DNA of 64,000 bases from contig CAYLPX010000001.1 in assembly GCA_964385825.1 (NCBI GenBank), positions 271,959-335,958 of the forward strand, given 5' to 3'. How positions within the stretch are numbered: the stretch's first letter is position 1; the number at the start of each line of letters is the position of its first letter. Positions 1 to 64,000 of this stretch are shown here, piece after piece. This DNA comes from an uncultured Candidatus Saccharibacteria bacterium. GTDB lineage: Bacteria > Patescibacteriota > Minisyncoccia > Phycocordibacterales > JAKFXT01. The translations under genes were made by a program, and so were the position numbers. A model generated the notes under the pieces. That model saw only the letters and a list, made by a program, of their open reading frames with translations, was not told the DNA's origin and made no database searches.

Positions 1-347
1 ACACGCTACCCCGTGTGCCTTTTTTGGAGCTGAAGGAGGCCGTGCTTGGAAAAGAGTATGAACTTTCAATAGCACTAGTTGGTTCTACCACTTCCCGCAA
101 GCTCAACAAAACCTACCGAAGCAAAGACGCCCCTACAAACGTCCTCAGTTTCCCACTTTCCAAAAATGAAGGTGAGATTGTTCTTGATCTGGCCAAAATA
201 AAAACAGAAACAAAGAAGTTTGACCGAAAGTTTGAAAATCTTGTTGCATTTCTTTTTATCCACGGACTTTTTCATTTGAAAGGAATGGACCATGGTGTTA
301 CCATGGAGAATAAAGAGGCGAGTATTCGTAAGCGGTTTTTTATTTAG
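1..347 (+). CDS. ybeY: Endoribonuclease YbeY (rRNA maturation factor), 5' end cut by window edge
   Basis: HGLFHLKGMDH metal-binding motif (H-x-x-x-H-x-x-x-x-x-H); the frame is open back to position 1. Confidence 0.7.
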   Translation, partial: TLPRVPFLELKEAVLGKEYELSIALVGSTTSRKLNKTYRSKDAPTNVLSFPLSKNEGEIVLDLAKIKTETKKFDRKFENLVAFLFIHGLFHLKGMDHGVTMENKEASIRKRFFI

Positions 348-400
348 TTCTCTATAAGTAAAGACGCGCACCCTAACACACAAGCCTCTCCACTTTTATA

Positions 401-1588
401 ATGGCTCGTAACATAAGCGTTGGCGTTGATATTGGCACACGACATATTAAGGTTGTGGTCTCAACTCGTGGGGGCGAAAAAGATAGAGATTTCCCCAAGA
501 TCATTGGTACTGGCCAATCCGAATCAAAAGGACTTCGGCATGGTTACATCATCAATAGTGCCGATGTAACCGATGGTGTGCGGTTTGCAATTGCTGAGGC
601 AGAGAAAGCTTCTAAGATTAAGATTAAAAATGTTTTTCTTTCAATTGGTGGCATTGGACTTGAAGCAGCCACAAGTTCAGGTAGTGCTGTGGTTTCCCGT
701 GGAGACGGTGAAATAACTGATCTTGATACCCAAAAAGTAGAAGAAGCTGCTTTTTCCAATATTCCTCAGGCAGCTATTGTGAACCGAAAAGTCCTTCATC
801 ACATACCCCTCTCCTACAAAATAGATAACAAAGATGTCCCCTCACGAAACCCCCTCGGCATGAAGGGGCTCAAGCTTGATGTGCGCATGATTTTTATTAC
901 CGCCCTCGAACAGCAGGTTAATGACCTTATAGAAGCCGTGGAGGAAGCTGGCGTTACTGTGGACGATATTATGGCCTCCCCGCTCGCCGCAAGTTTAGTA
1001 TCACTCACCAAAACGCAGAAAATTGCAGGCTGTGTGCTGGCTAACATTGGAGCTGAAACCGTGTCAGTGGTGGTATATGAAAATAATATCCCTGTTTCCC
1101 TTGAAGTCTTCCCCATTGGCTCAACTGATATCACTAATGATATTGCACTTGGTCTGCGCGTCTCACTTGAAGAAGCAGAGAGTATCAAACTTGGAGCGAT
1201 TACCCAAACAAGTTATCCCAAAAAAGATTTAGACAAAATCATAGTAGCGCGCCTCTCTGATATTTTTGATCTAATTGAAGCGCACCTTAAAAAAATAAAT
1301 CGCAACGGACTTCTTCCTGCCGGCATCATTATGACCGGTGGTGGATCAGGTATTAACACCATAGAAGATTTGGCAAGAGCCGCCCTTCGTCTCCCTTCAA
1401 AAATTGGAACCCTGCCGGTAACCTCTGAAGGAAAGGCTATTAAGGATGCTTCCTGGGCGGTTGCATACGGCCTTACGATTTGGGGCTTTACGGGAGATGG
1501 TACCATGGGACGACCAAACGGCTTTAGCACCCTTTTTAAGGGGCTAGGGCGCTCCCTCCAAAACATAGTAAAACCACTTTTGCCGTAG
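401..1588 (+). CDS. ftsA: Cell division protein FtsA (actin-like ATPase)
   Basis: N-terminal VGVDIGT phosphate-1 motif, C-terminal MTGGGS motif, and it sits directly upstream of ftsZ. Confidence 0.8.
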   Translation: MARNISVGVDIGTRHIKVVVSTRGGEKDRDFPKIIGTGQSESKGLRHGYIINSADVTDGVRFAIAEAEKASKIKIKNVFLSIGGIGLEAATSSGSAVVSRGDGEITDLDTQKVEEAAFSNIPQAAIVNRKVLHHIPLSYKIDNKDVPSRNPLGMKGLKLDVRMIFITALEQQVNDLIEAVEEAGVTVDDIMASPLAASLVSLTKTQKIAGCVLANIGAETVSVVVYENNIPVSLEVFPIGSTDITNDIALGLRVSLEEAESIKLGAITQTSYPKKDLDKIIVARLSDIFDLIEAHLKKINRNGLLPAGIIMTGGGSGINTIEDLARAALRLPSKIGTLPVTSEGKAIKDASWAVAYGLTIWGFTGDGTMGRPNGFSTLFKGLGRSLQNIVKPLLP

Positions 1589-1772
1589 TAAGAATACTGC
1601 GCTAGACCACACTTTTTTCACTATAGGTGGAAAATGCTCCCCTTTACAAAAACACAAAACCGCTTTAAAAAGCGGTTTTTCCCACTTCAACATTACAACC
1701 ATAAAGTATCAAGGTTACATAGCAAAAACCCTTTGCTATCATTAAACCTAACTAAGGAAGAACATTAACGCT

Positions 1773-2990
1773 ATGGCAAAAATAAACCCAGAAATAGAGA
1801 CATTCGCCCGTATCCGCGTTATTGGAGTTGGTGGCTCTGGAAAGAATGCAACTAATCACATGGTTAACTCACATGTGAAAGGTGTGGACTTTATTGCCAT
1901 TAATACTGATGCACAAGACCTTCAGAATTCACTCGCAAAACGGAAAATACATATCGGTAAGAACTTAACTCGTGGACTTGGAACGGGAATGAATCCAGAT
2001 CTTGGTCGTCGCGCTGCTGAAGAAACAAAAGAAGAAATTCAAGAAGCTATCAAAGGTGCTGATATGGTTTTCATTGCTGGTGGAATGGGTGGTGGGACAG
2101 GTACCGGCGCAGCACCTATTGTCGCACAAACAGCGAAAGAACTCGGGGCCCTCACTGTTGCCGTAGTCACTCGTCCTTTCACCTTTGAAGGTGCGCAGCG
2201 TAACCGTTTGGCTGATCAGGGGCTCGAGGAACTCCGCAAACAGGTTGATGCCATGATTGTGATTCCGAACGACCGTATCCTCGCAACCGTTGCGAAAGAC
2301 ACGCTCGCAAAAACCGGCTTTGCAATGTCAGATGACATTCTCCGCCAAGCGGTTGAGGGAATTTCTGACCTTATCACCACCCCTGGGACCATTAACGTAG
2401 ACTTCGCGGATATCCGTTCAGTTATGGAGAATGCGGGAAGTGCGCTTATGGGTATCGGAACTGCATCGGGCGACAATCGCGCGGTTGAAGCTGCAAAAGG
2501 CGCTATCAACTCTCCCCTCCTTGATATTTCAATCCACAACGCCAAGGGCGTACTCTTCGCAGTTGCCGGAGGAGATGACCTTACTATGCTAGAAATCCAA
2601 GAGGCAGCTAAAGTCATCACTGAATCTATTGACCCTAATGCCCGAGTTATCTTCGGTACTATTTTTGATGAGAAACTAAAGAAAAACGAAATTAAGGTAA
2701 CCGTTATCGCAACTGGCTTTCCTGATCCAAGCAACCTTACTCGTGATTCACTTTTCCCAGTACGAGGTGCCTCAAAGGCTCCCGAGGAAGAAAGGAGGCT
2801 CGGTGGTATTTTCGGTGGAACGAGTAACTCAACTCCAACTATAAAAGAAAAAGTTGAAGAGAAAAAAAATGAACCCGTAGTAACAGCAACTCCTCAACCA
2901 ACTGACGTTAAAGATACTAAGCCTTTGCCAGATGAAGATTCTGACGACTGGGGCGCTGTTCCAGCATTCCTCCGTCGTAACAAGAAATAA
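1773..2990 (+). CDS. ftsZ: Cell division GTPase FtsZ
   Basis: GGGTGTG tubulin signature and a GVGGSG N-terminal motif. Confidence 0.95.
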
Positions 2991-3071
2991 GCACGTAATA
3001 CTGCAAAAAGAAAATCTTGGTGAAAGCCAAGATTTTCTTTTCTATAAACTATAGACTATAATCTATCAACT

Positions 3072-3998
3072 ATGGTATACGATGTGGCTATTATTGGTGG
3101 AGGTCCTGCCGGCACTGCAGCTGGTGTGTACGCTTCCCGCAAAAGATTGAAAACTATTCTTTTCGCAGAGACATTCGGCGGACAAAGTACAGTATCAGAT
3201 GATATTCAAAACTGGATCGGTACTCCACACATAAGTGGTGCTGATCTTGCCAAGTCCTTTGAAGCGCACCTTAAAACATATGCAGACGATATTGTAGACA
3301 TCAAAGTCCCTACGCGCGTTTCAAAGATTGAAAAAACTGACGATCATTTTACCCTTACCATTGACGGGGGTGAAACCTGTGAAGCAAAAACGATTCTCAT
3401 TACTGTTGGGAGCACCAGACGCAAAATAACAGTGCCTGGCGCTGATATATACGAACACAAGGGTATTACCTACTGTGCTTCATGCGACGGGCCAGTCTAT
3501 AGCGGTGAGGATGTGGTAGTTATCGGCGGTGGAAATGCAGGTTTTGAAAGCGCTGCACAGCTTGCTGCGTACTGTAAAAGCGTTACCATACTCCACAAGC
3601 ACGACTCCTTTAAAGCAGATGAGGTAACTGTGGCAAAAGTACTCGCCAAAGAAAATGTTAAAAGTATTTTGAACGCTGAACTCCTCTCTATTGAAGGGGA
3701 TAAGTTTGTAACCGGACTTACCTACAAAGATAAAGTTAGTGGCGAGACAAAAACACTCCCTGTAACGGGCGTATTTGTAGAAATCGGACTTATTCCCTCG
3801 ACTGATCTAGTTAACGACTTAGTTGAAAAAACCCCTGCCGGACAAATTATTATTGACCCACGCACACAGCAGACAAAAACTTACGGAATCTGGGCAGCTG
3901 GAGATTGTACCGACGTGCTATACCATCAGAACAACATTGCTGCAGGAGATGCAGTCCGAGCACTAGAGGACATGTATTTGCATATACACGCGAAATAA
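3072..3998 (+). CDS. trxB: Thioredoxin-disulfide reductase
   Basis: FAD site GGGPAG, redox CxxC (CASCDG), second Rossmann motif GGGNAG. Confidence 0.9.
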   Translation: MVYDVAIIGGGPAGTAAGVYASRKRLKTILFAETFGGQSTVSDDIQNWIGTPHISGADLAKSFEAHLKTYADDIVDIKVPTRVSKIEKTDDHFTLTIDGGETCEAKTILITVGSTRRKITVPGADIYEHKGITYCASCDGPVYSGEDVVVIGGGNAGFESAAQLAAYCKSVTILHKHDSFKADEVTVAKVLAKENVKSILNAELLSIEGDKFVTGLTYKDKVSGETKTLPVTGVFVEIGLIPSTDLVNDLVEKTPAGQIIIDPRTQQTKTYGIWAAGDCTDVLYHQNNIAAGDAVRALEDMYLHIHAK

Positions 3999-4035
3999 AA
4001 ACTACTCCCCTAGATTTAAATACCCCAATAAATAT

Positions 4036-4410
4036 ATGGACGAAACTTCACCTCCCCCAAAATTTAACTTTAATAAAATTTTAGAAACTTTTGGTTTCCT
4101 AATTAGAAACGGATTTGTTTGGTTTATTTTCTCTATATTTGCTGGCCTAGGTGAAATGGATATTAAATTTATTAGTGAAAAGACTTACGAATTGATAGGT
4201 CTTCCTTTTTTTCTTATCTGGCCAATACATACTTTCTACTTCATAAGTGTCCTATTAATTTTATTTTTTAAAAATGAACAGAATAAGTTTTTCATATTTA
4301 TACAAAAAAATCTTAAAACTTCTAAACTTCTTTTATTTACCCCTCTTGTATTTGTTTTCTCGATGGAACTTATTAGACTTATACTTTATTTAATCTTTCA
4401 AAAATTTTAA
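4036..4410 (+). CDS. Hypothetical small membrane protein in a very AT-rich island
   Basis: 124-aa ORF with 3 hydrophobic segments; extreme AT content; no recognisable family. Confidence 0.3.
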   Translation: MDETSPPPKFNFNKILETFGFLIRNGFVWFIFSIFAGLGEMDIKFISEKTYELIGLPFFLIWPIHTFYFISVLLILFFKNEQNKFFIFIQKNLKTSKLLLFTPLVFVFSMELIRLILYLIFQKF

Positions 4411-4422
4411 AAACTCGCTCTA

Positions 4423-4662
4423 CTAATCTAAAATGGTATTTTTAAGTTTTTCGAACGACGGATAATTACTAATGTTTTGTTCCTGAATAAAAGCTGTGTA
4501 TACGGTTTCCAACTCCTCAAGTGCATTTTCAATATTAACAATCATTAGTTGATCCTCTGCAGAATCTTTAATCTCAGGTTTATCTGTTGGTTTTTTAAGA
4601 TCCTTGAGTTCCAATAGTAGTGCTTGTATTGCGTAAAATGTTGTTTTTAAAGTTATTTCCAT
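4423..4662 (-). CDS. Hypothetical small acidic protein (79 aa, from the internal Met)
   Basis: The upstream part of the 188-aa ORF overlaps tRNA-Val and repeats, so only the AT-rich C-terminal 79 codons are plausible. Confidence 0.25.
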   Translation of the reverse strand: MEITLKTTFYAIQALLLELKDLKKPTDKPEIKDSAEDQLMIVNIENALEELETVYTAFIQEQNISNYPSFEKLKNTILD

Positions 4663-4681
4663 AGTACGTTTAATTATAATG

Positions 4682-4711
4682 CAGGATTCGGTCACGCATA
4701 ATTTTTTGCTA
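4682..4711. repeat. 30-bp direct repeat, copy 1 (caggattcggtcacgcataattttttgcta)
   Basis: Identical copy at 4781-4810; the two flank a 69-bp imperfect hairpin segment. Confidence 0.8.
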
Positions 4712-4780
4712 ACTTGTCTTGTGGTCAGGGATATTTTGCGTGTCGTCACACACAAAATTCCACGACCCTGGCTCGCAAGA

Positions 4781-4866
4781 CAGGATTCGGTCACGCATAA
4801 TTTTTTGCTAAAAATTTGCGCTACCCCGCCTCGGCTCATCAGCCTCCGGCCTTCAACTCCTATACC
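4781..4866 (+). repeat. tRNA-associated GGTCAC element, copy E1 (includes 30-bp direct repeat copy 2)
   Basis: About 75% identical to 37527-37600 and 8318-8395 (ggtcacRNataattttttgctaaaaatttNNgcgaccccgNctcggc...cagcc). Confidence 0.7.
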
Positions 4867-4873
4867 GCGCACG
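4852..4873. repeat. Inverted copy of the tRNA-Val 3' end (T-loop plus acceptor 3' strand)
   Basis: ttcaactcctataccgcgcac is the exact reverse complement of 4898-4918; the 21-bp arms are separated by a 24-nt spacer holding a cccct/agggg mini-hairpin. Confidence 0.85.
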
Positions 4874-4898
4874 CGCCCCTCTAAGGGGACTGTCTTAG

Positions 4899-4971
4899 TG
4901 CGCGGTATAGGAGTTGAACCTATGACCCCAATCACGTCAAGATTGTGCTCTACCAACTGAGCTAACCGCGC
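4899..4971 (-). tRNA. tRNA-Val (anticodon GAC)
   Basis: Manual cloverleaf: acceptor GCGCGGT/ACCGCGC, D arm GCTC/GAGC, anticodon stem CAATC/GATTG with loop TTGACGT, T arm ATAGG-TTCAACT-CCTAT. Confidence 0.85.
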
Positions 4972-5040
4972 ATGTAGCGATACTATCAAATCCCCCCGCT
5001 CCTTTCCACTCCCCTCTAAACAAAATTAAAGGTTAACTTA

Positions 5041-5505
5041 TTAATGCCCTTCAAAATAAGCTGTATTCCCCTCAGTTATAGAATGGGCTTTTACGAACCC
5101 ACTATTCACCTCTATCACATACCGAGCTTCCTTTTTAGAAGTTACCGTATTGGGGTATGTCTCTGGTTTAAAATCCTGTGTCACATCTACCACCTTCCAA
5201 TCACTATCAAACCAAACCAGATCGAGCGCAAACTTCATATCTTTCATCCAAAAATCGTAAAACCCTGGTTTATTAAAAACAAAAAGCATGCCAGCATTCT
5301 GTTCCAATTTTTCTCGCCCACTTAACCCCGTAGTTCGCAGAAGCGAATCATTTGCTACTTCAACTACCAACGTTGAGCCGTTGATAGTAAGGTCCCCAGC
5401 TCTCACATTCTCCAGCGTATGCTTATAGTTGTAGTACCAATATCCCACTCCAATACCAAGGAGAAGCAATATGAGAAGTACAATAGCTAGTAAGCGTTTC
5501 TTCAT
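5041..5505 (-). CDS. DUF192 family protein (secreted or membrane-anchored)
   Basis: DUF192-like block GMLFVF...DFWMKDMKFALD; start taken at MKKRLLAIV, an N-terminal TM/signal. Confidence 0.55.
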   Translation of the reverse strand: MKKRLLAIVLLILLLLGIGVGYWYYNYKHTLENVRAGDLTINGSTLVVEVANDSLLRTTGLSGREKLEQNAGMLFVFNKPGFYDFWMKDMKFALDLVWFDSDWKVVDVTQDFKPETYPNTVTSKKEARYVIEVNSGFVKAHSITEGNTAYFEGH

Positions 5506-5506
5506 A

Positions 5507-5908
5507 TTAGACGACACTTTGCGTGCAGTGAGCACAGCGTCTAGCCTCAAGCGGTATTTCACTCATACATTCCTTACACTTTTTAGTTGTGGGGTCAGCG
5601 GGGGGCTCCTTACGTGAACGGGCTATGAGCAAATTCATGGGCTTCACGACAAAGAAGAAAACAGCACTGGCTACGAGAATGAATGAAATGAGAGCATTAA
5701 TAAAATGCCCGTATTTAAAAACGCTCCCATTAAGCGTAAAAGAAAGTCCACTGAAGTCTGGCACTTTAGCAATAGCAGCAATGAGTGGTGTTAAAATATC
5801 CGCCACCAGCGCCGAAACAATAGTTCCAAAAGCGGCACCAACCACTACACCAACCGCCAGATCTACTACATTCCCGCGAAGCAAAAATTGTTTAAATTCC
5901 TGAAGCAT
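5507..5908 (-). CDS. mscL: Large-conductance mechanosensitive channel MscL with a C-terminal CxxC...CxxC zinc ribbon
   Basis: MLQEFKQFLLRGNVVDLAVGVVVGAAFG is the canonical MscL N-terminus; start taken at the internal Met. Confidence 0.85.
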   Translation of the reverse strand: MLQEFKQFLLRGNVVDLAVGVVVGAAFGTIVSALVADILTPLIAAIAKVPDFSGLSFTLNGSVFKYGHFINALISFILVASAVFFFVVKPMNLLIARSRKEPPADPTTKKCKECMSEIPLEARRCAHCTQSVV

Positions 5909-5966
5909 AAATTGCAAGATACTAATAAGTACCCCTATTTTAGCAGAGTTTAAGACGTGGGGTAAG

Positions 5967-6743
5967 TTAGTGTAGCCTACTGCGTATAAAAGCGTCACCA
6001 TCCTCGGCGGCAAGTTGAAGGGCCTCAAAGGAGGTAAAGAGAGCTCGCCTATCAGCAGATGTTTTCTTCCCCTTTAAACACTCGAGGTGTAGGTGTATTC
6101 CGTAGGCAAGTCCTGTTTGTCCCACTATGCCACACTGCACTCCCGCCTTATACATACCCTTACTTGGGGCTGCATCACGCGCATGGAAATATACAAATGT
6201 ACGATCAACACCTGCTACGTAGTAGAAAAAATAGTTCCCAAACTGCGCATGAAGCCCGCTCTCTATCACTTCCCCATCCGCACAAAAGTACATAGGAACA
6301 TTGTCTTCTCCCTGAGTACCGTAGTCCACCCCTGGATGATGCCCTGTTTTGGGATAGTTCACACTATCAGGCACCAGAAAGGCCTGCGTCACATGAAACT
6401 TATCTGCCCGAATGGGCACCGCCCAAACACTACTAGTTGGCGAAGTAATGGTTAAATCCACATGAACGCTTCCCGCTAGAAGTGCGGTGAAAACTTCTTG
6501 TATTTTGGCGCGTGTTTTAGGACCGAGCATACCAGCCCCCATGTCGGTAGCGCTTGCTATCACTCCATACTTTAATTGGAAACGAATAACTGCCGAGACT
6601 GTTTTGTCACCAAAAAAGCCTGTAACAACACCTTCTGGGTAAATAGTTTTATCAAGTGAAAGTAGCTGCTGCAGACGAGTCACGTCAGGGCCCGTATTCC
6701 CTTTTTTTATTTTGGACGTAAAAATCGCAGAAAGTGGTGGCAT
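5967..6743 (-). CDS. M23 family metallopeptidase with N-terminal peptidoglycan-binding domain
   Basis: PG_binding_1-like segment (GNTGPDVTRLQQLL...FQLKYGV) and M23 motifs (HPGVDYG, GIHLHLE). Confidence 0.8.
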   Translation of the reverse strand: MPPLSAIFTSKIKKGNTGPDVTRLQQLLSLDKTIYPEGVVTGFFGDKTVSAVIRFQLKYGVIASATDMGAGMLGPKTRAKIQEVFTALLAGSVHVDLTITSPTSSVWAVPIRADKFHVTQAFLVPDSVNYPKTGHHPGVDYGTQGEDNVPMYFCADGEVIESGLHAQFGNYFFYYVAGVDRTFVYFHARDAAPSKGMYKAGVQCGIVGQTGLAYGIHLHLECLKGKKTSADRRALFTSFEALQLAAEDGDAFIRSRLH

Positions 6744-6780
6744 GCAACAGATAGAAAGTAAGGTTCAAAAAGCTTCAAAA

Positions 6781-7293
6781 TTAACAACCTGGATAAAGAG
6801 GCTCTTTGGGTATGGCGGGTAAGTTGGGCACAGTTCTTGAGCTACCATCGCTTTTAACCAAATAAAATGAATCCCGGATACAAAAATTACCACCTATATT
6901 TTCTCCATAGTTAGCATCAAATTGATAAGGAATACCCCAAGGATCAAGTCGTGGAAGTTTGCTATATATTCCATTCGTTGCGGTCTCCACCTTAGTAAGC
7001 ACAGTATCTACCCTTGTGAGACATCCTGGCTCTGTGGGAACATGACCATTAGCTGTACAGAATCCGGCCGTCCAATTTCCCTCGGGAGCAATCTGTAAAA
7101 AACGCTGATTTGTTTCTCCTTGAGCAATAGTTATAGCTTTAACTATTTCATTCATTTCATATCTAGCTCTAGCCACCTGCGCTTTATCTCGTGCAGACTG
7201 TAAGGCGGCAAAAATGATGGAAGAAAGAAATCCAATGATTGAAACAACCACAAGAAGTTCTATAAGCGTAAAGCCTGTATTTCTACTCTTCAT
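6781..7293 (-). CDS. Type IV pilin / pseudopilin-like protein (prepilin N-terminal methylation motif)
   Basis: N-terminus MKSRNTGFTLIELLVVVSIIG is a class III signal (G/FTLIE). Confidence 0.7.
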   Translation of the reverse strand: MKSRNTGFTLIELLVVVSIIGFLSSIIFAALQSARDKAQVARARYEMNEIVKAITIAQGETNQRFLQIAPEGNWTAGFCTANGHVPTEPGCLTRVDTVLTKVETATNGIYSKLPRLDPWGIPYQFDANYGENIGGNFCIRDSFYLVKSDGSSRTVPNLPAIPKEPLYPGC

Positions 7294-7649
7294 ATAGTTG
7301 AACCACCACGAGATGGTATTTTCTTTAATTCTTCAAGTGGTAGAGAGTTTCGTAATTCTGGACTTAAATCCTCAAAATACATAACTGGCAAAGGCTGACT
7401 CTTTTCACCAATGCCAAAGTAACTATATGCAATAGTCCCCACCATTAATACAAAAAAGATGCTAGCTATTACTATTAATACCTTAGAAGCTTGAGTCTCA
7501 TCCTTAACTGTACCCCGGGACAACTTCATGACAAACTGGACAAGTTTTGGAGGAGTGTCTTGTCTATAATACTTAATAGCCCCCCAACTATTTTCTCCAC
7601 TCTCAATAATTTCAACCTTACTACTTGAATCTTGATTATATTGGTCCAT
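7290..7649 (-). CDS. Hypothetical single-TM protein translationally coupled to the pilin gene
   Basis: 4-bp ATGA overlap with the downstream pilin gene; one TM helix. Confidence 0.35.
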   Translation of the reverse strand: MDQYNQDSSSKVEIIESGENSWGAIKYYRQDTPPKLVQFVMKLSRGTVKDETQASKVLIVIASIFFVLMVGTIAYSYFGIGEKSQPLPVMYFEDLSPELRNSLPLEELKKIPSRGGSTI

Positions 7650-7766
7650 TGGAGATATTATACTTCAAAAAAACAATATTCACTTATTTTTCAACAACCA
7701 AGAATCCTGGTTACCCATTAAGAAATAATGGTTATGGGTCTCAACAAATAAATGGCTCTCTAAAAA

Positions 7767-8279
7767 TTAAAACCTCCTACTGTCGTAAGCCCAATGAAGT
7801 ACTGCTTGTCTTTGTCGCGGTCGACAAGAAAAATCTCCTTGCCGACACCCGTGCGCAATTTGGGCAATATGTCTTCTAATCGCAATCCACCGCTTAATCT
7901 GCCTCTCATCATCTTCACTTCTTCGTCCCATATAGTACCGGCAATACCACTCAAACCACCCCCTTGGATCCTGTGGATTGATCCAGCCATTACTTCGCCA
8001 AACTGCAAGAGACTGACTAGCATTCACTCCATAAAAATTAAGCTTAGGATCTCGTTTATAGACACCTTCAACCTGAAACTTCGCATGAGTAAACCAATCT
8101 TTAGGAAATTCCTTAGTACAATCACGCATATACACCCCACCAAAAACCCCGAGCGCTAACATTTCCTTAGGAGAGAGGTCGGGTTTAAATCGGGGGTCAA
8201 AGTTTTTGCCCATTGGCTCTGCTAGTGTATAGGTATACCCCTTTTGCATCTTATTATGTACTACAACTATCTTTTTCAT
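7767..8279 (-). CDS. Conserved hypothetical cytosolic protein (W/Y/R-rich motif GWFEWYCRYYMGRRSEDDERQIKRW)
   Basis: 170-aa ORF with host-like composition; I cannot place the family with confidence. Confidence 0.45.
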   Translation of the reverse strand: MKKIVVVHNKMQKGYTYTLAEPMGKNFDPRFKPDLSPKEMLALGVFGGVYMRDCTKEFPKDWFTHAKFQVEGVYKRDPKLNFYGVNASQSLAVWRSNGWINPQDPRGWFEWYCRYYMGRRSEDDERQIKRWIAIRRHIAQIAHGCRQGDFSCRPRQRQAVLHWAYDSRRF

Positions 8280-8302
8280 TATTTTAATTTAAATACTAAC
8301 AT

Positions 8303-8321
8303 GCGGAGATGGGGAGATTTG
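8303..8321. repeat. Direct repeat of the tRNA-Ser(CGA) 3' end (gcggagatggggagatttg), joined to the GGTCAC element
   Basis: Identical to 8479-8497 inside the tRNA gene. Confidence 0.85.
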
Positions 8322-8395
8322 GTCACAGATAAATTCTTTCAAAATTTTCCGCGACCCCGACTCGGCGACAAGCCCAAGCAAAGCTTGTCTTGTAT
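8318..8395 (+). repeat. tRNA-associated GGTCAC element, copy E3
   Basis: ggtcacagataaattctttcaaaattttccgcgaccccgactcggcgacaagcc aligns with E1 and E2. Confidence 0.6.
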
Positions 8396-8479
8396 ACCGC
8401 CTCCGTCTTTCAAATCTCCCCGTAACTCACACAATGATGCTTCGCTCAAATAGCATAAAGCTATTTTCGCGAATCATTG

Positions 8480-8566
8480 CGGAGATGGGGAGATTTGAAC
8501 TCCCGATGGGGTTACCCCCATGCCTGATTTCGAGTCAGGTGCCTTCAACCACTCAGCCACATCTCC
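8480..8566 (-). tRNA. tRNA-Ser (anticodon CGA), long variable arm
   Basis: Acceptor GGAGATG/CATCTCC, anticodon stem CCTGA/TCAGG with loop CTCGAAA, variable arm CATGGGGGTAACCCCATC, T arm GGGAG-TTCAAAT-CTCCC. Confidence 0.85.
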
Positions 8567-8588
8567 AAGACATCCTATCCTAACATTT

Positions 8589-8617
8589 TTGGCAATTTTA
8601 TAGAAAAGTGTTATAAT
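8589..8617 (+). promoter_or_regulatory. Sigma70-type promoter for tRNA-Glu (TTGGCA, 17-nt spacer, extended -10 TGtTATAAT)
   Basis: Near-consensus hexamers with 17-nt spacing; an ~80-nt leader with a hairpin plus T-run precedes the tRNA. Confidence 0.5.
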
Positions 8618-8705
8618 CGGCAGCGAGTGAGAAATCAAAAAGCTCGCTTTTTTGTTTGTCGCGAGCGAACCGATTATATGTAATCATATAGTGTCGCGAT
8701 ATTTT

Positions 8706-8777
8706 GGCCCTATCGTCTATCGGTTAGGACACGGCCTTTTCAAGGCTGGAAGCGGAGTTCGACTCTCCGTAGGGTCA
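8706..8777 (+). tRNA. tRNA-Glu (anticodon TTC)
   Basis: Acceptor GGCCCTA/TAGGGTC, D stem GTCT/GGAC, anticodon stem CGGCC/GGCTG with loop TTTTCAA, T arm CGGAG-TTCGACT-CTCCG. Confidence 0.85.
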
Positions 8778-8807
8778 CACGTAGTAACTTGTGACACAAA
8801 GAATCGG

Positions 8808-8836
8808 AAAAAAGGCGGGTACCCCGCCTTTTTTCC
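8808..8836 (+). terminator. Intrinsic terminator after tRNA-Glu (ggcgggtaccccgcc stem, A- and T-tracts on either side)
   Basis: GC stem-loop followed by TTTTTT. Confidence 0.7.
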
Positions 8837-8858
8837 TGCATGACTGTATAATTAAAAC

Positions 8859-9506
8859 ATGCTCTCCCACCTCATAGCACAATTACAGATAATGATTAGC
8901 ACTTATGGGGCTATTGGGGTATTTATCGCAGCGCTTACAGAAGAGGTCATAGCCCCCATTCCTTCAACACTTGTTGCTATGATTGCAGGTTTTTTCCTTA
9001 TTCCTGCACAATCATCACTCCTTTCTGCTGCTCTAGTCGGTATCATTAAAGTCGCTATACCTATGGCACTAGGTATTAGTTTGGGTTCACTACTCTTCTA
9101 TGGAGTAGCCTACTACGGTGGTAAACCCCTACTTGAAAAATATGGCAGATGGTTCGGTCTTTCATGGAAGAACGTTGGGGCTGCTGAAAAAAAGTTTGCC
9201 AAAAACCGTCGAGGTGAAGTAGCACTATTTCTCATGCGAGCTACCCCCTTCTTTCCAAGCGTTGCTATTTCTACCTTCGCAGGACTGATCCGTTATCCTG
9301 TTAAAAGATTCTTCATAATTTCACTTCTGGGGAGTGCAACGCGTTCACTTATAGTGGCGCTCATTGGCTGGCAACTACGCGACGCCTATCTGAAAATTGC
9401 TGACACCCTCGACCACCTTGAAAGCTTTGTTATGGCCGCTATCATATTTGGAGTGGCGGCATACATCGTTTTCAAAATGACTCGTAAAAAAGGAGCTATT
9501 GACTAA
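8859..9506 (+). CDS. DedA / VTT-domain (SNARE-associated) membrane protein
   Basis: Multi-TM protein with DedA-like motifs (EEVIAPIP, FLMRATPFFP). Confidence 0.75.
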   Translation: MLSHLIAQLQIMISTYGAIGVFIAALTEEVIAPIPSTLVAMIAGFFLIPAQSSLLSAALVGIIKVAIPMALGISLGSLLFYGVAYYGGKPLLEKYGRWFGLSWKNVGAAEKKFAKNRRGEVALFLMRATPFFPSVAISTFAGLIRYPVKRFFIISLLGSATRSLIVALIGWQLRDAYLKIADTLDHLESFVMAAIIFGVAAYIVFKMTRKKGAID

Positions 9507-9597
9507 AAGTATAAAAATTAGTATAAAATAGTCTGATCTGCTCTTTCCAGACTTTGCGAGAGCGGTCTTTTTTATTTACCCACAACTGGAGGTAGCC

Positions 9598-10230
9598 ATG
9601 CAGGGAAAAACAACTGCCGGCCAATCGGCTGGCAAGAAGGACATGGGGGCGCTGTTTGCCTCGCTCAAAGCCGGGGACATGTTGATGATTCCCTGCAACG
9701 AGTGTGGCGAGGCCCATACCCACGATTTTGCCGTTCTCAAGACCGAGCAGCACGACGGCGGAATCAAGATCTGGATTTCAAACCCAAACCCCGGAAAGCA
9801 TCATCTGCTCATGCCAGGGGTCAACCCTCTGTCGTGGGAGGCGGACAAGAAGATCATCTTGGACCGGGATGGTGACGAGTTCCCACTCGAAACCGGTGAC
9901 TTCCAGATCGAACGCGAGGCGGCCATGGCGGCTTACCAGAAACACATGGCTCTGCCGAAAATCCGCTGGCCGAAAGCGAAGATCACGAAAGACGACATCA
10001 ATACCGCACTCGAGGAACTCAAGCCGGGAAACATCGTCGATCAGATCCTCAACATGGCGGAGAACGGTGAATTGAAGACCACCGGGGAAATCGCGGCGCT
10101 GACTCTTGCCAATCTCGGCACCGAACCGACGCCAACATTGGTGGCCGCCGTGCTCAGCGTCAGCTTCCTTCTCAAGGAAATCGGGGAAGCGGCTGAGCTT
10201 TCGGTCAGGGTCGTAAGGATCCGCATGTAA
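9598..10230 (+). CDS. Hypothetical protein in GC-rich mini-island A
   Basis: ~60% GC versus ~40% in flanks, GGAGG ribosome-binding site 6 nt upstream, own terminator; CNECGEAH cysteine pair; no family recognised. Confidence 0.55.
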   Translation: MQGKTTAGQSAGKKDMGALFASLKAGDMLMIPCNECGEAHTHDFAVLKTEQHDGGIKIWISNPNPGKHHLLMPGVNPLSWEADKKIILDRDGDEFPLETGDFQIEREAAMAAYQKHMALPKIRWPKAKITKDDINTALEELKPGNIVDQILNMAENGELKTTGEIAALTLANLGTEPTPTLVAAVLSVSFLLKEIGEAAELSVRVVRIRM

Positions 10231-10247
10231 TCTGCCTCACGACGATC

Positions 10248-10275
10248 AAAGCCCGGCGCCAGCCGGGCTTTTTTT
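10248..10275 (+). terminator. Intrinsic terminator (gcccggc-GCCA-gccgggc followed by T7)
   Basis: Perfect GC stem plus T-run. Confidence 0.8.
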
Positions 10276-10285
10276 ATTTCTTATT

Positions 10286-11065
10286 TTATCGTTCTAAATT
10301 CTTTCGCAACACCACAAATGGTTCTTGCCCGTATGGATCCTTCCAGAACTCTACCTGCCAAGGGTGACCGGAATCTTCCACCATTTTTAAAATACGATCA
10401 TGCTGGTAAAAGTCAGCTTCCATATACAGTGTTCCTACTTCAGTAAGTAAATCCCAACCTTTAGTAATAATATAATTATGAAAATATGCCCCACCATCTG
10501 CAGCAAAGAAGGCTAGATGAGGTTCATAGTCCCGCTGTTCCGGATCAAGGTCCTTAAGTGCCTCGGGCGGAATATATGGTGGGTTAGCAACTATGGCATC
10601 ATACTGTCCGGTTAATCCGTCAAAACCATCAGCTGTAAATACTTTCACTCGACTCTTCTCTATATTATTCAGCTCCACACTTTTTTCTATTTGCTCTTTA
10701 AGATCGGGTTGGAGTTCTGATATCTCAACGTAAGAAGTGGGCAAATTCACAAGTAGTGCGAGTCCGATGCAACCTGAGCCAGAAAAGGTGTCCGCGAGGC
10801 GCAGTCGCCTCGCGGACTTTCTTTCAACTTCTTTTAACTCTCCAATTGCCCGCTCCACCCAAAAGGCAGTCTCCTCACGCGGAATCATCGGGTGATGTGA
10901 AAGATCTACCTTAGCCCCCAAAAAATCAACCACACCGAGCACATAAGCAAGCGGTTCTCCACTCTCTAGGCGCGCCACATCCTTTTTAAATTCTGCCCTA
11001 TCCGCATTCCCCCCATACTTAATAAGCTTCACCTGCTCTTTAGCACCCTCTAGATCGTAATACAT
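10286..11065 (-). CDS. prmC: Release-factor glutamine N5-methyltransferase PrmC/HemK
   Basis: NPPY motif (VANPPYIP) and GEPLAYVLG...F motif; start at the internal Met because the upstream part of the ORF covers a terminator hairpin at 11096-11125. Confidence 0.8.
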   Translation of the reverse strand: MYYDLEGAKEQVKLIKYGGNADRAEFKKDVARLESGEPLAYVLGVVDFLGAKVDLSHHPMIPREETAFWVERAIGELKEVERKSARRLRLADTFSGSGCIGLALLVNLPTSYVEISELQPDLKEQIEKSVELNNIEKSRVKVFTADGFDGLTGQYDAIVANPPYIPPEALKDLDPEQRDYEPHLAFFAADGGAYFHNYIITKGWDLLTEVGTLYMEADFYQHDRILKMVEDSGHPWQVEFWKDPYGQEPFVVLRKNLER

Positions 11066-11169
11066 ATTAAAATAGCTTACCGTATTACGGAAACGAAAAA
11101 CAGCCCCAGAGGGGCTGTTTTTCGTGCACTCCATGTGCTTTAAAGAACAAAAAGAACTAAATCAAAAAA

Positions 11170-11946
11170 TTAATTATCAGTCTTGGCTCCGTTATTGCGG
11201 TGCATCTTGCTATGCCCGCGCCCCTCCATCATGCCTGGATTTTTAGTTATAACGATAACCTTAGTCGCTGTAACTGTGGTACCTGCAGCATCCTTTGTTC
11301 CTTCAACTATAACTCGTGCGCCAGACACTACTGCAGTGATAGAAGAAGTTACCCCATCTTTCATAAAGACGGTATTACTTCCGGTCACCACATTAACGAG
11401 CGTTGTTGGAATAGTAGCTACTGTTGTAGTGCTACCCTTCATATGTGGGAGAAACGCATGACTTGCAACTGTAAAGTTTGTCCCAGTTACAGTGCTTACC
11501 GTGCCCATCACTCCCTTTGGAGCCATGATTGATGGCTTACCACCCTCAACTCCACGCGGGCCACCCACACGAATACTAGTAGCTGTAATGGTGGTTCCAT
11601 TAAGTGTTCCTTCAACTACGATCATGTTATTTACCGCTAGATCACTTAGTGCAGCTGCTTTATTTTTACCCTTAAGTATCTTGGCATTAGCCGCATCCAC
11701 GGTGTACGTAGTATTGCTTTTACCAACAATAGTAATACTGGTTCCGTTAATGGCTGTAATTTTGCCAAAAGCCGTAGGAGCTGTGTGCCCTAAGGTGCCC
11801 TTCATGTGCTTCATGAAAGAACCGCCAGTATTTTGAGATGAAGACGAATCTTCTGCTGCAAAAGCAGAGCCAGTAAGCATGGCCGAAATCGCAAGTGTTC
11901 CTGCGAGAATGGCTGTTTTATTTCTAGATAATTTTTTTTGTTTCAT
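11170..11946 (-). CDS. Secreted Thr/Val/Gly-rich protein with tandem internal repeats
   Basis: Signal peptide MKQKKLSRNKTAILAGTLAISAMLTGSAFA; repeated VxVEGT...TTxTAT...V blocks. Confidence 0.55.
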   Translation of the reverse strand: MKQKKLSRNKTAILAGTLAISAMLTGSAFAAEDSSSSQNTGGSFMKHMKGTLGHTAPTAFGKITAINGTSITIVGKSNTTYTVDAANAKILKGKNKAAALSDLAVNNMIVVEGTLNGTTITATSIRVGGPRGVEGGKPSIMAPKGVMGTVSTVTGTNFTVASHAFLPHMKGSTTTVATIPTTLVNVVTGSNTVFMKDGVTSSITAVVSGARVIVEGTKDAAGTTVTATKVIVITKNPGMMEGRGHSKMHRNNGAKTDN

Positions 11947-12171
11947 AGATATTGTTATGTAAGTAAGGAATGTTTCAGTTACTGATAAACTAGTAAATCC
12001 ATTAAACACAAACGGGCGCCAACGACCCGATCCTTTGCACCTGCAAAGAGGCGGTTACTCGCTTGTACTCATACTACGCAGCAGAGCACAACATTGGTGC
12101 TATCCACACTCCATAATTTTGTTTTGTAATTAAAAGCACATACTTAAACTATTATTCATCAATTAATTTTT

Positions 12172-12633
12172 ATGTTTCAAATAATTAGTCCATCTGCAGT
12201 GTTCATAGCCTCAATTGCTGCCTACTTGTTCGGCTGGGCTTGGTATTCACCAGTACTTTTCGGTAATACGTGGATGAATCTACTTGGTAAAACTAAAGAG
12301 AAGATGGCAGAGGCCAAAAGTGACATGATGCGAGTTATGGCTTATGGCTTCCTCGTTACTGTAATTACCGCCTACGGTATTGCTGTATTCCTTGCACTTA
12401 CGGAGCCACAAACCCTAATGGGAGCACTCCAAATCGGTATCTTACTTTGCTTTAGCTTCGTGGTGACAACTAAGTTCACTGAGCTTATCTATGAATCAAA
12501 CGAGCCTCATTGGAGCCGCAAGCCTCAAGAATTATTCTTTATTAGTGCCGGGTACCAAGTTGGCAGCTTCATGATCATGACTGCTGTTATTTGGTATGTT
12601 TCTTATGCTGGGATTATTCCTGGATTAATGTAA
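12172..12633 (+). CDS. DUF1761-like membrane protein
   Basis: AAYLFGWAWYSPVLFGNTWM motif; 4 TM segments. Confidence 0.55.
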   Translation: MFQIISPSAVFIASIAAYLFGWAWYSPVLFGNTWMNLLGKTKEKMAEAKSDMMRVMAYGFLVTVITAYGIAVFLALTEPQTLMGALQIGILLCFSFVVTTKFTELIYESNEPHWSRKPQELFFISAGYQVGSFMIMTAVIWYVSYAGIIPGLM

Positions 12634-12638
12634 GGGGA

Positions 12639-12682
12639 TCAAAAACTCCCCCGCAAAGCTTTGCTTTGCGGGGGAGTTTTCT
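12639..12682 (+). terminator. Intrinsic terminator (aaaactcccccgcaaagc / gctttgcgggggagtttt)
   Basis: 18-bp perfect stem with flanking A/T tracts. Confidence 0.75.
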
Positions 12683-12696
12683 GTAGTATCAGTTTT

Positions 12697-13902
12697 ATGC
12701 GTATTTTAGCCATAGAAACATCTTGTGACGAGACGGCTATAGCCATTCTAGACATTAGCGGGGATACAACTAATCCTACTGTCAAAGTCCTAGGTAATGC
12801 CCTACTCTCACAGATTAATATCCATAAAGAATATGGTGGGGTTTTTCCTATGCTTGCTAAACGTGAACACACTCGCGTAATCACCTCCCTACTTAAAAGT
12901 TCCCTGAAGGAAGCCGAACTTCTAAAGGAATACGTTGCGGAAATTGAAGAGGGTACAAAAGCAGAAATAAAGAAACTTTTAGAAAAAGAGGAGGGGCTTA
13001 GTACAGAACTACTTACCTTACTTGAAAATACAGAGAAGCCCGCTATTGAAGCTATTGCGGTAACCCATGGCCCAGGACTTGAACCAGCACTTTGGGTGGG
13101 AGTGAATTTCGCAACTGCGCTTTCCTTAGCATGGGAACTCCCCCTTATTCCGATTAACCATATGGAAGGACATATTCTTTCTTCCCTTTTAGTTAAAGAC
13201 TCTGGGGAGTACAAACTACCCACACCTTCTTTCCCCCTTCTTGCGCTTCTTATTTCTGGCGGACACACAGAGCTAGTGCTGATGGAAACCTGGGGGACGT
13301 ACAAAGTCATTGGTGAAACAAAAGATGACGCGGTCGGCGAAGCCTATGACAAAGTGGCCCGCATGCTAGGACTCCCATACCCAGGAGGACCAGAAATAAG
13401 TAAGTTAGCTGAAATAGCTCGCACAGAAAAGAAGGCAGGTACCGAATTCAAATTACCAAGACCCATGCTTCACAGTGATGATCTTAATTTTTCTTTTGCC
13501 GGACTTAAAACAGCAGTACTTTATACCGTAAAGAAAATCCCTGAATTAACAGAGACTATTAAGAAAGCATTGGCTCTGGAGTTTGAAAATGCTGTAGCTG
13601 AAGTTTTTGCCAAAAAAGTAGAGAAAGCACTGGAGGAAACAGGGGCACAGACATTTATTGTTGGTGGCGGGGTATCGGCTAATAAAAATATCAGAAAAGT
13701 TCTAAGCGAAATGATGCAAGAAAAATTTCCTGAAGTATCTTTCTACATTCCTGAAGCCAAACTCACTACCGACAACGCCATTATGATAGGCCTTGCTGGC
13801 TACACCCGATTTAAGGGAACACTTACCCCGAAAGAATTGAGGGGTCAAAACAATTTACCGAGTGCTTCTGCTATCAAAGCAGTGGGTAATTTAAAATTAT
13901 AA
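12697..13902 (+). CDS. tsaD: tRNA N6-adenosine threonylcarbamoyltransferase TsaD (Kae1/YgjD family) with a ~60-aa charged insertion
   Basis: MRILAIETSCDETAIAI N-terminus, HMEGHI, GGGVSAN; Glu/Lys-rich insert between the conserved blocks. Confidence 0.85.
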   Translation: MRILAIETSCDETAIAILDISGDTTNPTVKVLGNALLSQINIHKEYGGVFPMLAKREHTRVITSLLKSSLKEAELLKEYVAEIEEGTKAEIKKLLEKEEGLSTELLTLLENTEKPAIEAIAVTHGPGLEPALWVGVNFATALSLAWELPLIPINHMEGHILSSLLVKDSGEYKLPTPSFPLLALLISGGHTELVLMETWGTYKVIGETKDDAVGEAYDKVARMLGLPYPGGPEISKLAEIARTEKKAGTEFKLPRPMLHSDDLNFSFAGLKTAVLYTVKKIPELTETIKKALALEFENAVAEVFAKKVEKALEETGAQTFIVGGGVSANKNIRKVLSEMMQEKFPEVSFYIPEAKLTTDNAIMIGLAGYTRFKGTLTPKELRGQNNLPSASAIKAVGNLKL

Positions 13903-14012
13903 AGGTTTCTTGTATTAAAAATACAAGCTAGTAAACCTGCATTAGCTCCTCGGCTCGGAAATAAAAGAGGTTACTTTTTTATTTCTCTCGCTCTACGTCG
14001 CGAATAAAAAAC

Positions 14013-14043
14013 AGCCCAAGCGCTCCCGCGCTTGGGCTGTTTG
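14013..14043 (-). terminator. Intrinsic terminator of the GC-rich lipoprotein gene (cagcccaagcgc-TCCC-gcgcttgggctg)
   Basis: 12-bp perfect stem; A6 on the plus strand gives a T-run on the minus transcript. Confidence 0.75.
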
Positions 14044-14057
14044 CATCCGGACCACCC

Positions 14058-14657
14058 CTACGTTCGCTTCGGCTGTCGGCTGGAGAGGTAAAGCCAAACG
14101 GCGAAGCCTCCGGCAGCAAAGCCGAAGACGAGAGTGGCCACGGCTAGGCCAAAACCACCGACCATCGCCTTGAATTCAGGAGTGAAAACATCCACCCTAT
14201 TTTCAACCGGCGGAGCCGAGGTGAGGGATGTTGTCATCCCTTGCGGCAGTCGCGCTTCGAGCTTGTACTCATTGCTGGTAGGAGCTCCCTCGCCATCCGC
14301 GCTGTCGCCCGCCTTCGCTCCCTTCGCCGAGGAGCCGCCGCCCACGGTCACGTGGTCAATGAAGAAGGTGTAGTGGGTTTCCCCCACCTTCCTGGCAGCA
14401 CTGGTTTCCCAGCCCGCCTTCGGGGCTTTCTGCACCACCTTTTTCCTCGGGTAGACGTCGACGACGTAAGGCGCCGACAAAACCGAGGCTGCGGGGGCTT
14501 TTGCCACCGGAGGTGGGACGGGCTCACTCGGCTGGAATTCGTACGCCGCCGAAGGTGCCGCACGCCGGGTATCCCCGACGGAACCCATCTTGCTGGGACC
14601 GGCACCGGAACAGGCCGCAAGTATCGCGGCCAAAAAGACCGCCAAAAGACTGCGCAT
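14058..14657 (-). CDS. Lipoprotein with C-terminal TM anchor, GC-rich mini-island B
   Basis: ~62% GC with high GC3; GGAGGA ribosome-binding site 7 nt upstream of MRSLLAVFLAAILAAC (lipobox LAAC); Ala/Pro-rich. Confidence 0.6.
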   Translation of the reverse strand: MRSLLAVFLAAILAACSGAGPSKMGSVGDTRRAAPSAAYEFQPSEPVPPPVAKAPAASVLSAPYVVDVYPRKKVVQKAPKAGWETSAARKVGETHYTFFIDHVTVGGGSSAKGAKAGDSADGEGAPTSNEYKLEARLPQGMTTSLTSAPPVENRVDVFTPEFKAMVGGFGLAVATLVFGFAAGGFAVWLYLSSRQPKRT

Positions 14658-14823
14658 GGTGAATCCTCCAAGCAACCCCTACAAGGATTGCTTACAAAAA
14701 AAGAAAAGGTGTTGTAGCACCGTCTAGAGAATAAATTACCACTAAAATACAGAAAGTCAATGGTCTCTCTCTAAGCTAAAAACCTCGCAGGTAAGCCATT
14801 TTTTTGATATTCTTTGGAGTACT

Positions 14824-16959
14824 ATGGATGAAAAATTCCTCAAACCGTATAACGGATCTGAAGTTGAACCCCGCATATATAAAGCGTGGGAGGAATCTGG
14901 CTACTTCAACCCAGACAAACTCCCTGGTGAGCGGAGTGAAGCATATACCATCATTATGCCCCCACCGAATGCTAATGGGTCACTCCACGCTGGGCATGCT
15001 GTATTCGTAACTATTGAAGACCTGCTTATACGCTATAACCGTATGAAGGGCCTTAGGACCCTATGGCTCCCAGGAGCTGACCATGCTGGCTTTGAAACAC
15101 AGGTAGTGTATGAGAAAAAACTAGAGAAAGAGGGTCGCTCACGTTTTGAAATGACGCCAGAGGAACTTCGTGCGGAAATACTAGAATTCACCCTTGCTAA
15201 TAAAACCTTCATGGAAGGACAACTTAAGGCACTCGGCGCATCATGCGACTGGTCGCGTGAGAAGTTTACCCTGGACAAAGACATAGAAAAGGTTGTGTAT
15301 GGAACTTTCAAACAACTTCATGACGACAACCTTCTTTATCGTGGTAAACGTATTGTGAACTGGTGCGCCAAACACCAAACATCGCTTTCCGAGCTTGAAA
15401 CCGAATACAAAGAAAAGTCAGATCCCTTCTACTATTTCAAATACGGACCCTTCACCATCGGTACCGCGCGACCTGAAACAAAGTTCGGTGACAAGTATGT
15501 GGTGATGCATCCAGAAGACAAGCGCTATATGGAATATGCAAACGGACAAATGATTGAGCTGGAATGGATCAATGGACCTATTACTGCCACCATTATCAAA
15601 GACGAAGCTATCGACATGGAATTCGGTACGGGTGTTATGACCATTACTCCATGGCATGATGAAGTGGATTTTGGTATTGCCGAGCGCCATGAGTTAGATA
15701 AAGAACAAGTCATAGACCTGCGTGGTAAACTTTTGCCTATTGCCGGAGAGTTCGCTGGCATGAAAATAGCAGAGGCTCGCGGCAAAATAGTTGAAAAATT
15801 AAAAGAAAAGGGGCTACTGGTAAAAGTAGACGAAGTCTACAAGCATAATGTAAAAGTTTGCTACAAATGTGAGCAAACTATTGAACCACAAATACTCCCT
15901 CAATGGTTCGTAAAGATGAAACCACTTGCAGACGCGGTACTGGAGCGTATTGAAAATGACGAAGTAGCTTTCTATTCCGACAATTACAAAAAGATTTTGG
16001 TTAACTGGCTCACCAACATTACCGACTGGAACATTAGCCGCCAGATAGCGTGGGGTATTCCTATCCCCATAAAGTTTTGTGATGCTTGTGATACGTCATA
16101 TGTTGATATAGAAGATACACTCACGACTTGCGAGCACTGCCAGGGCGAACTACGCAAAGAACAAGATACCTTTGATACTTGGTTTTCCTCTGGTCAGTGG
16201 CCATTTGCCACTCTTGGCTACCCCAATAGTGAGGACTACCGAACTTTTTATCCCACACAAGTGATGGAAACTGCAGGTGACATCATCTTCTTCTGGGTGG
16301 CGCGCATGCTCATGCTTGGACTTTACCGGACTGGACAACTCCCCTTCACTACCGTATACCTCCACGGCACCGTGACGGCACGTGATGGCAAAAAAATGTC
16401 TAAGTCTAAGGGCAATGCGACCAGCCCCCTTGAACTAACTGAAAAGTATGGCACTGATGCCCTACGTATGGCCCTCATTATCGGCAACACTCCCGGAACA
16501 CCCACCGCACTTTATGAAGAGAAAATAAAAGCCTACAAACTCTTTGCTAACAAAATCTGGAACATCACCCGCTTTATTCTTACTAGCAACAAGGGAGTTG
16601 ATCTGCATGAGAAGCCAACGCTTACTGGTGGATCTGTTGACATCATGGCTCAGCTAGCAGAACTTATTCGTGACGTAACACTTGATATTGAAAACTATCG
16701 TTTTTACTTAGCTGGTGAAAAACTCTACCATTATGTGTGGCACACCTTTGCTGATGTGATACTAGAATCATGTAAAGATGAACTCAAAAATGGGACACCA
16801 GAGAAAAAATATGAAGTACAGTGGCTTCTCAACCACATACTCACCGTAGTCCTAAAACTCCTACACCCCTTCATGCCCTTCATAACCGAAGAAATTTGGA
16901 GTAGCTTACCCACAGAAAACAAACAAATGCTCATCGTGGAGCCTTGGCCTACGGTATAA
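14824..16959 (+). CDS. valS: Valine--tRNA ligase, short form without C-terminal coiled-coil
   Basis: HIGH-type motif (LHAGH), KMSKS, ValRS-specific DTWFSSGQWPF. Confidence 0.9.
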   Translation: MDEKFLKPYNGSEVEPRIYKAWEESGYFNPDKLPGERSEAYTIIMPPPNANGSLHAGHAVFVTIEDLLIRYNRMKGLRTLWLPGADHAGFETQVVYEKKLEKEGRSRFEMTPEELRAEILEFTLANKTFMEGQLKALGASCDWSREKFTLDKDIEKVVYGTFKQLHDDNLLYRGKRIVNWCAKHQTSLSELETEYKEKSDPFYYFKYGPFTIGTARPETKFGDKYVVMHPEDKRYMEYANGQMIELEWINGPITATIIKDEAIDMEFGTGVMTITPWHDEVDFGIAERHELDKEQVIDLRGKLLPIAGEFAGMKIAEARGKIVEKLKEKGLLVKVDEVYKHNVKVCYKCEQTIEPQILPQWFVKMKPLADAVLERIENDEVAFYSDNYKKILVNWLTNITDWNISRQIAWGIPIPIKFCDACDTSYVDIEDTLTTCEHCQGELRKEQDTFDTWFSSGQWPFATLGYPNSEDYRTFYPTQVMETAGDIIFFWVARMLMLGLYRTGQLPFTTVYLHGTVTARDGKKMSKSKGNATSPLELTEKYGTDALRMALIIGNTPGTPTALYEEKIKAYKLFANKIWNITRFILTSNKGVDLHEKPTLTGGSVDIMAQLAELIRDVTLDIENYRFYLAGEKLYHYVWHTFADVILESCKDELKNGTPEKKYEVQWLLNHILTVVLKLLHPFMPFITEEIWSSLPTENKQMLIVEPWPTV

Positions 16960-16983
16960 TTAAGGGAGCGAAGTGAACACTTA

Positions 16984-17016
16984 CTCCGCAAGGATTGGCT
17001 TCCAATCCTTGCGGAG
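16984..17016 (+). other. Perfect 15-bp stem hairpin (ctccgcaaggattgg-cttc-ccaatccttgcggag) between valS and the prsW-like gene
   Basis: Perfect inverted repeat with no T-run; possible terminator, attenuator or processing site. Confidence 0.6.
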
Positions 17017-17034
17017 CGCTTCCACAAAAATAAA

Positions 17035-17754
17035 ATGCCCCATCTATCTCCACTCACCTTCTTACTTGCGTTCCTAGGAGGTATTCTTCCTGCATTTCTA
17101 TGGTTAGTATTTTGGCTTCGCGAAGATAGACTTGACCCCGAGCCTCGCGATCTCCTAATTGCCACCTTTGCTGCTGGCATGGTAGCAACTCTCGTTGCCC
17201 TTATTACTGAAGGGGTATTACGAACTAAGTTCCCCAGCTTTGCCACAGACCAAGAGTTAAGTCAGATAGGCCTTATCCTTTGGGCGGGAGTAGAAGAGTT
17301 AGCCAAGTTTGGGGCCGCTTTTTTCATTGTCCTCAAACGACGAGAAAATGATGAGCCAATCGATAACATGATTTATCTAATTACCGCGGCGCTCGGATTC
17401 GCAGCCCTTGAAAACGCACTTTTCCTCCTTGACCCACTTTCCAAAGGTTATTACTTCAAAACACTTATAACCTCAGATATGCGCTTCCTCGGTTCAACTC
17501 TCCTTCATGTCGTATCCTCAGCTACCGTGGGTATAGCTATGGCTTTTGCATTTTGCAAACTTCCTCATATTCGCACACGATACACCGCAATCGGCCTTGT
17601 CCTCGCAACTGTATTGCATACACTCTTTAACTTATTTATACTTAGAAGTAGCGACAATCTTATTTCTGTCTTTGTAGTTCTCTGGGTTGGCGTCATTATT
17701 TTGCTTTTGTTCTTTGAGCGCGTAAAGCGTATCAACAAAAGCTGTGTCTACTAA
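17035..17754 (+). CDS. PrsW-family intramembrane metalloprotease
   Basis: EExxK (VEELAK), FxxxE/N (FAALEN), conserved His; multi-TM. Confidence 0.6.
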   Translation: MPHLSPLTFLLAFLGGILPAFLWLVFWLREDRLDPEPRDLLIATFAAGMVATLVALITEGVLRTKFPSFATDQELSQIGLILWAGVEELAKFGAAFFIVLKRRENDEPIDNMIYLITAALGFAALENALFLLDPLSKGYYFKTLITSDMRFLGSTLLHVVSSATVGIAMAFAFCKLPHIRTRYTAIGLVLATVLHTLFNLFILRSSDNLISVFVVLWVGVIILLLFFERVKRINKSCVY

Positions 17755-17760
17755 TACTTT

Positions 17761-18228
17761 ATGATGGAAAAACCAAAAAGATCTTTTTTTGACCGCCTAA
17801 CTGGGGTTGTAAATATGGACCATGAGCACGATGAAGATACCGAGGAGACTGAGGCTACGACTGAATCCTCTACTGCCTGGATGGATGAGGATAATGCCGT
17901 GGGTCAGCTCAATGTCGACGTCTACCAAACCCCCGACGCCATCTATATCAAAGCTTTTGTGGCCGGTGTAAAGCCAGAAGATTTAGATATCTCTATTACC
18001 CGTGATTTGGTAACCATTAACGGGAAAAGACTTGAGGACACCACTATCAAAGAAAGCGATCACTTCTTAAGCGAGCTATATTGGGGTGAGTTTGCTCGCT
18101 CTATAGTCCTTCCGGCTGAAATAGAAGCTGACGAAGCCGAAGCTTCCGAGCGGCATGGGCTTCTTGTTATTAAACTCCCTAAGATAGATAAAGACAAACA
18201 AACCCGTCTTCGCGTCAAAGCAAACTAA
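17761..18228 (+). CDS. Hsp20 / alpha-crystallin family small heat-shock protein
   Basis: Alpha-crystallin domain (VDVYQTPDAIYIKAFVAGVKPEDLDISI...VTINGKR); acidic N-terminus. Confidence 0.85.
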   Translation: MMEKPKRSFFDRLTGVVNMDHEHDEDTEETEATTESSTAWMDEDNAVGQLNVDVYQTPDAIYIKAFVAGVKPEDLDISITRDLVTINGKRLEDTTIKESDHFLSELYWGEFARSIVLPAEIEADEAEASERHGLLVIKLPKIDKDKQTRLRVKAN

Positions 18229-18233
18229 CACCT

Positions 18234-18524
18234 ATGGAATACGACGGAATAACTTTTAAAGAAGATGCTCCGCCACCAAGCGAAGCAATACTTGAAGCAC
18301 AAGCAAAAAAAGATACTAGCCTTGCAAGCTGGCTAGTAAAACATGGGATCGCAAAAGATGAAGCTGTAGCTAAAAAAGTCTTATTTATTGGAACTATCGT
18401 CTTTTTCGTTTTGGCTTTTGTGCCCTTCTTATACACCGGAATTACATTACTTCACCCACGCCCTCTTTTTGATAAAGATACTGGCTCAGCCTTCACTAAC
18501 AAGCCTCCCTATGCAGCCTTCTAA
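18234..18524 (+). CDS. Hypothetical small membrane protein
   Basis: 96 aa with one TM helix. Confidence 0.4.
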   Translation: MEYDGITFKEDAPPPSEAILEAQAKKDTSLASWLVKHGIAKDEAVAKKVLFIGTIVFFVLAFVPFLYTGITLLHPRPLFDKDTGSAFTNKPPYAAF

Positions 18525-18531
18525 TACTAAA

Positions 18532-19155
18532 ATGTCTCCCGTTATTCGCCCACATAATCAAGGTTTTTCGCTTATTGAACTTTTAGTCGTATTGGCCATT
18601 TTAAGCCTACTTTTCACAACTGTCTTTTCGCTCCTTAACTCTTCACAAGAAAGAGCTCGTGATGCAAAGCGTATTGCTGACATGAAGCGTATTCAATTAG
18701 CCGTTGAGCGATACTATGATGACTATGGACACTACCCTGACACCAACGGGCAGATTGCTTGCTTTGATTGCGGTAGTTTTTACAATACCCCTATAGTCAA
18801 TCCCGCGGCAACTGATATTCGTGCGGCCCTCCTGCCATATCTTAAAACCCCTCCAACAGACCCCCTCCCCTGGTCATCGCGCGGCGAGGCTGGATATCTG
18901 TATTGGGGACGCAGAAGTAGTTTTCAAATTACCTCTTTTTGGAATCCTGAAAATATGTTCAACTACCCAACCAGCATGAGCTACAACTGGTGGTGGTGTA
19001 ATTCTATTTCAGCCTCTGGTCAATGTGTACAGCATCCTCTAAACACAAGTGTGGTTAATTTTGCCTTTCTTGGCGCTGGAATCTGCTCAGACGGCTTTTG
19101 TAACGAATGGGGCGATCAGTGTATTGGGGGCAGGCCCACTACCTATTGCCAATAA
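18532..19155 (+). CDS. Type IV pilin-like protein with Cys-rich C-terminal domain
   Basis: Prepilin signal HNQGFSLIELLVVLAILSLL; about 10 cysteines in the C-terminal half. Confidence 0.6.
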   Translation: MSPVIRPHNQGFSLIELLVVLAILSLLFTTVFSLLNSSQERARDAKRIADMKRIQLAVERYYDDYGHYPDTNGQIACFDCGSFYNTPIVNPAATDIRAALLPYLKTPPTDPLPWSSRGEAGYLYWGRRSSFQITSFWNPENMFNYPTSMSYNWWWCNSISASGQCVQHPLNTSVVNFAFLGAGICSDGFCNEWGDQCIGGRPTTYCQ

Positions 19156-19170
19156 CTTAAAATTTTTAAC

Positions 19171-19211
19171 CAAAAATACTCCACATTTTTGTGCCGAGGA
19201 CCGGGCTCGAA
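19171..19211. repeat. 41-bp direct repeat, copy 1 (tRNA-Phe 3'-terminal 22 nt plus 19 nt of 3' flank)
   Basis: Identical to 19324-19364. Confidence 0.9.
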
Positions 19212-19292
19212 TCTTACAGATTCAGTCCCCGTGTTTGGATTTTTTCTCGCACAAGAGTGCTTGAAAAATGCTCAAACAGGCTTCGAGCCCGG

Positions 19293-19336
19293 CACGTTTG
19301 TCTCCCAGACAAACTCCTCGCGTCAAAAATACTCCA
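19293..19336. repeat. T-arm fragment in opposite orientation (ggcttcgagcccggcac) followed by hairpin tttgtct-ccc-agacaaa
   Basis: Matches the tRNA-Phe T-loop/T-stem in the orientation opposite to the gene; the same fragment-plus-hairpin module is seen at the Arg, Gly and Ser(CGA) loci. Confidence 0.7.
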
Positions 19337-19364
19337 CATTTTTGTGCCGAGGACCGGGCTCGAA
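19324..19364. repeat. 41-bp direct repeat, copy 2 (overlaps the 3' end of the tRNA-Phe gene)
   Basis: Identical to 19171-19211. Confidence 0.9.
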
Positions 19365-19417
19365 CCGGTGACCCCTTCCTCTTCAGGGAAATGCTCTACC
19401 AACTGAGCTACCTCGGC
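19345..19417 (-). tRNA. tRNA-Phe (anticodon GAA)
   Basis: Acceptor GCCGAGG/CCTCGGC, D arm GCTC-AGTTGGTA-GAGC, anticodon loop CTGAAGA, T arm ACCGG-TTCGAGC-CCGGT. Confidence 0.85.
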
Positions 19418-19427
19418 ATATTTATTA

Positions 19428-19492
19428 TCTACCAACTGAGCCCTGCCCTGTCTGCCGACAGGCAGGCTGCAAAGGCAGGTACCTCGGCAAAT
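19428..19492 (-). pseudogene. Disrupted partial copy of the tRNA-Phe 5' half (acceptor plus D arm) split by a 39-nt GC-rich insert
   Basis: The reverse complement reads TGCCGAGGTA|CCTGCCTTTGCAGCCTGCCTGTCGGCAGACAGGGCAGGG|CTCAGTTGGTAGAT. Confidence 0.55.
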
Positions 19493-19539
19493 ACCGATTA
19501 TTTATAACAGAAAAAAAGGCTATTTGCCAGTAAAAAAAA

Positions 19540-19914
19540 CTACTGTTTAACTGGGGTTTCTGGAGCCTCTGAGGGAATTTTAACCTTATTAAGAATATTC
19601 TGAATCCCGGGGGTTGTAGGGAGTTTTAGGTTTTTTGCCCCCTGTTCAGTGGCATTAAGTGTAGAGGTAAAATTGAGCAAGGCACGCCCCGTTTCAATAA
19701 CACTATAGTAGCCAGATTGAATAATATTAAAATAGGGGCGTAATTGGTAATAACTAACTCCAAGTAGACTTACAATAATGATAACCTTAAACCAGGTATA
19801 AAAACGGGACCAGCGAACATAACTTTGGATACCTTTCAGCATCTTGTTATTTTCATCTGTCTCTTCAGCTATTTTCTCAAGCAATTGTCTTCCGTACGGA
19901 TCAGTTGGTGGCAT
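19540..19914 (-). CDS. Hypothetical membrane protein
   Basis: 124 aa with one TM helix. Confidence 0.4.
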   Translation of the reverse strand: MPPTDPYGRQLLEKIAEETDENNKMLKGIQSYVRWSRFYTWFKVIIIVSLLGVSYYQLRPYFNIIQSGYYSVIETGRALLNFTSTLNATEQGAKNLKLPTTPGIQNILNKVKIPSEAPETPVKQ

Positions 19915-19969
19915 GCTATATAGTATACCACCCTAAAAATATGGCAGAAGCAAGAATCTGTGAGTAAAA

Positions 19970-19988
19970 GGTGCTCTCGGCCGGAATC
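19970..19988. repeat. Direct repeat of the tRNA-Arg(CCT) 3' end (ggtgctctcggccggaatc)
   Basis: Identical to 20104-20122 in the tRNA gene. Confidence 0.85.
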
Positions 19989-20030
19989 TCGCCCAACGGT
20001 CGCGGGTGCTTTTCCATTTCGCTCCGCTCA

Positions 20031-20071
20031 ATAAGGAAAAGCCTTTCGATTCCGGCACATAAGCAAAGCAG
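20031..20071. repeat. T-arm fragment in opposite orientation (cctttcgattccggcac) followed by hairpin ataagcaaa-gcag-tttgcttat
   Basis: Same module as at the Gly and Phe loci. Confidence 0.7.
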
Positions 20072-20105
20072 TTTGCTTATTCAGAACACCCTCATTATAT
20101 TCGGG

Positions 20106-20177
20106 TGCTCTCGGCCGGAATCGAACCGACAATAACTCCTTAGGACGGAGCAGTTATATCCATTTAACTACGAGAGC
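20106..20177 (-). tRNA. tRNA-Arg (anticodon CCT)
   Basis: Acceptor GCTCTCG/CGAGAGC, D stem GTTA/TAAC, anticodon stem GCTCC/GGAGT with loop GTCCTAA, T arm GTCGG-TTCGATT-CCGGC. Confidence 0.75.
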
Positions 20178-20186
20178 TTGTCTGCC

Positions 20187-20236
20187 ACTATACCATCAAG
20201 TTCTCCGTAGAAAAAACACCCTCTTTAAGGGTGTTT
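20187..20236. terminator. Long hairpin (ccgtagaaaaaacaccc-tcttta-agggtgttttttctacgg), a bidirectional terminator candidate
   Basis: 17-bp stem with internal A/T tracts; lies between tRNA-Arg and the grx-like gene. Confidence 0.6.
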
Positions 20237-20267
20237 TTTCTACGGACTCAACCGATAAATTAACCAA

Positions 20268-20507
20268 TTATGCTGCTACCCCTAGAGCACTCGCAAAAGC
20301 TTGTTTATCAAAACCAACCATAATTTGCCCATCAATGTCTATTACTGGTACCCCCTTCTGTCCTGACTTGTCTACCATTTCAGTAAGCTTCTCGCGATCA
20401 GCTTGAACATTATACTCGGTATACGCAATACCATTCTCCTTCATAAAATCTTTAGCCATGTTACAAAAATGGCAAGTTGGAGTGCTGTAGATTTGGATAT
20501 TTTTCAT
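20268..20507 (-). CDS. Glutaredoxin-like / NrdH-redoxin family protein
   Basis: 79 aa, CHFC active site after beta1 (IQIYSTPTCHFC), thioredoxin-fold pattern. Confidence 0.75.
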   Translation of the reverse strand: MKNIQIYSTPTCHFCNMAKDFMKENGIAYTEYNVQADREKLTEMVDKSGQKGVPVIDIDGQIMVGFDKQAFASALGVAA

Positions 20508-20621
20508 ACGCTTTTTAAATTAGTTTTTTAAAGGAATAATATTATATCAAGAATTATAATTGAGTTCCAGTTCTCCTAGAGACACGAGTAGCATCTTCTA
20601 CCCACAAATAAGGTAAACACA

Positions 20622-20642
20622 GTAGTGCGGGTAGGGGTAATC
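20622..20642. repeat. Direct repeat of the tRNA-Gly 3' end (tagtgcgggtaggggtaatcg)
   Basis: Identical to 20766-20786. Confidence 0.85.
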
Positions 20643-20663
20643 GCCCCCCTACAGGAGCAGTAC

Positions 20664-20754
20664 AGCTTTTCCTTATGTTTGCTTGATAGGAATCAATCAA
20701 ACATAAGGAAAAGCTTTTTTGATTACCCCACACAGACAAAGCAGTTTGTCTGTT
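20664..20754. repeat. 18-bp perfect hairpin, T-arm fragment in opposite orientation (ttttgattaccccacac), and hairpin acagacaaa-gcag-tttgtctgt
   Basis: agcttttccttatgtttg / caaacataaggaaaagct is a perfect inverted repeat; the module order matches the Arg and Phe loci. Confidence 0.7.
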
Positions 20755-20767
20755 TACCACAGATTTA

Positions 20768-20838
20768 GTGCGGGTAGGGGTAATCGAAACCCCGCCTCAA
20801 CCTTGGGAAGGTCGCATTCTGCCACTAAACTATACCCG
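20768..20838 (-). tRNA. tRNA-Gly (anticodon CCC)
   Basis: Acceptor GCGGGTA/TACCCGC, anticodon stem CGACC/GGTTG with loop TTCCCAA, T arm GGGGT-TTCGATT-ACCCC. Confidence 0.8.
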
Positions 20839-20882
20839 CATTAATACGCGTATAGTTTAGCAAAATAAATACTGTCCTTAAA

Positions 20883-21443
20883 CTACCTGAAAATATCCAC
20901 AAACGAACTAAAGAAGTGGTCAAAAAAGCCTCGCACCGCCCCTTTTTGAGTAAGGCTCTCATCAGTATTGGCGAGTACCACCACAGCCACCTCCTCTCCT
21001 TGCTTCATAACATTAAACTTAGACCGGATTTCATTTTCCTGTCCCGAAATAGTTCGCAATCGTTTAAGCTCACTATTTAAAAAATCCTGACGCTTAGTAA
21101 GTTCACTGAGCTCATAAGCAACTCGCTTACTATCAACCGCCGCTTCCTCACTTTTGTGGTAGAGATTCCATGTCCCCTTGACCCCAATGAGTAAAAGAAA
21201 AAACATCAAAAAGAGTATTTTCTTAGAGTAGAGTGATTCCCTAAACTTTCTTTTTTCGTTAGGTAGGCGCATTAGAAATATTGTACCATTTGAGCTACTT
21301 TTTCCTTCTACTTGGCGTCGGTGGCCCCACAACCCCTCCGCTCCCCTTTTTTTGGTTTTTCTGCTATAGTTTCCCCATTGTCCATATACATAAACGCTTA
21401 CACGTATGCTACTCAATAAAAAACATAAGAAAGTACTGAACAC
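20883..21443 (-). CDS. Possible FtsB/DivIC-like septum-formation initiator (TM plus coiled coil); N-terminal part of the ORF is doubtful
   Basis: TM helix ILFLMFFLLLIG then a coiled-coil with Leu heptads; probable start at the internal Met (MRLPNEK). Confidence 0.35.
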   Translation of the reverse strand: MFSTFLCFLLSSIRVSVYVYGQWGNYSRKTKKRGAEGLWGHRRQVEGKSSSNGTIFLMRLPNEKRKFRESLYSKKILFLMFFLLLIGVKGTWNLYHKSEEAAVDSKRVAYELSELTKRQDFLNSELKRLRTISGQENEIRSKFNVMKQGEEVAVVVLANTDESLTQKGAVRGFFDHFFSSFVDIFR

Positions 21444-21533
21444 CTTCTGGGCTCTTTTTAGCGCCTTTATTGTTCTTAGTATGGTAGGGTTCCTCCTCCT
21501 ACCACTGTTTCAGAACTAAGTACTCCTAGAGTC

Positions 21534-23351
21534 TTAGCGTTTAAAATCTTTAGGGACATCCTCGCTCCCCGCACGCATCATTTTCAAAAATACTTCTTGT
21601 GGAATACTTACTTTGCCGTGAGCCTGCAATCGCTCTTTTCCGCGCTTCTGCTTTTCCCACAACTTTCGCTTACGAGTAATATCTCCACCATAGAGGTTTG
21701 CTGTCACGTTCTTCTTAAGCGCAGGGAGTGAACGAGATGCGATAATACGACCAAGTGCCTTACCTTGGATTTTAGTCACGAAGAGTTGCTTTGGTAATAC
21801 AGAGTAGAGTCTCACCACCGCATCCTCAGCTTCTTCTTGTGCGCGATTAGTCGGTACCACACGCGCGAACGCAGGCACTTCCTCTTCAGCTACTAACAAA
21901 TCAAGTTTGGTTACCGAAGCCTTGCGAAGTGGAAGCATTTCATAGGATAGCGAAGCATATCCCGAGGAAGCGCTTTTAACCTCATCAAAAAAGTTTCGCA
22001 TGAGTTCTCTTAGCGGCATTTCAATAACGAGTGTTGTTCGCTCCTCAAAGTCTGTCGTTTCTAAAACTGAAGCTTCATGCACATAGAGAAGTTGCATGAG
22101 ATTTCCGAGGTGCTCAGGTGGAGTGATGATAGAAACCTTAGCCCACGGCTCATATACCTCAGCTACATTTCCATGCTCAGGGAAAAGGGATGGGGTGTAG
22201 ACCATTTCTTTTTTCCCATTTTTCAGTGTCACTTCGTAAATAATAGAGGGGGTAGTAATAATAAGCTCCAAATCAAACTCACGACTAAGGCGCTCAGTAA
22301 TAATTTCGAGGTGGAGCATCCCAAGGAATCCACAACGGAAACCACGGCCAAGCGAACCTGATTGCTCTTCTTCAAAAGTGAGGGAGGAGTCAGTGAGTTT
22401 AAGACGGAGAAGCGCTTGCTTAAGCGTATTAAAATCATCTTGGCTCTCTGGATACACCGATGCCCAGACCACAGGAGCGGGTGCCATATATCCAGGGAGC
22501 GCCTCAAGCTTGCCGCGGAAAGAAAGTACCGTGTCTCCCACATTCGCCACTCCTGGCTCTTTAATACCAGTTACAATGTATCCAATTTGCCCCATACCAA
22601 TTGTTTCTTGTGGTAGTGGAGTAGGCGAAAACACCCCAACCTCAAGCGCTTGAAAACGTTTGTTTACCGCATTTAACACTAGTTCATCAAAGCGCTTAAC
22701 CTTTCCATCAAACACACGCACATACAGAATAATCCCCTTGTGATCCGAATACTGGAAATCAAACACCAGACTACGGAGCCCCTCTGTAACTCCGGCAGTT
22801 GGAGCTGGCACACGAGTGATGATAGCCTCCAGTAGTTCCGCAACTCCCTGCCCAGTTTTACCCGAGGTTTCCATAATACTTTCTTCAGTACACTGGAGAA
22901 GCTTAATGATTTCCTGCTTCACCTCCGCGATTCTAGCAAGTGGCGAATCTATTTTTGAAAGCACAGGAATGATGACAAGCCCCGCATCACGCGCCATGCG
23001 GAGTGTGGTGAGCGTTTGCGCCTGCACACCCTGAGTTGCATCAACTAAAAGGAGTGCTCCCTCAACAGCCTTCATGGCGCGCGATACTTCATATGAGAAG
23101 TCTATGTGCCCTGGAGTATCAATGAGATTGAGATTGTAATCAACACCACTCAGCTTGTGGTGCATGCAAACTGGTGTCATTTTGATAGTGATACCACGCT
23201 CACGCTCAAGATCCATAGAGTCAAGCACTTGCTCACGCATTTTGCGCTTCTCAATAGTAGCCGTAACTTCAAGCATGCGGTCAGCCAACGTAGACTTCCC
23301 ATGGTCAATGTGAGCTATGATAGAGAAATTTCGAATGAATTTCGGGTCCAT
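21534..23351 (-). CDS. lepA: Elongation factor 4 (LepA)
   Basis: GTPase motifs AHIDHGKST, DTPGH, NKID; LepA-specific C-terminal domain. Confidence 0.95.
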   Translation of the reverse strand: MDPKFIRNFSIIAHIDHGKSTLADRMLEVTATIEKRKMREQVLDSMDLERERGITIKMTPVCMHHKLSGVDYNLNLIDTPGHIDFSYEVSRAMKAVEGALLLVDATQGVQAQTLTTLRMARDAGLVIIPVLSKIDSPLARIAEVKQEIIKLLQCTEESIMETSGKTGQGVAELLEAIITRVPAPTAGVTEGLRSLVFDFQYSDHKGIILYVRVFDGKVKRFDELVLNAVNKRFQALEVGVFSPTPLPQETIGMGQIGYIVTGIKEPGVANVGDTVLSFRGKLEALPGYMAPAPVVWASVYPESQDDFNTLKQALLRLKLTDSSLTFEEEQSGSLGRGFRCGFLGMLHLEIITERLSREFDLELIITTPSIIYEVTLKNGKKEMVYTPSLFPEHGNVAEVYEPWAKVSIITPPEHLGNLMQLLYVHEASVLETTDFEERTTLVIEMPLRELMRNFFDEVKSASSGYASLSYEMLPLRKASVTKLDLLVAEEEVPAFARVVPTNRAQEEAEDAVVRLYSVLPKQLFVTKIQGKALGRIIASRSLPALKKNVTANLYGGDITRKRKLWEKQKRGKERLQAHGKVSIPQEVFLKMMRAGSEDVPKDFKR

Positions 23352-23493
23352 CTGGCCATACTACAGCAAAAAACGGCTAAAAACAAAGGTAATTTAAGAG
23401 AGGAATACTAGACAAATATGTAAATATATGCTATAATTAAAAAAGGTAAGTTTCGTCCCAACTCTATGGGACTCATTGAAAAAGGAGTTTGCC

Positions 23494-23640
23494 ATGGCCT
23501 TCCTTAACAACCTGCTCAACTCGCCCTGTTTTCTGGAAACTCTCCCCCCCTGGGCAATATTGCCCGTCGTAGGCCTCAGTACCGTAGCAATAATTCTCGC
23601 CTGCCTCAAAATCGAGAATTGCATGAAGCCACGGTGCTGA
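23494..23640 (+). CDS. Small membrane peptide (48 aa), GC-rich mini-island C
   Basis: AAAGGAG ribosome-binding site, GC-rich codons, hydrophobic core, followed by a cccccgcgc-GCCA-gcgcggggg terminator. Confidence 0.4.
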   Translation: MAFLNNLLNSPCFLETLPPWAILPVVGLSTVAIILACLKIENCMKPRC

Positions 23641-23664
23641 TTCACAAATGAAGGGTTAGACGAC

Positions 23665-23696
23665 CCCCCGCGCGCCAGCGCGGGGGTTTTGTTTTC
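23665..23696 (+). terminator. Intrinsic terminator (GC stem with GCCA loop plus T-tract)
   Basis: ccccccgcgcgccagcgcgggggttttgtttt. Confidence 0.75.
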
Positions 23697-23780
23697 TATT
23701 GTTTTTTAAACCATTTTGCTATAGGCTTCTGGTAGAACGGTCCACCTCCACCATAAGCGAGAGTTTACTGAGGGAGCAAA

Positions 23781-24041
23781 ATGAAAACACTTTCGGATGC
23801 ATGGAACACCACACTGGGGATTCTGTACCTCGTGGGATCAATCTTCGTGGGCTTTTGGATCTACGCCCAGTTTTCTTTCGGGCAGATGCCGCTTCCCATG
23901 GCACTACGGATTTTCCTGATCCTCGGGGTTTACGTCACGGCAATGATCAGCTCGATTGACTTTGTGCGTAACAAGCCGCACTTAGCGCTCATCTCTTTGG
24001 TCGTCACCCTCCAGATGCTCTGGCTGGCATGCAAGAGCTGA
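23781..24041 (+). CDS. Small two-TM membrane protein (86 aa), GC-rich mini-island D
   Basis: GAGGGAG ribosome-binding site, GC-rich, own terminator (cccgcgc-GCAA-gcgcggg). Confidence 0.5.
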   Translation: MKTLSDAWNTTLGILYLVGSIFVGFWIYAQFSFGQMPLPMALRIFLILGVYVTAMISSIDFVRNKPHLALISLVVTLQMLWLACKS

Positions 24042-24055
24042 CAGCCAACCACCAC

Positions 24056-24085
24056 CCCGCGCGCAAGCGCGGGACTTTTATTTTC
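24056..24085 (+). terminator. Intrinsic terminator with GNRA (GCAA) loop
   Basis: ccccgcgcgcaagcgcggg followed by a T-rich tract. Confidence 0.75.
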
Positions 24086-24114
24086 TAGTATCTACCCGCC
24101 TAACTTAACCCAAT

Positions 24115-24160
24115 GAACGTGACGTCTATTCACGCTATAGCGTAAATAGACGTCACGTTC
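24115..24160. repeat. 46-bp near-perfect palindrome (1 mismatch) containing two GACGTC sites and a central cgctatagcg
   Basis: gaacgtgacgtctattcacgctatagcgtaaatagacgtcacgttc. Confidence 0.8.
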
Positions 24161-24263
24161 ACTTTCCCTATTTCTCTATTTTTATATTCTGAAATCACTA
24201 ATCTTCTTCGCTTGCTCCTATTTACATTCGCAAATCTTAGAACACAAATCTTCCCTTAATCTC

Positions 24264-25940
24264 CTACACTTCTTGCGAGGCTACTATTTCTTCTTTTCTA
24301 AAACGTTTACTGAAGGCTAGTATTACTTCCTTAAACTCCTGGTTCTTTAATATGTGTAGTAGAAAAGCTCCTGCAATTATTCCAAGAACTCCCGCCAAAA
24401 ATCCCTGCAAGAAAACACCTTTAAACGTATTGAGATTTAATACAGAACCCAAGTAATCAAGTGCATAATACGCTACCAATCCCATGAAAATAGCAGAGGC
24501 GAAACTGTGGAAGGCTGTAGCCCCAATCTCTAACTTTGCTACCTTAAAATCTCTTTTGAATAATATGAAGAAAAGCATAGTATTAATAAGGGCTCCTACT
24601 GAAAAAGCGAGTGGCAAAATGAGAACTGCTGTACCATTAACACCCTCAACTCGAAGCAAGTGCTCCATAAAAATCTTAAACATCCCATTGGTAGCAAAAG
24701 AACGTAGTCCTACAAAAGCCACCAACATGGTACTTAGTCCCGAAACAAGCCCTACCCACAAAGCTTCCTTATTGCGACGAGTGGCATAGTAAGCTCTAAC
24801 CAATAACAACGAGAGACTTTGTGCCAACACTGAAACCACAAAGAGGGCGAGGCAGGCCGCAGTAAGTCTAGTGTCTTGCCAGGTGAAATTACCGCTACCT
24901 AAAATAACTCGTACGATTTGAGCGCGGAGTACTATGAACAGTACCGTAATTGGAAACACCCAAAACATAATGTGGCGCACTGCACTACGCACCTGCGATA
25001 TAAATGCCTCCATATCCCCCGCCCCGAAAAATCGTGCAAGCACTGGGAAAGTTGCCACGGAGTAAGAAGCGCCAACTAATGTAAGCGGTATGTTCTGCAT
25101 ATTCTGTGCGAAGTTCATAACTGCCACTGACCCAGCGCCAATCGTCGTAGCAATACCCGTTAAGAGCAGTAAAACTAGCTGGTTCATGCCGAGCGCTACC
25201 CCACGAAACAATGAGAGCTTTCCTGCTTGAGTAATATCATCCCAAAGCACGTGAAAAGTGAGGCGCGGAAGTAACCCCTCTTTGATGACAAATGGTAGTT
25301 GTATACCCATGTGCATAAAAGCTCCGAGTAGTACTCCAAAAGCTAGCCCCGTAACTCCAAAGGCGGGGTAGAAGAACAGAATACCTACAATAATCCCAAC
25401 ATTGTAAAGAATCGGTGAGAGACTTGTGATGTAGAAACGGTTATAGAGCTGTACCACCGTAGCCAGAAGTCCAGAGAAAGAAAAGAAAAAGGGCGACAAA
25501 AGTAATATACGCATGAGTGTAATGAGCGTATCGCCATATGCCCCAAAGGCAAGACCGGGGAATAGTATTTTTGCTAACTGTGGTGCGAACACAAAAGCAA
25601 GAAAAGCAGCGAGGGCAATAAGGACGAAGGAGACAGTGAAGAGACTATTGAGAAGTCCCTTAGCCCTCTCCTTCCCACCCTCTTCAAGAGCCCCATCAAT
25701 AAGCGGGATGAGTACAGCGAGCGAGAGAATAGCGGCGACGCAGTAAAAGATGAAGTCCTGCACCCTAAAGGCGGCATAGTAGATATCCAAAACTGGGCCA
25801 GCACCAAACGTACTAGCTAACAGGCGGTCGCGCACAAGACCTAAGAGCTGGGAGAGAAAAGCAGAAAGCGCGAGTAGGTATGCCGCATGATGAATGCTCC
25901 CCACATCGCGCCCAAGGAAACGGAAGAATTTCTCTACCAT
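24264..25940 (-). CDS. murJ: Lipid II flippase MurJ (MviN)
   Basis: 558 aa with 14 TM helices; MurJ N-terminal pattern (LSQLLGLVRDRLLASTFGAG). Confidence 0.85.
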   Translation of the reverse strand: MVEKFFRFLGRDVGSIHHAAYLLALSAFLSQLLGLVRDRLLASTFGAGPVLDIYYAAFRVQDFIFYCVAAILSLAVLIPLIDGALEEGGKERAKGLLNSLFTVSFVLIALAAFLAFVFAPQLAKILFPGLAFGAYGDTLITLMRILLLSPFFFSFSGLLATVVQLYNRFYITSLSPILYNVGIIVGILFFYPAFGVTGLAFGVLLGAFMHMGIQLPFVIKEGLLPRLTFHVLWDDITQAGKLSLFRGVALGMNQLVLLLLTGIATTIGAGSVAVMNFAQNMQNIPLTLVGASYSVATFPVLARFFGAGDMEAFISQVRSAVRHIMFWVFPITVLFIVLRAQIVRVILGSGNFTWQDTRLTAACLALFVVSVLAQSLSLLLVRAYYATRRNKEALWVGLVSGLSTMLVAFVGLRSFATNGMFKIFMEHLLRVEGVNGTAVLILPLAFSVGALINTMLFFILFKRDFKVAKLEIGATAFHSFASAIFMGLVAYYALDYLGSVLNLNTFKGVFLQGFLAGVLGIIAGAFLLHILKNQEFKEVILAFSKRFRKEEIVASQEV

Positions 25941-25957
25941 ATCCCTACTACTGTTTG

Positions 25958-28357
25958 TTAATTCGCCTCAACGTTAGCTGAAGTCGGCTTTTTCTTCTCT
26001 GAAACTGGGGGTGTCTTACGCTTCTCTGGCTTACTATCAAGTGGTGGTGTTACATCAGCAAATGGAGACTTACCTATCTTGAGGTTCCCAAGGATGAAAT
26101 CCACTTCCTTGTTATCAGGGTTGCTGTTCTTTAGATCCTGGAACAGAGCAGTGGCATCTGACAATTTACCTAAACGGTAGTATGTAAGTCCCAAGAAGTA
26201 TTTGGCATTCGCATACGTTGGCTCAAGTTGGATAGCTCGCTCAAGTCCCTTAGCGGCATTACTATAATCAGCCTGATTGTAGTAAAGGAGTCCAAGCTGG
26301 AAGAAGAGTACTGGGTTTGTTGGAGAAATAAGGGCTCCTGCAGTAACAGCCTCTATCGCCTTCCTAGTATTACCCTCACCCACTTCTATTTGTGTAAGAA
26401 GAAAGATAGCATCGGTGTAATTATTCTTAAGGTTAATAGCTTCACCAATGTACTCACGCGCTTTCTCATTATTACCAGCAGCTACTTCAAGCTGTGCTTC
26501 CTGCAAACGAAGTGCTGGGGATGTTGGGTTAAGTTCTACCGCCTTCTTGTAAGTTTCGCGAGCCTGATCAGCAACTCCCTGAATCTTAAGTGGCACCACT
26601 GCTGCAAATGTCTGAGCCAATGTCTGGTAGTTAAGATAATTCTCAGGGTTCAGTTTTACTGCAGCCTGTCCGCTCGCAACTGCTCCAGTAAGGTAACTCT
26701 GGAAAGCATTACGCGCCTCCTCTTCTTTCCCAGTTTCTGGTTGCGTGTTAGCAATCATATTAAGCCGAGCAAGGAAAATGTTGGAAAGTGTACGATAGAA
26801 AGCATCGTTCTCCTCTATGGTAAGTGCACGCTTTACTCCATTCTCTACACCAAGTAGATCGTTATTCTTCTGGTATGTAATTAGTGCATTATTGAAGGTG
26901 TAGAAGGCTACGAAACGCTCTACTGATATGTACACGCAAGTTGCAAAAGCAATGATAAGCACAATCGTTACCAAGCTTCCTACGAAACTTTTACCAGGAT
27001 GATTAGAGAAAGTGAAAGTTTTCTGTGGAATAGTATGCTCAAGCGCCAAAGTAGAGATGAAGATCCCCGTAAAGAGGTACGCCAGAGCATACATGGCATG
27101 GGACGGCGTGTAGAAAATAGCTGTTAACCAGAAATAGATTGATCCCACAAAAGATGAGAAAGCGAGATAGTGAGCAAATGCATCACCATGAAGCTTTAAT
27201 ACACCTTTAAGACCCTCGTACGCGAAGAGAGCAAAGAATAGAAGCCACGCAAAGAGTCCAAGTCCACCGAGTGTGACTAGAACACTTGGAATAGTTCCAA
27301 CACCTGAAGTGAAATCAAGTGACCAGAATACTGACTCATTAACCTCTGCTGGCTTTTGCTTAAGCCACTCGGTAACAAACATATTAGGACCAACACCGAC
27401 AAATGGGTGTGCCTTCATGGTACGAACACCGAGAGAAAGTGTTGTTGCCCAGGATGGACGAGCTTCTAGCTGCGAAACCCCCAATTTGTTAGAAATACTA
27501 TTACCAAGTGAATTTCCCCAGAAAATGAAAAGTATAGAGATAAACAGTACTACAATCGGCGCCCAAGAAACCTGACTTGCCCTTGTTGCGAGTTTTTCAT
27601 GCCCACCATGGTGCCGTGCGTAGGAAAGTGAATAAAGGAAGAAAGCTAATGAGAAGAAACCAATGATGTACCAGAGTGTGGTGAAATTAACTATTGCAAG
27701 GAATACAACACCAAGCACAAGCCCTATCCGAAGTACAAGACGCCAGAAGCCCTTAGACTCAAGCACACCGAGAGAAATCATCGAAAGTATCGTGACAAAG
27801 CCAGCAAAGAATCCAAGATCAGTCCAAGATCCAACAAGGTTAGCGGTTGAACCACTAAATATACCGAAGGAAAGAGCGCTCGGAGCAAGAAAGCGCACTA
27901 TATTGTAGAGCACTGCCACGAAGAATGAGAAGAGTAGTGCAATATAGATGTTGAAGAGTGAGGTTTTAGAGCGGAAGGCTACTGGAACCAAAAGAGTGAG
28001 AAGAAAAGCTACCAACATGAAAAAAGCTGTATCGAGCTCAAATCCTTGACCGAGAAGCGAAACAACCTGATGCATACTTGAAAAACCACTCACTATATAG
28101 ACCACTAACACTACAAAGAGACCAAGAAGTGTGTAGCTCTTAGGAATGGTTATACTTCCCTCTTTAAGTACTCCAAAAAGATACAGAATGGTTAGAGCAA
28201 ATACAGCAACAAAAAGGAAGAAGCCCTTGCCGAAAGCAAACGGGAGCGCCGCAACCGGTACGAAAAATATTGGTAATAGAAACGCTAACGCTATAAATAA
28301 TTTATTCCCCCATCGCAAAAACAAGTTCTGCTTCTTTTCTTCCATTGCTCCTTCCAT
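25958..28357 (-). CDS. Polytopic membrane protein (O-antigen ligase/Wzy-like) fused to C-terminal TPR repeats
   Basis: >12 TM helices at the N-terminus, then a C-terminal ~300 aa with several TPR-like repeats (YYNQADYSNAAKGLERAIQLEP...). Confidence 0.55.
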   Translation of the reverse strand: MEGAMEEKKQNLFLRWGNKLFIALAFLLPIFFVPVAALPFAFGKGFFLFVAVFALTILYLFGVLKEGSITIPKSYTLLGLFVVLVVYIVSGFSSMHQVVSLLGQGFELDTAFFMLVAFLLTLLVPVAFRSKTSLFNIYIALLFSFFVAVLYNIVRFLAPSALSFGIFSGSTANLVGSWTDLGFFAGFVTILSMISLGVLESKGFWRLVLRIGLVLGVVFLAIVNFTTLWYIIGFFSLAFFLYSLSYARHHGGHEKLATRASQVSWAPIVVLFISILFIFWGNSLGNSISNKLGVSQLEARPSWATTLSLGVRTMKAHPFVGVGPNMFVTEWLKQKPAEVNESVFWSLDFTSGVGTIPSVLVTLGGLGLFAWLLFFALFAYEGLKGVLKLHGDAFAHYLAFSSFVGSIYFWLTAIFYTPSHAMYALAYLFTGIFISTLALEHTIPQKTFTFSNHPGKSFVGSLVTIVLIIAFATCVYISVERFVAFYTFNNALITYQKNNDLLGVENGVKRALTIEENDAFYRTLSNIFLARLNMIANTQPETGKEEEARNAFQSYLTGAVASGQAAVKLNPENYLNYQTLAQTFAAVVPLKIQGVADQARETYKKAVELNPTSPALRLQEAQLEVAAGNNEKAREYIGEAINLKNNYTDAIFLLTQIEVGEGNTRKAIEAVTAGALISPTNPVLFFQLGLLYYNQADYSNAAKGLERAIQLEPTYANAKYFLGLTYYRLGKLSDATALFQDLKNSNPDNKEVDFILGNLKIGKSPFADVTPPLDSKPEKRKTPPVSEKKKPTSANVEAN

Positions 28358-28453
28358 AGGTTTTTGGTATTGCTACTTTGTAATTAGCCATAAGTATAGC
28401 AAGAGAGTGCTTAATGCAAAGAGGAAAAGTGGGCTTCTACAGAGCCACTTTAT

Positions 28454-28463
28454 GTGCTATAAT
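28454..28463 (+). promoter_or_regulatory. Extended -10 (TGcTATAAT) for rnpB
   Basis: tgctataat 7 nt upstream of the predicted P1 5' end. Confidence 0.5.
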
Positions 28464-28468
28464 ATAAA

Positions 28469-28822
28469 GGTTCTTGTTGGATAACCGCGCTTAGCCCTTT
28501 TGGGGCTTAGTGAGGAAAGTCCGGGCATAGCTAGGCTTTAGCCTAGAGCACGGTAGCGGGTAACCCCCGTCTGTGGCAACACAAGAGGTGCGAACAGTGA
28601 CGCTGATGTCGAAAGGCTAGGTTCCCTCTTATTTAGTTAAGGGAAAATCTTGTTGAAAAACAAGGGTGCAACGGCAAAATCCTTACCACTATGCAAGGCC
28701 GTGCTCTGGGGCAACCCAGAGAGTGCCGCTTGAGCCCATCAGCAATGGTGGGCCTAGATAAATGGTTATCGTTTTGTTTCGCAAGAAATGAAATACAGAA
28801 CCCGGCTTATAGGCAGGAACAC
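28469..28822 (+). ncRNA. rnpB: RNase P RNA (bacterial type A)
   Basis: P4 halves GAGGAAAGTCCGGGC and ACAGAACCCGGCTTA; GCTTGAGCC...GGGCCTAGATAAATGG matches the E. coli P15-P18 region; P1 pairs ggttcttg with caggaac. Confidence 0.85.
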
Positions 28823-28830
28823 AACAATGG

Positions 28831-28860
28831 AAAGGCCGCGCGCAAGCGCGGCCTTTTCTT
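28831..28860 (+). terminator. Intrinsic terminator after rnpB (ggccgcgc-GCAA-gcgcggcc plus T-tract)
   Basis: Perfect stem with a GNRA loop. Confidence 0.8.
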
Positions 28861-28892
28861 ATTCCAGTGTTTTGGAACAAGTAAAAGAACAA

Positions 28893-29183
28893 TTACACCC
28901 CCTCCTTAGGGCGATTGTGATTCATCAAATCTTCAAGGCTGAATACACCAGCCATAAGAAGGAACATTTGCACTGACGCCAAGTGGCGATTGGCTTTTCC
29001 CCATTTCCCTTCCTGCAGAGCGAGTTCCTTAATACCTGGAAGCAAGTATTTGGCGTGTGCGATCAGTTCCTTGATAGCAAACGGTCCAGGTTTATTGGTA
29101 TCAAGACGAGCGGGGGGAGTGGGAAAAATAGTGAGTATAGCCTCGTAGCTCTTAACAACTTCGAGTACTGATGCGGGGGTCAT
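28893..29183 (-). CDS. Hypothetical protein
   Basis: 96-aa ORF with host-like composition. Confidence 0.35.
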   Translation of the reverse strand: MTPASVLEVVKSYEAILTIFPTPPARLDTNKPGPFAIKELIAHAKYLLPGIKELALQEGKWGKANRHLASVQMFLLMAGVFSLEDLMNHNRPKEGV

Positions 29184-29310
29184 AGCGACACCTCCATGGA
29201 GTTGAAATAACCATATCAGTATAACAAAAAATCTTTTTCAAAAAAACACTTGCGCAAATCCCCAGTAGTGCTATGGTTTCTCTATATCAACCCTCCCTAG
29301 GGAGTTCTTC

Positions 29311-29670
29311 ATGTACAAAGCTATCATTCGCCGGCGCGGGAGTAATGAACTTGCCACTGTCCCTGCTGATTCGCCCAGCCTCCGCTGCGCCTTCATCATG
29401 CACGAGGATAAGACCTGGTCCCCCGCGACCAACCTTCGACTCCGAATCCCCGTCAACCAGCACAAGGAAGTTGATCTTGGCAACGAATCGGGAGAAGCGG
29501 TTGAGGTCCTCCTGATCTACAACAGTGCGACAAACGAAGGTGAGCAGTCCATGATTTGCTTCGCCCAAAACTTCGGCCGGAGAGAGATTGAGGTCCGGGA
29601 GACTCTCAAGGGACTCGCGGCCAGAAACAGGACTCCCCCACTCGTCACTGCTCACGGCTGGCCCCAGTAG
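29311..29670 (+). CDS. Hypothetical protein, GC-rich mini-island E
   Basis: GC3 about 70% in this frame; AGGGAG ribosome-binding site; terminator at 29685-29715; the antisense ORF is rejected. Confidence 0.5.
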   Translation: MYKAIIRRRGSNELATVPADSPSLRCAFIMHEDKTWSPATNLRLRIPVNQHKEVDLGNESGEAVEVLLIYNSATNEGEQSMICFAQNFGRREIEVRETLKGLAARNRTPPLVTAHGWPQ

Positions 29671-29684
29671 GGCTTCTGTGAGCA

Positions 29685-29715
29685 CAAAAAACCGCCGGTC
29701 CCCCGGCGGTTTTTC
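29685..29715 (+). terminator. Intrinsic terminator (accgccgg-TCCC-ccggcggt plus T-tract)
   Basis: aaaaaaccgccggtcccccggcggtttttc. Confidence 0.8.
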
Positions 29716-29889
29716 AATTTCTTATAGCTAAAATGTAGACAAATTTTATTTTAGTATCCTAACATTGTGGGTAGTTGTGGATAAAAGGGTGTATTAATGC
29801 TTATATGGCTTATAATGAACCAAGTAAGCATAAGCGCATGCAATGCTTGCGGATAAAAAGCCACAGTTGATATTTGAGAGACAAAATCG

Positions 29890-29972
29890 TACCGGTGACG
29901 GGATTTGAACCCGCAATCCAGCCAGGAGCTAGTTCCGTAAACTAGTGCGTATACCAATTTCGCCACACCGGC
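29890..29972 (-). tRNA. Class II (long variable arm) tRNA, Leu-like body; anticodon reads ACG in my manual fold; identity uncertain
   Basis: Acceptor GCCGGTG/CACCGGT (G1-U72), D arm GCG-AAATTGGTATA-CGC, anticodon stem CTAGT/ACTAG with loop TTACGGA, 14-nt variable arm, T arm GCGGG-TTCAAAT-CCCGT, discriminator A. Confidence 0.6.
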
Positions 29973-30075
29973 ATGATTTTGCCTCCCAATTGTTCGTTGT
30001 GGCTTTTTATATTCTTTATTCTTTTGTCAAAACCCCAAACTGCTGCAGTTTGGGGTTTACTCTTTATTCTATGTC

Positions 30076-32409
30076 CTACTGCACTTCACACGTTCCTCCA
30101 ACACAGGCGAGCTCTTTGGCTCCTTCAGTCTGATCTACCATTTCGTAGAGCACAATTTTGGAGAAATCAATGTCAGGAATCTTTTGAGTTAATTCGTCAT
30201 AGCGCTTCTTATCTATATCTTCATACGGCGCCAATTTGTATACATGGTCACTGCGTGGCAAGAACGAAAGTCCCCCTACAATATCCCAGTTCTTGTATAC
30301 CCAGTGTCCCACTTCAATCCATTCATCATTACCGACTGAAATAGTTACCGATGGGTTATGATCAGTGAAATTCACTTTCACTTTCTTCCAGTACTCAAGT
30401 TGCTCTATGGCAGTAAGGTCGTTACGGAATGTTTTAGCAGAAGTTGGTGCCTTCATGGGAAACTCAAGTACGAATGTATTAGCAGTATCCATGGTCTGCC
30501 CTACTTCTGGGTGGAATGGAACACCCTGATCCTTCATAAGCTGGAAGAGTGGATCGTTAGCTGAAATACGCACGCGACGTATGTAGTACTCAGAGTGTCG
30601 AGGGTGCATACCGGACGAGGCATCCACAAGCTGTGAGACTGTGCCAGAAGGCTTAACACAAGTTACAGAGGTTGATTGGTTAATCTTCAACTTCTTAGCA
30701 TATTCCTTGTTTGTCTCAATAGCTTCCTCGCGAAGTTTAGCAAGCACCTTATCCTGACGAACTACCTCACTATCCCACTGACCAGTGAGTGACACTCCAA
30801 GTAGGCGCTCTTCATCACAGTTTTCCTTCCACTCCTTAGAAAGGTAGTTAAAGTTAGTGAGTGTAGACTGGTACGTTCCAAGCATTGAAGCCAAGCGGAC
30901 CTTACGCATAAGTGTCTTTTCGGTATCATCCGCACGACACACCACCTCAGTTAAGTTACAGAACTGTTTGGAGCGCAGAACAATTTCTCCACAGGGGTTA
31001 GTACCCACCTTGCGACGATCTTCTTCGCTCATTTTCTTATAGCGACGCTCTGGTATCTGGGATGGAAGTGATCCACGATTAAATATGCCACGCTCACCGG
31101 ATCCACTCTTGGCAAGTGAGAGCCATTCTTCCATAAAATCAGTCGCCGTTGGCTTCTCAAGGTAGGCTGCCGAGTTATTAGAGAGGGAGCGCTGTGGCTC
31201 TAGTACATAAAACTGTCCATCCTTAGCATGACGGATTTCGTTATCATCCAAATCAGAAAGTGAAATGAGAGCTGTACGACGTACTCCTCCTGCTACCACG
31301 ATCTCACCGATCTTGCAGATAATGTCATGGATATCAATGTTGCGTAGACGCTTACCCTGCTTACTTAGGATTTTACTCTTGGCGAAATCCATAAGCTGCA
31401 TAAGCGGCTCAGGACCTGAAGCGCGACCCCCCATAGTATTAAGACGTGCTCCATTAGGACGAACTTTTGAGTAATCAAAGTCTATATCTTTACCATCAAA
31501 CCATGTTTCAAGACCAACGGTGAGTGCCTCACACCAACCATCTTTTGAATCGCCCACAACATGCGTTTTCAGCATTTTGCCACTCTGACGTTTTACAATC
31601 GGGAACTGCTGGGCTGTTTCTGACTCAACAGAGAAACCTACCCCGCAACCACTCATAGAGAGGTACATAATTTCTGAAATGTCGCGAGGAGTACTTGGTG
31701 CAATATATGAACAGTTGTATCCTGTAGCGTTATTACTTCGTGCAGCCTTTCCTGCTGACCACATAAGGCGCATAGAAGGCATAACTTCCATTTTAAGCAC
31801 CGCTTCCTTCATTTCCGCGTAATCTTTTTCAGAATACTTATCACCAATATTTTCGCGCATGAAGGTAAAGTAACGGTCTACCGCCTCAACCCATGTCTCA
31901 CGACGTCCCTCTGCGTCATTAAAACGAGAGTATGAACGGAAGAAAATAAATTCTGAATACTGACTTTGAAAATACTGACGACTCTCATCGGTGAGGGTCT
32001 TTACCTTTTCTGGAACCTTGAATCCCATCTTGCGTTGCTCAGAACGCTTCTCACGATAGAGAATATACCCCTTCGCAGTTTGTACGTACTCACTCAAAAT
32101 AAGTTCCTTTTCAACAGAATCCTGTACACCCTCAACAGTCGGTAGGAAATTCTTATACTTTTTAGTGATACGCACCAAATCTGCCAAAACCTTATTCCCT
32201 ACCATTTCTGCTTCCTCAAGTGAACCCTCATTGTTGGCCGCCATCGCCTTGTGGATAGCGTTCACAATCTTTTCCATATCAAAGGGCACGAGTGTGCCAT
32301 CACGCTTTTGAATCTGCTTCACAAAGGGATTGGTTTTCACCTGCTTTTCAGGAACAACTACTGCTACTTTTGAGATTTTCTCTCCCTTTGTTGTTTTGGC
32401 GGAACTCAT
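30076..32409 (-). CDS. nrdJ: Adenosylcobalamin-dependent (class II) ribonucleotide reductase with N-terminal ATP-cone
   Basis: ATP-cone (KRDGTLVPFDMEKIVNAIHKA); class II core with an NPCGEI active-site region; 777 aa. Confidence 0.85.
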   Translation of the reverse strand: MSSAKTTKGEKISKVAVVVPEKQVKTNPFVKQIQKRDGTLVPFDMEKIVNAIHKAMAANNEGSLEEAEMVGNKVLADLVRITKKYKNFLPTVEGVQDSVEKELILSEYVQTAKGYILYREKRSEQRKMGFKVPEKVKTLTDESRQYFQSQYSEFIFFRSYSRFNDAEGRRETWVEAVDRYFTFMRENIGDKYSEKDYAEMKEAVLKMEVMPSMRLMWSAGKAARSNNATGYNCSYIAPSTPRDISEIMYLSMSGCGVGFSVESETAQQFPIVKRQSGKMLKTHVVGDSKDGWCEALTVGLETWFDGKDIDFDYSKVRPNGARLNTMGGRASGPEPLMQLMDFAKSKILSKQGKRLRNIDIHDIICKIGEIVVAGGVRRTALISLSDLDDNEIRHAKDGQFYVLEPQRSLSNNSAAYLEKPTATDFMEEWLSLAKSGSGERGIFNRGSLPSQIPERRYKKMSEEDRRKVGTNPCGEIVLRSKQFCNLTEVVCRADDTEKTLMRKVRLASMLGTYQSTLTNFNYLSKEWKENCDEERLLGVSLTGQWDSEVVRQDKVLAKLREEAIETNKEYAKKLKINQSTSVTCVKPSGTVSQLVDASSGMHPRHSEYYIRRVRISANDPLFQLMKDQGVPFHPEVGQTMDTANTFVLEFPMKAPTSAKTFRNDLTAIEQLEYWKKVKVNFTDHNPSVTISVGNDEWIEVGHWVYKNWDIVGGLSFLPRSDHVYKLAPYEDIDKKRYDELTQKIPDIDFSKIVLYEMVDQTEGAKELACVGGTCEVQ

Positions 32410-32538
32410 AATGAACTATGTGATATAGACTACGTTAATAAAGACTACCGACTAAAATATCATTGAAAATTAAGGCTTTCTCGTCTCCCAATTTCGTAAT
32501 TGGACTCTTATTGTACCTCTCGTTTGGCGGCAAAAAGA

Positions 32539-32689
32539 GTGGATAACTTGGTCTTTTGTAATTAGAAAATGGTAGATGATTAGTGTAAAGACCGGTGGGA
32601 AATGAGCCACTAAAATCAAGCTAAAATTGACCTAAAAAATAACTTTTTGCTAATAAAAAGAAAAAAAATAATGCAAGTGGATAACTTCT
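32539..32689 (-). promoter_or_regulatory. Two DnaA-box-like 9-mers (TTATCCACT) 138 bp apart in the ~370-nt nrdJ leader
   Basis: The minus-strand leader contains aagTTATCCACTtgc and aagTTATCCACTctt, an 8/9 match to TTATCCACA. Confidence 0.35.
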
Positions 32690-32780
32690 AAACCTAGAAT
32701 ACCTAACTTATAACGTAATAATGCAAAAGCCGGCCAAAGAGTCCTCTCACATCTGTATTTAATATACAAAAAATGATTTT

Positions 32781-33500
32781 CTATCCCACTAGTGGTACTT
32801 CTAGCACTAAAATATCGCTCCCCTCCTCCACTTCTAGTTTTACCTCGCTTGTATCACTTACCCCTGCTGCGTCTCTTTTTGAAAGTGTGTATGTTTCATC
32901 TATTTTTGCTGCGCCCTCTATCACTATGATGTACACCCCTGTATTTTTTCCTTGAATTTTGTATGTTATGTTTTGCTTTTGACTAAACTTACCCCGCGAG
33001 AGATATGCATCTTGAAATATCTGAATGCCACTATCACTTTTCTCCCTGCTTACAAACGTAAATAAATTATTTTCAAACAATTTCTCATCAATATGCTTTT
33101 CTTCATAACGTGGGGGGAGTCCCCACTCCCTTGGTGTAATCCAAATTTGAAAAAGTTCTACAGGTTCCTCGTGGTCATTCCATTCTGCATGAGTAATACC
33201 CGTCCCTGCAGACATTATCTGCACCATAGAGCTGTCTATTGAAGATGTATTACCAATATTATCTTTATGTGTCAGTTTTCCACTGAAAGGAATAGTGATA
33301 ATCTCCATATCCCTGTGTGAATGTGCGCCAAAACCAGACTTTGGGGCGATAGTATCGTCGTTAAGCACTCGAAGCGCGCCGAAACCAAGCCGCTTTGGGT
33401 CATAATGCTCCGCGAAAGAGAATGAATGGTAACTTTCGAGCCAATCAATCTTTGTCTTAAACCTTTGATCAGCTCTCTCTAGTAGGTACTTCCCCGCCAT
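32781..33500 (-). CDS. Pirin-family cupin protein
   Basis: Bicupin length; HSHRDMEI metal-site motif; C-terminal second cupin. Confidence 0.75.
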   Translation of the reverse strand: MAGKYLLERADQRFKTKIDWLESYHSFSFAEHYDPKRLGFGALRVLNDDTIAPKSGFGAHSHRDMEIITIPFSGKLTHKDNIGNTSSIDSSMVQIMSAGTGITHAEWNDHEEPVELFQIWITPREWGLPPRYEEKHIDEKLFENNLFTFVSREKSDSGIQIFQDAYLSRGKFSQKQNITYKIQGKNTGVYIIVIEGAAKIDETYTLSKRDAAGVSDTSEVKLEVEEGSDILVLEVPLVG

Positions 33501-33913
33501 TATGCAAAAAACTTAACAAGAGACATAGTAATAACACTGGTTGTACCACAAAGAAATCCACCCCAAAGTATATCTACTGTTGCTAATTTCCATGGCCAAG
33601 AAGTCAAAGTTGCCATATTAGTGAAATCATAAATACCATAACTAAGTATCCCAAAAAGTCCCCCTATGAGAAATGTATAAAGAAGTGACATACCCTCCAC
33701 CTTTGGAAAGACAAAAACCATAAGCCCCACAAGGAGAAGTACATACACGAGTCCCGCTGGTAGAAGTTTAATATCAAAAGCACCAGAGGCAGTCAGCCTC
33801 GCGAGACTCCCCATCTGCGTTTTATAAAAATTAGTAGCCACGAACGAAAGCCAGACGAAATCCAAGAGAAGCATACTTCCCGCTGCGAAAACAATTGTTT
33901 TGATGTATTCCAT
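33500..33913 (-). CDS. Small 4-TM membrane protein (DUF2177-like)
   Basis: 137 aa; hydrophobic profile and the MLLLDFVWL segment resemble DUF2177. Confidence 0.4.
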   Translation of the reverse strand: MEYIKTIVFAAGSMLLLDFVWLSFVATNFYKTQMGSLARLTASGAFDIKLLPAGLVYVLLLVGLMVFVFPKVEGMSLLYTFLIGGLFGILSYGIYDFTNMATLTSWPWKLATVDILWGGFLCGTTSVITMSLVKFFA

Positions 33914-33929
33914 ATAAAGTAAGTATATC

Positions 33930-34202
33930 TTATTTTTTATCCATCCAATTCCACCATTTCAATTTCTTGGGATCATGCTTTTTATGTTCTGCGAAGTAGA
34001 CGGCACAGCGGAATACATAAAGAAGGCATCTATCCTGCACTTTCCCCTCAAACTTATTTGACTTAGCGTATAATTTTTCCGGATTTTCTCCCTTAAGGCA
34101 GGAAACTCGTTTAATACCAATATTCCGTAAATCTGCAGCTATACTCTTCCCCACCCCGGGAATACTTTCAAGTGATCCTTCTTTAGGATTACCTTTTTTC
34201 AT
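33930..34202 (-). CDS. Helix-hairpin-helix domain protein (Cdd1-like)
   Basis: LESIPGVGKSIAADLRNIGI is an HhH motif. Confidence 0.5.
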   Translation of the reverse strand: MKKGNPKEGSLESIPGVGKSIAADLRNIGIKRVSCLKGENPEKLYAKSNKFEGKVQDRCLLYVFRCAVYFAEHKKHDPKKLKWWNWMDKK

Positions 34203-34205
34203 AAA

Positions 34206-34979
34206 TTATGGCCGAAGGCCCCTTCCGGTTTTAAAGAGCCACCATGCCACACCAGCAAGCAACAAATTAAATACACAAAGTATCGCAAAAGAAAGTGAGA
34301 CTGAAGTATCGCTCGTACCCAAGAATCCATACCGAAAACCGTTGATCATGTACAGTATGGGGTTGAAAAGCGAAACTACTTGCCAGAAATGTGGGAGCAC
34401 ACTGACCGAGTAGAACACACCGCCTAGGTAAGTAAGTGGGGTTAAAACGAATGTGGGGAAAATAGAAACGCTGTCAAAAGAGGTGCCGAATACTCCATTA
34501 ATAAGCCCAGCGAGCGAAAAGAGGGTTGAGGTTAAGAAAAAGAAAGCGAGAATAATGGGGAACGAGAAAATAGGAATATGGGTGAAGAACATAGCAAGGC
34601 CAATAATCACCGCACCAGTTATAAAAGCCCGCACTATTCCCCCACTAATAATACCAAGAATCAAAATAAGGTACGGAGTGGGCGACACCAAAATCTCCTC
34701 AATATGTTTCATAAACTTTGCTGAAAAGAAGGTAAATGCTGTATTCATGAAGGCATTGACGATAATTGACATCATGACAAGCCCCGGCACAATAAACTGC
34801 ATATAGGAGTGTCCATTGATAGGCGCTATCTGGCTACCAATAAACTTACCAAAAATGAGGAAGTAGAGGCCGGTGGTGATTGCGGGTGGCAAAAGTGTCT
34901 GAGTCCAAATACGAAAAAGGCGCACTACATCTTTGCGTACAATCGTATAGAAACTAGTCCACATTTGTGCAGCGTTCAT
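34206..34979 (-). CDS. ABC-2 type transporter permease
   Basis: 6 TM helices; ABC-2 family pattern; adjacent to an ABC ATPase. Confidence 0.8.
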   Translation of the reverse strand: MNAAQMWTSFYTIVRKDVVRLFRIWTQTLLPPAITTGLYFLIFGKFIGSQIAPINGHSYMQFIVPGLVMMSIIVNAFMNTAFTFFSAKFMKHIEEILVSPTPYLILILGIISGGIVRAFITGAVIIGLAMFFTHIPIFSFPIILAFFFLTSTLFSLAGLINGVFGTSFDSVSIFPTFVLTPLTYLGGVFYSVSVLPHFWQVVSLFNPILYMINGFRYGFLGTSDTSVSLSFAILCVFNLLLAGVAWWLFKTGRGLRP

Positions 34980-34980
34980 A

Positions 34981-35961
34981 TTATTTAGTGTGATGGATAA
35001 AGAATTCTTCTAGTCGATTGCTCTTGTTGCGCAAACTTAGAACTTTATAACCCTTTTTGTTTAAATCAGCGATAGCTTCATTCAGTGTATAGGTTTTAGT
35101 AAGTGTCATCTCAAGTGTTTTACTTTCGGGAATAACTGCACAAGGTACGGGAAAAGCGTTTTTATCACTTTCAGTCATTTCCTTATTGAGGTCGAAGACA
35201 AACGTCTCTTCTTCCATATTGGCTAAAAGCTTTTTAATTTCCCCCTCTGCTACTATTTCACCCTTGTTGATAATAGCGACATTACGACAAAGCTGCTCAG
35301 CCTCTTCAAGGTAATGAGTAGTGAGAATAATAGTGACTCCACTTTTGTTAAGCTCCGTGAGAAAAGTCCACATGCCACGCCGAAGCTCTATATCCACTCC
35401 CGCGGTCGGCTCATCCAGTATGAGGAGCTGTGGCTGGTGTACCAGCGCTCTCACTATCATGAGACGGCGCTTCATACCACCAGAGAGTTTCATTGATTGC
35501 TCATTGCGTTTCTCCCAAAGTCCCAAATCTTTAAGGTACTTTTCTGTAAGTGGCATAGCATCTTCGCGTGATATGCCATAGTACCCCGCTTGGTTGAGAA
35601 TAATGTCTATCACTTTCTCAAAAATGCCAGCATTAAACTCCTGCGGAACAACACCCACATGCATTTTTGCTTTCTGCGCATCATCGTCTATGGAAAGTCC
35701 TGCTATCTTTACTTCCCCTCCACTTTTATTCACCAGTCCACATACAACATTAATAGCAGTTGTCTTCCCTGCACCATTAGGGCCAAGCAGAGCGAAAAAG
35801 TCTCCTTTTGGTACCGTGAGGTTAATACCCCTTAGCGCCACGGTTCCCGAATCGTAGACTTTCTTTAGATTTTTTATTTCAAGGGCATTCACGAACGTGT
35901 GGGAGTTAATCCTTAATGAAAGGAATATTGCCAGCAATATCAGCCTTGCCGATTTGAACAC
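34981..35961 (-). CDS. ABC transporter ATP-binding protein (true start probably a downstream GTG)
   Basis: Walker A GPNGAGKTT, signature LSGGMKRRL, Walker B LILDEPTAGVD; the annotated N-terminus overlaps the upstream gene by 56 bp. Confidence 0.85.
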   Translation of the reverse strand: MFKSARLILLAIFLSLRINSHTFVNALEIKNLKKVYDSGTVALRGINLTVPKGDFFALLGPNGAGKTTAINVVCGLVNKSGGEVKIAGLSIDDDAQKAKMHVGVVPQEFNAGIFEKVIDIILNQAGYYGISREDAMPLTEKYLKDLGLWEKRNEQSMKLSGGMKRRLMIVRALVHQPQLLILDEPTAGVDIELRRGMWTFLTELNKSGVTIILTTHYLEEAEQLCRNVAIINKGEIVAEGEIKKLLANMEEETFVFDLNKEMTESDKNAFPVPCAVIPESKTLEMTLTKTYTLNEAIADLNKKGYKVLSLRNKSNRLEEFFIHHTK

Positions 35962-36418
35962 CCTTATTTCGAAGGAGGTCGTACGCCGTTGTTACATGAA
36001 AGAAGAAATTCGGATGCACATAAAAGCGTAAGTAGGTGTCACCCACAAGATGCATACCTGGGAAATACGGAATGGTTACTGTAATTGTCGCAGCATCCTT
36101 AAAATCTTCCGGTGAAAATGTCTTCAAATACTCAACTGTCTTATCAATACGTGCATAGAGCTCAGCAAAATTACTTTCGGTATCTTCGAACTTTGGTGCT
36201 TCCTTACCAGTGAGTCTTGCAGCGGCCCCTTTGGCATTGTCAGTTGCAACTTGCACCTGTTTTACGAGAGGAAACATATCTGGCGCAAAGCGAAGGGCAA
36301 GCATGTCAGTTTCAGGAATACCCTGCTCTTTGGCAAACGCTTCACCTTTTGCGAGAACCCCCTTTAGAGCAGTGAGTGTGTTGATAAATACAGGAACAGA
36401 AAAGTCATAGTAATTCAT
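35906..36418 (-). CDS. DUF1993 family protein
   Basis: 170 aa all-helical; DUF1993-like blocks (FINTLTALKGVL, TAYDLLR). Confidence 0.5.
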   Translation of the reverse strand: MNYYDFSVPVFINTLTALKGVLAKGEAFAKEQGIPETDMLALRFAPDMFPLVKQVQVATDNAKGAAARLTGKEAPKFEDTESNFAELYARIDKTVEYLKTFSPEDFKDAATITVTIPYFPGMHLVGDTYLRFYVHPNFFFHVTTAYDLLRNKGVQIGKADIAGNIPFIKD

Positions 36419-36532
36419 AAAATTATTATATTAAAGAATGGTTAAAGTAATCCATTTTCGCACACACCCTCCAGAATAACAAATCACTCAGAAGTTGCGA
36501 AAATCACACCATTAGTTAGTATAAAGCAATAT

Positions 36533-36913
36533 ATGTTTGAAAATTTAGGAACCAGTGATTTTGGAGACAACCCTGAAAAACAAGGGGTTCTTATTCATTC
36601 TGAGGAAAACGAAGGGGGTATAAACCCCGAGGTAATTATGGAGTTAAGTGGTGCTTGGAAAGAATTGCATGCAAAACTTGAGACAATGACTCCTGTCCAA
36701 AAAATGGAAAATCTGAATGAAACACTTGATGAATTAATCAGAATAGCAAGAACTTACATCACTCATGTTAACGGTGGCACTTTTCCAACCGGAGTCTACA
36801 CAACAACGAGAGACATGCTCGCGCACCTTGAAGGAGACGATGAGTCCACACTATTTAATGGACTTACAAAAACCTACGACGAAATACTAAGCCTGCTTGG
36901 CAAGAAAAAATAA
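36533..36913 (+). CDS. Hypothetical acidic protein
   Basis: 126-aa ORF. Confidence 0.4.
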   Translation: MFENLGTSDFGDNPEKQGVLIHSEENEGGINPEVIMELSGAWKELHAKLETMTPVQKMENLNETLDELIRIARTYITHVNGGTFPTGVYTTTRDMLAHLEGDDESTLFNGLTKTYDEILSLLGKKK

Positions 36914-36940
36914 AAAAGACCGCGCACTTCGTGCGCGGTC
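36913..36940 (-). terminator. Intrinsic terminator (gaccgcgcac-TTC-gtgcgcggtc) for the GC-rich gene 36957-37220
   Basis: 10-bp perfect stem; A6 on the plus side gives a T-run on the minus transcript. Confidence 0.75.
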
Positions 36941-36956
36941 ACTCGAGGATGGAAGC

Positions 36957-37220
36957 TCAGCGAATGAGCCTTGGCCTCCTCTTGCTGTCCCCGAACCCCT
37001 TGGCGGGGTCAAACTTGTGCTTGGGGTGGTCGTAGTACGGCTGGTGACTGCCAGCCTGCGCTACGTCACTAACCACCCCATCCTGTGCATGCTGGCGCGC
37101 CATTTTGGCGGCCACATCAACATGCCCCGCATCCTCCGGGTCAAAGGCCACGTAGGCCTGTCCCGGAAAATGGAACGCCTTAGGAGACGCATTCGCCCCC
37201 AACTTCTTTGATTCCCCCAT
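36957..37220 (-). CDS. Hypothetical small protein, GC-rich mini-island F
   Basis: AAGGAGG ribosome-binding site 6 nt upstream of ATG; GC-rich; own terminator. Confidence 0.5.
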   Translation of the reverse strand: MGESKKLGANASPKAFHFPGQAYVAFDPEDAGHVDVAAKMARQHAQDGVVSDVAQAGSHQPYYDHPKHKFDPAKGFGDSKRRPRLIR

Positions 37221-37359
37221 GGATCCCTCCTTGGAAAAGGGGTTAGAAAAAACGAAATGAGCCCTAAGCTCCGAAATATATTATATCATATATATACAAA
37301 AAAGCAAGTCATCACGACCTGCTCGGGAATTCAGAAAATCTCATTTCGCTAAGGTATTT

Positions 37360-37379
37360 GCGGAGACGGAGAGATTTGG
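37360..37379. repeat. Imperfect copy of a tRNA-Ser 3' end (gcggagacggagagatttgg) joined to a GGTCAGGAATATTTT motif
   Basis: 17/19 match to 37412-37430 (tRNA-Ser GGA) and to the Ser(CGA) 3' end; ggtcaggaatatttt also occurs at 4723-4737 as ggtcagggatatttt. Confidence 0.7.
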
Positions 37380-37413
37380 TCAGGAATATTTTAGGATCCC
37401 TCCCATACAGAGC

Positions 37414-37498
37414 GGAGGCGGCGAGATTTGAACTCGCGAAACCTTTCGGTTTACACGCTTTCCAAGCGTGCGCACTAGACCACTATGCGACGCCTCCG
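37414..37498 (-). tRNA. tRNA-Ser (anticodon GGA), long variable arm
   Basis: Acceptor GGAGGCG/CGCCTCC, D stem GCAT/GTGC, anticodon stem CACGC/GCGTG with loop TTGGAAA, variable arm TAAACCGAAAGGTTTC, T arm GCGAG-TTCAAAT-CTCGC. Confidence 0.8.
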
Positions 37499-37526
37499 CT
37501 CTGTAAAGGATTTGAAGAATCGTACT

Positions 37527-37600
37527 ATGCGCACTAGGTCACAGATAATTTTTTGCTAAAAATTTCTGCGACCCCGTCTCGGCTCGTCAGCCTCCGACTC
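37527..37600 (+). repeat. tRNA-associated GGTCAC element, copy E2
   Basis: ggtcacagataattttttgctaaaaatttctgcgaccccgtctcggctcgtcagcctccg is about 85% identical to E1; preceded by a scrambled copy of the tRNA-Ser D-arm region (actatgcgcactag). Confidence 0.7.
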
Positions 37601-37664
37601 TTCGGGTTTTACATTCAACCCGAAGCACTATACGACGTCTCCAGTCTGGCAAAGATAACAGAAA

Positions 37665-37692
37665 ATTAGAAATAAAAGAAGCCGCGCTTACG
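37665..37692 (-). terminator. Intrinsic terminator (gccgcgc-TTAC-gcgcggc) for the GC-rich gene 37716-38141
   Basis: GC stem with A-tract on the plus side. Confidence 0.75.
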
Positions 37693-37715
37693 CGCGGCCT
37701 TACCCTACCCGACTT

Positions 37716-38141
37716 TCAGCCGACAAACTTGCGAAGGTCGACCGTAGTTGCACGAATCGACGGCCTTCGGGAACCAAGCTGCCTCTTCGGCTTCACCTTG
37801 ATGGGAGGTGCCGGAACAGCTTTCCCGTCGAGTAAACTTGCAGAAAGCAGTGACATCGACCCACGCGGGAGCTGATCAAGGAACCGAGCAAACCATGGCT
37901 GCTTCATGTTCCACCGCCGCTCTTCCGCATCGATGATCTCGAGCACGGGATCGCGTGTCCCCAAAGCATCGCTCGTCACTGGGAGTTCGAGCCCCATGCT
38001 GTCCATCGCAACCAGAGGTTCCTCTGGCTCGTCCGCATCAGGAAGAACCACCGACACGTATCCATCCGGGAATCGGCTCGATACCCTGTTCCAGCGCCCG
38101 GTACTGCTGTTCCACACTTGATGCATGGGAATTCCCCCCAA
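37716..38141 (-). CDS. Hypothetical protein, GC-rich mini-island G
   Basis: GC-rich ORF with terminator; start MGGIP or MHQVW. Confidence 0.45.
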   Translation of the reverse strand: MGGIPMHQVWNSSTGRWNRVSSRFPDGYVSVVLPDADEPEEPLVAMDSMGLELPVTSDALGTRDPVLEIIDAEERRWNMKQPWFARFLDQLPRGSMSLLSASLLDGKAVPAPPIKVKPKRQLGSRRPSIRATTVDLRKFVG

Positions 38142-38230
38142 GACAAAGTACGGTTTAATTACGAAAAGATCGGCCTAAGCCTGCCTGATATTTAACCACT
38201 ATCGTGTAAGAAGTCAAAGCTTTTTGTTCA

Positions 38231-39145
38231 CTAACGACTGTCTACAAGGGCTGCGATACGCTCTTTGATAGGTGGGTGGGTACTAAAAAGTTTAGCGAAC
38301 CAAGATACTTCAGCCTTATCATCTTCATCCTCGCCAGTCCTGCCAAGTGGGTTCGAAATGAAAAGGTGCGCAGTCGCAGAGCTATGTTTTTGCATTGGTT
38401 GGCCATACTTCCCTATTTTTTGGAGTGCCGTTGCAAGTCCGTCAGGATAACGTGTCAAAAGTACACCGGACGCATCCGCCAAAAACTCTCGCTTACGGGA
38501 AATAGCTAGTTGAATCATGGTTGCGGCAAGCGGCGCCAAAATAGAAGCAATAATACCGAGAATGAAAAGTGCTGTTCCTGCTTTATTGTCCCTATCACTA
38601 TTCCCACCATAAAAAGATGCTCGACGGAATATGTCACAAATGATTGAAACAAAACCAACGAGCACCACCGCAACCGTACCGAGGAGCATGTCTCTGTTTC
38701 CAATATGTGAAAGCTCATGTGCTATAACCCCCTCAAGCTCCACTTTAGTCAAAAGCGGAAGAAGGCCAGTCGTTACACACACCACCGAGTGTTCTGGATC
38801 GCGGCCCGTAGCAAAAGCATTCGGTGCCGGATCTTCTACCACAAACACACGAGGCTTCGGAAGTCCTGCAGTGATAGCTAAGTTCTCAACAATATTATGT
38901 AAATCACGATACTCATTTGGATCTGCTTCATGTGCACCAGTCATCGCTAACACCAATGAGTCAGAGTACCAGTAAGAAGCAATGTTCATGACAATACTAA
39001 TAATGACTGCAATATAGAGAATAGAAGGATTACCATAAATAGCACTAAAGAGCCAGCCTAAAAGTATGACAATGATGAAAAACCCGCTCATCAGAAACCA
39101 GGTCTTCCGAATATTACTATCTTTATAGGTGTAAGCGGTAGCCAT
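38231..39145 (-). CDS. htpX: Zinc metalloprotease HtpX (M48)
   Basis: HELSHIGNRDM (HExxH); 4 TM helices. Confidence 0.9.
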   Translation of the reverse strand: MATAYTYKDSNIRKTWFLMSGFFIIVILLGWLFSAIYGNPSILYIAVIISIVMNIASYWYSDSLVLAMTGAHEADPNEYRDLHNIVENLAITAGLPKPRVFVVEDPAPNAFATGRDPEHSVVCVTTGLLPLLTKVELEGVIAHELSHIGNRDMLLGTVAVVLVGFVSIICDIFRRASFYGGNSDRDNKAGTALFILGIIASILAPLAATMIQLAISRKREFLADASGVLLTRYPDGLATALQKIGKYGQPMQKHSSATAHLFISNPLGRTGEDEDDKAEVSWFAKLFSTHPPIKERIAALVDSR

Positions 39146-39204
39146 ACATCAATCACATTTCTCAATACTGTTTGAGAAATTCAGTGTAGGGAGATTAAAA
39201 CTTC

Positions 39205-39756
39205 TTAGAACTTTACTTCAACAGGATTTTTGGCTGCCTGTTCATCAGCTCCAAGCTGGAAGAGTTCTGCCTTTTCAAAATGAAATGTAGAAGCAATAAG
39301 GTTACCGGGGAATTTCTCCATCGCAGTATTCTGCTCAAGAACGTTACCGTTGTAGAAACGACGAGCGGCTTGGATCTTGTTCTCAGTATCGGAAAGCTCT
39401 GTTTGAAGTCCGAGAAAATTCTGATTGGCCTTAAGTTCTGGATACGCTTCTGCGATAGCAAACACACTCTTTAAGGCACCAGCAAGCATGTTCTCTGCCT
39501 GACCCTTATCAGCTGCGCCTGTTGCGCTCATAGCACGACTGCGAGCTTCAGTTACTTTTTCAAATGCAGTGCTCTCATGAGTTGCATATCCCTTTACGGT
39601 ATTCACCAAGTTAGGAATAAGATCATAGCGACGCTTCAGTTGCACATCAATATCACTCCATGCCTCTTTGGTTCGATTAACAAGCGTTACGAAACGATTG
39701 TACATAGCAATAAGTACAAAGAGAAAAACAACAAGAATAATTCCAAAAAACATCAT
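39205..39756 (-). CDS. lemA: LemA family protein
   Basis: N-terminal TM; LemA blocks (RRYDLIPNLV, FYNG). Confidence 0.85.
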   Translation of the reverse strand: MMFFGIILVVFLFVLIAMYNRFVTLVNRTKEAWSDIDVQLKRRYDLIPNLVNTVKGYATHESTAFEKVTEARSRAMSATGAADKGQAENMLAGALKSVFAIAEAYPELKANQNFLGLQTELSDTENKIQAARRFYNGNVLEQNTAMEKFPGNLIASTFHFEKAELFQLGADEQAAKNPVEVKF

Positions 39757-39893
39757 AAATAAATTAGTTAGTATTTCTTAATATCTATATTATACAAGCT
39801 TTTTTATGTGTAGACAATAATACGAAAAACTTTACTTAGAAGCTCTATTGCTTATAGTTAAGGAGGCGTTATTTACTAACCCGGAGAATCATC

Positions 39894-40436
39894 ATGGAAA
39901 CGACACAAGCACTGAAAGTAGCAACTGTCGTTTTCCCTCTTCGGAAAACGGCAGATGGCACCGAGGAGGTTCTGCTCGGGGAAAAAACTAAGAAAATTGG
40001 TATTGGTTGCCCCACGGGACCAGGTGGCATGGTTAACGAAAACGAAACAATACGACAAGCGGCCGCCCGCGAGACCTTTGAAGAAACCGGCCTCATTGTG
40101 GCTCCAAACAGCCTACGGTATGTTGGGGTGATTACGTTCAATAATTACAAAACCACGGACACCGAGCCATTCCGTATTCGTGTTCACTTTTTCCTCGCCC
40201 CAGAATGGTCCGGTACTGTCATCGAAAGGGACGATGGCTTCAAAAACCTGATCTGGTACGAAGTGAATGATTTGCCTCTCAGTCGCATGATGGCGGCTGA
40301 CCCACACTTCGTACCACGAATGCTTGCTGGTGAGAAAGTAATTGGCTCTGCTCACTATCTCGGCGACCAACGTACGCTCTACCCAAACACCAACGTCTTT
40401 GCTCGCAGTGTCATTGGCGAGTTTGATGTGGAGTAA
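39894..40436 (+). CDS. NUDIX hydrolase
   Basis: Nudix box GGMVNENETIRQAAARETFEETGL. Confidence 0.8.
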   Translation: METTQALKVATVVFPLRKTADGTEEVLLGEKTKKIGIGCPTGPGGMVNENETIRQAAARETFEETGLIVAPNSLRYVGVITFNNYKTTDTEPFRIRVHFFLAPEWSGTVIERDDGFKNLIWYEVNDLPLSRMMAADPHFVPRMLAGEKVIGSAHYLGDQRTLYPNTNVFARSVIGEFDVE

Positions 40437-40451
40437 GGGTCCCACGGGAGC

Positions 40452-40483
40452 AAAAAGCCGACGCATCGCGCCGGCTTTTTTTA
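40452..40483 (+). terminator. Intrinsic terminator after the NUDIX gene
   Basis: aaagccgacgcatcgcgccggcttttttt. Confidence 0.7.
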
Positions 40484-40557
40484 TAATATACGGGGTATTG
40501 CTTTTTAATGGAAATATGTTATAAATTACCCCAGGACCACATGGCCAAGGAGGCCAA

Positions 40558-40741
40558 GATGAAAACTGTTCTGATTTTGGCACTGGTGGGGGTCATCTCC
40601 GCCTGTGCCGAACCGACCATGCGAAGCACGGTCACCCCCGTCACCGGGGAAAAGACCCCGGAGGGAGGAGTGCGGTTCAACCCTGCACAATCAAGCCCTC
40701 CACCCATCGTCGTCATCGGGGAGAAGGAGGCAAGGCGCTAG
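40558..40741 (+). CDS. Small lipoprotein (61 aa), GC-rich mini-island H
   Basis: AAGGAGG ribosome-binding site; MKTVLILALVGVISAC lipobox; Pro-rich tail; perfect terminator 40763-40795. Confidence 0.5.
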
Positions 40742-40762
40742 GGGAAGTAAAACCCTTCTCGC

Positions 40763-40795
40763 AAAAGGCCGATGCGCGTGCGCATCGGCCTTTTT
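40763..40795 (+). terminator. Intrinsic terminator (aggccgatgcgc-GT-gcgcatcggcct plus T5)
   Basis: 12-bp perfect stem. Confidence 0.8.
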
Positions 40796-40823
40796 ACTTT
40801 TTATATTTTCCCTCCCCCTACAT

Positions 40824-42473
40824 TTAATATCCCATTCCTCCCATTCCAGGATTTCCACCCTCTGCTTTCTCCTCCTTTGGTTCATCAGTAATAGCTACTT
40901 CCGTAGTGAGCATAATAGCGGCTGCAGAACAAGCGTTCTCAACCCCAGAGCGAGTTACTTTGACCGGATCTATAATCCCGGACGCAATCATATCGGGAAC
41001 CATTTCATCCATAGCCGCATCATATCCAGCATTCCCCTTAGCTTCCTTTACCTTCTCAACAATAACCGCGCCATCATCCTTACCCGCATTAATAGCAATC
41101 TGACGAAGTGGCATTTCAAGTGCTCGCAGTACTATCCCCACACCCACTTCAAACTCCTTAGCAAAACTTGTTCCCTCACTTTTTGGCATCTTACTTGCTA
41201 CTTTTTCAGCTGCCTTGATAAGAGCAACTCCACCACCAACTACAATCCCCTCTTCTATCGCGGCCTTAGTCGCATTAACAGCGTCCTCAATCTTAAGCTT
41301 AAGATACTTCATCTCGGTTTCAGTCGCCGCTCCAACTTTAATAACAGCCACACCCCCTGAGAGCTTTGCAATACGCTCATCTATCTTTTCAATATCATAT
41401 TTAGAAGTTGTCCCTTTCTTCTGGGTCTTAAGCGATGCAATACGGGCGTCAATATCTGAACGCTTACCCTTACCACCCACCACAATAGTATTGTCTTTAG
41501 TTGCAATCACTTTATTCGCACGACCGAGCATACTGATTTCTGCTTTCTCAAGAGTGATACCCGTCTCATCAGTTATCACTGTAGCCCCGATAGTTGTTGC
41601 GAGGTCCTGAAGTAATTCCTTTTTGCGATCACCATACCCTGGTGCCTTCACGGCCAAAATATTAAACGTACCGCGAATCTTATTTAGTACAAACGCGGTG
41701 AGAGCTTCACCTTCCACTTCTTCGGCAACAATCACAAGCTCCTTCTTGCCGGAGTTCGCGATTTGTTCAAGCAAAGGAAGTATTTCTTTAAGGGTAGAAA
41801 TCTTTTTGTCAGTAAGGAGTACATAGGCATCTTTGTAGACTGCTTCCATACGCTCCCCGTCAGTAACCATGTAGGCTGAAACGTATCCACGATCGAACTG
41901 TAACCCTTCGACAAACTCAGCCTCAACACCGAAAGAGTGTGATTCCTCAACTGTTACTACTCCATCCTTACCCACCTTCTCAATAGTGTCAGCAATAATA
42001 GTACCAATCTCGCGACTCTCAGCTGAGATGGTTGCTACCTGCATAATATCTTCCTTACCTTTAACTGGCTTAGCCATAGCTTTAAGAGCCTGAACTACTG
42101 CTTCGCTAGCCTTCTCAATACCCATACGGATACCCATAGCATTCACCCCCATGGCAGTTTGCTTCACACCCTCTTTTACAATCGCTTGCATGAGTACTGT
42201 TGCGGTAGTAGTACCATCTCCAGCTGCATCATTAGTTTTGTTGGCTACTTCTTTCGCAATTTCAGCACCCATATTCTCAAACTTATCTTTGAGCACAATT
42301 TCGCGAGCAATAGACACCCCGTCATTTGTGATAGTGGGAGCTCCGTATCCTTTATCAAACACCACATTACGCCCTCGAGGACCAATGGTTATTTTAACGG
42401 CATCAGCCACAGCATCCACTCCTTTCATAAGAGCTTCACGCGCCTTTTCGTGATAGAGAATTTGTTTTGCCAT
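40824..42473 (-). CDS. groEL: Chaperonin GroEL
   Basis: Full-length Hsp60 with a C-terminal GGM-type repeat tail. Confidence 0.97.
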   Translation of the reverse strand: MAKQILYHEKAREALMKGVDAVADAVKITIGPRGRNVVFDKGYGAPTITNDGVSIAREIVLKDKFENMGAEIAKEVANKTNDAAGDGTTTATVLMQAIVKEGVKQTAMGVNAMGIRMGIEKASEAVVQALKAMAKPVKGKEDIMQVATISAESREIGTIIADTIEKVGKDGVVTVEESHSFGVEAEFVEGLQFDRGYVSAYMVTDGERMEAVYKDAYVLLTDKKISTLKEILPLLEQIANSGKKELVIVAEEVEGEALTAFVLNKIRGTFNILAVKAPGYGDRKKELLQDLATTIGATVITDETGITLEKAEISMLGRANKVIATKDNTIVVGGKGKRSDIDARIASLKTQKKGTTSKYDIEKIDERIAKLSGGVAVIKVGAATETEMKYLKLKIEDAVNATKAAIEEGIVVGGGVALIKAAEKVASKMPKSEGTSFAKEFEVGVGIVLRALEMPLRQIAINAGKDDGAVIVEKVKEAKGNAGYDAAMDEMVPDMIASGIIDPVKVTRSGVENACSAAAIMLTTEVAITDEPKEEKAEGGNPGMGGMGY

Positions 42474-42492
42474 AAGTTTTTAAATTAAAAAA

Positions 42493-42879
42493 TTAAGAAT
42501 TGAGAATAGCGATGATTTCACTCTCACGGACAATAATATACTCCTCACCGCTCAGCGAAATTTTATCGCCCCACTGATAAAGCACGGTATCTCCCACAGA
42601 AACTGCAACTGCTATATGTGAACCGTGCTCATAGCGACCATTTCCAACAGCAACAACTTTGCCACGTTTGCCACCCATATCCTTATCAGCTGACTCAGGA
42701 AGTATGAACCCTGAAGCTGTAGTACGTACGGTTTCGATATCTGTGAGCTCTTTGAGAAGTACTCGATCATTAAGCGGGATAATGGGAGATACCGCATGTT
42801 TAGCAGTGACATTTTTTTTGTGAGAAACTACTTTCTTGCCACTCTTTTTTGCAACTGATTTCTTTGTTTTCTTGGCCAT
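42493..42879 (-). CDS. groES: Co-chaperonin GroES with a ~30-aa lysine-rich N-terminal extension
   Basis: Core IIPLNDRVLLKEL...GDTVLYQWGDKI; N-terminal MAKKTKKSVAKKSGKKVVSHKKNVTAKHA. Confidence 0.9.
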   Translation of the reverse strand: MAKKTKKSVAKKSGKKVVSHKKNVTAKHAVSPIIPLNDRVLLKELTDIETVRTTASGFILPESADKDMGGKRGKVVAVGNGRYEHGSHIAVAVSVGDTVLYQWGDKISLSGEEYIIVRESEIIAILNS

Positions 42880-43014
42880 ATATAAAAATGACAGCTAGTA
42901 ATTAAACTAACCTTCTATAGATATAGAGAGGTTCTAGTGCTGTGATTATAGAGTAAAAATACGCAAAATCCAGATATTGACATTTTTTAAAAAAATTATA
43001 TAAATCAAGAAGAA

Positions 43015-43281
43015 TTGTCCATCCCGAGGGAAAACATGATCCAACCATTTTGGCTTTACCTCCTTACCTTTGCGATTGGGATATGTGTTGCCCATATCGC
43101 AAGCCATTGCGAAAAAATGGCGATGAGTCCCGCCAGAAGAATGTTGGCGGAGGCTCGGGAGAAGAAGTACCCAACTCCCTCGATTTTCTGGCAAATCATG
43201 GCGGCCATTCTGGCTGCATGGGTAATGGACTATGCGGGGGAAATAACCGACTTTTACACACTCGGACCGCCGCCGTACTAA
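43015..43281 (+). CDS. Small membrane protein, GC-rich mini-island I
   Basis: GAGGGA ribosome-binding site; GC-rich; 38-bp terminator module downstream. Confidence 0.45.
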   Translation: MSIPRENMIQPFWLYLLTFAIGICVAHIASHCEKMAMSPARRMLAEAREKKYPTPSIFWQIMAAILAAWVMDYAGEITDFYTLGPPPY

Positions 43282-43287
43282 CCCCGT

Positions 43288-43325
43288 CCCCGCGAAGGCC
43301 GCCTTCGCGGGGCCTTTGTTTGTAT
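43288..43325 (+). terminator. 38-bp terminator module, copy 1 (ccccgcgaagg-CCGC-cttcgcgggg, then cctttgtttgtat)
   Basis: Identical to 43633-43670. Confidence 0.8.
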
Positions 43326-43382
43326 AAATAAAGGTTTTATTTTATTCTTCTAGCTAGAAGTTACCCACACAGGAGACACCTG

Positions 43383-43631
43383 ATGGACACCATTTTCAAT
43401 GTACTCACGGTTACGTGGCATTACACATGCCTCATACTGCCGTGGTGGATGATCGGCCTCGTGCCCATCATTCTCCCTATCCCAAACCCAACCCCAGGAA
43501 GGATCATTCTCGGGGAAAAGTGGTGGCATATCCCGAATGGAAAAGAGCTCCTCCTGGGACTCGTCCGCGGAGTCGCCCTTTTCGCCGGCCTCTGGCTGCT
43601 CATTTGGGTGCTCGCTCAGATCGCCAACTGA
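43383..43631 (+). CDS. Small Trp-rich membrane protein, GC-rich mini-island J
   Basis: AGGAGA ribosome-binding site; GC-rich; identical terminator module downstream. Confidence 0.45.
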   Translation: MDTIFNVLTVTWHYTCLILPWWMIGLVPIILPIPNPTPGRIILGEKWWHIPNGKELLLGLVRGVALFAGLWLLIWVLAQIAN

Positions 43632-43632
43632 C

Positions 43633-43670
43633 CCCCGCGAAGGCCGCCTTCGCGGGGCCTTTGTTTGTAT
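43633..43670 (+). terminator. 38-bp terminator module, copy 2
   Basis: Identical to 43288-43325. Confidence 0.8.
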
Positions 43671-43691
43671 TTTTGACTCTTTTTTGGTCTT

Positions 43692-43940
43692 TTGTTATAC
43701 TGTTTTCCAATGCAATTACTATCTACGGTTATGTCGTATGTACAAGTCGTACTAGCGGTACTCCTTATTGGAGGCATACTACTTCAACAACGAGGCGCAG
43801 GTCTCGGTGGTGCTTTTGGCGCTGACAGTACATTTGGCTATAACACAAGACGGGGTGCAGAAAAAATTATCTTTGAAGCTACCATTATTCTTTCGGTCCT
43901 TTTTGTCGCAAGCGCCGTTATTACGCTTATTATCAAATAG
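43692..43940 (+). CDS. secG: Preprotein translocase subunit SecG
   Basis: VLAVLLIGGILLQQRGAGLGGAFG is the SecG signature (LLQ..G.GLG..FG); two TM helices. Confidence 0.7.
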   Translation: MLYCFPMQLLSTVMSYVQVVLAVLLIGGILLQQRGAGLGGAFGADSTFGYNTRRGAEKIIFEATIILSVLFVASAVITLIIK

Positions 43941-44076
43941 TCTTCCCTTCCTAGTCTTTTAGACTACTGTTTCTATACTACCGGTCTCCCGCAAGCTCTC
44001 TTTAATACAACTAAGAGTCCTGATGCTTGCCCCTCTTTAACAGGAAGACTTCTCGTTATTAAACGCTCTCCATACT

Positions 44077-45849
44077 GTGAACCCATTTGACCCTTCTTTA
44101 AAAAAACATAGTCCGCTTAAACCACTCCGCGTAACTGGTATTGTAAAACGAGCTCTCGGACACTTTTCTCTCTTTGAGCGCAGTGTATTTTACATACTAG
44201 CCCTTATTATGGGTATCACTGCACTTACCCTACTTTTACGAGTAAACAACCTCTTCACTACTCCTATCCCTATGCTAGGAGGCGAACTACGAGAGGGTGT
44301 TATTGGTTCTGCGCGATTCATTAACCCTGTGCTTGCAGTGTCTGATTCCGATCGTGACCTCACAACACTTATTTATTCAGGCCTCACACGCTCACTCCCT
44401 GACGGTTCCATCGTTCCAGATTTGGCAAGTAGCTATTCTATAGAAGATAACGGTAAGACCTATGATTTCAAATTAAAAGATGCAGTCACCTTCCACGACG
44501 GCAAGCCCGTTACTGCAAGTGATGTTGAATATACTATTCAAAAGATCCAAGATCCTGCAATCAAAAGTCCGAAACGTCCTAATTGGGATGGGGTTACTGT
44601 TGAGAAAGTAAATGAAAAGGAAATTAAGTTTCACTTAAAGCAAGCCTACGCACCTTTTCTCCTCAACACCAATATTGGAATCCTGCCAAAACATATTTGG
44701 AAAGATGCTACTGCTGATGAATTCCCACTATCACTCTACAACTTTGAGCCTATAGGCTCAGGTCCCTATAGCGTAACTTCAATTGACCACAACAGTGCCG
44801 GCCTACCACTTGCTTACACGCTTTCACCATTTAAAAACTACGCGCTCGGCAGCCCTCACATTAAAACCATTACTTTTTCCTTCTTTCCGAACGAGCAAAG
44901 TCTCTTTGATGCCTATACTAAAAAGACTATAGATAGCATTCATAGTGTTAGTCCCGATAAGTTAGATGCGCTAAAGCGTACTGATACTCATATAGAAACA
45001 GCGACCCTTCCTCGTGTCTTTGCTATTTTCTTCAACCAGAATGAAAACCCGGTATTCACCGATATCAATGTTCGCAAGGCGCTAGATATGGTTACCCCTA
45101 AACAAGAAATCGTGAACAAGGTTTTCAATGGATATGGCACAGTTAACAATGGTCCATTACCACCTGAACTTGCTACATCTTCTACTCCAACCATTTCCCT
45201 AACCCCAGACTTAACACTTAACAATGCACGAGCGCTGCTTGCAAAATCTGGCTGGGTCTACAACGAGCAAACTCATGTAGTAGAAAAAACAATTAAAACC
45301 AAAAAGAAAACCGAAACCCAAACACTTTCTTTCTCACTCTCAACTGCTGATACCCCTGAACTTAAAGAAACTGCCCAGCTACTCAAAGCAGCCTGGGAAA
45401 AACTAGGGGCTACGGTTGATGTAAAAGTTTTTGAAGGAGGAGATCTCAACCAAAACATTATTCGCCCGCGCAAATACGACACACTTCTTTTTGGTGAAGT
45501 AGTTGGGCGAGACTTAGACCTCTATGCTTTCTGGCACTCAAGCCAGCGCAACGACCCCGGACTTAATGTTGCCATGTACACCAATGCCAAAACCGATAAA
45601 ATGCTTGAACTTGCTAGAACCCTAGAAACAGATAGCGATCGCATTGCGCAGTATCAAGCCTTTGCTATAGAACTAACGAAAGAAACTCCTGCCATATTCC
45701 TCTACTCTCCACAGTTCATCTACCTTTTACCTAACACTATTAATGATGTAACTCTCAAAAACATAACCATACCTTCAGAGCGGTTTGCGAATGTATATGA
45801 GTGGTATATAGACACAGAACGTGTATGGAAAGTATTTGCTAAGCATTAA
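44077..45849 (+). CDS. ABC transporter substrate-binding protein, family 5 (peptide/nickel type)
   Basis: 590 aa with an N-terminal TM anchor; SBP_bac_5-like blocks. Confidence 0.75.
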   Translation: MNPFDPSLKKHSPLKPLRVTGIVKRALGHFSLFERSVFYILALIMGITALTLLLRVNNLFTTPIPMLGGELREGVIGSARFINPVLAVSDSDRDLTTLIYSGLTRSLPDGSIVPDLASSYSIEDNGKTYDFKLKDAVTFHDGKPVTASDVEYTIQKIQDPAIKSPKRPNWDGVTVEKVNEKEIKFHLKQAYAPFLLNTNIGILPKHIWKDATADEFPLSLYNFEPIGSGPYSVTSIDHNSAGLPLAYTLSPFKNYALGSPHIKTITFSFFPNEQSLFDAYTKKTIDSIHSVSPDKLDALKRTDTHIETATLPRVFAIFFNQNENPVFTDINVRKALDMVTPKQEIVNKVFNGYGTVNNGPLPPELATSSTPTISLTPDLTLNNARALLAKSGWVYNEQTHVVEKTIKTKKKTETQTLSFSLSTADTPELKETAQLLKAAWEKLGATVDVKVFEGGDLNQNIIRPRKYDTLLFGEVVGRDLDLYAFWHSSQRNDPGLNVAMYTNAKTDKMLELARTLETDSDRIAQYQAFAIELTKETPAIFLYSPQFIYLLPNTINDVTLKNITIPSERFANVYEWYIDTERVWKVFAKH

Positions 45850-45896
45850 AAAGATTACAAAAATTATTATTAAACACGATAGATAACTATTACTTT

Positions 45897-47864
45897 ATGA
45901 ATGATCAACAAAACAATTCTGGAACTCCGCACAGTCCAAGGTCTCCTCGTACACCACGAAGCGCCTCACATGGAAGAACACCACACACACGAAGTGCTGC
46001 GGATCACGCTGGCGCTTCACACACTGCGCGTCCACCACGAACAGGAAGCCGTGGAGGGGCCCGCCAAGGTGGGGCCGGTGGACGAGGCCGATCTCGTTCT
46101 CGCTTCCCAGAGCGAGCACCATTTTCTCCACGCGAGGATGCTTCCAAAATCACCACCCCAACCGCCCTCAAGGATATGCTACCAGCACCAGACGCTGATA
46201 CGTTCCGCATTATTCCACTTGGTGGAGTAGAGGAAGTAGGTCGCAACATGACCGTTGTTGAACTTCATAACGATATCTTTGTGCTTGATTGCGGTTTCCA
46301 ATTCACCCCAGAGAGTGATGCTCCTGGTATTGATTACATTCTGCCCAACACCAAATACCTTGAGGATCGCAAAGAACGCATAAAAGGAGTAATCATTACC
46401 CACGGACACTTGGATCACATTGGAGGCATTCCTTACATCATGGACCGTATTGGTAACCCACCTATTTATACCCGCTACCTCACCAGTCTTATGATTTTGA
46501 AGCGTAATGCTGAATTCCCTCACCTCTCACCAAGCAACATTATTGTGGTAGAACCAGGTCAAAAAGTAACTGCGGGAGATACGCCTATTTCCTTCTTCCC
46601 AGTTACTCACTCCATACCGGACGCTATGGGCGTAGTTATTGAAACCAAGCATGGCAACATCGTCTTCACGGGAGACTTAAAACTAGATCACGAGAATGGT
46701 ATACCAACTGAAGAAGAAGCTAAGCGTTGGGACAATCTCAATAAGCAAAAAAATGTGTTCTTCGCTGCAGACTCTACCAACACCGAGCGCCCTGGGTTCT
46801 CTATTACTGAGCGTCAGGTATATGACACCCTAGAAGATATCATTAAAAATACTAAGGGTCGCCTCATCATTGGAACATTCGCTTCGCAGTTCGAACGCAT
46901 GATCAAAATCATCGAAGTTGCAGCTAAGTATAACCGCAAGATTGTAACTGAGGGACGAAGTATTCGCACCAACATTGAAATCGCCAAAGAAGGTGGAATC
47001 CTAAATGTTGATGAAAGTATCTTTATTACTTCAGATCAAATACCGAACTACCCACCAGATCGTATACTCATTCTAGCGACTGGTGCGCAGGGAGAGGAGT
47101 TCGCGGCACTCAATCGTATTGCCAGCAAGAAAGACAAGAATATTTTCTTTACTGAGCAGGACACTGTTGTGCTTTCCTCCTCAGTTATCCCAGGAAACGA
47201 AATTTCTGTGCAGAAACTCAAAGACAATCTCTACCGTCACAATCTAAAAATCATTCACTACCGTGTGTCGGATGTGCACTCTACAGGACATGGAAATGCT
47301 GGGGAACTTGTCTGGATCAACCAAAAGGTTAACGCTAAGTTCTTCATGCCTTCCTATGGTTTCCGCTCTATGACCACTTGCCACGCTCGAGCAGTGATTG
47401 ATGCTGGTTTTCCTAAAGAAAACGTGGTGCTCGCTGACAACGGTACTATTATTGAAATTAAAAACGGCACGGAAATGCAAGTCCTCAAAGAAAAAGCTCC
47501 TTCAACTCCACTTATGGTTGATGGCTTCTCTATTGGAGACATGCAGGAAGTTGTCATCCGAGACCGCCAAACCCTCTCCAAAGATGGTATGTTCGTCATT
47601 ATTGGTTCAGTGAACCCTCGTACAGGAAAACTACGTAAGTCACCTGACATTATTTCCCGCGGCTTCGTATATCTACGAGAATCACAAGAACTTTTGAACC
47701 AAACGAGACTAATCGTTAAGAAAACTATTGAAGATACTACTGTTGGCATGAATCCAATTAATCTTGAGTACACCAAAAATGCGCTCGTTGATAATGTATC
47801 TCGTTTTCTATTCCAAAAAACTAACAAACGTCCGATTGTTATTCCCGTTTTAATCGGCCTATAA
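45897..47864 (+). CDS. rnj: Ribonuclease J (metallo-beta-lactamase / beta-CASP); an alternative start at 46176 gives the canonical N-terminus
   Basis: IIPLGGVEEVGRNMTVVE, HGHLDHIG, beta-CASP motifs; the 93-codon Arg/Ser/Gly-rich 5' extension lies in a 250-bp GC-rich block. Confidence 0.85.
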   Translation: MNDQQNNSGTPHSPRSPRTPRSASHGRTPHTRSAADHAGASHTARPPRTGSRGGARQGGAGGRGRSRSRFPERAPFSPREDASKITTPTALKDMLPAPDADTFRIIPLGGVEEVGRNMTVVELHNDIFVLDCGFQFTPESDAPGIDYILPNTKYLEDRKERIKGVIITHGHLDHIGGIPYIMDRIGNPPIYTRYLTSLMILKRNAEFPHLSPSNIIVVEPGQKVTAGDTPISFFPVTHSIPDAMGVVIETKHGNIVFTGDLKLDHENGIPTEEEAKRWDNLNKQKNVFFAADSTNTERPGFSITERQVYDTLEDIIKNTKGRLIIGTFASQFERMIKIIEVAAKYNRKIVTEGRSIRTNIEIAKEGGILNVDESIFITSDQIPNYPPDRILILATGAQGEEFAALNRIASKKDKNIFFTEQDTVVLSSSVIPGNEISVQKLKDNLYRHNLKIIHYRVSDVHSTGHGNAGELVWINQKVNAKFFMPSYGFRSMTTCHARAVIDAGFPKENVVLADNGTIIEIKNGTEMQVLKEKAPSTPLMVDGFSIGDMQEVVIRDRQTLSKDGMFVIIGSVNPRTGKLRKSPDIISRGFVYLRESQELLNQTRLIVKKTIEDTTVGMNPINLEYTKNALVDNVSRFLFQKTNKRPIVIPVLIGL

Positions 47865-47876
47865 GTGGCTTATACA

Positions 47877-47907
47877 AAAAACTGCATCAACCTGATGCAG
47901 TTTTTTG
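47877..47907 (+). terminator. Intrinsic terminator after rnj (aaaaaactgcatca-ACC-tgatgcagtttttt)
   Basis: 8-bp stem with flanking A6/T6. Confidence 0.75.
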
Positions 47908-47927
47908 TTATACTTACTCTATACTCT

Positions 47928-49118
47928 ATGAAGCACCTCGTCACACTGACCCAAGAACATATCATGGTTATCCTCCTTTGCCTTGCCAACCTTTTTCTCT
48001 CTTTTCACTACTTTCTCACCATCTATATCAATTCTTCCTTTCTAAGTAAACTCCTGTTTAGTAACCAAAATTTTGTTGTTACATTCCTCTACAGTGTCGC
48101 TTCGCTCGTCACCTGCCTTTTCTTTCTCTTTGCAACACATTTTTTGACACGCCTTGGAGCCTATCGTCTCTCGCTCATTATTACCACTATTGATTTACTA
48201 GCGGTAAATATTTTAAGTCTCACCCACAACCTCGCTCTAGTGCTGCCATTTCTTTTCCTCCACCTCACCAGTATTCCACTTATCTTTTTCCTTTTTGATA
48301 TTTTCCTTGAGCACTTTTCACCCCGCCTACACACCACTGGTTCAACCCGTGGAGTATTCCTCACTGTAGGAAATATCGCCCTAGTGCTTTCTCCTTTTTT
48401 CATCTCACTCCTTGGCATAGCCCAGAATGACTTCTCGTACATTTACAAACTTTCTGGTTTGTTCCTATTCCCACTTCTTTTTATTTTCCTTTTCTCTTTT
48501 AGGAACTTTAAAGATCCCGTGTACCCACACAGCTCCGTACACGGAGAACTTTACCGAATGCTGCGCAATAAGAATATTCGTGGAGCTGTGTTTGCTAATT
48601 TTATTTTGCAGATTTTCTTTTCAGTCATGGTTATCTACTTACCGCTCTATCTCATAGACACCATCGGCTTTTCATGGAGTGAGTTTGGACTGATACTATC
48701 GATCGCACTCTTACCTTTTGCATTATTTGAACTTCCTATCGGTCTTTTAGCGGATAGAAAATATGGGGAACAAGAAATGATGAGTTTGGGGTTCGTCGTA
48801 CTTGCGGTCGCTGTTACTCTTCTTTCTTTTATTAGTGTTAAGAGTTTGGCGATTTTTGCAACAGTGCTCTTTGCAACCCGTGTTGGAGCAGCCCTTATCG
48901 AAACAACTTCTGAAAGCTACTTTTTTAAAAAAACGGAAGATGCCGACGCTGATTTAACTGGTATATTCCGCATGACCCGTCCAGTTTCTTACCTTATAGG
49001 GCCACTTCTGGGACTACCAATTGTTCTATTTTTTTCCTATCATTATCTCTTTATAGCAGTTGGGCTAATCATGCTAACAGGTCTTTATTTCTCTTTTTCT
49101 ATAGAAGATACTCGCTAA
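47928..49118 (+). CDS. MFS-type transporter
   Basis: About 12 TM helices; start moved to the Met downstream of the terminator hairpin. Confidence 0.55.
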   Translation: MKHLVTLTQEHIMVILLCLANLFLSFHYFLTIYINSSFLSKLLFSNQNFVVTFLYSVASLVTCLFFLFATHFLTRLGAYRLSLIITTIDLLAVNILSLTHNLALVLPFLFLHLTSIPLIFFLFDIFLEHFSPRLHTTGSTRGVFLTVGNIALVLSPFFISLLGIAQNDFSYIYKLSGLFLFPLLFIFLFSFRNFKDPVYPHSSVHGELYRMLRNKNIRGAVFANFILQIFFSVMVIYLPLYLIDTIGFSWSEFGLILSIALLPFALFELPIGLLADRKYGEQEMMSLGFVVLAVAVTLLSFISVKSLAIFATVLFATRVGAALIETTSESYFFKKTEDADADLTGIFRMTRPVSYLIGPLLGLPIVLFFSYHYLFIAVGLIMLTGLYFSFSIEDTR

Positions 49119-49948
49119 AGCATAAACTTGCTTTCCTTCTTTTGTATGAGCCCCTCTTGAAGAAGTTCTTTGCATATAGTTTCAGTATCAAACTTAGCAA
49201 CTCCTATTTTTTCTTTAACCTGCTTATATAAAGTTCGTGGCGCTAAAGCACCCCCCAAAAGAAGTTTGGGTACAAGTCCCCTCACTTCCCGCCTTGACCC
49301 CTTAAAGCTTCCTTGCTTTTGATATACCCTACTTTGCTTATTCTTATTTCCAACCGCCTTCTTAAGGTGAGCTCCGAAATCCATCAATAATCCATACCAC
49401 TCCTTAAAACCACTTTTAGGTAAAAGTTTGGTGAGCACCTTCTCAAGCTCCCCTTCAGGTACATTGTGTTTGGATGAAAAAAAGTAATGAATTAAAACCG
49501 TACGAATATTGGTCTCAAGTACCACCATCTTTTCATTGTAGGCAAAAGTGAGTACTGCTGCAGCAGTGTAGTGACCAACCCCCGGCAACGTTCGCAAAGC
49601 TTCATACGTTGAAGGTGTATCACCTTTATATACTTCAACAATCCTCTTTGCTGCTTCATGCAAAAATCGAGCTCTGCGATTATAGCCAAGACCACTCCAA
49701 AGCGTAAGTACATCCTTAAGCGGTGCCCGTGCTAATGCATGTACTGTTTTAAAACGCTTTAAGAAATTTTTATAAAATGGAACTACCCGATCTGCTTGTG
49801 TTTGCTGAAGCATGATTTCAGAAACCAAAATATGATACGGATCATGAGTATCCCTCCATGGAAATGAGCGGTAACCTGTTTTTTTAAATCGTAGCAGCTC
49901 CTTCTTAAAAATCGCTTTCTGTTTTTCTATTTGCATACCTGCAAACAT
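49115..49948 (-). CDS. HhH-GPD base-excision DNA glycosylase (MutY / endonuclease III family)
   Basis: HILVSEIMLQQTQ...GLGYNRRA and an HhH-GPD loop (LPGVGHYTAAAVL). Confidence 0.75.
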   Translation of the reverse strand: MFAGMQIEKQKAIFKKELLRFKKTGYRSFPWRDTHDPYHILVSEIMLQQTQADRVVPFYKNFLKRFKTVHALARAPLKDVLTLWSGLGYNRRARFLHEAAKRIVEVYKGDTPSTYEALRTLPGVGHYTAAAVLTFAYNEKMVVLETNIRTVLIHYFFSSKHNVPEGELEKVLTKLLPKSGFKEWYGLLMDFGAHLKKAVGNKNKQSRVYQKQGSFKGSRREVRGLVPKLLLGGALAPRTLYKQVKEKIGVAKFDTETICKELLQEGLIQKKESKFML

Positions 49949-49950
49949 AA

Positions 49951-49985
49951 AACCCCTCCCTACACTGAGGGAGGGGTTTTATGTT
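49951..49985 (-). terminator. Intrinsic terminator (aaaacccctccc-tacact-gggaggggtttt)
   Basis: 12-bp stem; abuts the annotated start of the glycosylase gene. Confidence 0.7.
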
Positions 49986-50627
49986 TTAGTTTGTAGTAAA
50001 AGTTGCCTCTATGAGACCCTTATCATTTTTTATAGGAGCATCCTCTGAAGTATCAAATCCACGACTTCCAGTATCCTCATAGAGTACAGCATGATACTTT
50101 GCGCCAGCGACAGTTCCGCGTAATAGTTCAACTTCTCCAAGATGAATCCCTGGCTCAAAACGAGCAGCACCAAGCACATTACCGAGTTCTCCATTTTTAT
50201 CCTCATGAATTGCCACCCAACCAGGTACAGAAAGTGTTACCATAGTGACTTCTGCTGTAGTGCCAGCCTTTTGATCGTTAGCAGCAATAGCATTAGTGCC
50301 TGAAACACTTACAGGCTCTTTGCGGACCTTCGGAGTAGGAGCGGTGACTACTTCTTTGGTAACTTCTTCTGTCTTTGCTGTATCTACTCCCATAGTAGCT
50401 GGTGTAGAAGTTGCACTCTCTAGCATTTCTGCACTGTCCATATCTTCTGTAACTACAACCTTTTGATTGTCTCCTTTTGATAACCACATACCAAACGCCC
50501 CAACAACTGCACCAATAAGAAAGGCTGTAACTAGTTTACCCATACCAGTACTAGTTGAAGCCATATTCTTTTTTGCTTCAAGTAATTTTTTCTGATCAGC
50601 GTTGAGGAGATTTTTCGGCGTTTCCAT
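49986..50627 (-). CDS. Hypothetical membrane-anchored protein
   Basis: TM helix then a Thr/Ala-rich linker and a C-terminal domain; start at the internal Met. Confidence 0.4.
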   Translation of the reverse strand: METPKNLLNADQKKLLEAKKNMASTSTGMGKLVTAFLIGAVVGAFGMWLSKGDNQKVVVTEDMDSAEMLESATSTPATMGVDTAKTEEVTKEVVTAPTPKVRKEPVSVSGTNAIAANDQKAGTTAEVTMVTLSVPGWVAIHEDKNGELGNVLGAARFEPGIHLGEVELLRGTVAGAKYHAVLYEDTGSRGFDTSEDAPIKNDKGLIEATFTTN

Positions 50628-50745
50628 GAAATATAGGTTACGTAAGTAATGCCATAAGTGTAACAAGTGTACTTTTCTCGTCAAAATAGCCAAAATAGAG
50701 CAAATATTACGTAATATTCACTCAAAATCCCTATTTTTATAGATT

Positions 50746-50952
50746 TTAAATACCAGTTACTCCTCCCGTTAAACCACTTAGTGCTTTCGGTAGAAAAACC
50801 ATAGTACCAAGTAGAGGTAATAGTGTGAGAAGGGCAGTAATGATAAGCACCCAGAAAAAATACTTTCGCGTTTTTTCAGCTGATTCTTTAACTTCGTCCA
50901 GCTTACTATCAAGCTGTGCTAACTTCACCAAAATTTCTTGTTCCTTGTCCAT
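50746..50952 (-). CDS. Hypothetical small membrane protein
   Basis: 68 aa; coiled-coil then a TM helix. Confidence 0.35.
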   Translation of the reverse strand: MDKEQEILVKLAQLDSKLDEVKESAEKTRKYFFWVLIITALLTLLPLLGTMVFLPKALSGLTGGVTGI

Positions 50953-50965
50953 ACGCTTAAGTATA

Positions 50966-51676
50966 CTACAGGTAATACACTACATCTTTACGTTCTACCA
51001 CCACCTCCCATTTTTTCTTCTTCGCTTGCTTAAAAAGTTTTTGATTGGGGTTAAAACAAATGGGGTGCTCAACCAACTGAAGAAATGCAGCATCACTTTC
51101 GGTATCTCCCACCCCGACTGAATCAACTAAGGTAAGCCCCTCTTTAACTAAAGCTCTTTTTGTCACCATAGCCTTATTTTGAATAATATGCTCATCAATC
51201 ACCTTACCCGTAAAACAATCATTGGGACCAAGTTCATAAATACGACCGTACACTTTGTCAAAACCAAGCTTTATACAAAATGAATCAAGAATAGCTTTAG
51301 GAGACTGAGAGATTGCGAGGAGATAGTATCCGTCTTTCTTTAATTTCTTTACTAAATCGCGAGTATACTTGTAAGTGCGGTGTTGGTAGCGTTCAATCGT
51401 TGCATCAGCCACTTCTTTAAAATCTTTGTATGGTACCCCCTTGAGGTGTCCCATGAAAGCTTTTACCACCGCATCTATATAGCTCTGGTAATCACCCTCA
51501 CGATCTAACCATTTTTCTTTATGCTTCAAATACACACTGCGGGCAGAAAGTGGGAACACCCCTTTATCTATCAGCATGTCAGTAAGTTCAATAAGAAGAC
51601 TGGAGCGAAATATAGTCCCATCTACATCAAAAATCGCCACCTTCTTACCCTCATGTAATATATCTTCCTTTATCAT
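50966..51676 (-). CDS. HAD-superfamily hydrolase (subfamily IB, phosphoserine-phosphatase-like)
   Basis: Motif I FDVDGT; motif IV GVGDTESD. Confidence 0.8.
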   Translation of the reverse strand: MIKEDILHEGKKVAIFDVDGTIFRSSLLIELTDMLIDKGVFPLSARSVYLKHKEKWLDREGDYQSYIDAVVKAFMGHLKGVPYKDFKEVADATIERYQHRTYKYTRDLVKKLKKDGYYLLAISQSPKAILDSFCIKLGFDKVYGRIYELGPNDCFTGKVIDEHIIQNKAMVTKRALVKEGLTLVDSVGVGDTESDAAFLQLVEHPICFNPNQKLFKQAKKKKWEVVVERKDVVYYL

Positions 51677-51771
51677 TTCTCTAAGTATACGCCTTTAAGA
51701 AAACTAATTGAAACTTTGACTTTTCTAAAAAATGCTGCATAATCCACATTAGACAAACCACGGAGAGAATC

Positions 51772-52146
51772 ATGCAAGTTTACAAGGCCTTTGTAGTTGA
51801 AGGTGGGGTGCTGAAGAGCCTTTCGGCGACTGGCCCCCTAGAGCACATCTACAAATTCAGGGAATGGAGTCAATTGCTCCCCTGGCAGGAACAACATGGG
51901 CTTGGCTTCTTTGCCTTCGAAGATCTGGAGGCCGCTCACCATGCGCTCGGAAAGGGGGGTTACATTGCAGTATGCGAAACTACCGAGCTCCTGTCGCGCC
52001 CCAGAGCACTCCTTTCGCAGGAACAACATCCGCCAAAGGATCTATCTGTGGGGCGAATCCTCACATACCTTGACCCTTGCATCGTGGAGATGGTTGAGCC
52101 CGGCACTATTTGGTGCAGGGATATCCGCCCACTCAACTGGGCTTAA
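51772..52146 (+). CDS. Hypothetical protein, GC-rich mini-island K
   Basis: GGAGAG ribosome-binding site; GC-rich; terminator 52147-52205. Confidence 0.45.
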   Translation: MQVYKAFVVEGGVLKSLSATGPLEHIYKFREWSQLLPWQEQHGLGFFAFEDLEAAHHALGKGGYIAVCETTELLSRPRALLSQEQHPPKDLSVGRILTYLDPCIVEMVEPGTIWCRDIRPLNWA

Positions 52147-53231
52147 CGCCCCAGTTTTTCCAACCGAAGCCCCAAGAGCCTGATCGCCAGGCGCTTGGGG
52201 TTTTCCTTTTTTTCAAAGAAAGGTAAGAGAAGTTTTAGTGCTGTCAAAGAAAGTTGGCGAGAAGAGGTAATCGGGGTACTAAGAGTAATCCCTCTGGTTT
52301 TCGTTTCAAAATCAGAAAAACGAGCAATAAGTGTTACCTTCCTAGCTTCTTTAAAACCTGCTTTTTGTAATTTGCCAAAAAGGGTTTCTGCCGTCCTTTC
52401 CATATACTTAGTTGCCTCTTTAAGCGTTGCAATATCGTCATGAAACGTTTCTTCTTCTCCTATTGATTTCGCCACAGCTGCTTCTGTTTGTATTTCCCGA
52501 TCATCCTCTCCAAGCGCGTATTGCTCTAACTTCTTGCTATATACCCCTAGAGTCTTTTTTAGCGTTTCTCCGTTAGCTTTTCGTATATCGTGCACTGTAA
52601 AAATTTTCATTCGTTTTAAAACCTCATCCGTTTTTTCACCAACACCAGGAAGCACCGCAGCCTTAAGAGGAGCAAGAAAATTCAAAGTCTCATGAGATGG
52701 GACTACTACCAGCCCAAGTGGCTTTTTCATATCCGAGGCAATTTTTGCTACCAGCTTATTTTTCCCAATACCAATTGAACAGGTAAGCTTTTCTGTTTCT
52801 AATATTTCTGCCTGTATCTGTTTAGCTAGTACTGCTGCTTCCTTAAAAGTTTTGCAAAATGAAAGATCTGCATACCCCTCATCAATACTCGTTTCCTCAA
52901 ACACCGGTGCATACTTCTTAATTATTTTAAACACTTTTTGCGAGACTGCTCCATACTTACGAAAAGCAGGAGTGATGAAAATAACCTCAGGGTTTCCAGA
53001 CTTTTTTGCAGCTTGGCTTAGCTTCCACGCGCGAGTAATAGGCAGCCCTGCATGTAGGCCATAAGCACGTGCCAGATAATTCGCGGTAGCAATAACTCCG
53101 CGCCCCCTCCCACCCTCAGGATCTGCTCCTACAGCAATAGGCATTCCGGCCAAATACGGTTTATCCCGCTCCTCCACCGAAGCAAAGAAAGCATTCATAT
53201 CTATATGTGCAATAATTTTCTCTATTTTCAC
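52143..53231 (-). CDS. dinB: DNA polymerase IV (DinB)
   Basis: IAHIDMNAFFASVE N-terminus; Y-family palm blocks. Confidence 0.9.
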   Translation of the reverse strand: MKIEKIIAHIDMNAFFASVEERDKPYLAGMPIAVGADPEGGRGRGVIATANYLARAYGLHAGLPITRAWKLSQAAKKSGNPEVIFITPAFRKYGAVSQKVFKIIKKYAPVFEETSIDEGYADLSFCKTFKEAAVLAKQIQAEILETEKLTCSIGIGKNKLVAKIASDMKKPLGLVVVPSHETLNFLAPLKAAVLPGVGEKTDEVLKRMKIFTVHDIRKANGETLKKTLGVYSKKLEQYALGEDDREIQTEAAVAKSIGEEETFHDDIATLKEATKYMERTAETLFGKLQKAGFKEARKVTLIARFSDFETKTRGITLSTPITSSRQLSLTALKLLLPFFEKKENPKRLAIRLLGLRLEKLGR

Positions 53232-53267
53232 CTACTCAGTATAGTTAAAAACTAATTTTAAAATAAC

Positions 53268-53297
53268 GTTGACCCATCACTACTTCTAAGCTACAGT
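53268..53297 (+). promoter_or_regulatory. Candidate sigma70 promoter (TTGACC, 18-nt spacer, TACAGT) for the GC-rich gene
   Basis: Hexamers upstream of the GAGGAGG ribosome-binding site. Confidence 0.35.
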
Positions 53298-53327
53298 TGG
53301 GGTCGCTTGTTCACTGAGGAGGCCACC

Positions 53328-53765
53328 ATGTGGCAACGCATCAAAAAGGCTTGGCGCGTACTACGTGCGCCCCATGAGCAGACTGCGAAATGGGTGTATG
53401 TCGCCCACCCCATCCGTGGAGACATTGCGGGGAACCTGCAAAAGCTGATAGAGATCCGAAGGGAGATCATTTAGCAAGGGCACATCCCCGTCATCCCCTA
53501 CTTGGCCCCGCTTGAAATCCTCCGCGATTACATCGAGGCGGAGCGGACCCAAGGGATGATGATCAACTTCGCCTACCTTCGCTCCGGTATGGTGGATGAA
53601 CTCTGGCTCTATGGGGATACAATATCTAACGGCATGTGGGCCGAAATCAAAACGGCCATCACGATGGGAATCCGGGTTGTTCCAAAGACCCCAGGCACTC
53701 TGCACTGTTGCCAAGAAGCGCAAGATCGAGGGATCATTGCGCAATTCATGCGAAGTGTCCAGTAA
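53328..53765 (+). pseudogene. GC-rich gene (mini-island L) interrupted by a single in-frame TAG at 53472-53474
   Basis: A 48-codon ORF and a 87-codon ORF share one frame with uniformly high GC3, a GAGGAGG ribosome-binding site, and a terminator at 53775-53808; the conceptual product is 145 aa (VYVAHPIRGD...). Confidence 0.4.
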
Positions 53766-53774
53766 ACCCTTCTT

Positions 53775-53808
53775 CACGAAGCCCCGCTCATGCGGGGCCC
53801 TTTTTTTA
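53775..53808 (+). terminator. Intrinsic terminator (gccccgc-TCAT-gcggggc plus T7)
   Basis: GC stem plus T-run. Confidence 0.8.
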
Positions 53809-54561
53809 CTTTAAAGTAAACGCAGCTTTCACGGTCACCATCACCTCCTTCTTAATATCCCCTGTTGCATATGCCCCGTAATCAGACACTTCAACAGAAT
53901 TAAGTGGGAGTACTTGCACCACACCACTTGAAGCGTTCTTTAATTGACCAACCATCTTACCCGACGCTCCAGCAATCTTTTCAGCCCTGGCTCTAGCATC
54001 CTTAATGGCATCAGAAAGTAATGAAACTCGCAAATCACTTAACTTTGAATAGTAGTATTCGAGTCCCGCCGTGGTGAATACAACTCCATCATCAACTAAA
54101 GTTCTTGTCTGTTTGGCAAGCCCCGTTATCTTATCCACCTCACTTGAATCAACAGTAACCTCTTGGCTCAGCGTATACCTTTTTTCAACATTTGGGTTTG
54201 TATTGTTGCTGTAAGAGTAATCTTCATTCATAGAAATGGCCGCAATGGTTAGTTCCTCATCCTTAACCCCATTCTTGTCCATAAATACTTTAACCAGAGC
54301 CTCATCTTTTGCCATTGCCGCATACCCAGACTTGAGGTTACTAAGAGGTACGGTCCGACTAAAACTTGCCCGCCACTTCACCGTATCCGAAGTTACCTCT
54401 TGTTTAGCAGAACCAGTAACTGAAAGAGAATCATCTAAGAGACGTACTTTATAAAAGGCATATGCGCCAACCGCAGTACTTAGTACAAGTGCAAGCCCAA
54501 TAACTATAGGGGCAAATAGTAATGAGGGAGAAGCACCGAGTTTTATATGTGAATCTTGCAT
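53806..54561 (-). CDS. SIMPL domain protein (DUF541)
   Basis: N-terminal TM; SIMPL-like blocks (YTLSQEVTVDSSEVDK). Confidence 0.7.
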   Translation of the reverse strand: MQDSHIKLGASPSLLFAPIVIGLALVLSTAVGAYAFYKVRLLDDSLSVTGSAKQEVTSDTVKWRASFSRTVPLSNLKSGYAAMAKDEALVKVFMDKNGVKDEELTIAAISMNEDYSYSNNTNPNVEKRYTLSQEVTVDSSEVDKITGLAKQTRTLVDDGVVFTTAGLEYYYSKLSDLRVSLLSDAIKDARARAEKIAGASGKMVGQLKNASSGVVQVLPLNSVEVSDYGAYATGDIKKEVMVTVKAAFTLK

Positions 54562-54587
54562 AAAGCGATTTTATCCTAATTATTATA

Positions 54588-55409
54588 CTAAAGAAACACT
54601 CGTGTTTTAAGGTAGGCAAGTCCGCCGTAAAGTCCCCCAAGGTCTCCTAATTCTGCCTTTTTAATTATCGGGGCTTCAGGAAAAATCGTCAGTAATTGTC
54701 CCACATATTCCTCTACCTTACTTACTTTTATGCCAACCTCTTTGAACATAGAACCCCCGAGGACCACTGCATTCGGTGACCAATAGACAATAGTGTTATA
54801 CACACCGACGGCACAAAGATGGGCATATTCATCCCAGATCTTTGGATCGGTTATATCCTTTGGGTGCTTACCGTACCGATCAAACATAGCTGAACCTGAA
54901 ATTAGACTTTCTAACTCCTGCGGAACACCGTTGGCAACAAGTAGTTGGTGCCCTGGTTCAAAGCCATATGCTGATTCACTAATTAGTCCATTCACAATGC
55001 GCACCCCCCCAACTCCAGTTGAAACCGTGAGGTACGCCATAATGTCCTGATCTTGTCCCGCTCCATAGTGTGCCTCACCGAGCCCCACGAGTGCTGTATC
55101 GTTTTCGATATATACCTTAGTGCGAAGAGCTTCTTCTATATAGATACCAACCTCCCTCCCATCCCAACTAGGTAAGTGGGGTGCTTTAAGTAAGGTAGTT
55201 CTCTCTTTGTTCAAAACGCCAGGCAAACCTATAACCACACCATCTGGCTTTTGGTTATGTGTAATTTGCTCCACCGTTTGCGCGAAGGTGCGTATAGCCA
55301 CCTCAAAGTTCTGCGGAGTATCCAAAATAGTGGGAATAGAAAAACGCTTGAGGTCCTCACTCCCCGCAACACGCATTTTTGTTCCACCAATGTCAGCAAC
55401 AATATACAT
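54588..55409 (-). CDS. ROK-family glucokinase
   Basis: ADIGGTKMRVA ATP-binding N-terminus; ROK signature region; start moved to MYIVADIGG. Confidence 0.8.
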   Translation of the reverse strand: MYIVADIGGTKMRVAGSEDLKRFSIPTILDTPQNFEVAIRTFAQTVEQITHNQKPDGVVIGLPGVLNKERTTLLKAPHLPSWDGREVGIYIEEALRTKVYIENDTALVGLGEAHYGAGQDQDIMAYLTVSTGVGGVRIVNGLISESAYGFEPGHQLLVANGVPQELESLISGSAMFDRYGKHPKDITDPKIWDEYAHLCAVGVYNTIVYWSPNAVVLGGSMFKEVGIKVSKVEEYVGQLLTIFPEAPIIKKAELGDLGGLYGGLAYLKTRVFL

Positions 55410-55458
55410 AAAAATTAAAATTGAGTTGTCGTCCCAAAGATACGTATAGTATACAGGC

Positions 55459-56406
55459 TTATTCTCTAATCTTCTCTTTGAATTCTTTGATAAGTGGTGT
55501 TGCCGCCCCATCAATCCCCTTCTTATTCGCAATAGTTAACGCCATAAAATCAGCCACCAGGAGCGAGCCGAAAATCCGCTCAAACGCTGTTTCGCCGCGC
55601 ATAATGGTAGTTAACACAGTATAGCCACGCTCCAAAAGTATAGCCTTCAAAACTTCCATTCGTTTAACTACTCGAGGATGATCATTAGCATCTTCTATAA
55701 AAATAAAAGTATATGGTCCAATATCATTGTACGCAGACATTTCATTATGATTGAGCTCAGGAAACACATTAAAGAAAGCTGGGAGTTTAGCTGTTTCGTT
55801 AAGTTTAATTTTCCAGTTATATACAACCGCATAATTTTCGGCAGAACTATACACAACCGGGATAGAACCATCCAAACTTTGCGCCAAAGCCTCTCCTTCG
55901 CTTCTATAGCTTTCTGGATTTATCACCGTAACAAGACTCTGCAAGAGCTCCAGTGCATCAGTGTGACCAGAGAGTGCTGCAAGAGCAATGGTTGAGTACC
56001 CAATAGCGCTGCGCGGTTCAATTCCAGGATTAGGCAAGTCTATATACGGTAACCCCTCCTGCTTGGCCAACTCAAGCAGCTCCCCGCCGTCTGCCATTAT
56101 CGCGACATCATATCCTTTCACTGTTGCTTCTTGATATGCATCCAGTACTTCTTCAGTTTCGCCCGAATAAGAAGAGAGGATAATAAGAGCATCCTTTAGG
56201 AAATAATCAGGCACTTTCGGTAGTCCGTAGTTGCGATGGATGAGGAAATCAAAGGCAGGGTATGCACAACGCAAAATATCAGCACAAAGATGAGACCCCC
56301 CCATCCCAACAAGCACAAACTTATCATGATTCTTCAGTTTGTCCTTATTTTCTATCACTGGAACATAGGTGAACTGCTCCGCAAACTCTAAAATAGCTTT
56401 TTCCAT
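55459..56406 (-). CDS. Bifunctional phosphoglucose/phosphomannose isomerase (SIS domain, archaeal-type PGI/PMI)
   Basis: Two SIS domains; VLVGMGGSHL motif. Confidence 0.8.
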   Translation of the reverse strand: MEKAILEFAEQFTYVPVIENKDKLKNHDKFVLVGMGGSHLCADILRCAYPAFDFLIHRNYGLPKVPDYFLKDALIILSSYSGETEEVLDAYQEATVKGYDVAIMADGGELLELAKQEGLPYIDLPNPGIEPRSAIGYSTIALAALSGHTDALELLQSLVTVINPESYRSEGEALAQSLDGSIPVVYSSAENYAVVYNWKIKLNETAKLPAFFNVFPELNHNEMSAYNDIGPYTFIFIEDANDHPRVVKRMEVLKAILLERGYTVLTTIMRGETAFERIFGSLLVADFMALTIANKKGIDGAATPLIKEFKEKIRE

Positions 56407-56437
56407 AGATAGAATAAGTATAGCAAGATATATTCCT

Positions 56438-58423
56438 TTATGAAGCGGGGTTACAGGCCTTGCAATACCCGAGTTCTTCTAGTCTATTGAGGTAGCAAAT
56501 AACTGTATTAATATATTCTGAATGACTCCAAGTAAGAGGGGTCGCGCCAATTTGCTCCCCATTTTCGGGGTGAAGTTGTTCAGAGAGTACTCCGGATGGC
56601 TGAGCGTACTTTGCTACCCAGGTCAAAATAGTTCTAACTTTACTAAACTCTTTTTCAGTCTGAGCTTGCGAAATATAGTACTGTGCAAGCCAAAGCGTCG
56701 TGATAATCCACGGATTCCCCGGAGTGTTTGCTGATACTCTATAGTAATTATCCCCCTCATACCGTGCTAAGCCTTTAACTGTGATATTTTTAGAAAGCCC
56801 TTCTTCAGTTAGTGCTACTACTTTTACCAAACGCGGATCATTAACAGGAAGCAATTTAAATAAAAATACTCCAAACATACTAGAAGTATCAAGTGTTGTG
56901 TCACGCACTATTTCCTTACCTTTAAAAGAAATCTGCTTTATAAAGTATTGCAACTTTTCATCGTACAAATGTTTAAGTACAGCTACTTTCACTTCTTCAG
57001 CCCCCTTGCGGTACTTTGCTTCGTTGTTTTCCTTACCCAAGAGTTTTGAGAACTCGGCGGCTGCAATAAGCGCACCGTAGACTGCGCAGGCGGTAAATGT
57101 ACTGACTCCATACTTCTCTTCCCATAAATCATAACTAGATTTCGGTAAATTTGTTTTCGTATCACGATACGAAAGCATGAAGTCAGCTGCCTTTTCAATA
57201 ACCTCGTTATACATACTTTCTATGAACTCGACATCTCGTGTCCGTTTGTAGTGTTCATAGAGCGCCCAAATAACAAGCGCTGTTTCATCCTCCTGTATGG
57301 GAAGTTGAAACTGACCATCACGAATATAAGGGTGCCAGGAGGAGCCGAGTGATTGATCGGGCAGATACTTATGCATAAAATACCCTTCAGTACTAATTAC
57401 CCCCTTACAGAACTCAAAAAAACGACGTGCTACATGACTATCTCCTGCTCGATCAAGTGCTACAGCAGAAAAAGCTCCATCCCGCGGCCACATATAGGCA
57501 TACGTGTCTTTACCTTGATGAAGCATATCAGAATCCCCCGAAGCAATAATCGCCCCACCATCATCAGTATGTGCGCGCACAATCATGAGGGAACGCTTAA
57601 AAAGCTTCACAATGTCCGGCGTTAAACTATAAAAACTAAAGTTATATTTATTCACCCACGCATGCCAAAAATCAGTAGTACTTTCCAATATGTGCTCTGG
57701 TGTTTTTTTCATCACCTCCGCATTGAGTGTTAATGCTTCGGGGATAGAAGTTGCTCCCACCATCCAATAGTGCACAGTCTTTGACTCCCCACCATTATAA
57801 AAACCATAAAAGCCGAGCACCGAATCAACGGGCCCATGTTCAATAGGGTTTTTGGACAGGACACCATCTTCAGCGTCTTTATGCGACCCTTCTTTATCCT
57901 GATAGTTGGAGAGCCCGATCGTATAATCTGAAAATGGGACTCCATCTATTTCTCCATTAAGGAGAAAAACTCGACGGCCCTTATAGTGAATGATAGCGTG
58001 GCGCACTGGATCAAAGTATCCCGTATCGGCACTATGGGACTTATACAATTCAAACTGATGTCCTAAGTAAAGCTTGAGCTCTCTACTCTTTTTTAAAATA
58101 TTAGTGACTAGTATCTTTCGTACAAAAATACTTTTTTCGTTATACACCACATCATGAAACTCTAGTTTTACCTGTAGTCGTGGGTGTTCAGCTACAATCA
58201 CACTTCCGAGTGACTCTTCCTCACTACCAACCACGATCTGCCACTCTGGATCTTCCCCAAACCAATGCATAGCATTGTCTACAAAAAGCCCGATCTTGTG
58301 TACATAATGACCCCGCACCTGATCCTCAAGGCCCACATAAGGGAAATACAAATCGCGAACTTGTGCAAAGCGATCAAGTCCAACTAACGTCTTGCCGTTT
58401 CCAAGAACTAATGAGCGAGGCAT
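56438..58423 (-). CDS. Glycoside hydrolase family 15 (glucoamylase / glucodextranase-like)
   Basis: 661 aa with an (alpha/alpha)6 catalytic region carrying GH15-like Trp/Glu blocks. Confidence 0.8.
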   Translation of the reverse strand: MPRSLVLGNGKTLVGLDRFAQVRDLYFPYVGLEDQVRGHYVHKIGLFVDNAMHWFGEDPEWQIVVGSEEESLGSVIVAEHPRLQVKLEFHDVVYNEKSIFVRKILVTNILKKSRELKLYLGHQFELYKSHSADTGYFDPVRHAIIHYKGRRVFLLNGEIDGVPFSDYTIGLSNYQDKEGSHKDAEDGVLSKNPIEHGPVDSVLGFYGFYNGGESKTVHYWMVGATSIPEALTLNAEVMKKTPEHILESTTDFWHAWVNKYNFSFYSLTPDIVKLFKRSLMIVRAHTDDGGAIIASGDSDMLHQGKDTYAYMWPRDGAFSAVALDRAGDSHVARRFFEFCKGVISTEGYFMHKYLPDQSLGSSWHPYIRDGQFQLPIQEDETALVIWALYEHYKRTRDVEFIESMYNEVIEKAADFMLSYRDTKTNLPKSSYDLWEEKYGVSTFTACAVYGALIAAAEFSKLLGKENNEAKYRKGAEEVKVAVLKHLYDEKLQYFIKQISFKGKEIVRDTTLDTSSMFGVFLFKLLPVNDPRLVKVVALTEEGLSKNITVKGLARYEGDNYYRVSANTPGNPWIITTLWLAQYYISQAQTEKEFSKVRTILTWVAKYAQPSGVLSEQLHPENGEQIGATPLTWSHSEYINTVICYLNRLEELGYCKACNPAS

Positions 58424-58450
58424 AAAAAATTGCCAAAATAAAATTACACT

Positions 58451-58810
58451 TTACACGTATGCCTTAATAGCCTCTTCAACAACTACAAGAGCTTCTTCCT
58501 TATTCTTCACTTTGTGAAGCTGCTTACTGCAACGCTCATCACACAGAACTCCCCCAACCCATACTGCAAAATCATTTTTATCTTTTGCTACATGATGGCG
58601 GAATTGTTCCTCAGACATTTCTTTAAGTGCGCGCCGTAAGTCCATGAGACTACTTAAAATGGGGCCATTATTAACCCAAAAACAGAGCTCACCTGAGACC
58701 TCACGCATTTTTTTACCCTGTGTTTTGCCAGTTCCTTTTTTGGCCGTAACTTTCTTTACCGCTGCAGGTTTCTTGCTCACACTTTTAGTACTAACTTTTT
58801 TTACTACCAT
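58451..58810 (-). CDS. Hypothetical protein with lysine-rich N-terminal tail
   Basis: KKVSTKSVSKKPAAVKKVTAKKGTGKTQGKK tail and an 80-aa globular domain; embedded in the glycogen cluster. Confidence 0.45.
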   Translation of the reverse strand: MVVKKVSTKSVSKKPAAVKKVTAKKGTGKTQGKKMREVSGELCFWVNNGPILSSLMDLRRALKEMSEEQFRHHVAKDKNDFAVWVGGVLCDERCSKQLHKVKNKEEALVVVEEAIKAYV

Positions 58811-58883
58811 ATAAATATTGTGGACGAAAATTCCCTACTGTGTCGACGTTCACAGTGTTATACAAAAAGTATAGCATGAGAAA

Positions 58884-60074
58884 CTATTCAACACGGAGTC
58901 TTAAGTCGTTGATAACATTCATATAATTCATAAATGCATCATAGGGCGACTCGTATGGAGAAAAGTAAGCGTGCACGTCACCGTCGTTAAACCATTTAGT
59001 ACACATATAGTAGAAATGGTCGGAGGTTGTTAGCTTCCGCCAGGCTTCAATGAGCGCCTGATCATTACTCTTAAGCACTTTCTCTTCTAGTTTATACACG
59101 GCATCTATTGCTTGATGTTGCATAGGATTTCCCACCCACGCGGTTAAGTCCCGATCAGTGTCTGCCCAGGTCAGAATATGAGGGACATCAAGTTCACCAC
59201 GCACTGGGAAACTTCGCACTACTTCGCTCGGTGTCTTAAAATTATTATCAGGATGCTTTAGGATCTCCGCTGGCAAAGCTTCCAAAAAATGGAAAATACC
59301 CGTGTCTTCCCACTGATGTTCACCAAAGGTTTCATAGTCCATAAAAAGATTCACGGTGTCTCCATTGCCATTCGTACTGTTAAACCATTGTGTAAACTTA
59401 GGAGCAGTGAGGGGCCACTCAGCCCAATCACGCGATGAGAAACGAAAGGCGATATCATCGGAGAGTTTATAGTTCTTAAGCAGAAGCTTAATACGTTTGG
59501 TCCCGACTGGTTTGTAAAGAAAGTTGGGACTGCGCCACCCTAATACCTTGTCCCACCCCTCAGCAATGATTCCTTTATACCCCTTATCATCAGCCCAATA
59601 TGCCAGATCATTTCTATAAGAAAGTTCGGTATTTCTGAATACTTCTGGACGCACACCAAAAAGTTTCCAGATCAAGTCTCGGTGCATTTGTACTTGTTTT
59701 TCAAACTCCTCCTCAGAATAAAAGAAAGCGAGGGAGTGATAATAGGTTTCTCCCAATATCTCAACGCGCCCCGTGTCAACCATTTGTTTAAAAAGATCTA
59801 TAAGGTCGGGCGCTACTTCTTGCATCTGCTCAAGAGCAATACCAGAGAAAGAATATGAGGCTTTGAAGTCTTTGTGGCGCTTTAGTAACTCAAGAATAAG
59901 TTTGGTCGTCGGGTAGTAGGATTTCTCGGCCACTTTAGCCAATATTTTTTTGTTATTCGTTTTCCCCTCTCCTTCGTCATTAAAGTAGTGTGGGTCATTC
60001 CCAATATCAAAAACCCGATATTTTTTTACCCGATAGGGCTGGTGAACTTGGAAATAGAAACAGAGCGAAGTCAT
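58884..60074 (-). CDS. Glycoside hydrolase family 57 (alpha-amylase / alpha-glucanotransferase type)
   Basis: FQVHQPYR N-terminal GH57 signature. Confidence 0.8.
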   Translation of the reverse strand: MTSLCFYFQVHQPYRVKKYRVFDIGNDPHYFNDEGEGKTNNKKILAKVAEKSYYPTTKLILELLKRHKDFKASYSFSGIALEQMQEVAPDLIDLFKQMVDTGRVEILGETYYHSLAFFYSEEEFEKQVQMHRDLIWKLFGVRPEVFRNTELSYRNDLAYWADDKGYKGIIAEGWDKVLGWRSPNFLYKPVGTKRIKLLLKNYKLSDDIAFRFSSRDWAEWPLTAPKFTQWFNSTNGNGDTVNLFMDYETFGEHQWEDTGIFHFLEALPAEILKHPDNNFKTPSEVVRSFPVRGELDVPHILTWADTDRDLTAWVGNPMQHQAIDAVYKLEEKVLKSNDQALIEAWRKLTTSDHFYYMCTKWFNDGDVHAYFSPYESPYDAFMNYMNVINDLRLRVE

Positions 60075-60192
60075 GGGGTGGTTGATAGTTTATAGCAAGA
60101 AAGTTTATAGAAAATGCGGGGAATAGGGATAGAACACTTATAAGTATAGCGCAAAAATAAAAGCCCCGCGCTAGCCGCTGCGCGTGTGCTTT

Positions 60193-61431
60193 CTATTTGT
60201 TTCCAAAAAAGCCCTTTAGTCTTTCTATAATAGCCCTTAGCTTTTTAGCTGCTCTCTCCCAGCTGATATGAACCACTTCCTCAAGTCCATTCCCGCGCAA
60301 CGTAGCAGAAAGTCCACTATACCCAAGTACTCCCAAAATCTTATTGGCCATTTCGTCTGTATCCCAGAAATCTACCTTAAGTGCATTCTTTACCACTTCT
60401 GACACACCCGATTGCTTCGATATAAGTACAGGAGTCCCCAACTTCATGGCTTCAAGTGGCACAATACCGAACGGTTCTGATACTGACGGCATCACTACTA
60501 AGTCGCTAGAAGCAATAGTATCCGCCAGTGCTTGCCCTCGCATAAAATCATGAAAGAGTACCTTGTCCCCTATCTTATAGTACGAGGCTTCCTGCATCAG
60601 CTGTCGTTGCATATCTCCTGATCCCACAATAAGAAAAATAACTTTGGGATTCTTCTCGAGCACCTTGCATGCTGCTTTTATTAAATAATCCACTCCCTTC
60701 TGTATAGTAATGCGCCCATAGTATAGAACTACTTTATAGCCAGCGCTCTTGAGTCCCCGCAATTGATCATTCCTTCCTCCTTCGTAGGGAAAAGTAACAT
60801 CATCAATTCCATTATGGACTACAACCACTTTCTCCTCTGGTATACCATAATGCCTCACCACCATGTCTTTCGTATACTGTGATACTGCTATAATGCAATC
60901 TGCCTCATGAAAACCATCATACTCAACCTGATACACTTCTTCATTTACTCCACTCCCCCCGGTTCTATCAAACTCAGTTGCATGGATGTGTACAATGAGC
61001 GGTTTACCCGAAATCCTTCTTGCCTCAAGTCCTGCACCAAAAGAGAGCCAATCATGCGCATAGATAACATCGTAATTATCTTCTTTTACCAACTTGCCAC
61101 CTAGAAGTGCATACCGCCTAACTTCAGCCATAAGTGAGTCGCCGTATATACTACCCCTCAACCCACTTTTTTTTCCATATTTCTTTTCATATTCACCCGC
61201 ACTCATGTAAGGAGTAACAGGGGAATTAACGCCCTTATATTTTATATCGTCTGTTCCTGCCAACTTCATTTTAACTCCCTCATCACCCCCTATTTTTCCT
61301 TTAGGCAATACGAAAGTGATATCAAAACCTTCTTGTGTGAGTGCGCGAGAGAGACCCATGCAGGCAACCCCCAACCCTCCACTATTGTGAGGGGGAAATT
61401 CCCAACCATACATAAGAACTTTTGTAGCCAT
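60193..61431 (-). CDS. Glycogen-synthase-like glycosyltransferase (GT-B, GT4/GT5)
   Basis: KVLMYGWEFPPHNSGGLGVA N-terminus typical of archaeal/bacterial glycogen synthases; C-terminal E-x7-E region. Confidence 0.75.
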   Translation of the reverse strand: MATKVLMYGWEFPPHNSGGLGVACMGLSRALTQEGFDITFVLPKGKIGGDEGVKMKLAGTDDIKYKGVNSPVTPYMSAGEYEKKYGKKSGLRGSIYGDSLMAEVRRYALLGGKLVKEDNYDVIYAHDWLSFGAGLEARRISGKPLIVHIHATEFDRTGGSGVNEEVYQVEYDGFHEADCIIAVSQYTKDMVVRHYGIPEEKVVVVHNGIDDVTFPYEGGRNDQLRGLKSAGYKVVLYYGRITIQKGVDYLIKAACKVLEKNPKVIFLIVGSGDMQRQLMQEASYYKIGDKVLFHDFMRGQALADTIASSDLVVMPSVSEPFGIVPLEAMKLGTPVLISKQSGVSEVVKNALKVDFWDTDEMANKILGVLGYSGLSATLRGNGLEEVVHISWERAAKKLRAIIERLKGFFGNK

Positions 61432-61505
61432 TGGCAAATAACGCTCCAGACGGAACTTACTAGAATCGTACCACGCCTCCACCCCAAAGCGGTGTGTATT
61501 ACTTA

Positions 61506-63533
61506 CTATTTTCCAACTCCAATTGATCGAAGAAAGGCCTTATTGTTCGGTTTGCGTCCCAAGAATCCTTTAACGAGTTCCATTTCATCCATCGATGATC
61601 CTTTTTCAAGTATCCACTCACGATATTTTTTACCAATAGCTTTATTAAGCAATCCTTTTTTCTCAAATTCAGTAAACATATCCTGCGCAAAAACTTCTGA
61701 CCAAAGATAGCCGTAATAGCCCGCATCATACCCACCGGCTAAATGCCCAAAACCTGCTGGGTGAAGACTTTTAGGGGAAGGAGAAATGTGAGTTAGTCTT
61801 TCAGTAATCTTTGCTGCATGAGTATTAAGAGCTCCCTTAACTTTTCCCGTATGCATATCCATATCAAGAAGACCGAACGTTAGCTGACGGAGCACAGCAT
61901 ACCCCCCAACAAAGTTCTTCGCCTTTTTCATTTTCTCTATAAGTGCATCTGGCAAAGACTTTCCCGTTTGGAAGTGAGCTGAAATTTTCTTCAGCATTTT
62001 TTTATCCCAAACCCAGTTTTCCAAAATCTGCGACGGCATTTCTACATAATCACGCACAACATTAGTTCCCGCTTGAGAAGCAAAGCGAGTCTTAGTTAGA
62101 ATTCCATGCATTACGTGTCCAAACTCATGAAAAAGAGTTTCAACTTCACCGTGTGTCAAAAGCGAGGGAATATTCTTTTGTGGCCTAGCAAAATTAGCAA
62201 TAATAACTGAAGCAGGTGCTTTATATAATTCCCTGCCCCCTTCCTTAATAATCTCTCCATTAAAAAAATTATAAGCGCATGCATGGCTAAATTTACCTTC
62301 CCGTGGAAAAAGATCCATGAAGAAATAGGCGATTATTTTCCCCCCATCTTTAACTGCATAACTTTCCACATCATACTGCCAAACAGGCAAATCCGTTTTT
62401 TGGAAAGTTACACCAAGAAGAGTCTGGTATACCTCAAAGAGCCCCTTCTTTACTTTCTCAAAGGGAAAATACTCACGAATTTTCTGACTATCCACATTAT
62501 AAAGTTTTTTCTTTAACTCATTTGAATAGTAACCATCGTAATACGTATAGGGGGCCTTAGGGTCACCAATTAATTTACGTTTAAAATCTTGTAGTTGTTT
62601 AAATTCTTTTTTCCAAAGTGGCGCAACTCTTTTCTCAAGATCTTGAAGAAATGCATAAACAGCTTTCGGAGTCTTTGCCATCTGTTCTTCTAGTACATAG
62701 TCTGCATGAGTTTTATACCCGAGCAACTTCGCATGCACCTCGCGGAGCTTCATCATTTTTGTCAGAATCTCAAGATTTTTCTTACCACCCTTAAGCCCCA
62801 ACTTATCTGCCAATTCCTTTCTTTTTTTGTCATTTCTGGCATTAGTCAGGAATGGGCCACTATCTGGATACTCCAAAGTTACCTTGTATCTACCCTTACC
62901 ATCCCGCTGTAATCCCTTTAGATAAATCTCTGAAAGTCCTTCTGTTTCCTCCTCACTTACCCAAATATGATCTTTGTATTCGTTGAGATTTTTATCAAAC
63001 TGAATGGAAAGTTTAGAGCGCTCCTTAATATTCTTTTTCACTAATTCTCTTTTTGCTTTTGGCAAGCCAAAACCCATACGCAAGTAACCCCTCCAAGTAT
63101 CACCAAGCAACTTTTTTGCATCAAATTCTAGTTTCTCTTTTTTTGCATTCCCTTCCACATATTCTTTAATAGCCAGATACAAGTTTTCGTCATATGCGAT
63201 ATCAACTATTTCTTTACTGTATAATTCTTCAGCCATGTGTGCTGCATCCCGCACCTCTTTAGATATCGCAACATAACCAAGTACTCCGACACAAGACAGC
63301 TCTTCCCCATACGGATCCCCCGCTTTTTCAAGAGCTAAAATAGTATTCTCAAATGTTCTCTCACTCTTTGGTATCTTTTTTATTACCTCATGGTCCGCCT
63401 TAACTTTATCTAGAACCTTCTCCGGAATAGCCAAAATATCTTTAGGAGTCCACTTAACCCAAGCAAAATCGGCCGCAGTATAAGTCTTAACTGGCAACTT
63501 TTTCGTGTTTAACATCCGCGGATTATAGCACAA
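61506..63533 (-). CDS. M3 family metallopeptidase (oligopeptidase A / Dcp-like)
   Basis: HEFGHVMHG zinc motif; length and blocks fit M3. Confidence 0.85.
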   Translation of the reverse strand: MCYNPRMLNTKKLPVKTYTAADFAWVKWTPKDILAIPEKVLDKVKADHEVIKKIPKSERTFENTILALEKAGDPYGEELSCVGVLGYVAISKEVRDAAHMAEELYSKEIVDIAYDENLYLAIKEYVEGNAKKEKLEFDAKKLLGDTWRGYLRMGFGLPKAKRELVKKNIKERSKLSIQFDKNLNEYKDHIWVSEEETEGLSEIYLKGLQRDGKGRYKVTLEYPDSGPFLTNARNDKKRKELADKLGLKGGKKNLEILTKMMKLREVHAKLLGYKTHADYVLEEQMAKTPKAVYAFLQDLEKRVAPLWKKEFKQLQDFKRKLIGDPKAPYTYYDGYYSNELKKKLYNVDSQKIREYFPFEKVKKGLFEVYQTLLGVTFQKTDLPVWQYDVESYAVKDGGKIIAYFFMDLFPREGKFSHACAYNFFNGEIIKEGGRELYKAPASVIIANFARPQKNIPSLLTHGEVETLFHEFGHVMHGILTKTRFASQAGTNVVRDYVEMPSQILENWVWDKKMLKKISAHFQTGKSLPDALIEKMKKAKNFVGGYAVLRQLTFGLLDMDMHTGKVKGALNTHAAKITERLTHISPSPKSLHPAGFGHLAGGYDAGYYGYLWSEVFAQDMFTEFEKKGLLNKAIGKKYREWILEKGSSMDEMELVKGFLGRKPNNKAFLRSIGVGK

Positions 63534-63563
63534 AATGTGGGGGTAAAAATCGCCCCACAGAAA

Positions 63564-64000
63564 CTATTCCTCAGCGAAAAAGGCTTTGTGGATCTTACGT
63601 ACCTCAAGTCCAAAAGTAGCCCCGTCTTCACGCCTAGGGTGCTCCATAGTGATGGGGTAATCTCCAACAATACGAAACTCCTTCATGATAATAACCCGAT
63701 TGGCAAGCGCCACGGCTTCTTCTATTAAGTGCGTCACCATAATAATAGTAGCCCCTGTTTCTTGCCAAAGCGTACTAATATCTCCATGTAATTCTTCAGT
63801 AGTCTTAGGATCAAGAGCCGAAAAGGGTTCGTCCAGAAGTAACACTTCTGGATTGGAAGATAGTGCCCGCGCAATACCAATACGTTGTCGTTGGCCACCC
63901 GAAAGTTCGCGGGGAAGCCTTTCCTTAAAATCCCCAAGCCCCAATTTCTCAATTGCGCTTTGGGCTCTTTGATTAATGTCTGCTTCAGTGCCACCAATTG
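63564..64000 (-). CDS. ABC transporter ATP-binding protein, 5' end beyond window edge
   Basis: LSGGQRQRIGIARAL signature, Walker B LLLDEPFSALD, H-loop; the frame stays open upstream to the window end. Confidence 0.75.
   Translation of the reverse strand, partial: IGGTEADINQRAQSAIEKLGLGDFKERLPRELSGGQRQRIGIARALSSNPEVLLLDEPFSALDPKTTEELHGDISTLWQETGATIIMVTHLIEEAVALANRVIIMKEFRIVGDYPITMEHPRREDGATFGLEVRKIHKAFFAEE

Follow-up and report, generated by a model that had tools for sequence, protein, structure and literature searches.

Eight tRNA genes occur in the window, i.e., the whole stretch of 64,000 nucleotides analysed here, and six of them are accompanied by a small module belonging to one of two families (A and B) with unrelated cores. 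Family A, the GGTCAC element of the preliminary description, is represented by three full cores (c1, c2 and c3) and two partial copies (c0 and c4) beside tRNA-Val(gac), tRNA-Ser(cga) and tRNA-Ser(gga), and family B by modules of the same layout at tRNA-Phe, tRNA-Arg and tRNA-Gly (Table 1). The elements of the window flank both tRNA genes and housekeeping genes. Read on the strand of the tRNA, the layout consists of the tRNA gene, a trailer hairpin, an antisense copy of the tRNA end from T54 on, the core and, lastly, the tRNA 3' end once more in sense orientation (X2); the 3' part of the tRNA gene itself, from the T loop on, is referred to as X1. The units measure about 130-200 nt and contain no ORF.

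Table 1. Features of the tRNA-associated modules of the window (positions within the window; CM, covariance model).
Feature	Position	Strand	Evidence and remarks
Repeat of the 31 nt that end c1 (P3 3' half + CGAAUCCUG)	4682-4712	-	100% identity to 4781-4811
Partial second element c0	4723-4779	-	CM partial match 4724-4768, 14.7 bits; fold
Distal sense copy X2 CGAAUCCUGU	4780-4789	-	sequence comparison with relative L134
Core c1	4790-4851	-	CM R1, 92.6 bits over 4775-4865
Antisense arm	4852-4872	-	perfect 21-nt complement of tRNA-Val positions 54 to 3' end+1
Spacer with small hairpin CCCCUUAGAGGGG, between tRNA-Val and antisense copy	4873-4897	-	sequence
tRNA-Val(gac)	4898-4971	-	ARAGORN, Rfam; last 21 nt (4898-4918) = X1 arm
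Distal sense copy X2 of tRNA-Ser(cga)	8302-8321	-	20/20 identical to tRNA-Ser(cga) 3' end
Core c2	8322-8408	-	CM R1, 73.4 bits over 8307-8422; 62.4 bits with filters off
Antisense arm GGGGAGAUUUGAA	8409-8421	-	complement of tRNA-Ser(cga) T54 to position 66
Trailer hairpin H0 (AAUGAUUCGC...GCGAAGCAUCAUU)	8433-8478	-	sequence, fold
tRNA-Ser(cga)	8479-8566	-	ARAGORN, Rfam; X1 = 8478-8497
Family-B module after tRNA-Phe	19171-19364	-	41-nt repeats 19171-19211 and 19324-19364; antisense 19282-19292; core 19212-19281
Family-B-like module after tRNA-Arg(cct)	19970-20122	-	X2 19970-19988; core 19989-20044; antisense 20045-20056; trailer hairpin 20059-20081
Family-B module after tRNA-Gly(ccc)	20625-20786	-	X2 20625-20643; core 20644-20716; antisense 20718-20729; trailer hairpin 20732-20755
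Distal sense copy of a tRNA-Ser 3' end AAAUCUCUCCGUCUCCGCA	37359-37377	-	direct repeat, sequence
Internally deleted element c4	37378-37404	-	antisense remnant + 3' half of variant P3 (..AAAAUAUUCCUGACC)
tRNA-Ser(gga)	37412-37497	-	ARAGORN
D-arm-like flank CUAGUGCGCAUAG, 3' side of c3	37525-37537	-	sequence
Core c3, 5'-side arrangement, upstream of tRNA-Ser(gga)	37538-37599	-	CM R1, 75.9 bits over 37523-37613
Hairpin CUUCGGGUUGAAUGUAAAACCCGAAG preceding core c3	37600-37625	-	fold
5' fragment of older tRNA-Ser allele, positions 1-17 GGAGACGUCGUAUAGUG	37626-37642	-	covaries with 37359-37377

At the tRNA-Val(gac) locus, the spacer next to the gene forms the tip of a long hairpin in which X1 pairs with its antisense copy, and the segment from T54 to the end of the antisense copy folds at -45 kcal/mol (z -10.3). 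The P2 hairpin of core c1 reads GCC-GGA-GGC[UGAUGA]GCC-GA-GGC and its P3 hairpin is built from GGUAGCGCA, an AU-rich hairpin and UGCGUGAC. X2 matches the T loop and T stem kept in the relative L134, and not the present tRNA-Val of the window. The partial element c0 consists of a remnant of the 3' half of P2 (GCGAGCCAGG) and a variant P3 hairpin (GGGUCGUGG...CCCUGACC). The direct repeat previously noticed around a hairpin at this locus is present as two stretches of 31 nt, 100% identical and bracketing a foldable hairpin of 68 nt; the outer stretch arose by tandem or nested accretion. The shorter variants (GGTCAGGRATATTTT) signalled at 4723 and 37378 occur as well, each being the 3' half or a variant form of the second hairpin.

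Core c2 carries an extra hairpin inserted in P2, with a P3 made of GGUCGCGGA...UCUGUGAC, and the start codon of the next ORF lies 23 nt past the X2 copy of tRNA-Ser(cga). The H0-type trailer hairpin of this gene recurs 3' of tRNA-Ser in L001, L038, L043 and L072. In turn, element copies and remnants of an older tRNA-Ser allele lie on either side of tRNA-Ser(gga): the acceptor strand of the distal sense copy pairs with the 5' fragment preceding c3, and not with the functional tRNA, and the outer fragments (GGAGACG/CGUCUCC) covary mutually and not with the inner functional gene. The copies abut tRNA-derived fragments as had been proposed, e.g., the last 20 nt of tRNA-Ser(cga) beside c2 and the inverted 3' end of tRNA-Val beside c1. 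The family-B core is marked by UACUG and a UGUAA loop in place of the GGUCGCG/CGUGACC of family A, and its sense copy starts anywhere in tRNA positions 54-57, so that the junction is not perfectly fixed. A search of Rfam with the region 19150-20800 at E<=1 returned noise only. The direct repeats found in the window measure 10, 19, 19, 20 and 41 nt.

The existence of three family-A copies in the same orientation, as claimed from the outset, is borne out by two counts. The motif GCGACCCCGNCTCGGC occurs at 4820, 8351 and 37568, with a chance expectation of 0.37 and none of 100 shuffles reaching three occurrences, and the covariance model R1 retrieves the three full copies on the minus strand with E values of about 1e-18 to 1e-24. 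Scores on the plus strand of the window do not exceed 13.8 bits, c1 for example giving 92.6 bits on the minus strand versus 11.5 on the plus strand. The informative strand of the element is the minus strand, which is that of the adjoining tRNAs, and the motif reads there ...GCCGAGNCGGGGUCGCG...CGUGACC. When searched over 575 kb from about 70 genomes of Patescibacteria and Elusimicrobia, at loci biased by the fact that each was picked by an exact core match, the model recovered 87 family-A copies, with up to three within 8 kb. An exact-pattern scan gave at least about 70 Patescibacteria or Elusimicrobia matches among the matches listed. Dozens of species carry the family, and a purely local duplication, the outcome that would have spoken against the preliminary description, does not account for it.

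The family-A core is composed of two hairpins, P2 with a GSA/GA internal loop and P3 (GGUCGCG...CGUGACC) with an invariant G·U pair, both of which are independently predicted by RNAalifold; the strands at the core junction are 3-5, 2-3 and 0 nt long. An alignment of 33 sequences displays strong covariation: paired cells amount to 88.5% versus 73.5% in shuffles and double-change cells to 174 versus 67, the observed value being reached by none of 500 shuffles. The middle pair of P2 is CG in 12 sequences, AU in 10, GC in 9 and UA in 1, and the wobble G47·U75 occurs in all 33. Moreover, 25 positions of the core are invariant across phylum-level distances. The suggested comparison with Rfam was carried out and no family matched, hammerhead, twister, pistol, hatchet, HDV-like, Y RNA and the known riboswitches included: the whole window at the gathering threshold of Rfam 15 yielded tRNAs and RNase P only, the region 4600-5000 at E<=10 yielded tRNA and noise only, and no known ribozyme family was matched even at E<=10. 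No published paper containing the core sequence was found and keyword searches of the literature gave nothing comparable, the sole paper on Patescibacteria tRNAs that was found being devoted to group I introns at position 35/36, unrelated to the element (PMC13011429). The element is an undescribed, widely conserved two-hairpin family of Patescibacteria and some Elusimicrobia.

Other identities suggested by short motifs of the core were rejected. In the hammerhead ribozyme, three helices are connected by conserved core strands with CUGANGA and GAAA; in the present family, CUGAUGA/CUGACGA occurs in c1 and c3 only, with a 32-nt hairpin at the same place in c2 and an NGNCGN loop in other members. 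The hammerhead reading and a C/D-box reading of CUGAUGA were both discarded because this stretch is variable or replaced by an inserted hairpin in other copies. A Y-RNA-like reading of GGUCG../..UGACC is devoid of Rfam support, and the helix concerned is an internal hairpin rather than a pairing of 5' and 3' ends.

With respect to the tRNA genes, 58 of the 87 copies follow a same-strand tRNA at a distance of 250 nt or less, 5 precede such a tRNA, and none occurs beside an opposite-strand tRNA only. The earlier statement that one tRNA has its element upstream and two have theirs downstream holds in that positions vary, and has to be recast as a constant co-orientation (63 same-strand copies versus 0 opposite-strand-only copies): the relation of the elements to the tRNAs is systematic, not incidental. 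The usual site is the 3' trailer, and a minority of copies display the mirrored arrangement on the 5' side; in both, the antisense copy is the one nearer to the tRNA and the sense copy the more distant one. Both sense and antisense copies of the tRNA's own 3' end occur within 300 nt downstream in 31% of 114 tRNAs, versus 1.3% when identities are permuted, and a direct repeat of the tRNA 3' part in 47%, versus 6.6% in the control. The segment from T54 to the end of the antisense copy forms a single long hairpin in 73% of 48 units (median z -7.6). Where X1 and X2 differ, the antisense copy agrees with X1 at 37 positions, with X2 at 7 and with neither at 17. The direct repeats range from 7 to 44 nt, with a near boundary fixed in a loop and a variable far boundary.

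The sequence of the flanking arms changes from locus to locus and reproduces that of the adjoining tRNA; the same element backbone occurs after tRNA-Lys (L008, L082) and tRNA-Arg (L025), each time with the correct tRNA-specific X1. The MITE-like picture initially drawn has to be abandoned in this respect, the arms being locus-specific sense and antisense tRNA copies instead of conserved terminal inverted repeats, and the duplication being of variable length. In an alignment of trailers, made in search of the original tRNA-end copy, the trailer spacers of the relatives were AT-rich and saturated.

Gain and loss of the modules are apparent among relatives. In the syntenic relatives L144 and L145, tRNA-Gly, tRNA-Arg and tRNA-Phe are present without any module, and the Pth/S26 spacer contains an element in L135 and none in L134, L136 and L138. 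In L113, at 7701-7787, a copy lies nested within the P3 of a further copy, tandem units occur in L010 and L035, and some copies reside away from tRNAs, with arbitrary, long, locus-specific inverted flanks or stems. L044 harbours several tRNA-end remnants in series and a 3-kb islet with ThsB-TIR and SLATT genes, bounded by 178-nt repeats made of the core and a tRNA-Tyr remnant. Several contigs end at a module, e.g., L133, L140 and L141. At the strain level no polymorphism was detected, contigs with identical FtsZ sharing the layout or ending at the element, and the empty-site string for tRNA-Ser(cga) was not found in metagenome_contigs. Pfam searches revealed no transposase, integrase or reverse transcriptase among the 40 ORFs of the window and no recurrent one among 102 ORFs adjoining 78 cores; neither an excised form nor a partner enzyme was found in the window and the sampled loci. 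Three CCA-adding enzyme genes located near cores reflect conserved synteny with tRNA-Arg(tcg).

These data lead us to regard the GGTCAC repeats, with a probability of about 45%, as small gene-less, strand-specific integrative elements of tRNA genes, whose folded arms would rebuild the duplex tRNA target. Of the three possibilities originally put forward, namely a non-autonomous mobile element, a recombination site or a small RNA, a non-autonomous mobile or recombination element is the best reading because the family is conserved and structured, is gained and lost at orthologous tRNAs, occurs in nested copies and away from tRNAs, and has no transposase or integrase nearby; the specific MITE form is the part that does not stand. 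On the tRNA strand, the mobile unit would comprise X1, the trailer hairpin, which may often double as the terminator of the tRNA, the antisense copy of X1 and the core, and would be followed by X2 and then by the original downstream DNA. As a single strand, such a unit is predicted to fold into three arms, P2, P3 and an X1:antisense arm capped by the trailer hairpin, the last of which would constitute a duplex replica of the tRNA-gene target directly beside the conserved core. The folded three-arm structure would be the putative recombination site of the element. A putative trans-acting enzyme, encoded elsewhere and possibly by the host, would exchange strands at the core/X junction and within or near the T loop of the tRNA gene, or, in a second class of copies, at the tRNA 3' end instead. 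The unit would then be inserted without damage to the tRNA, and a tRNA end, displaced or duplicated, would remain as X2. X1 may travel with the element or be copied from the target; since the correct X1 occurs on a shared backbone at tRNA-Lys and tRNA-Arg, an element carrying its own X1 would need an extra step such as target copying or gene conversion.

Against this reading, the 25 invariant positions of the core, its covariation and its G·U pairs would rather be expected of a functional RNA than of a recombination site. The core could be an active RNA or folded strand programmed by its antisense arm, acting either as a guide-bearing, protein-poor mobile element which recognises the T arm or the end of a tRNA gene by pairing and steers its own integration to that site, or as a pre-tRNA sensor switching between foldable and antisense-trapped states. 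This is conceivable but not likely; to our knowledge neither version has a described precedent in bacteria, and at least the two unrelated families A and B would have converged on the same tRNA-derived arms. A plain cis-acting switch or processing module of pre-tRNA leaders and trailers, the main rival of the integrative element, seems unlikely as well. In such a module the antisense copy would pair either with the tRNA's own end, blocking folding or processing, or with the distal decoy, forming a helix P1 that closes the core, and the core would sense a ligand, a protein or temperature. The aptamer-like, covarying core with its invariant G·U agrees with this, as do the strict co-orientation with the tRNAs, the proximal antisense and distal sense copies in both arrangements, and an antisense copy which keeps step with the functional tRNA (21/21 at tRNA-Val). 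Between tRNA and element, no terminator is present in the window, and the element is probably transcribed there. Among 48 copies, however, 22 exhibit a terminator-like hairpin that separates the tRNA from the core or antisense copy, which speaks for a role at the DNA level rather than a co-transcribed one. The distal sense copy, the supposed decoy, decays and runs past the paired part into the trailer, for up to 44 nt. The absence of modules at the same tRNAs of syntenic relatives, the nested or tRNA-less copies with long locus-specific stems and the use of the same arms by the unrelated core of family B also argue against a switch.

The variable arms could alternatively result from ordinary DNA breakage and repair at hairpin loops (T loops, terminator loops or the P3 loop of another copy) without any dedicated site, the direct repeat and inverted copy arising from staggered nicks or from snap-back or template-switch synthesis, i.e., quasi-palindrome extension. 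Such a process would suit the boundaries of the direct repeats, the tRNA-specific arms on a common backbone and the arbitrary inverted flanks of tRNA-distant copies; it would also suit the perfect palindromes of up to 25 bp which span the tRNA end and terminator in L034 and L110, and the 31-nt repeat of the window, which begins in the P3 loop. We nevertheless consider it doubtful, because it leaves both the deep conservation of the core and the strict co-orientation unexplained, because no known transposition chemistry gives such repeats, and because an antisense copy following X1 at 37 of 61 differing positions requires continuing conversion between the palindrome arms. Inert att-site scars, left by integrase-carrying prophages or islands once integrated at tRNA genes and later deleted, would account for direct repeats beginning in the T loop, as in classical tRNA att sites, for the islet and serial remnants of L044 and for the two large serine recombinases encountered among the 102 neighbouring ORFs. 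Scars would not preserve as many as 25 invariant positions, nor covarying helices and an unchanging G·U, over distances at the phylum level, they offer no explanation for the antisense copy, and no linked integrase accompanies the cores in the window or the neighbouring ORFs. In addition, a scan of 2.9 million viral contigs revealed no family member, the 12 matches being high-GC chance matches, so that a phage origin was rejected and the scar interpretation appears quite improbable. Similarly improbable is a catalytic or replicating RNA, i.e., a new self-cleaving or ligating ribozyme or the DNA copy of a viroid-like circle, with the variable arm as substrate-binding helix. Small ribozymes, too, combine a conserved core with a flanking helix that is free to vary, the structure is strand-specific and, with the ends joined, the three arms would give a fully hairpin-capped branched structure; on the other side stand the failure to match any known ribozyme family, the replacement of the hammerhead-like CUGAUGA of c1 and c3 in other copies, the lack of a nearby reverse transcriptase and the extension of the sense copy into genomic trailer DNA, so that the template of this copy was DNA or a precursor and not mature tRNA.

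The integrative element considered here as most probable shares traits with several known systems. Tyrosine-integrase att sites are reportedly located at tRNA 3' ends and include a class with T-loop crossover. Like tRNA-targeting integrative elements, family A exhibits attL/attR-like direct repeats which begin in the T loop and cover the 3' part of the tRNA, leaves the tRNA gene intact, piles up successive units at one tRNA and can bound a cargo islet (L044). It differs from them by the lack of an integrase gene, the small size of the unit, the antisense copy of the tRNA end, the covarying two-hairpin core and its additional occurrence 5' of tRNAs and away from tRNAs. The attP site of CTX-phi and of further elements that exploit Xer (IMEX), together with integron attC sites, offers a strand-specific fold in an element which itself carries no recombinase, and in the CTX-phi/IMEX case paired inverted segments rebuild a mimic of the duplex target, to be compared with the frequent X1:antisense hairpin of family A; the latter is nevertheless three-armed, targets a tRNA gene instead of dif, the site of XerCD, or attI and shows no dif-like or R/L-box consensus. 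An identity with integron attC itself, whose R''/L''-L'/R' boxes lie at cassette boundaries with a linked IntI, was rejected, the elements flanking tRNA and housekeeping genes, with no linked integrase among the ORFs adjoining the cores and with an unrelated consensus, and a retron ncRNA, in which the msr-msd RNA is directly followed by a reverse-transcriptase gene, was rejected on account of the absence of a reverse transcriptase among the genes of the window and the 102 neighbouring ORFs.

REP/REPIN sequences, MITEs and the IS200/IS605-derived PATEs resemble family A in being small, gene-less, multi-copy, extragenic and hairpin-forming, with nested or tandem copies, and PATEs also in the strand specificity of their hairpins (compare the scores of c1 on the two strands and the invariant G·U). 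However, family A is tied to tRNA genes, its arms are locus-specific tRNA copies instead of conserved terminal repeats, and no partner transposase was found in the window or recurs in the ORFs adjoining the cores. Moreover, its direct repeats of 7-44 nt differ from the short, fixed-length target duplication of MITEs derived from DDE transposons, and the presence of a tRNA-end copy on both sides differs from PATEs, which insert 3' of a fixed 4-5-nt target without duplication. Riboswitch aptamers with a switching P1 display comparable conserved, covarying junctions and helices with a freely varying closing helix, one strand of which has an alternative partner, here the tRNA; family A departs from them by residing in tRNA flanks instead of an mRNA leader, by being dispensable in close relatives and by often being preceded by terminators. 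Finally, Archaea possess split and permuted tRNA genes, and the Thermoproteales contain transposing tRNA introns. Common to these and to family A are tRNA fragments next to complementary flanks and insertions at D-loop or T-loop positions; the differences lie in the bacterial host, the complete and unspliced adjoining tRNA and the lack of an evident bulge-helix-bulge motif.

The modules break assemblies, and the partial tRNA copies and pseudo-tRNA fragments which they generate can confuse annotation; in this respect, the covariance model is ready for use in the annotation of Patescibacteria genomes. Patescibacteria have tiny genomes which are thought to be poor in repeats and mobile elements, and structured modules partly built from tRNA occur here at six of the eight tRNAs of the window and at about one third of the sampled tRNAs of relatives. 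Should the modules be mobile, they would represent a new use of tRNA genes as safe landing sites, by gene-less elements whose target is rebuilt by a folded strand, and would mark hot spots for the entry of cargo such as defence genes. If their function lies in RNA, they would constitute the first widespread cis-element by which bacteria control the maturation of tRNA.

The sequence features listed in the preliminary description are all present in the window: the three motif copies (GCGACCCCGNCTCGGC) lie at 4820, 8351 and 37568 (chance expectation 0.37), the direct repeat is exact over 31 nt, and the copies abut tRNA-derived fragments. Starts of the GGTCA.. type occur at 4690, 4723, 4789, 8321 and 37537. 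Since the repeats fold better on the minus strand than on the plus strand (-37.8 vs -31.2, -74.4 vs -58.0 and -60.7 vs -44.8 kcal/mol) and seven of the eight window tRNAs, with the exception of tRNA-Glu, belong to the minus strand, these repeats, designated family A, are read on the tRNA strand. Each full window copy contains two hairpins, P2 and P3, which together form the core. P2 consists of GNC-GGA-GGC[loop]GCC-GA-GNC, the middle pair of its basal helix being C-G, U-A and A-U across the three copies, and P3 of GGUCGCNNA..AU-rich hairpin..UNNGUGACC. In a complete module, the tRNA's own 3' part (X1) is followed by a trailer hairpin, an antisense arm complementary to X1, the core and a distal second sense copy (X2).

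Components of the family-A and family-B modules in the window
Feature	Positions	Strand	Remark
tRNA-Ser(cga)	8479-8566	minus	first part of its module
Trailer hairpin of tRNA-Ser(cga)	8433-8478	minus	
Antisense arm at tRNA-Ser(cga)	8409-8421	minus	GGGGAGAUUUGAA, complement of T54-66
Core at tRNA-Ser(cga)	8322-8408	minus	
X2 of tRNA-Ser(cga)	8302-8321	minus	exact 20-nt repeat of tRNA 3' end
Antisense arm at tRNA-Val	4852-4872	minus	perfect 21-mer
Core at tRNA-Val	4790-4851	minus	
Distal sense copy at tRNA-Val	4780-4789	minus	CGAAUCCUGU
Partial second element beyond tRNA-Val sense copy	4723-4779	minus	
Repeat of first tRNA-Val element's last 31 nt	4682-4712	minus	identical to 4781-4811
Core upstream of tRNA-Ser(gga)	37538-37599	minus	comes after a tRNA-Ser fragment (positions 1-17)
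Internally deleted copy downstream of tRNA-Ser(gga)	37378-37404	minus	
tRNA-Ser 3' end after internally deleted copy	37359-37377	minus	
Family-B module, tRNA-Phe	19171-19364	minus	
Family-B module, tRNA-Arg(cct)	19970-20122	minus	
Family-B module, tRNA-Gly(ccc)	20625-20786	minus	

Other features of the window include a tRNA-Arg(acg) (29889-29972; 84 nt, with a variable region unusually long for tRNA-Arg), bracketed by 45-nt inverted repeats (29853-29897 and 29966-30010, 78% complementary) giving a long leader-trailer stem, and the bacterial class A RNase P RNA (28469-28825, plus strand, 128.9 bits). Identical 38-nt GC-rich terminator-like hairpins (CCCCGCGAAGGCCGCCUUCGCGGGG plus tail) occur 345 nt apart at 43288-43325 and 43633-43670, with a third, inverted copy at 43276-43312, and the LepA-MurJ spacer harbors a near-perfect 48-bp palindrome (24114-24161; 24-nt arms, zero spacer, 96% complementary).

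When one genome per species was scanned for exact matches to the core pattern, at least 120 loci were retrieved. The about 70 Patescibacteria and Elusimicrobia matches listed, all of a constant length of 46-49 nt, are distributed among Saccharibacteria, Nomura-, Zambryski-, Kaiser-, Adler- and Taylorbacteria, Paceibacterota, other Parcubacteria and a few Elusimicrobia. High-GC actinobacterial matches were of odd lengths and devoid of flanking features. In a 33-member core alignment, which exhibits 25 invariant columns, the proposed structure pairs 88.5% of cells, versus 73.5% in shuffles and 37-48% in slid controls, and the 174 double-change cells (67 in shuffles), counted by sequence and not by event, were reached by none of 500 shuffles. 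Pair 17:39 of P2 occurs as CG 12, AU 10, GC 9 and UA 1 times, pair 50:72 of P3 as AU 15, CG 9 and GC 9, a G·U wobble is kept in all 33 sequences, and RNAalifold predicts the same P2 and P3. On the minus strand, the window copies reach 92.6, 75.9 and 73.4 bits with a covariance model built on the core, as against no more than 13.8 bits on the plus strand; the model recovers 87 copies, with rough E-values, in 575 kb of genomes carrying the family. No Rfam family matches family A, and the core sequence was not found in any paper.

With respect to tRNAs, 58 of these 87 copies lie within 250 nt downstream of a same-strand tRNA, covering 17 amino-acid specificities; five are upstream of one, none is beside an opposite-strand tRNA only, 16 have no tRNA within 250 nt, and eight fall at a locus edge. 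The window layout is general among the loci sampled from other, mostly Patescibacteria, genomes (L-numbers). The antisense arm ends in YGAA, the complement of T-loop positions T54-R57, and extends 9-21 nt toward the tRNA 3' end, while the sense copy runs from C56/R57 to the tRNA end and often on into the trailer, up to 44 nt. In a second class (L012, L045, L051) the arms comprise the tRNA's last nucleotides and trailer only, and a mirrored 5' arrangement (sense copy of the tRNA 5' end, core, antisense, tRNA) occurs in L020, L093, L111 and the window copy at tRNA-Ser(gga). Within 300 nt downstream of 114 tRNAs, sense copies of the 3' end of at least 9 nt accompany 47% (6.6% with permuted tRNA identities), antisense copies 40% (6.5%) and both 31% (1.3%), frequencies biased upward because the loci were chosen by exact core match.

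Beside tRNA-Arg(tcg) and its element, three genomes (L077, L113, L120) carry a gene for the CCA-adding enzyme, probably a conserved synteny and not a functional link. Many Patescibacteria tRNAs share the trailer-hairpin loop (A)ACUGCU(U) on differing stems (window 20059-20081 and 20732-20755; L031, L074, L075, L089, L099, L134), and the tRNA-Ser trailer hairpin AAUGAU...CAUCAUU recurs from Saccharibacteria to Paceibacterota.

Downstream of three window tRNAs, tRNA-Phe, tRNA-Arg(cct) and tRNA-Gly(ccc), family-A-type antisense and sense arms surround a different core, family B. This core, made of a long hairpin, UACUG and a short hairpin with a UGUAA loop, is equally found in L013, L067, L071, L117 and L120 and has no match in Rfam. 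As the same arms enclose two unrelated cores, the arm logic is independent of the core.

Of the positions at which X1 and X2 are not alike, 37 have the antisense in agreement with X1, seven with X2 and 17 with neither. In 73% of 48 units, the sequence reaching from T54 across the trailer hairpin to the antisense end folds into a single long hairpin (median z -7.6), so that a quasi-palindrome results, with the tRNA end as one of its arms and the trailer hairpin at its tip. That X2 represents an older tRNA allele is evident at two loci of the window. The X2 of tRNA-Val matches the T arm retained in relative L134, whereas the present tRNA-Val departs from that relative at four of its final 18 positions and has one further, compensating change at position 50; the outer tRNA-Ser fragments bear A5 and U68, and the functional tRNA between them G5-C68. 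In 22 of the 48 units, but not in the window, tRNA and antisense are separated by a hairpin that resembles a terminator and carries a T run.

Two relatives share the window gene order (TPR, MurJ, LepA, DivIC, tRNA-Gly, glutaredoxin, tRNA-Arg, tRNA-Phe, HSP20, PrsW); their tRNA-Gly, tRNA-Arg and tRNA-Phe lack the module, and neither relative contains a family-A match. Similarly, an element lies within a 180-nt spacer of L135, the equivalent L134 spacer being element-free and 92 nt long. Elements occur in tandem (L010, L035) and nested: the 8-kb locus L113 has three family-A matches and, at 7600-7830, a nested pair in which one core is inserted in P3 of another, variant core 3' of tRNA-Pro. A shared backbone (92% identity over 173 nt, trailer included) is found after tRNA-Lys in L008 and L082 and after tRNA-Arg in L025, each copy bearing its matching tRNA end; this is an argument for the view that arms specific to a tRNA can be copied anew from the target. 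At a Saccharibacteria tRNA-Tyr (L044 1392-4629), a 3-kb segment encoding ThsB-like TIR, SLATT/DUF4231 and PGDYG proteins lies between 178-nt direct repeats composed of the core 3' part, a tRNA-Tyr remnant and 119 nt of flank; two more tRNA-end-like fragments occur at 4002-4033 and 4344-4375. No transposase, integrase or RT gene was found in the window or recurrently beside cores, and no member in the viral contigs scanned. Reduced variants devoid of the GGUCGCG/CGUGACC foot (L135 5977-6059 and 2568-2650; L027 6762-6848) sit between protein genes, away from tRNAs, and are closed by long, locus-specific stems of 13-30 bp. Several short-read contigs of one strain stop at or within elements (L133, L140, L141), which suggests that the elements break assemblies.

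A cis-acting RNA switch on the pre-tRNA or a ribozyme would be equally compatible with how deeply the family is conserved, with its G·U pairs and strict co-orientation with tRNAs, and with the placement of antisense proximally and sense distally in both 3' and 5' arrangements. The switch is nevertheless unlikely, considering the relatives without modules at the same tRNAs, the terminators within half of the units, the decayed and over-long distal copy, and the nested and tRNA-free copies; the ribozyme is very improbable. Simple att scars would leave both the conserved core and the antisense unexplained and are highly improbable. The family does not pass the tests that define MITEs, to which the window hairpin had been likened, nor those for PATEs, integrase islands, attC sites and retrons or for any Rfam family.

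The best explanation, with a probability of roughly 0.45, is that the family may be an integrative element which carries no gene and relies on an enzyme encoded elsewhere. The kept structure is three-armed (X1 paired to antisense with its trailer-hairpin cap, P2 and P3), and the junction of the core 3' end to X1 would close the arms on themselves; we infer a single-stranded intermediate, an exchange point and the enzyme. A sub-model of duplication and snap-back synthesis appears quite unlikely. In folded single-strand recombination sites, the target is likewise re-created as a duplex copy by pairing within the strand, and in tRNA-targeting islands the tRNA is likewise restored and its old end displaced. 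It is the combination of these two logics that ranks the gene-less integrative element first, and the family would work most like a cross of tRNA-targeting islands and folded att sites.

Follow-up and report, generated by a model that had tools for sequence, protein, structure and literature searches.

The 21-nt inverted copy of the tRNA-Val 3' end found immediately downstream of this gene represents the antisense arm of a small folded module, probably an RNA structure, that is tied to tRNA genes. Such modules comprise approximately 110 to 175 nt, contain no ORF and are located directly downstream of tRNA genes in Patescibacteria (CPR), to which all relatives found belong. On the tRNA strand, the order is tRNA, trailer (often with a terminator-like hairpin), arm, conserved cargo and direct copy of the tRNA 3' end beginning in the T-loop. 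The arm is reverse-complementary to the T-loop and T-stem 3' strand of its own tRNA and sometimes, in fact often, to the acceptor 3' strand, too. In the window, i.e. the entire 64-kb stretch of DNA analysed here, five of eight tRNA genes are followed by a complete module and a sixth by remnants. On balance, we consider it probable, if only just, that the inverted copy at tRNA-Val constitutes the 5' anti-tRNA arm in a 'tRNA-tail module' of type A and represents an ORF-less Patescibacteria family that would fold as RNA and would have been inserted at the T-loop.

The gene for tRNA-Val(GAC) is located on the minus strand at 4899-4971 (4898 in one call; ARAGORN; Rfam RF00005, 66 bits) and does not encode the CCA end. 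The features described below for this locus are on the same strand. A repeat search revealed a single strong inverted repeat in the region, with two arms of 21 nt (4898-4918 and 4852-4872) that are 100% complementary and separated by 25 nt. Arm 1 comprises the tRNA T-loop, the T-stem 3' strand, the acceptor 3' strand, the discriminator and one trailer base. This means, the repeated segment extends from T54 to the discriminator A (4899) and includes one genomic base, the C at 4898. Arm 2, GTGCGCGGTATAGGAGTTGAA, is the 5' anti-tRNA arm of the module and a 21/21 Watson-Crick reverse complement of the resident tRNA 3' segment. The perfect inverted copy described in the initial annotation was thus confirmed at 21 nt; only the leading G of the 22-mer quoted there lies outside the repeat. 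The trailer between the arms (4873-4897) carries the mini-hairpin CCCCT-TAG-AGGGG at 4876-4888, as had been noticed, and measures 25 nt instead of the 24 nt given before. Sequence and comparison with other modules place this spacer where they have a trailer/terminator-like hairpin or hairpin 1.

Arm 2 is followed by the type-A cargo (4789-4850), which consists of the two hairpins P1 and P2, is supported by covariation and contains an invariant G.U pair. P1 (4828-4850), GCCGGAGGC-tgatga-GCCGAGGC, is characterized in an alignment of 27 copies by covariation of its proximal pair and by conservation of its internal loop. P2 (4789-4827), GGGGU-AGCGCA-A/U helix-UGCGU-GACC, was delineated by fold and alignment, and its right boundary is the conserved GTGACC. 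At 4780-4788, a 9-nt direct copy of a tRNA-Val T-loop/T-stem 3' strand, GAATCCTGT, was recognized by comparison with other lineages. Further downstream, a second, 5'-truncated type-A copy (4723-4774) was identified by eye against the type-A consensus: It comprises the P1 3' strand GAGCCAGGGU and a P2-like hairpin ending with CCCTGACC. This truncated copy is flanked by the two copies of a 31-nt direct repeat detected by the repeat search (4781-4811 and 4682-4712; overall 4682-4811), the second of which is composed of the P2 3' half and GAATCCTG. L001 and L004, two metagenome contigs from the same strain, end at window position 4711, within the second 31-nt copy, and the repeat next to tRNA-Val appears to break assemblies. 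The segment GAATCCTGTCTTGCGAGCCA was considered as the 3' end of another tRNA and rejected: Its second half is the P1 3' strand of the truncated type-A copy, and its first 9 to 10 nt match tRNA-Val of other lineages.

An exact 21-mer reverse complement is expected by chance with a probability of about 2e-13 per position, or of about 1e-10 to 2e-10 when some 100 placements at eight tRNAs are allowed. Therefore, the inverted copy at tRNA-Val is not accidental. A one-off rearrangement scar without function, e.g. from an inversion between two tRNA-derived att sites, might be read from the visibly rearranged locus with its truncated second module and its 31-nt duplication. However, the same arm layout is found at dozens of tRNAs in many genomes and at a constant position relative to a conserved cargo. 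This recurrence, together with the chance probability of about 1e-10, excludes both coincidence and a singular scar, and we leave hardly any probability to either. The term 'recombination scar' used in the initial annotation captured the insertion-like appearance at the tRNA T-loop region, but a mere scar does not agree with a conserved, covarying cargo.

Four other tRNA genes of the window have complete modules. They were found at tRNA-Ser(CGA) (type A, 8303-8478, arm at 8409-8421), tRNA-Phe(GAA) (type B-like, 19171-19343, arm at 19282-19293), tRNA-Arg(CCT) (type B-like, 19970-20103, arm at 20045-20056) and tRNA-Gly(CCC) (type B-like, 20623-20767, arm at 20718-20729). Here, the inverted copy of T-loop and T-stem 3' strand comprises 11 to 13 nt and is situated 38 to 57 nt downstream, and a direct 3'-end copy of 18 to 42 nt starting from the T-loop follows 60 to 100 nt past the arm. 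At tRNA-Phe, the duplication amounts to 41 to 42 nt and includes 20 nt of the trailer, which is also the case in L029. Since arm and direct copy are both present in complete modules, the inverted copy and the direct repeats reported earlier are parts of one unit. Their kinship had been seen correctly, although the inverted copy is not the 'inverted counterpart' of direct repeats elsewhere, because each complete module has both. The alternative that the arm is a partial tandem tRNA duplicate was discarded: The arm, which also covers the T-loop, is genuinely reverse-complementary, and at tRNA-Arg(CCT) it reads GCCGG where the tRNA 5' strand reads GTCGG.

Downstream of tRNA-Ser(GGA), a truncated module and a diverged 3' copy remain (37360-37392). 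Upstream of the same gene, a type-A unit (37528-37642) is located between copies of the tRNA's 5' end and its D-loop: One flank is a copy of the first 17 nt of the tRNA (GGAGACGTCGTATAGTG), the other a copy of D-loop/D-stem (TAGTGCGCA). A similar upstream unit was observed at tRNA-Asn of L026; its side next to the tRNA carries positions 8-19 as an inverted copy. Among the eight window tRNAs compared, only tRNA-Glu and tRNA-Arg(ACG) display neither module nor remnant. The latter (29889-29972, 84 nt) has a variable region that is unusually long for an arginine tRNA. The window also encodes ftsA/ftsZ and a class-A RNase P RNA (28469-28825), which mark the DNA as bacterial. With only 128.9 bits (gathering score 100), the RNase P RNA seems to be divergent or reduced.

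Throughout 1.1 Mb of related CPR DNA, modules are present at about 45 of the 122 tRNAs with sufficient downstream sequence. The end of the arm always complements T54-C56 (..YGAA). Its coverage comprises at least positions 57-65 and reaches through the acceptor 3' strand in many cases. Long contiguous arms were found at tRNA-Val of the window (21 nt) and in L046 (19 nt), L030 (18 nt) and L089 (17 nt). In contrast, the arms of L018, L020, L036, L041, L045 and L057 are split by a conserved hairpin, often GCAAACYGCUUUGC, at the boundary between T-stem and acceptor. Where the arm is long and contiguous (window Val, L046, L089, L025), the direct copy tends to be very short (5 to 11 nt), whereas short arms are mostly accompanied by full-length copies. 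Across the family, between 5 and 42 nt are duplicated, with a fixed right junction in the T-loop. The cargo comes in at least three types. In type A, the GTGACC end directly precedes R57 of the copy. Type B is composed of one long hairpin and a GUACUG..UGUAA linker with a small hairpin, in which T54-C56 of the copy take part. L052, L020 and L069 carry further types.

A scan anchored on ftsZ yielded 80 related loci (FtsZ identity 60-78%). From this set, the window and L030, which was obtained in the pattern scan described below, 29 tRNA-Val(GAC) loci were compared. Eight of them have an arm that measures 11 nt or more. Six carry type A (window, L030, L045, L046, L057, L058), L060 carries type B, and L069 two other units in tandem. 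L052 has only a remnant, and at the other 20 loci no module was found; behind several of these tRNAs comes a plain terminator or, directly, a gene. Hence, the inverted copy recurs among relatives without being conserved at the orthologous site. Its absence from all relatives, which the initial annotation had named among the observations that would speak against it, was not encountered. L046 and L089 resemble the window in that a long perfect arm is combined with a direct copy of only 5 to 6 nt. In the window, the 9 nt after GTGACC (GAATCCTGT) correspond to the T-arm of tRNA-Val from other lineages (L052: TTCGAATCCTGT) and not to the resident TTCAACTCCTAT, an unusual T-arm which the Val arm matches at 21/21 positions. 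Two readings are possible: The resident 3' segment and the arm might have come with the element, so that the short copy would be the remainder of the original tRNA end, or the arm might have tracked tRNA-Val over time. As the region has been rearranged and the direct copy is reduced to 9 nt, the perfect arm opposite the tRNA is the most visible feature left. The closest relative found, L038 (FtsZ 78% identical), has a tRNA-Val without module at about 12100-12480 and, in addition, two further tandem tRNA-Val-like units in which GCGC and an insert of about 28 nt (tttccgccgaaggacggatca.cctat) take the place of the 5' acceptor strand.

The cargo itself was analysed by comparison of type-A copies. 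The exact core pattern GCCGAGNCGGGGTNGCNNAAANTTTT was scanned in GTDB genomes, one per species, and matched 22 loci, all in Patescibacteria MAGs. About two thirds of them have a predicted tRNA on the same strand at most 300 nt upstream, and where a tRNA is present, the arm matches it. A profile search added type-A copies in the ftsZ-anchored loci. In an alignment of 27 copies, from which the variable terminal loops were cut out and replaced by a fixed linker, 90% of the cells are paired, compared to 77% in shuffles (0/500 reached the observed value) and 26-41% when partners were slid. The proximal P1 pair 15:33 is found in all four Watson-Crick combinations (AU 10, GC 9, CG 6, UA 2) and the P2 pair 44:51 in three (GC 10, AU 9, CG 8); both are paired in 27/27 sequences. 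Pair 41:54 is G.U in 27/27 sequences. Hence, the type-A cargo shows the compensatory changes across divergent sequences that characterize a structured non-coding RNA. The wobble pairs on the tRNA-sense strand indicate that the folded molecule is either an RNA transcribed in the direction of the tRNA or top-strand DNA; because G.T wobbles are tolerated in folded single-stranded DNA as well, the G.U pairs do not prove a fold at the RNA level.

In a scan of the window with Rfam 15, only tRNA and RNase P reached the gathering score; three module regions gave weak matches far below theirs. A hammerhead ribozyme was considered on account of the P1 loop at tRNA-Val (CUGAUGAG) and rejected, because other copies have a variable loop or long hairpins in this place and no ribozyme was detected with Rfam. 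Type-A-like hairpins were also observed away from any tRNA, in L069 (about 5800-5910) and L038 (about 6330-6420), where they are closed by inverted repeats of 13-19 bp that are not derived from tRNA. They may be free-standing relatives of the cargo.

What the arm pairs with can be approached by folding. The minimum-energy fold predicted for the tRNA-Val read-through RNA is dominated by the 21-bp arm helix (-56.1 kcal/mol), compared to -36.1 kcal/mol with the cloverleaf kept. The earlier proposal that read-through transcripts sequester the acceptor 3' strand is thus thermodynamically correct. When the tRNA is removed, the downstream RNA alone is predicted to pair its arm with the residual copy and to close P1 and P2 (-45.8 kcal/mol). 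The Val arm is complementary to the tRNA at 21/21 positions, yet only about 9-10 nt of it pair with the residual copy, so that here an arm:tRNA pairing fits better than an arm:copy pairing. Over positions 57-65 of type-A modules, however, arms and copies match the tRNA about equally (158/189 and 165/189, respectively), and neither partner is clearly favoured.

A terminator had been proposed as the role of the Val hairpin. This part of the initial annotation could not be upheld: Arm 2 is followed by GGCCGGAGG, no U-tract is present after the hairpin, and a scan of 4300-5200 for intrinsic (Rho-independent) terminators yielded no terminator-like site. That the hairpin is a processing signal, as also suggested, is possible. 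A perfect duplex of 21 bp could be cut by a double-strand-specific RNase, and the very stable helix is located right at the tRNA 3' end. Nevertheless, the arm runs straight into a conserved structured cargo, arms at other tRNAs measure only 11-13 nt, and an ordinary terminator hairpin is found between tRNA and arm in many relatives. As a full explanation, a tRNA-Val-specific terminator or 3'-end processing hairpin is accordingly very improbable. The strong terminator-like hairpins between tRNA and arm (L045, L046, L057, L092) in turn argue against a simple co-transcription of tRNA and module.

The same pairing data might be explained by a cis-acting switch on tRNA maturation. The arm would pair either with the tRNA 3' half, thereby blocking cloverleaf formation and 3' processing, or with the copy, thereby releasing the tRNA, similar to the alternative 1:2 and 2:3 pairings of an attenuator; the cargo would be a sensor or a protein-binding site. 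In read-through RNA from tRNA-Val, the advantage of the arm helix amounts to about 20 kcal/mol, and the Val arm matches the resident tRNA at positions at which the residual copy differs. Furthermore, the Watson-Crick complementarity between arm and resident tRNA at positions 57-65 is nearly always perfect, although this is in part an ascertainment effect, as arms were picked by their match to the tRNA. Three observations do not fit a regulator: Most tRNA-Val loci of the relatives and several tRNAs of the window lack a module, several unrelated cargo types share one arm layout, and arrays as well as truncated remnants would not be expected. We regard a switch as possible, but unlikely.

Several lines of evidence suggest an element that is inserted at the T-loop. 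Presence or absence of a module at the same tRNA varies among relatives, and cargo types A, B and C are found at the same tRNA in different genomes. Tandem arrays can be of mixed type (B-A in L029, A-B in L053, and L069) or of the same type (L036, L041). Truncated remnants keep the right end and the copy (window 37360-37392, L052), and a truncated remnant in L061 likewise retains the right end. A GGTATACAAGAC extension defining a cargo subtype is common to Ser-CGA of the window, Ser-GCT of L037 and Glu of L089, and nearly identical cargos were found in one MAG at the tRNAs for His (L027) and Gln (L031). Larger insertions were detected at two loci. At tRNA-Glu of L095, a 2.9-kb insertion (6800-9725) ends in a type-B module and a distal copy and encodes a Swt1-like HEPN protein (HEPN_Swt1) with an N-terminal HTH as well as four small HTH proteins. 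At tRNA-Asn of L026, an insertion (4130-6170) ends in a type-B module and a distal 3'-end copy and encodes a 475-aa repeat protein without Pfam match. As no strain-level pair of a filled and an empty site was found, the boundaries of the insertions are putative.

Neither in the window nor next to modules nor in the inserts of L095 and L026 was a recombinase, integrase, transposase or reverse transcriptase found, and the genes over about 1-64 kb of the window have Pfam domains of housekeeping type. Carriage by phages was considered and discarded: In viral contigs, the type-A pattern had no match, a loose pattern yielded only G+C-rich chance matches, and none of the 120 matches of the hairpin-1 14-mer is located downstream of a tRNA. 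A MITE was rejected since the inverted segments differ at each tRNA, copying their target, and the duplicated length of 5 to 42 nt is not fixed. A retroelement primer-binding site for a mature tRNA was rejected as well, because C75 and A76 find no partners in the bases 5' of the Val arm (CGC); in L030, L046 and L089, the complementarity of the arm continues into the genomic trailer and not into CCA. An IS91-type insertion after GTTC or ends of the IS200/IS605 type, weighed on paper only, would call for a conserved element end at a place where a tRNA-specific sequence is found.

A serious alternative to a folded RNA is an attC-like folded-DNA site. Arm, cargo and copy would constitute a folded single-stranded DNA recombination site similar to integron attC or CTX attP with the T-loop as attachment point. 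The modules would be empty or minimal cassettes and the larger insertions gene-carrying ones, and a recombinase encoded elsewhere would read the top strand. The module is indeed an imperfect inverted repeat (arm and copy) around a structurally conserved centre, its right junction is fixed inside the T-loop, mixed-type arrays occur at single tRNAs, and the gene-carrying insertions of L095 and L026 end in a module and a distal copy. Moreover, every non-Watson-Crick pair is a G.T on the tRNA-sense strand and would be tolerated in folded DNA as well. By contrast, an integrase was not found in any inspected neighbourhood, and an integron-type core site is not evident. The cargo always has the orientation of the tRNA, which would be needed by an RNA, but not by a DNA site. 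We regard this alternative as unlikely, though worthy of attention.

For the favoured tRNA-tail module that folds as RNA, the following sequence of events is conceivable. The module would be transcribed in the direction of the tRNA, either with it or after it. Upon release of the tRNA, the arm would zip onto the downstream copy of the 3' end. The resulting arm:copy helix might resemble an acceptor/T-stem and close a three-way junction, yielding a tRNA-like piggyback RNA; a tRNA-like topology would arise when a side hairpin splits the arm. In unprocessed read-through RNA, the arm would instead sequester the 3' half of the tRNA itself. The module might have originated by an insertion aimed at the tRNA T-loop that duplicated or rebuilt the tRNA 3' end and was moved by a factor encoded elsewhere. 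The match between arm and tRNA could be due to template-directed copying from the target or to co-inheritance with a replacement 3' end borne by the element; both fit parts of the data. Taking this one step further, modules could be mobile elements of a kind not recognized before, i.e. ORF-less units of structured RNA or ssDNA for which the T-loop of any tRNA gene is an insertion site; such a unit would restore the 3' end and have its arm templated by the target. It would be self-retargeting and nucleic-acid-guided, would use the T-loop as a universal landing pad and would occasionally bring gene cassettes behind it. This proposal is tentative and less likely than not. That the underlying mechanism is new is likewise below even odds, yet a serious possibility.

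If the interpretation as tRNA-tail modules is true, one tRNA-attached folded family that is absent from Rfam 15 fills a sizeable share of the scarce intergenic DNA in streamlined genomes. It would also account for tRNA 3'-end repeats that break assemblies, as exemplified by the two contigs ending in the 31-nt repeat. In addition, it would represent a natural system with an antisense segment always matched to the adjacent target and could reveal a new mechanism of targeting or recombination. Finally, it would raise the question whether trailers with the ability to unfold tRNAs affect tRNA maturation in CPR bacteria.

A full-text literature search with incomplete coverage did not yield a description of such modules, but similarities to several known systems exist. 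Like Rho-independent terminators after tRNA genes, they place a stable hairpin immediately 3' of the tRNA; unlike these, the Val stem is made from the tRNA itself, has no U-tract and is followed by a conserved folded element. Nucleic-acid-guided mobile elements (IS200/IS605 with guide-target pairing, IS110 with bridge RNAs, type V-K CRISPR-associated transposons with tRNA-homing guide RNAs) also have a short target-complementary segment by the insertion site and use tRNA genes as safe harbours. In contrast to them, modules lack a transposase or Cas gene, their arm complements a sequence that is duplicated as well, and no family-specific RNA or protein signature was detected. With tRNA-like structures (the tmRNA domain, viral 3' ends, mascRNA-type RNAs that tRNA enzymes process), modules would share a predicted coaxial helix similar to acceptor and T-stem, a side hairpin and the 3' sequence of a real tRNA. 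They differ by the large insert in the T-loop and by a mimic that copies the neighbouring tRNA and not one fixed type. This likeness of the arm:copy helix is a prediction obtained by parsing of the sequence and an energy-based fold. Integron attC and CTX-type folded attP sites are alike in their imperfect inverted repeats, in a centre that is conserved in structure rather than sequence and in their arrays, and recognition of one folded strand is plausible for both. Unlike in these sites, the inverted repeat of the module is copied from the target tRNA, no integrase or core site was found, and the orientation is tied to tRNA transcription.

Among the integrative elements of tRNA genes (tyrosine-integrase islands and prophages), there are some that attach at the T-loop sublocation. 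As in these elements, a direct repeat from the T-loop to or past the tRNA 3' end flanks the insert and the tRNA stays intact. This repeat of the tRNA 3' part is present at Ser-CGA, Phe, Arg-CCT, Gly-CCC and many loci elsewhere, while at Val it comprises only 9 nt. Tandem accretion at one tRNA, degenerate remnants and the 2.9-kb gene-carrying insertion with the same ends as the modules are further common properties. In contrast, most modules comprise 110-175 nt without an ORF, and the integrase or recombinase typical of a tRNA-gene integrative element is lacking in their vicinity. Furthermore, they have an antisense arm tailored to the tRNA and a conserved, covarying folded cargo, and they are found at many tRNA species per genome, among them six of eight tRNAs in 64 kb, five times complete and once as remnants. 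The tRNA-gene integrative element with T-loop attachment sublocation is, thus, the closest known kind, from which the modules are set apart by their small size (110-175 nt), the lack of a gene, an antisense arm matched to the target and a conserved folded cargo.

Follow-up and report, generated by a model that had tools for sequence, protein, structure and literature searches.

The window, i.e. the whole stretch of 64,000 nucleotides analyzed here from an uncultured Candidatus Saccharibacteria bacterium, encodes eight tRNA genes according to ARAGORN and Rfam, seven on the minus strand and one, tRNA-Glu, on the plus strand. Six of the eight are adjoined by small, strongly folded modules that contain no ORF and carry copies of tRNA ends. 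Alongside the other two, tRNA-Arg(ACG) (29889-29972) and the plus-strand tRNA-Glu, a search of the window revealed neither a direct nor an antisense copy. The features are as follows.

4682-4788, minus strand: nested rearrangement at the tRNA-Val locus
4789-4851, minus strand: type-A scaffold at tRNA-Val, with P2 and P3 and GTGACC at its end (self-BLAST, covariance model)
4852-4872, minus strand: perfect 21-nt antisense copy of tRNA-Val positions 54-74, GTGCGCGGTATAGGAGTTGAA (sequence comparison)
4876-4888, minus strand: small hairpin before the antisense copy
4898-4971, minus strand: tRNA-Val(GAC), host gene of an element without a direct copy (ARAGORN, Rfam)
8302-8478, minus strand: T-class element of tRNA-Ser(CGA) (covariance model, 71.7 bits), with H0 hairpin 8433-8478, antisense T-arm 8409-8421 and type-A scaffold 8322-8408
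8479-8566, minus strand: tRNA-Ser(CGA) (ARAGORN)
19171-19343, minus strand: T-class element of tRNA-Phe, scaffold type B2, with partial anti-acceptor 19314-19323, hairpin 19297-19313, CGTG plus antisense T-arm 19282-19296, scaffold with UGUAA hairpin 19212-19281 and right repeat copy 19171-19211
19344-19417, minus strand: tRNA-Phe(GAA) (ARAGORN)
19428-19488, minus strand: upstream partial copy of tRNA-Phe nt 1-23 (GCCGAGGTA / GCTCAGTTGGTAGA)
19970-20103, minus strand: T-class element of tRNA-Arg(CCT), scaffold type B1, with wobble-paired anti-acceptor within 20081-20103, hp1 20059-20080, GTG plus antisense T-arm 20045-20058, scaffold 19989-20044 and 19-nt tRNA 3′-end copy 19970-19988
20104-20177, minus strand: tRNA-Arg(CCT) (ARAGORN)
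20623-20767, minus strand: T-class element of tRNA-Gly(CCC), scaffold type B2, with degenerate anti-acceptor 20754-20767, hp1 20732-20753, GT plus antisense T-arm 20721-20731, long P2 hairpin and TGTACTG motif 20644-20720 and 21-nt 3′-end copy 20623-20643
20768-20839, minus strand: tRNA-Gly(CCC) (ARAGORN)
29889-29972, minus strand: tRNA-Arg(ACG) (ARAGORN/Rfam)
37359-37390, minus strand: truncated scaffold tail (ending in AATATTCCTGACC, 37378-37390) and 3′-end fragment of another Ser-tRNA-like sequence (37359-37377)
37412-37497, minus strand: tRNA-Ser(GGA) (ARAGORN)
37528-37642, minus strand: element on the 5′ side of tRNA-Ser(GGA) (covariance model, 69.5 bits), with pseudo 5′ fragment nt 1-17 37626-37642, hairpin 37600-37625, type-A scaffold 37537-37599 and D-arm copy TAGTGCGCA 37528-37536

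Exact copies of the tRNA 3′ end, 19-41 nt in length, lie 115-157 nt downstream of the Ser(CGA), Phe, Arg(CCT) and Gly(CCC) genes. At Ser(CGA) the copy comprises 20 nt (8302-8321 = 8478-8497), and at Phe the direct repeat reaches 41 nt (19171-19211 = 19324-19364), the left copy, 19324-19364, overlapping the tRNA end. The first-pass annotation had described such copies behind every minus-strand tRNA, five of five. The Val and Arg(ACG) genes had been overlooked, however, and therefore neither expression is correct: Ser(GGA), Val and Arg(ACG) have no exact downstream copy. At the four loci that do, a segment of the T-loop/T-stem in the opposite orientation (Ser(CGA) 13, Phe 11, Arg(CCT) 12 and Gly(CCC) 9 nt) is preceded by G(T)G and a hairpin, an arrangement that had been recognized correctly between tRNA and copy. 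The hairpins are indeed related, with loops on the tRNA strand reading CTGC at both Arg and Gly and GGG at Phe. A suggested role as a terminator, on the other hand, is not supported, as no T-run follows this hairpin (hp1) and the terminator scan did not call it.

The phenomenon extends beyond the region first described, to the Val locus (4682-4897). Here there is no direct copy of the tRNA's own 3′ end, only the inverted one. The type-A scaffold is 90% identical over 52 nt (4797-4848, self-BLAST) to the copy at 37545-37596, and the covariance model scores 74.4 bits for a hit at 4779-4862. The nested piece consists of a 5′-truncated type-A′ sequence (4723-4768) between 31-nt direct repeats (4781-4811 and 4682-4712).

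At Ser(GGA), what had been taken for an imperfect copy of the gene's own 3′ end belongs to another Ser-tRNA-like sequence. That is, the 19-nt fragment at 37359-37377 (AAATCTCTCCGTCTCCGCA) is nearer to the Ser(CGA) than to the Ser(GGA) 3′ end, a scaffold tail ending in CCTGACC sits directly before it, and a relative whose LepA is 73% identical has 17 nt of it (ATCTCTCCGTCTCCGCA) downstream of its own tRNA-Ser(GGA). Partial copies also occur on the 5′ side, upstream of both Phe (19428-19488) and Ser(GGA) (37528-37642). The Phe copy, split by a 38-nt hairpin (19442-19479), is a remnant of a 5′-side (D-loop) class. The element upstream of Ser(GGA) has an ortholog in L012 whose stems show compensatory changes, and such elements are kept, again with compensatory changes, in species with only 73% LepA identity.

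Architecture and occurrence of the element family

The elements are 110-190 nt long and modular, combining the hairpin hp1 with a scaffold of type A, B1 or B2. They contain no ORF and match no Rfam family, and no earlier description of the family was found in the literature searched. On the tRNA strand the canonical order is the intact tRNA, an optional H0 hairpin, a segment antisense to the acceptor 3′ strand, hp1, GYG with a segment antisense to T-loop/T-stem positions 54-65, the scaffold (two or three hairpins), and last, as a direct copy, the tRNA sequence from T-loop position 56/57 through the 3′ end. In the mirror form, which lies upstream of tRNAs, nt 1 to about 19 are copied, up to G18G19 of the D-loop, and at least one element abuts a copy whose start lies in the anticodon loop. 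Of 57 elements, 29 have their copy start at position 56/57, and in 31 the direct repeat ends 0 to +2 nt past the tRNA. The antisense block spans positions 54-56 plus 57 onward in 46 of 58 elements and therefore matches the intact tRNA, not the copy alone.

One and the same scaffold occurs next to different tRNAs with different arms. In L021 the elements at Gly and at Arg share 95.7% identity over 140 nt and differ in their arms, while the second element after tRNA-Phe in L011 carries Phe arms on the Arg-type scaffold of the window (84%). A family of miniature elements, one of the possibilities raised at first, thus exists, with scaffolds recurring across tRNAs and species and with tandem and nested copies; only the arms are tRNA-derived, however, the scaffolds showing no relation to tRNA. 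Likewise, a systematic process acting on tRNA ends is supported, though it is not confined to 3′ ends: D-loop (5′-end) and anticodon-loop versions exist too.

That the repeats lie beyond coincidence is confirmed by a chance expectation of about 1e-9 for a 19-nt exact repeat within 200 nt and by the situation in relatives. In a non-redundant set from 80 related species, 3′-end copies are found downstream of 27 of 125 tRNAs versus 2 on the upstream side, which served as control, and 5′-end copies upstream in 10 cases versus 2 downstream. With a length of at least 10 nt, a downstream 3′ copy is present at 43 of 146 tRNAs (3 upstream). The copy spacing is 115-270 nt in all cases, and no kb-scale version of the duplication was found. 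Among 127 metagenomic hp1 matches, 54 come after a same-strand tRNA, representing 20 amino-acid specificities, and all 18 hits of the type-A covariance model in 896 kb adjoin a tRNA on the same strand.

Folding, conservation and alternative explanations

In 51 of 52 elements it is the tRNA-sense strand that forms the more stable fold, with a mean advantage of 7.5 kcal/mol over the antisense strand. The type-A alignment shows double-sided changes in 7 of 14 pairs, an invariant G.U pair (23/23) and invariant CGGA/GAG/GGG.CG/TGAC. When tRNA and element are folded together to minimum free energy, the arms have two alternative partners, the 3′ half of the tRNA itself and the copy. This pairing had been anticipated and is also borne out by co-variation over about 20 tRNA identities; as modelled, it could possibly act as a switch. 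The Arg(CCT) element is 94.8% identical to its L011 ortholog while coding DNA there reaches about 76%, and such conservation, like the persistence of the elements upstream of Ser(GGA), suits a host function no less than a selfish element.

These properties (the sense-strand fold, the covariation and invariant nucleotides, the conservation of orthologous elements far above flanks and coding DNA, the alternative pairing), as well as the strict co-orientation of every element with its tRNA, speak for the main rival explanation, which is a host cis-acting RNA. The modules would then be transcribed together with the tRNA as structured 3′ trailers or 5′ leaders and be involved in maturation, folding control, 3′-end protection, processing by RNase III/P/Z or insulation from neighbouring genes, the duplicated end and antisense arms merely forming closing helices. 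We nevertheless regard this as rather unlikely, given that the modules are dispensable: orthologous sites are empty in many species and two of the eight window tRNAs lack a module. A processing signal would not be expected to shuffle its modules or to occur in tandem, nested, truncated and chimeric copies, and a canonical bidirectional terminator (H0) separates tRNA from element in many relatives. Moreover, a role in processing leaves the 56/57 copy start and the 5′-side mirror class unexplained.

Alternatively, hairpin-prone DNA beside tRNA genes could have given rise to the modules as mutational by-products, with neither a dedicated mechanism nor a function. Inverted copies would result from template switching during replication (palindrome extension), while direct copies and tandem arrays would go back to slippage or unequal crossing-over. 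In line with this, several relatives (L079, L066, L090) have a long perfect palindrome with H0 at its centre and the anti-acceptor as its outer part, tandem arrays occur, repeat lengths vary from 19 to 50 nt, and both arms of stems have changed together between 98.8%-identical genomes (at least seven base pairs of one element altered on both sides). Such an origin seems improbable, though, since it would explain neither the invariant scaffold nucleotides common to distant species and about 20 tRNA identities, nor the sharp 56/57 junction with the antisense boundary at position 54, nor the exclusive tRNA association of type A.

The arms could also rebuild an acceptor/T-stem minihelix, making the elements stable tRNA mimics that act in trans as small RNAs, with hp1 replacing the D and anticodon arms, the scaffold replacing the T-loop, and processing by RNase P, RNase Z and the CCA-adding enzyme. 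The topology (acceptor-like helix, hp1 at the 7/49 junction, T-stem-like helix) does fit, and the acceptor has the same sequence as in the neighbouring tRNA. This explanation appears very improbable, however: GU:AC pairing over the discriminator lengthens the helix and would be expected to block RNase P and RNase Z, both of which recognize a T-loop that is destroyed here, Val lacks any copy strand, and the use of dozens of distinct mimics per genome is not obvious.

The classical att core of tRNA-integrating elements is a direct repeat that extends from the T-loop to the 3′ end of the tRNA, and tandem occupancy of a regenerated site is typical of these, but scars of integrase-mediated islands or prophages, with attL/attR cores around 110-190 bp left by internal deletion, are highly improbable, given the uniformly short spacings with neither intermediates nor integrase remnants, a content that is a conserved structured family and not random leftovers, the same scaffolds at about 20 tRNA identities, the existence of a 5′-side class, and internal antisense arms foreign to att scars.

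A possible route of insertion into tRNA loops

The reading we favour, at a probability of about 40%, sees the elements as non-autonomous modules. They would insert into loops of tRNA genes, an event that would be tolerated because it duplicates the displaced gene end and leaves one tRNA intact. The antisense arms, spanning the insertion point of the uninterrupted tRNA, may provide target recognition by base pairing, presumably in the element's single-stranded form, either transcript or ssDNA; after integration they would clamp the displaced end into a closed multi-helix fold. Spread, loss and reshuffling could proceed via recombination on tRNA identity, the elements' own direct repeats and shared modules.

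We count for insertion the mobile-like states: the orthologous tRNA-Gly site that is empty in many species and filled in others, the tandem elements (L011, L051, L124, and L185 with a 5 x 136-nt array), the nested Val piece, the repeat of about 50 nt enclosing an older fragment in L012, and the two-sided changes of base pairs between 98.8%-identical genomes. The generality and polarity of the copies, the modularity with arms that follow the tRNA, and the junction positions count for the same reading. Sense-strand stability, the type-A double-sided changes and invariants and the 18/18 tRNA association are counted for a single-stranded functional form. Also on this side is the lack of any protein or known RNA: besides the missing Rfam match, the examined window proteins, among them most of the long ORFs, include neither an integrase nor a transposase or reverse transcriptase. 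Against insertion, neither an autonomous partner nor an enzyme was found, and circular or excised forms were not seen. Further counted against it are the conservation of orthologous elements above that of coding DNA, the absence of presence/absence polymorphism among near-identical strains of the window species, some family relatives that follow protein genes without a long direct repeat (L113, L118), and the need to re-specify all three tRNA-matching segments for a new tRNA. The L021 Arg antisense arm resembles a one-base adaptation of the Gly arm, a similarity that suggests selection after arrival and not templating.

Several known systems share part of these features. tRNA-integrating elements with tyrosine integrases (prophages, ICEs, genomic islands, CIMEs) are likewise flanked by a direct repeat made up of the tRNA 3′ part, starting in the T-loop or anticodon loop, and have an element-proximal copy that restores the gene, and tandem occupancy; the present elements differ in their size without integrase or ORF, in their shared scaffolds, and in their internal antisense target copies, covarying intrastrand structure and D-loop/5′-end class. 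In integron attC sites and the CTX-phi attP(+) hairpin (XerCD), too, one strand forms an imperfect hairpin conserved in structure and not in sequence, and stable DNA-type hairpin motifs such as GCGAAGC are frequent. The folded CTX-phi strand imitates its duplex target on the chromosome, and the antisense arm with the internal tRNA 3′ part would do likewise here. Yet the present elements have no R-box or dif-like consensus and no linked recombinase, their target is a tRNA loop instead of attI or dif, and the fold may be RNA. MITEs, REP/REPIN and IS200/IS605-derived palindrome-associated elements are also short, non-coding, multi-copy, hairpin-rich, non-autonomous and intergenic in compact genomes, but have fixed ends, short or no target duplications and no target-specific sequence, in contrast to the tRNA-specific arms, 19-50-nt repeats and strict tRNA co-orientation seen here.

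Group I introns of tRNAs (Intron_gpI) occur in the same phylum as structured RNA insertions in tRNA loops, with an internal guide that pairs with the exon on both sides of the insertion point and mostly without homing endonucleases. These introns, however, lie in the anticodon loop (35/36 and other positions), measure at least 200 nt, have a P3-P9 core and interrupt the gene, whereas the present elements are too small and give no Intron_gpI match, and the duplicated end leaves the tRNA intact, so that splicing is unneeded. Guide-bearing mobile-element RNAs (IS110 bridge/seekRNA, TnpB omega-RNA, group II EBS-IBS) share a conserved scaffold with variable target-matching segments and an antisense arm covering the insertion point, but here no cognate protein lies nearby, there is no sequence or Rfam similarity, the arms of 12-21 nt are paired in cis with the target copy, and the 19-50-nt duplication sets the elements apart from all of those systems. 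Tentatively, then, the elements may represent a large family of protein-less structured insertion modules that colonize the tRNA genes of Patescibacteria.

Copies of tRNA ends in the window

The window, from an uncultured Patescibacteria genome of the Paceibacteria/Parcubacteria type, encodes eight tRNAs (ARAGORN and Rfam), with Val, Ser-CGA, Phe, Arg-CCT, Gly-CCC, Arg-ACG and Ser-GGA on the minus strand and Glu on the plus strand, among housekeeping genes (FtsA/Z, ValRS, LepA, MurJ, RNR, RNase J and RNase P RNA). The closest relatives of its LepA in the genome collection are all Patescibacteria MAGs, and contigs identical to the window are present in several JGI, ENA and Logan assemblies. Six of the eight tRNAs bear an element. 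The first-pass annotation had stated that every minus-strand tRNA, five of five, is followed by a copy of its own 3′ end; this generalization does not hold, since there are seven such tRNAs and tRNA-Arg(ACG) lacks any copy. The copies themselves are real and far beyond chance, with exact repeats of 19–41 nt at four loci. At these loci (Ser-CGA, Phe, Arg-CCT and Gly-CCC) the direct copy is located 115–157 nt downstream, and a short hairpin precedes each antisense block.

Copies of tRNA ends flanking tRNAs of the window
tRNA-Ser(CGA), minus strand: direct 3′-end copy of 20 nt; antisense T-arm block of 13 nt
tRNA-Phe, minus strand: direct 3′-end copy of 41 nt; antisense T-arm block of 11 nt
tRNA-Arg(CCT), minus strand: direct 3′-end copy of 19 nt; antisense T-arm block of 12 nt
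tRNA-Gly(CCC), minus strand: direct 3′-end copy of 21 nt; antisense T-arm block of 9 nt
tRNA-Val, minus strand: no direct 3′-end copy; perfect antisense block of 21 nt
tRNA-Arg(ACG), minus strand: no direct copy; no antisense block
tRNA-Glu, plus strand: no direct copy; no antisense block

The antisense copy at tRNA-Val corresponds to positions 54–74 (tRNA numbering) and is followed by a scaffold of the common family; the locus also contains a 5′-truncated piece flanked by 31-nt repeats. The 3′-end fragment after tRNA-Ser(GGA) is preceded by a scaffold tail and resembles the end of a different Ser tRNA, and 17 nt of it (ATCTCTCCGTCTCCGCA) are also found 3′ of tRNA-Ser(GGA) in L012, a related locus whose LepA is 73% identical. 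Partial copies of the tRNA 5′ end occur upstream of tRNA-Phe and tRNA-Ser(GGA).

Other features recorded in the window were the following:
12642–12680, 24114–24161 and 49943–49986: long near-perfect palindromes, bidirectional-terminator-like, between convergent genes
12661–13902, plus strand: TsaD, 413 aa, with a domain match in two pieces and an N-terminal extension
14824–16959, plus strand: ValRS of only 711 aa, matching approximately the first 700 of 860 profile positions, the C-terminal part being seemingly absent
20664–20715: long near-perfect palindrome, which is the P2 hairpin of the Gly element
29889–29972, minus strand: tRNA-Arg(ACG), 84 nt (Rfam 54 bits), with an apparent long variable arm, unusual for Arg, and no flanking element
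43288–43325 and 43633–43670: exact direct repeat of 38 nt, copies 345 nt apart, each with a 25-nt near-palindrome; no tRNA adjoins

Architecture and predicted folding of the elements

Read on the tRNA strand, the order of parts is tRNA, an optional hairpin (H0), an anti-acceptor segment (e.g. GTGCGGGTA), the small hairpin hp1, GYG plus the complement of tRNA positions 54–65, the scaffold and finally the copy. In relatives H0 is often a bidirectional terminator and has sometimes grown into a long palindrome that takes in the acceptor 3′ strand. The hp1 hairpin reads NN-AAGCAAA-CTGC-TTTGCTT-NN, with a stem that co-varies and a mostly conserved loop. The copy starts at position 56/57, in the T-loop, in 29 of 57 elements, and the repeat ends 0 to +2 nt past the tRNA in 31 of the 57, with a tail of up to +20; its length varies from 10 to ~50 nt, the latter in L012. 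The antisense block starts at position 54 or 53 in 44 of 58 elements and spans 54–56 plus 57 onward in 46 of the 58. As it covers both sides of 56/57, it is complementary to the uninterrupted tRNA and not merely to the displaced copy. The 5′ copies, for their part, stop after G18G19; G18/G19 and positions 55/56 make up the tRNA elbow.

Three scaffold types (A, B1 and B2) form the element cores. In an alignment of 23 type-A sequences the motifs CGGA, GAG, GGG.CG and TGAC are invariant, the P2 hairpin has a GGA/GA internal loop, and the base of P3 (GGUCG/UGACC) includes a G.U pair conserved in all 23; 7 of the 14 predicted pairs show double-sided changes. Types B1 and B2 have in common a GCUUUUCC...GGAAAAGC hairpin and carry either ACCCGCGACCGUnGGGCGAG or GUAUACUG plus a UGUAA hairpin.

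The tRNA-sense strand is more stable than the antisense strand in 51 of 52 elements, by 7.5 kcal/mol on average, which argues that the functional form is single-stranded and of tRNA polarity. Judged by their loops, in which GNRA/UNCG tetraloops are few and GNA triloops and GCGAAGC many, the elements could be RNA or single-stranded DNA. Taken alone, the element is predicted to close on itself, with the copy paired to the antisense arm. When the tRNA is included, the minimum free energy fold at four of five loci has the antisense arms paired with the 3′ half of the tRNA and the 5′ acceptor strand of the tRNA paired with the downstream copy, so that the modelled transcript would resemble a tRNA with a closed insertion at 56/57. 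Because of the repeat, the two folds are equivalent. Folding from tRNA to repeat supports the first-pass suggestion that the inverted fragment pairs with the tRNA or its copy. The promoter scan of the window gave no informative result, and the intrinsic terminator scan of the window did not call hp1 or the scaffold hairpins; H0 is often terminator-like in relatives, and is one module only.

Distribution and proposed turnover

The tRNA-flanking structured elements are a real, lineage-wide class. The set of relatives comprised loci syntenic with LepA from 80 GTDB species, ~12 kb each. Comparison of these orthologous loci, as suggested at first pass, revealed 3′-end duplicates in relatives as well: 43 of 146 tRNAs have a direct 3′-end copy of at least 10 nt within 400 nt downstream, compared to 3 upstream, and an inverted block was found downstream of 46 and upstream of 6 of the 146. 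In the non-redundant set 3′ copies number 27 downstream versus 2 upstream and 5′ copies 10 upstream versus 2 downstream; that is, the polarity is strict. The spacing between tRNA and copy is 115–270 nt throughout, and no kb-scale version of the duplication occurs among the loci of the 80 species. The orthologous site at tRNA-Gly(CCC) lacks an element in many species; in others it is occupied, at times by two elements in tandem. A search for empty-site relatives using a neighbouring 124-aa ORF returned one homologue only (60% identity), from a sister species similar to that of L011, a locus from a sister genus member. A covariance model built on the type-A alignment detected only three full copies and one partial copy in the window, all at tRNAs, and gave 18 hits in the 896 kb of the 80 species; each of the 18 shares its strand with a tRNA no more than 300 nt away.

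A metagenome scan with the 18-nt hp1 hairpin as query yielded at least 127 matches. Among the 127 matches listed, 54 have a tRNA on the same strand no more than 150 nt upstream, and these tRNAs represent 20 amino-acid specificities. In these elements the antisense T-arm follows 4 nt past hp1, and the copy is found another 60–160 nt on. A mirror class is located upstream of tRNAs, in the order copy of nt 1 to ~22, hp1, another scaffold, anti-acceptor and real tRNA, and one element adjoins a tRNA copy starting in the anticodon loop. In viral contigs the hp1 18-mer gave a single chance match, within a coding region. A few elements are located 3′ of protein genes. In two metagenome loci (L113 and L118) type-A elements adjoin an orthologous gene for a small protein (..WSKR*), immediately past its stop codon. 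Pairing with the final 13 nt of this ORF lengthens the hp1 stem, and a long direct repeat is absent; the element family is therefore not strictly tRNA-bound.

Two further metagenome loci stood out. In L185 (~9900–10580, minus strand) five identical 136-nt type-A units are arranged in tandem downstream of a tRNA that already has a B2 element, and the arms of the array match the junction of tRNA 3′ end and trailer instead of the T-arm. In L211 a tRNA with an element (~2358–2431) was assigned anticodon TTA by ARAGORN ('Stop', suppressor-like), and its 3′ end is nearly identical to that of tRNA-Lys(CTT) of L210.

Scaffolds and arms appear in varying combinations. In the related locus L021 the elements at Gly and Arg share 95.7% identity across 140 nt, a region bounded by T-loop-derived sequences, while their arms differ; the antisense arm at Arg resembles the Gly arm adapted by a single base. 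The second element after tRNA-Phe in L011 combines the Arg-type scaffold of the window with Phe arms. The Arg element is 94.8% identical between the window and L011, with the differences in loops, compared to ~76% nucleotide identity for the genes, and the element upstream of tRNA-Ser(GGA), common to the window and L012, shows compensatory stem changes. Between L011 and L213, which are 98.8% identical, one Phe element has at least 7 base pairs altered on both sides amid identical surroundings, which implies replacement by recombination among element variants.

Some same-species contigs end inside elements, namely in the Arg element (window 20076) and in the Phe repeat (window 19200). Contig L004 (3380–3652), likewise of the window species, departs from the window exactly at a 38-nt hairpin insert upstream of tRNA-Phe (window 19443), beyond which lies an unrelated ORF. 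Contig L214 (jgi 3300045388 Ga0490039_004943, 1–4782) combines, as a mosaic, sequence of the window species with that of a co-occurring L011/L213-like species, with switch points within tRNA-Arg and tRNA-Phe and a swapped segment that holds a 255-aa hydrolase gene; it may be a real recombinant between the two species or a chimera assembled across identical tRNAs.

Interpretation and relation to known classes

The best-supported reading, to which we give a probability of about 0.4, is that the elements are non-autonomous insertion modules in tRNA loops. The modules would be tolerated there through duplication of the displaced gene end, the junction-spanning antisense arms could allow a single-stranded form to recognize the intact target by base pairing, and the tandem, nested, truncated and mosaic states, together with module shuffling, point to recombination-driven turnover. 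The main rival, a host cis-acting RNA, is kept in play by strong conservation at orthologous sites and by strict co-orientation with the tRNA, and we regard it as rather unlikely. Similarly doubtful is a new base-pairing-programmed mobile element (RNA- or ssDNA-guided, non-autonomous) or a new ribozyme or intron-like RNA. In the former case, the antisense arm would read the tRNA elbow loops (T-loop at 56|57, D-loop after G18G19) and insertion would duplicate the paired target segment, such that the essential gene survives; in the latter, the conserved three-way-junction scaffold would act at the 56|57 junction.

Known classes share some of these traits. Like tRNA-integrating islands and prophages using tyrosine integrases, the elements have a direct repeat of the tRNA 3′ end at both ends that restores the tRNA, starts in the T-loop and mostly stops at the tRNA end. 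The integrase gene and kb-scale cargo of such islands are absent, however, with spacings of 115–270 nt and no ORF inside, and the window proteins examined, which cover most long ORFs, included no integrase, transposase or reverse transcriptase. The uniform small size, conserved structured content, ~20 target identities and the 5′-side class also exclude simple att scars of large islands. Folded single-stranded att sites of the integron attC or CTX type are similar in their strand-specific imperfect hairpin and conserved structure (seen here as a strand bias in 51 of the 52 elements, as covariation and as an invariant G.T/G.U pair); no R″/R′ core-site consensus (RYYYAAC/GTTRRRY) or XerCD arms were seen by eye in the elements. 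MITEs have terminal inverted repeats that do not vary and a short target-site duplication of constant length, whereas the inverted segments here are target-specific, differing at every tRNA, and the direct repeat ranges from 10 to ~50 nt; no autonomous transposase-encoding relative was found in the window, the 80 loci of ~12 kb or 120 metagenomic loci. The guide loops of IS200/IS605 omega-RNAs and IS110 bridge RNAs are unpaired, whereas the arms of the elements are paired in cis, and the window has no TnpB/IscB or IS110 recombinase gene. A group I intron interrupts its host gene, whereas these elements, of 110–190 nt, leave the upstream tRNA complete, and the P3–P9 core (Rfam Intron_gpI) gave no hit even at E ≤ 10. 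Among the Rfam 15 families only tRNAs and RNase P reached the gathering score in the window, with chance-level hits only over the elements at E ≤ 10.

Target-primed reverse transcription would account for the precise 3′ junction and the truncated copies, but neither for a repeat that stops sharply where the tRNA ends nor for the 5′-side class, and no reverse transcriptase was seen. A retroviral-type primer-binding site was rejected, as the antisense arm has no TGG to complement CCA and the copies match gene flanks instead of the mature tRNA. The arms are antisense and not paralogous pseudo-tRNA sequence, since the Ser arm ATTTGAA is complementary to TTCAAAT, and the GT in front of the anti-acceptor to AC. 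A putative foreign CCA-bearing tRNA 3′ end in the Val locus (GAATCCTGTCTTGCGAGCCA) is really the start of a second scaffold (GCGAGCCAGGGTCG). The hammerhead-like CTGATGAG in the Val and Ser(GGA) scaffolds is one variant of the variable hpA hairpin, a hammerhead ribozyme being ruled out by the absent GAAA core and zero Rfam hits, and a C/D-box RNA is dismissed by the wrong motif order and the bacterial host.

In the literature searched nothing was found on tRNA-flanking elements of this kind, the only related description found for Patescibacteria being that of anticodon-loop group I introns (PMC13011429), and the class has apparently not been described before. We cautiously group it, as a variant, with the mobile or structured repeat elements that target tRNA genes.

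The elements break metagenome assemblies, may yield chimeric contigs at tRNA genes, and can mislead predictors of tRNAs, islands and att sites. Patescibacteria genomes are among the smallest and most streamlined bacterial ones, yet carry these modules at many tRNA genes. If mobile, the modules would represent a protein-less element living inside essential conserved genes without harm, and the match of their arms to the target would hint that insertion is programmable and guided by base pairing, a chemistry that might be exploitable. Should the modules be host RNAs, they would add a hitherto unrecognized level to tRNA biogenesis or regulation in a phylum that has hardly been studied by experiment.
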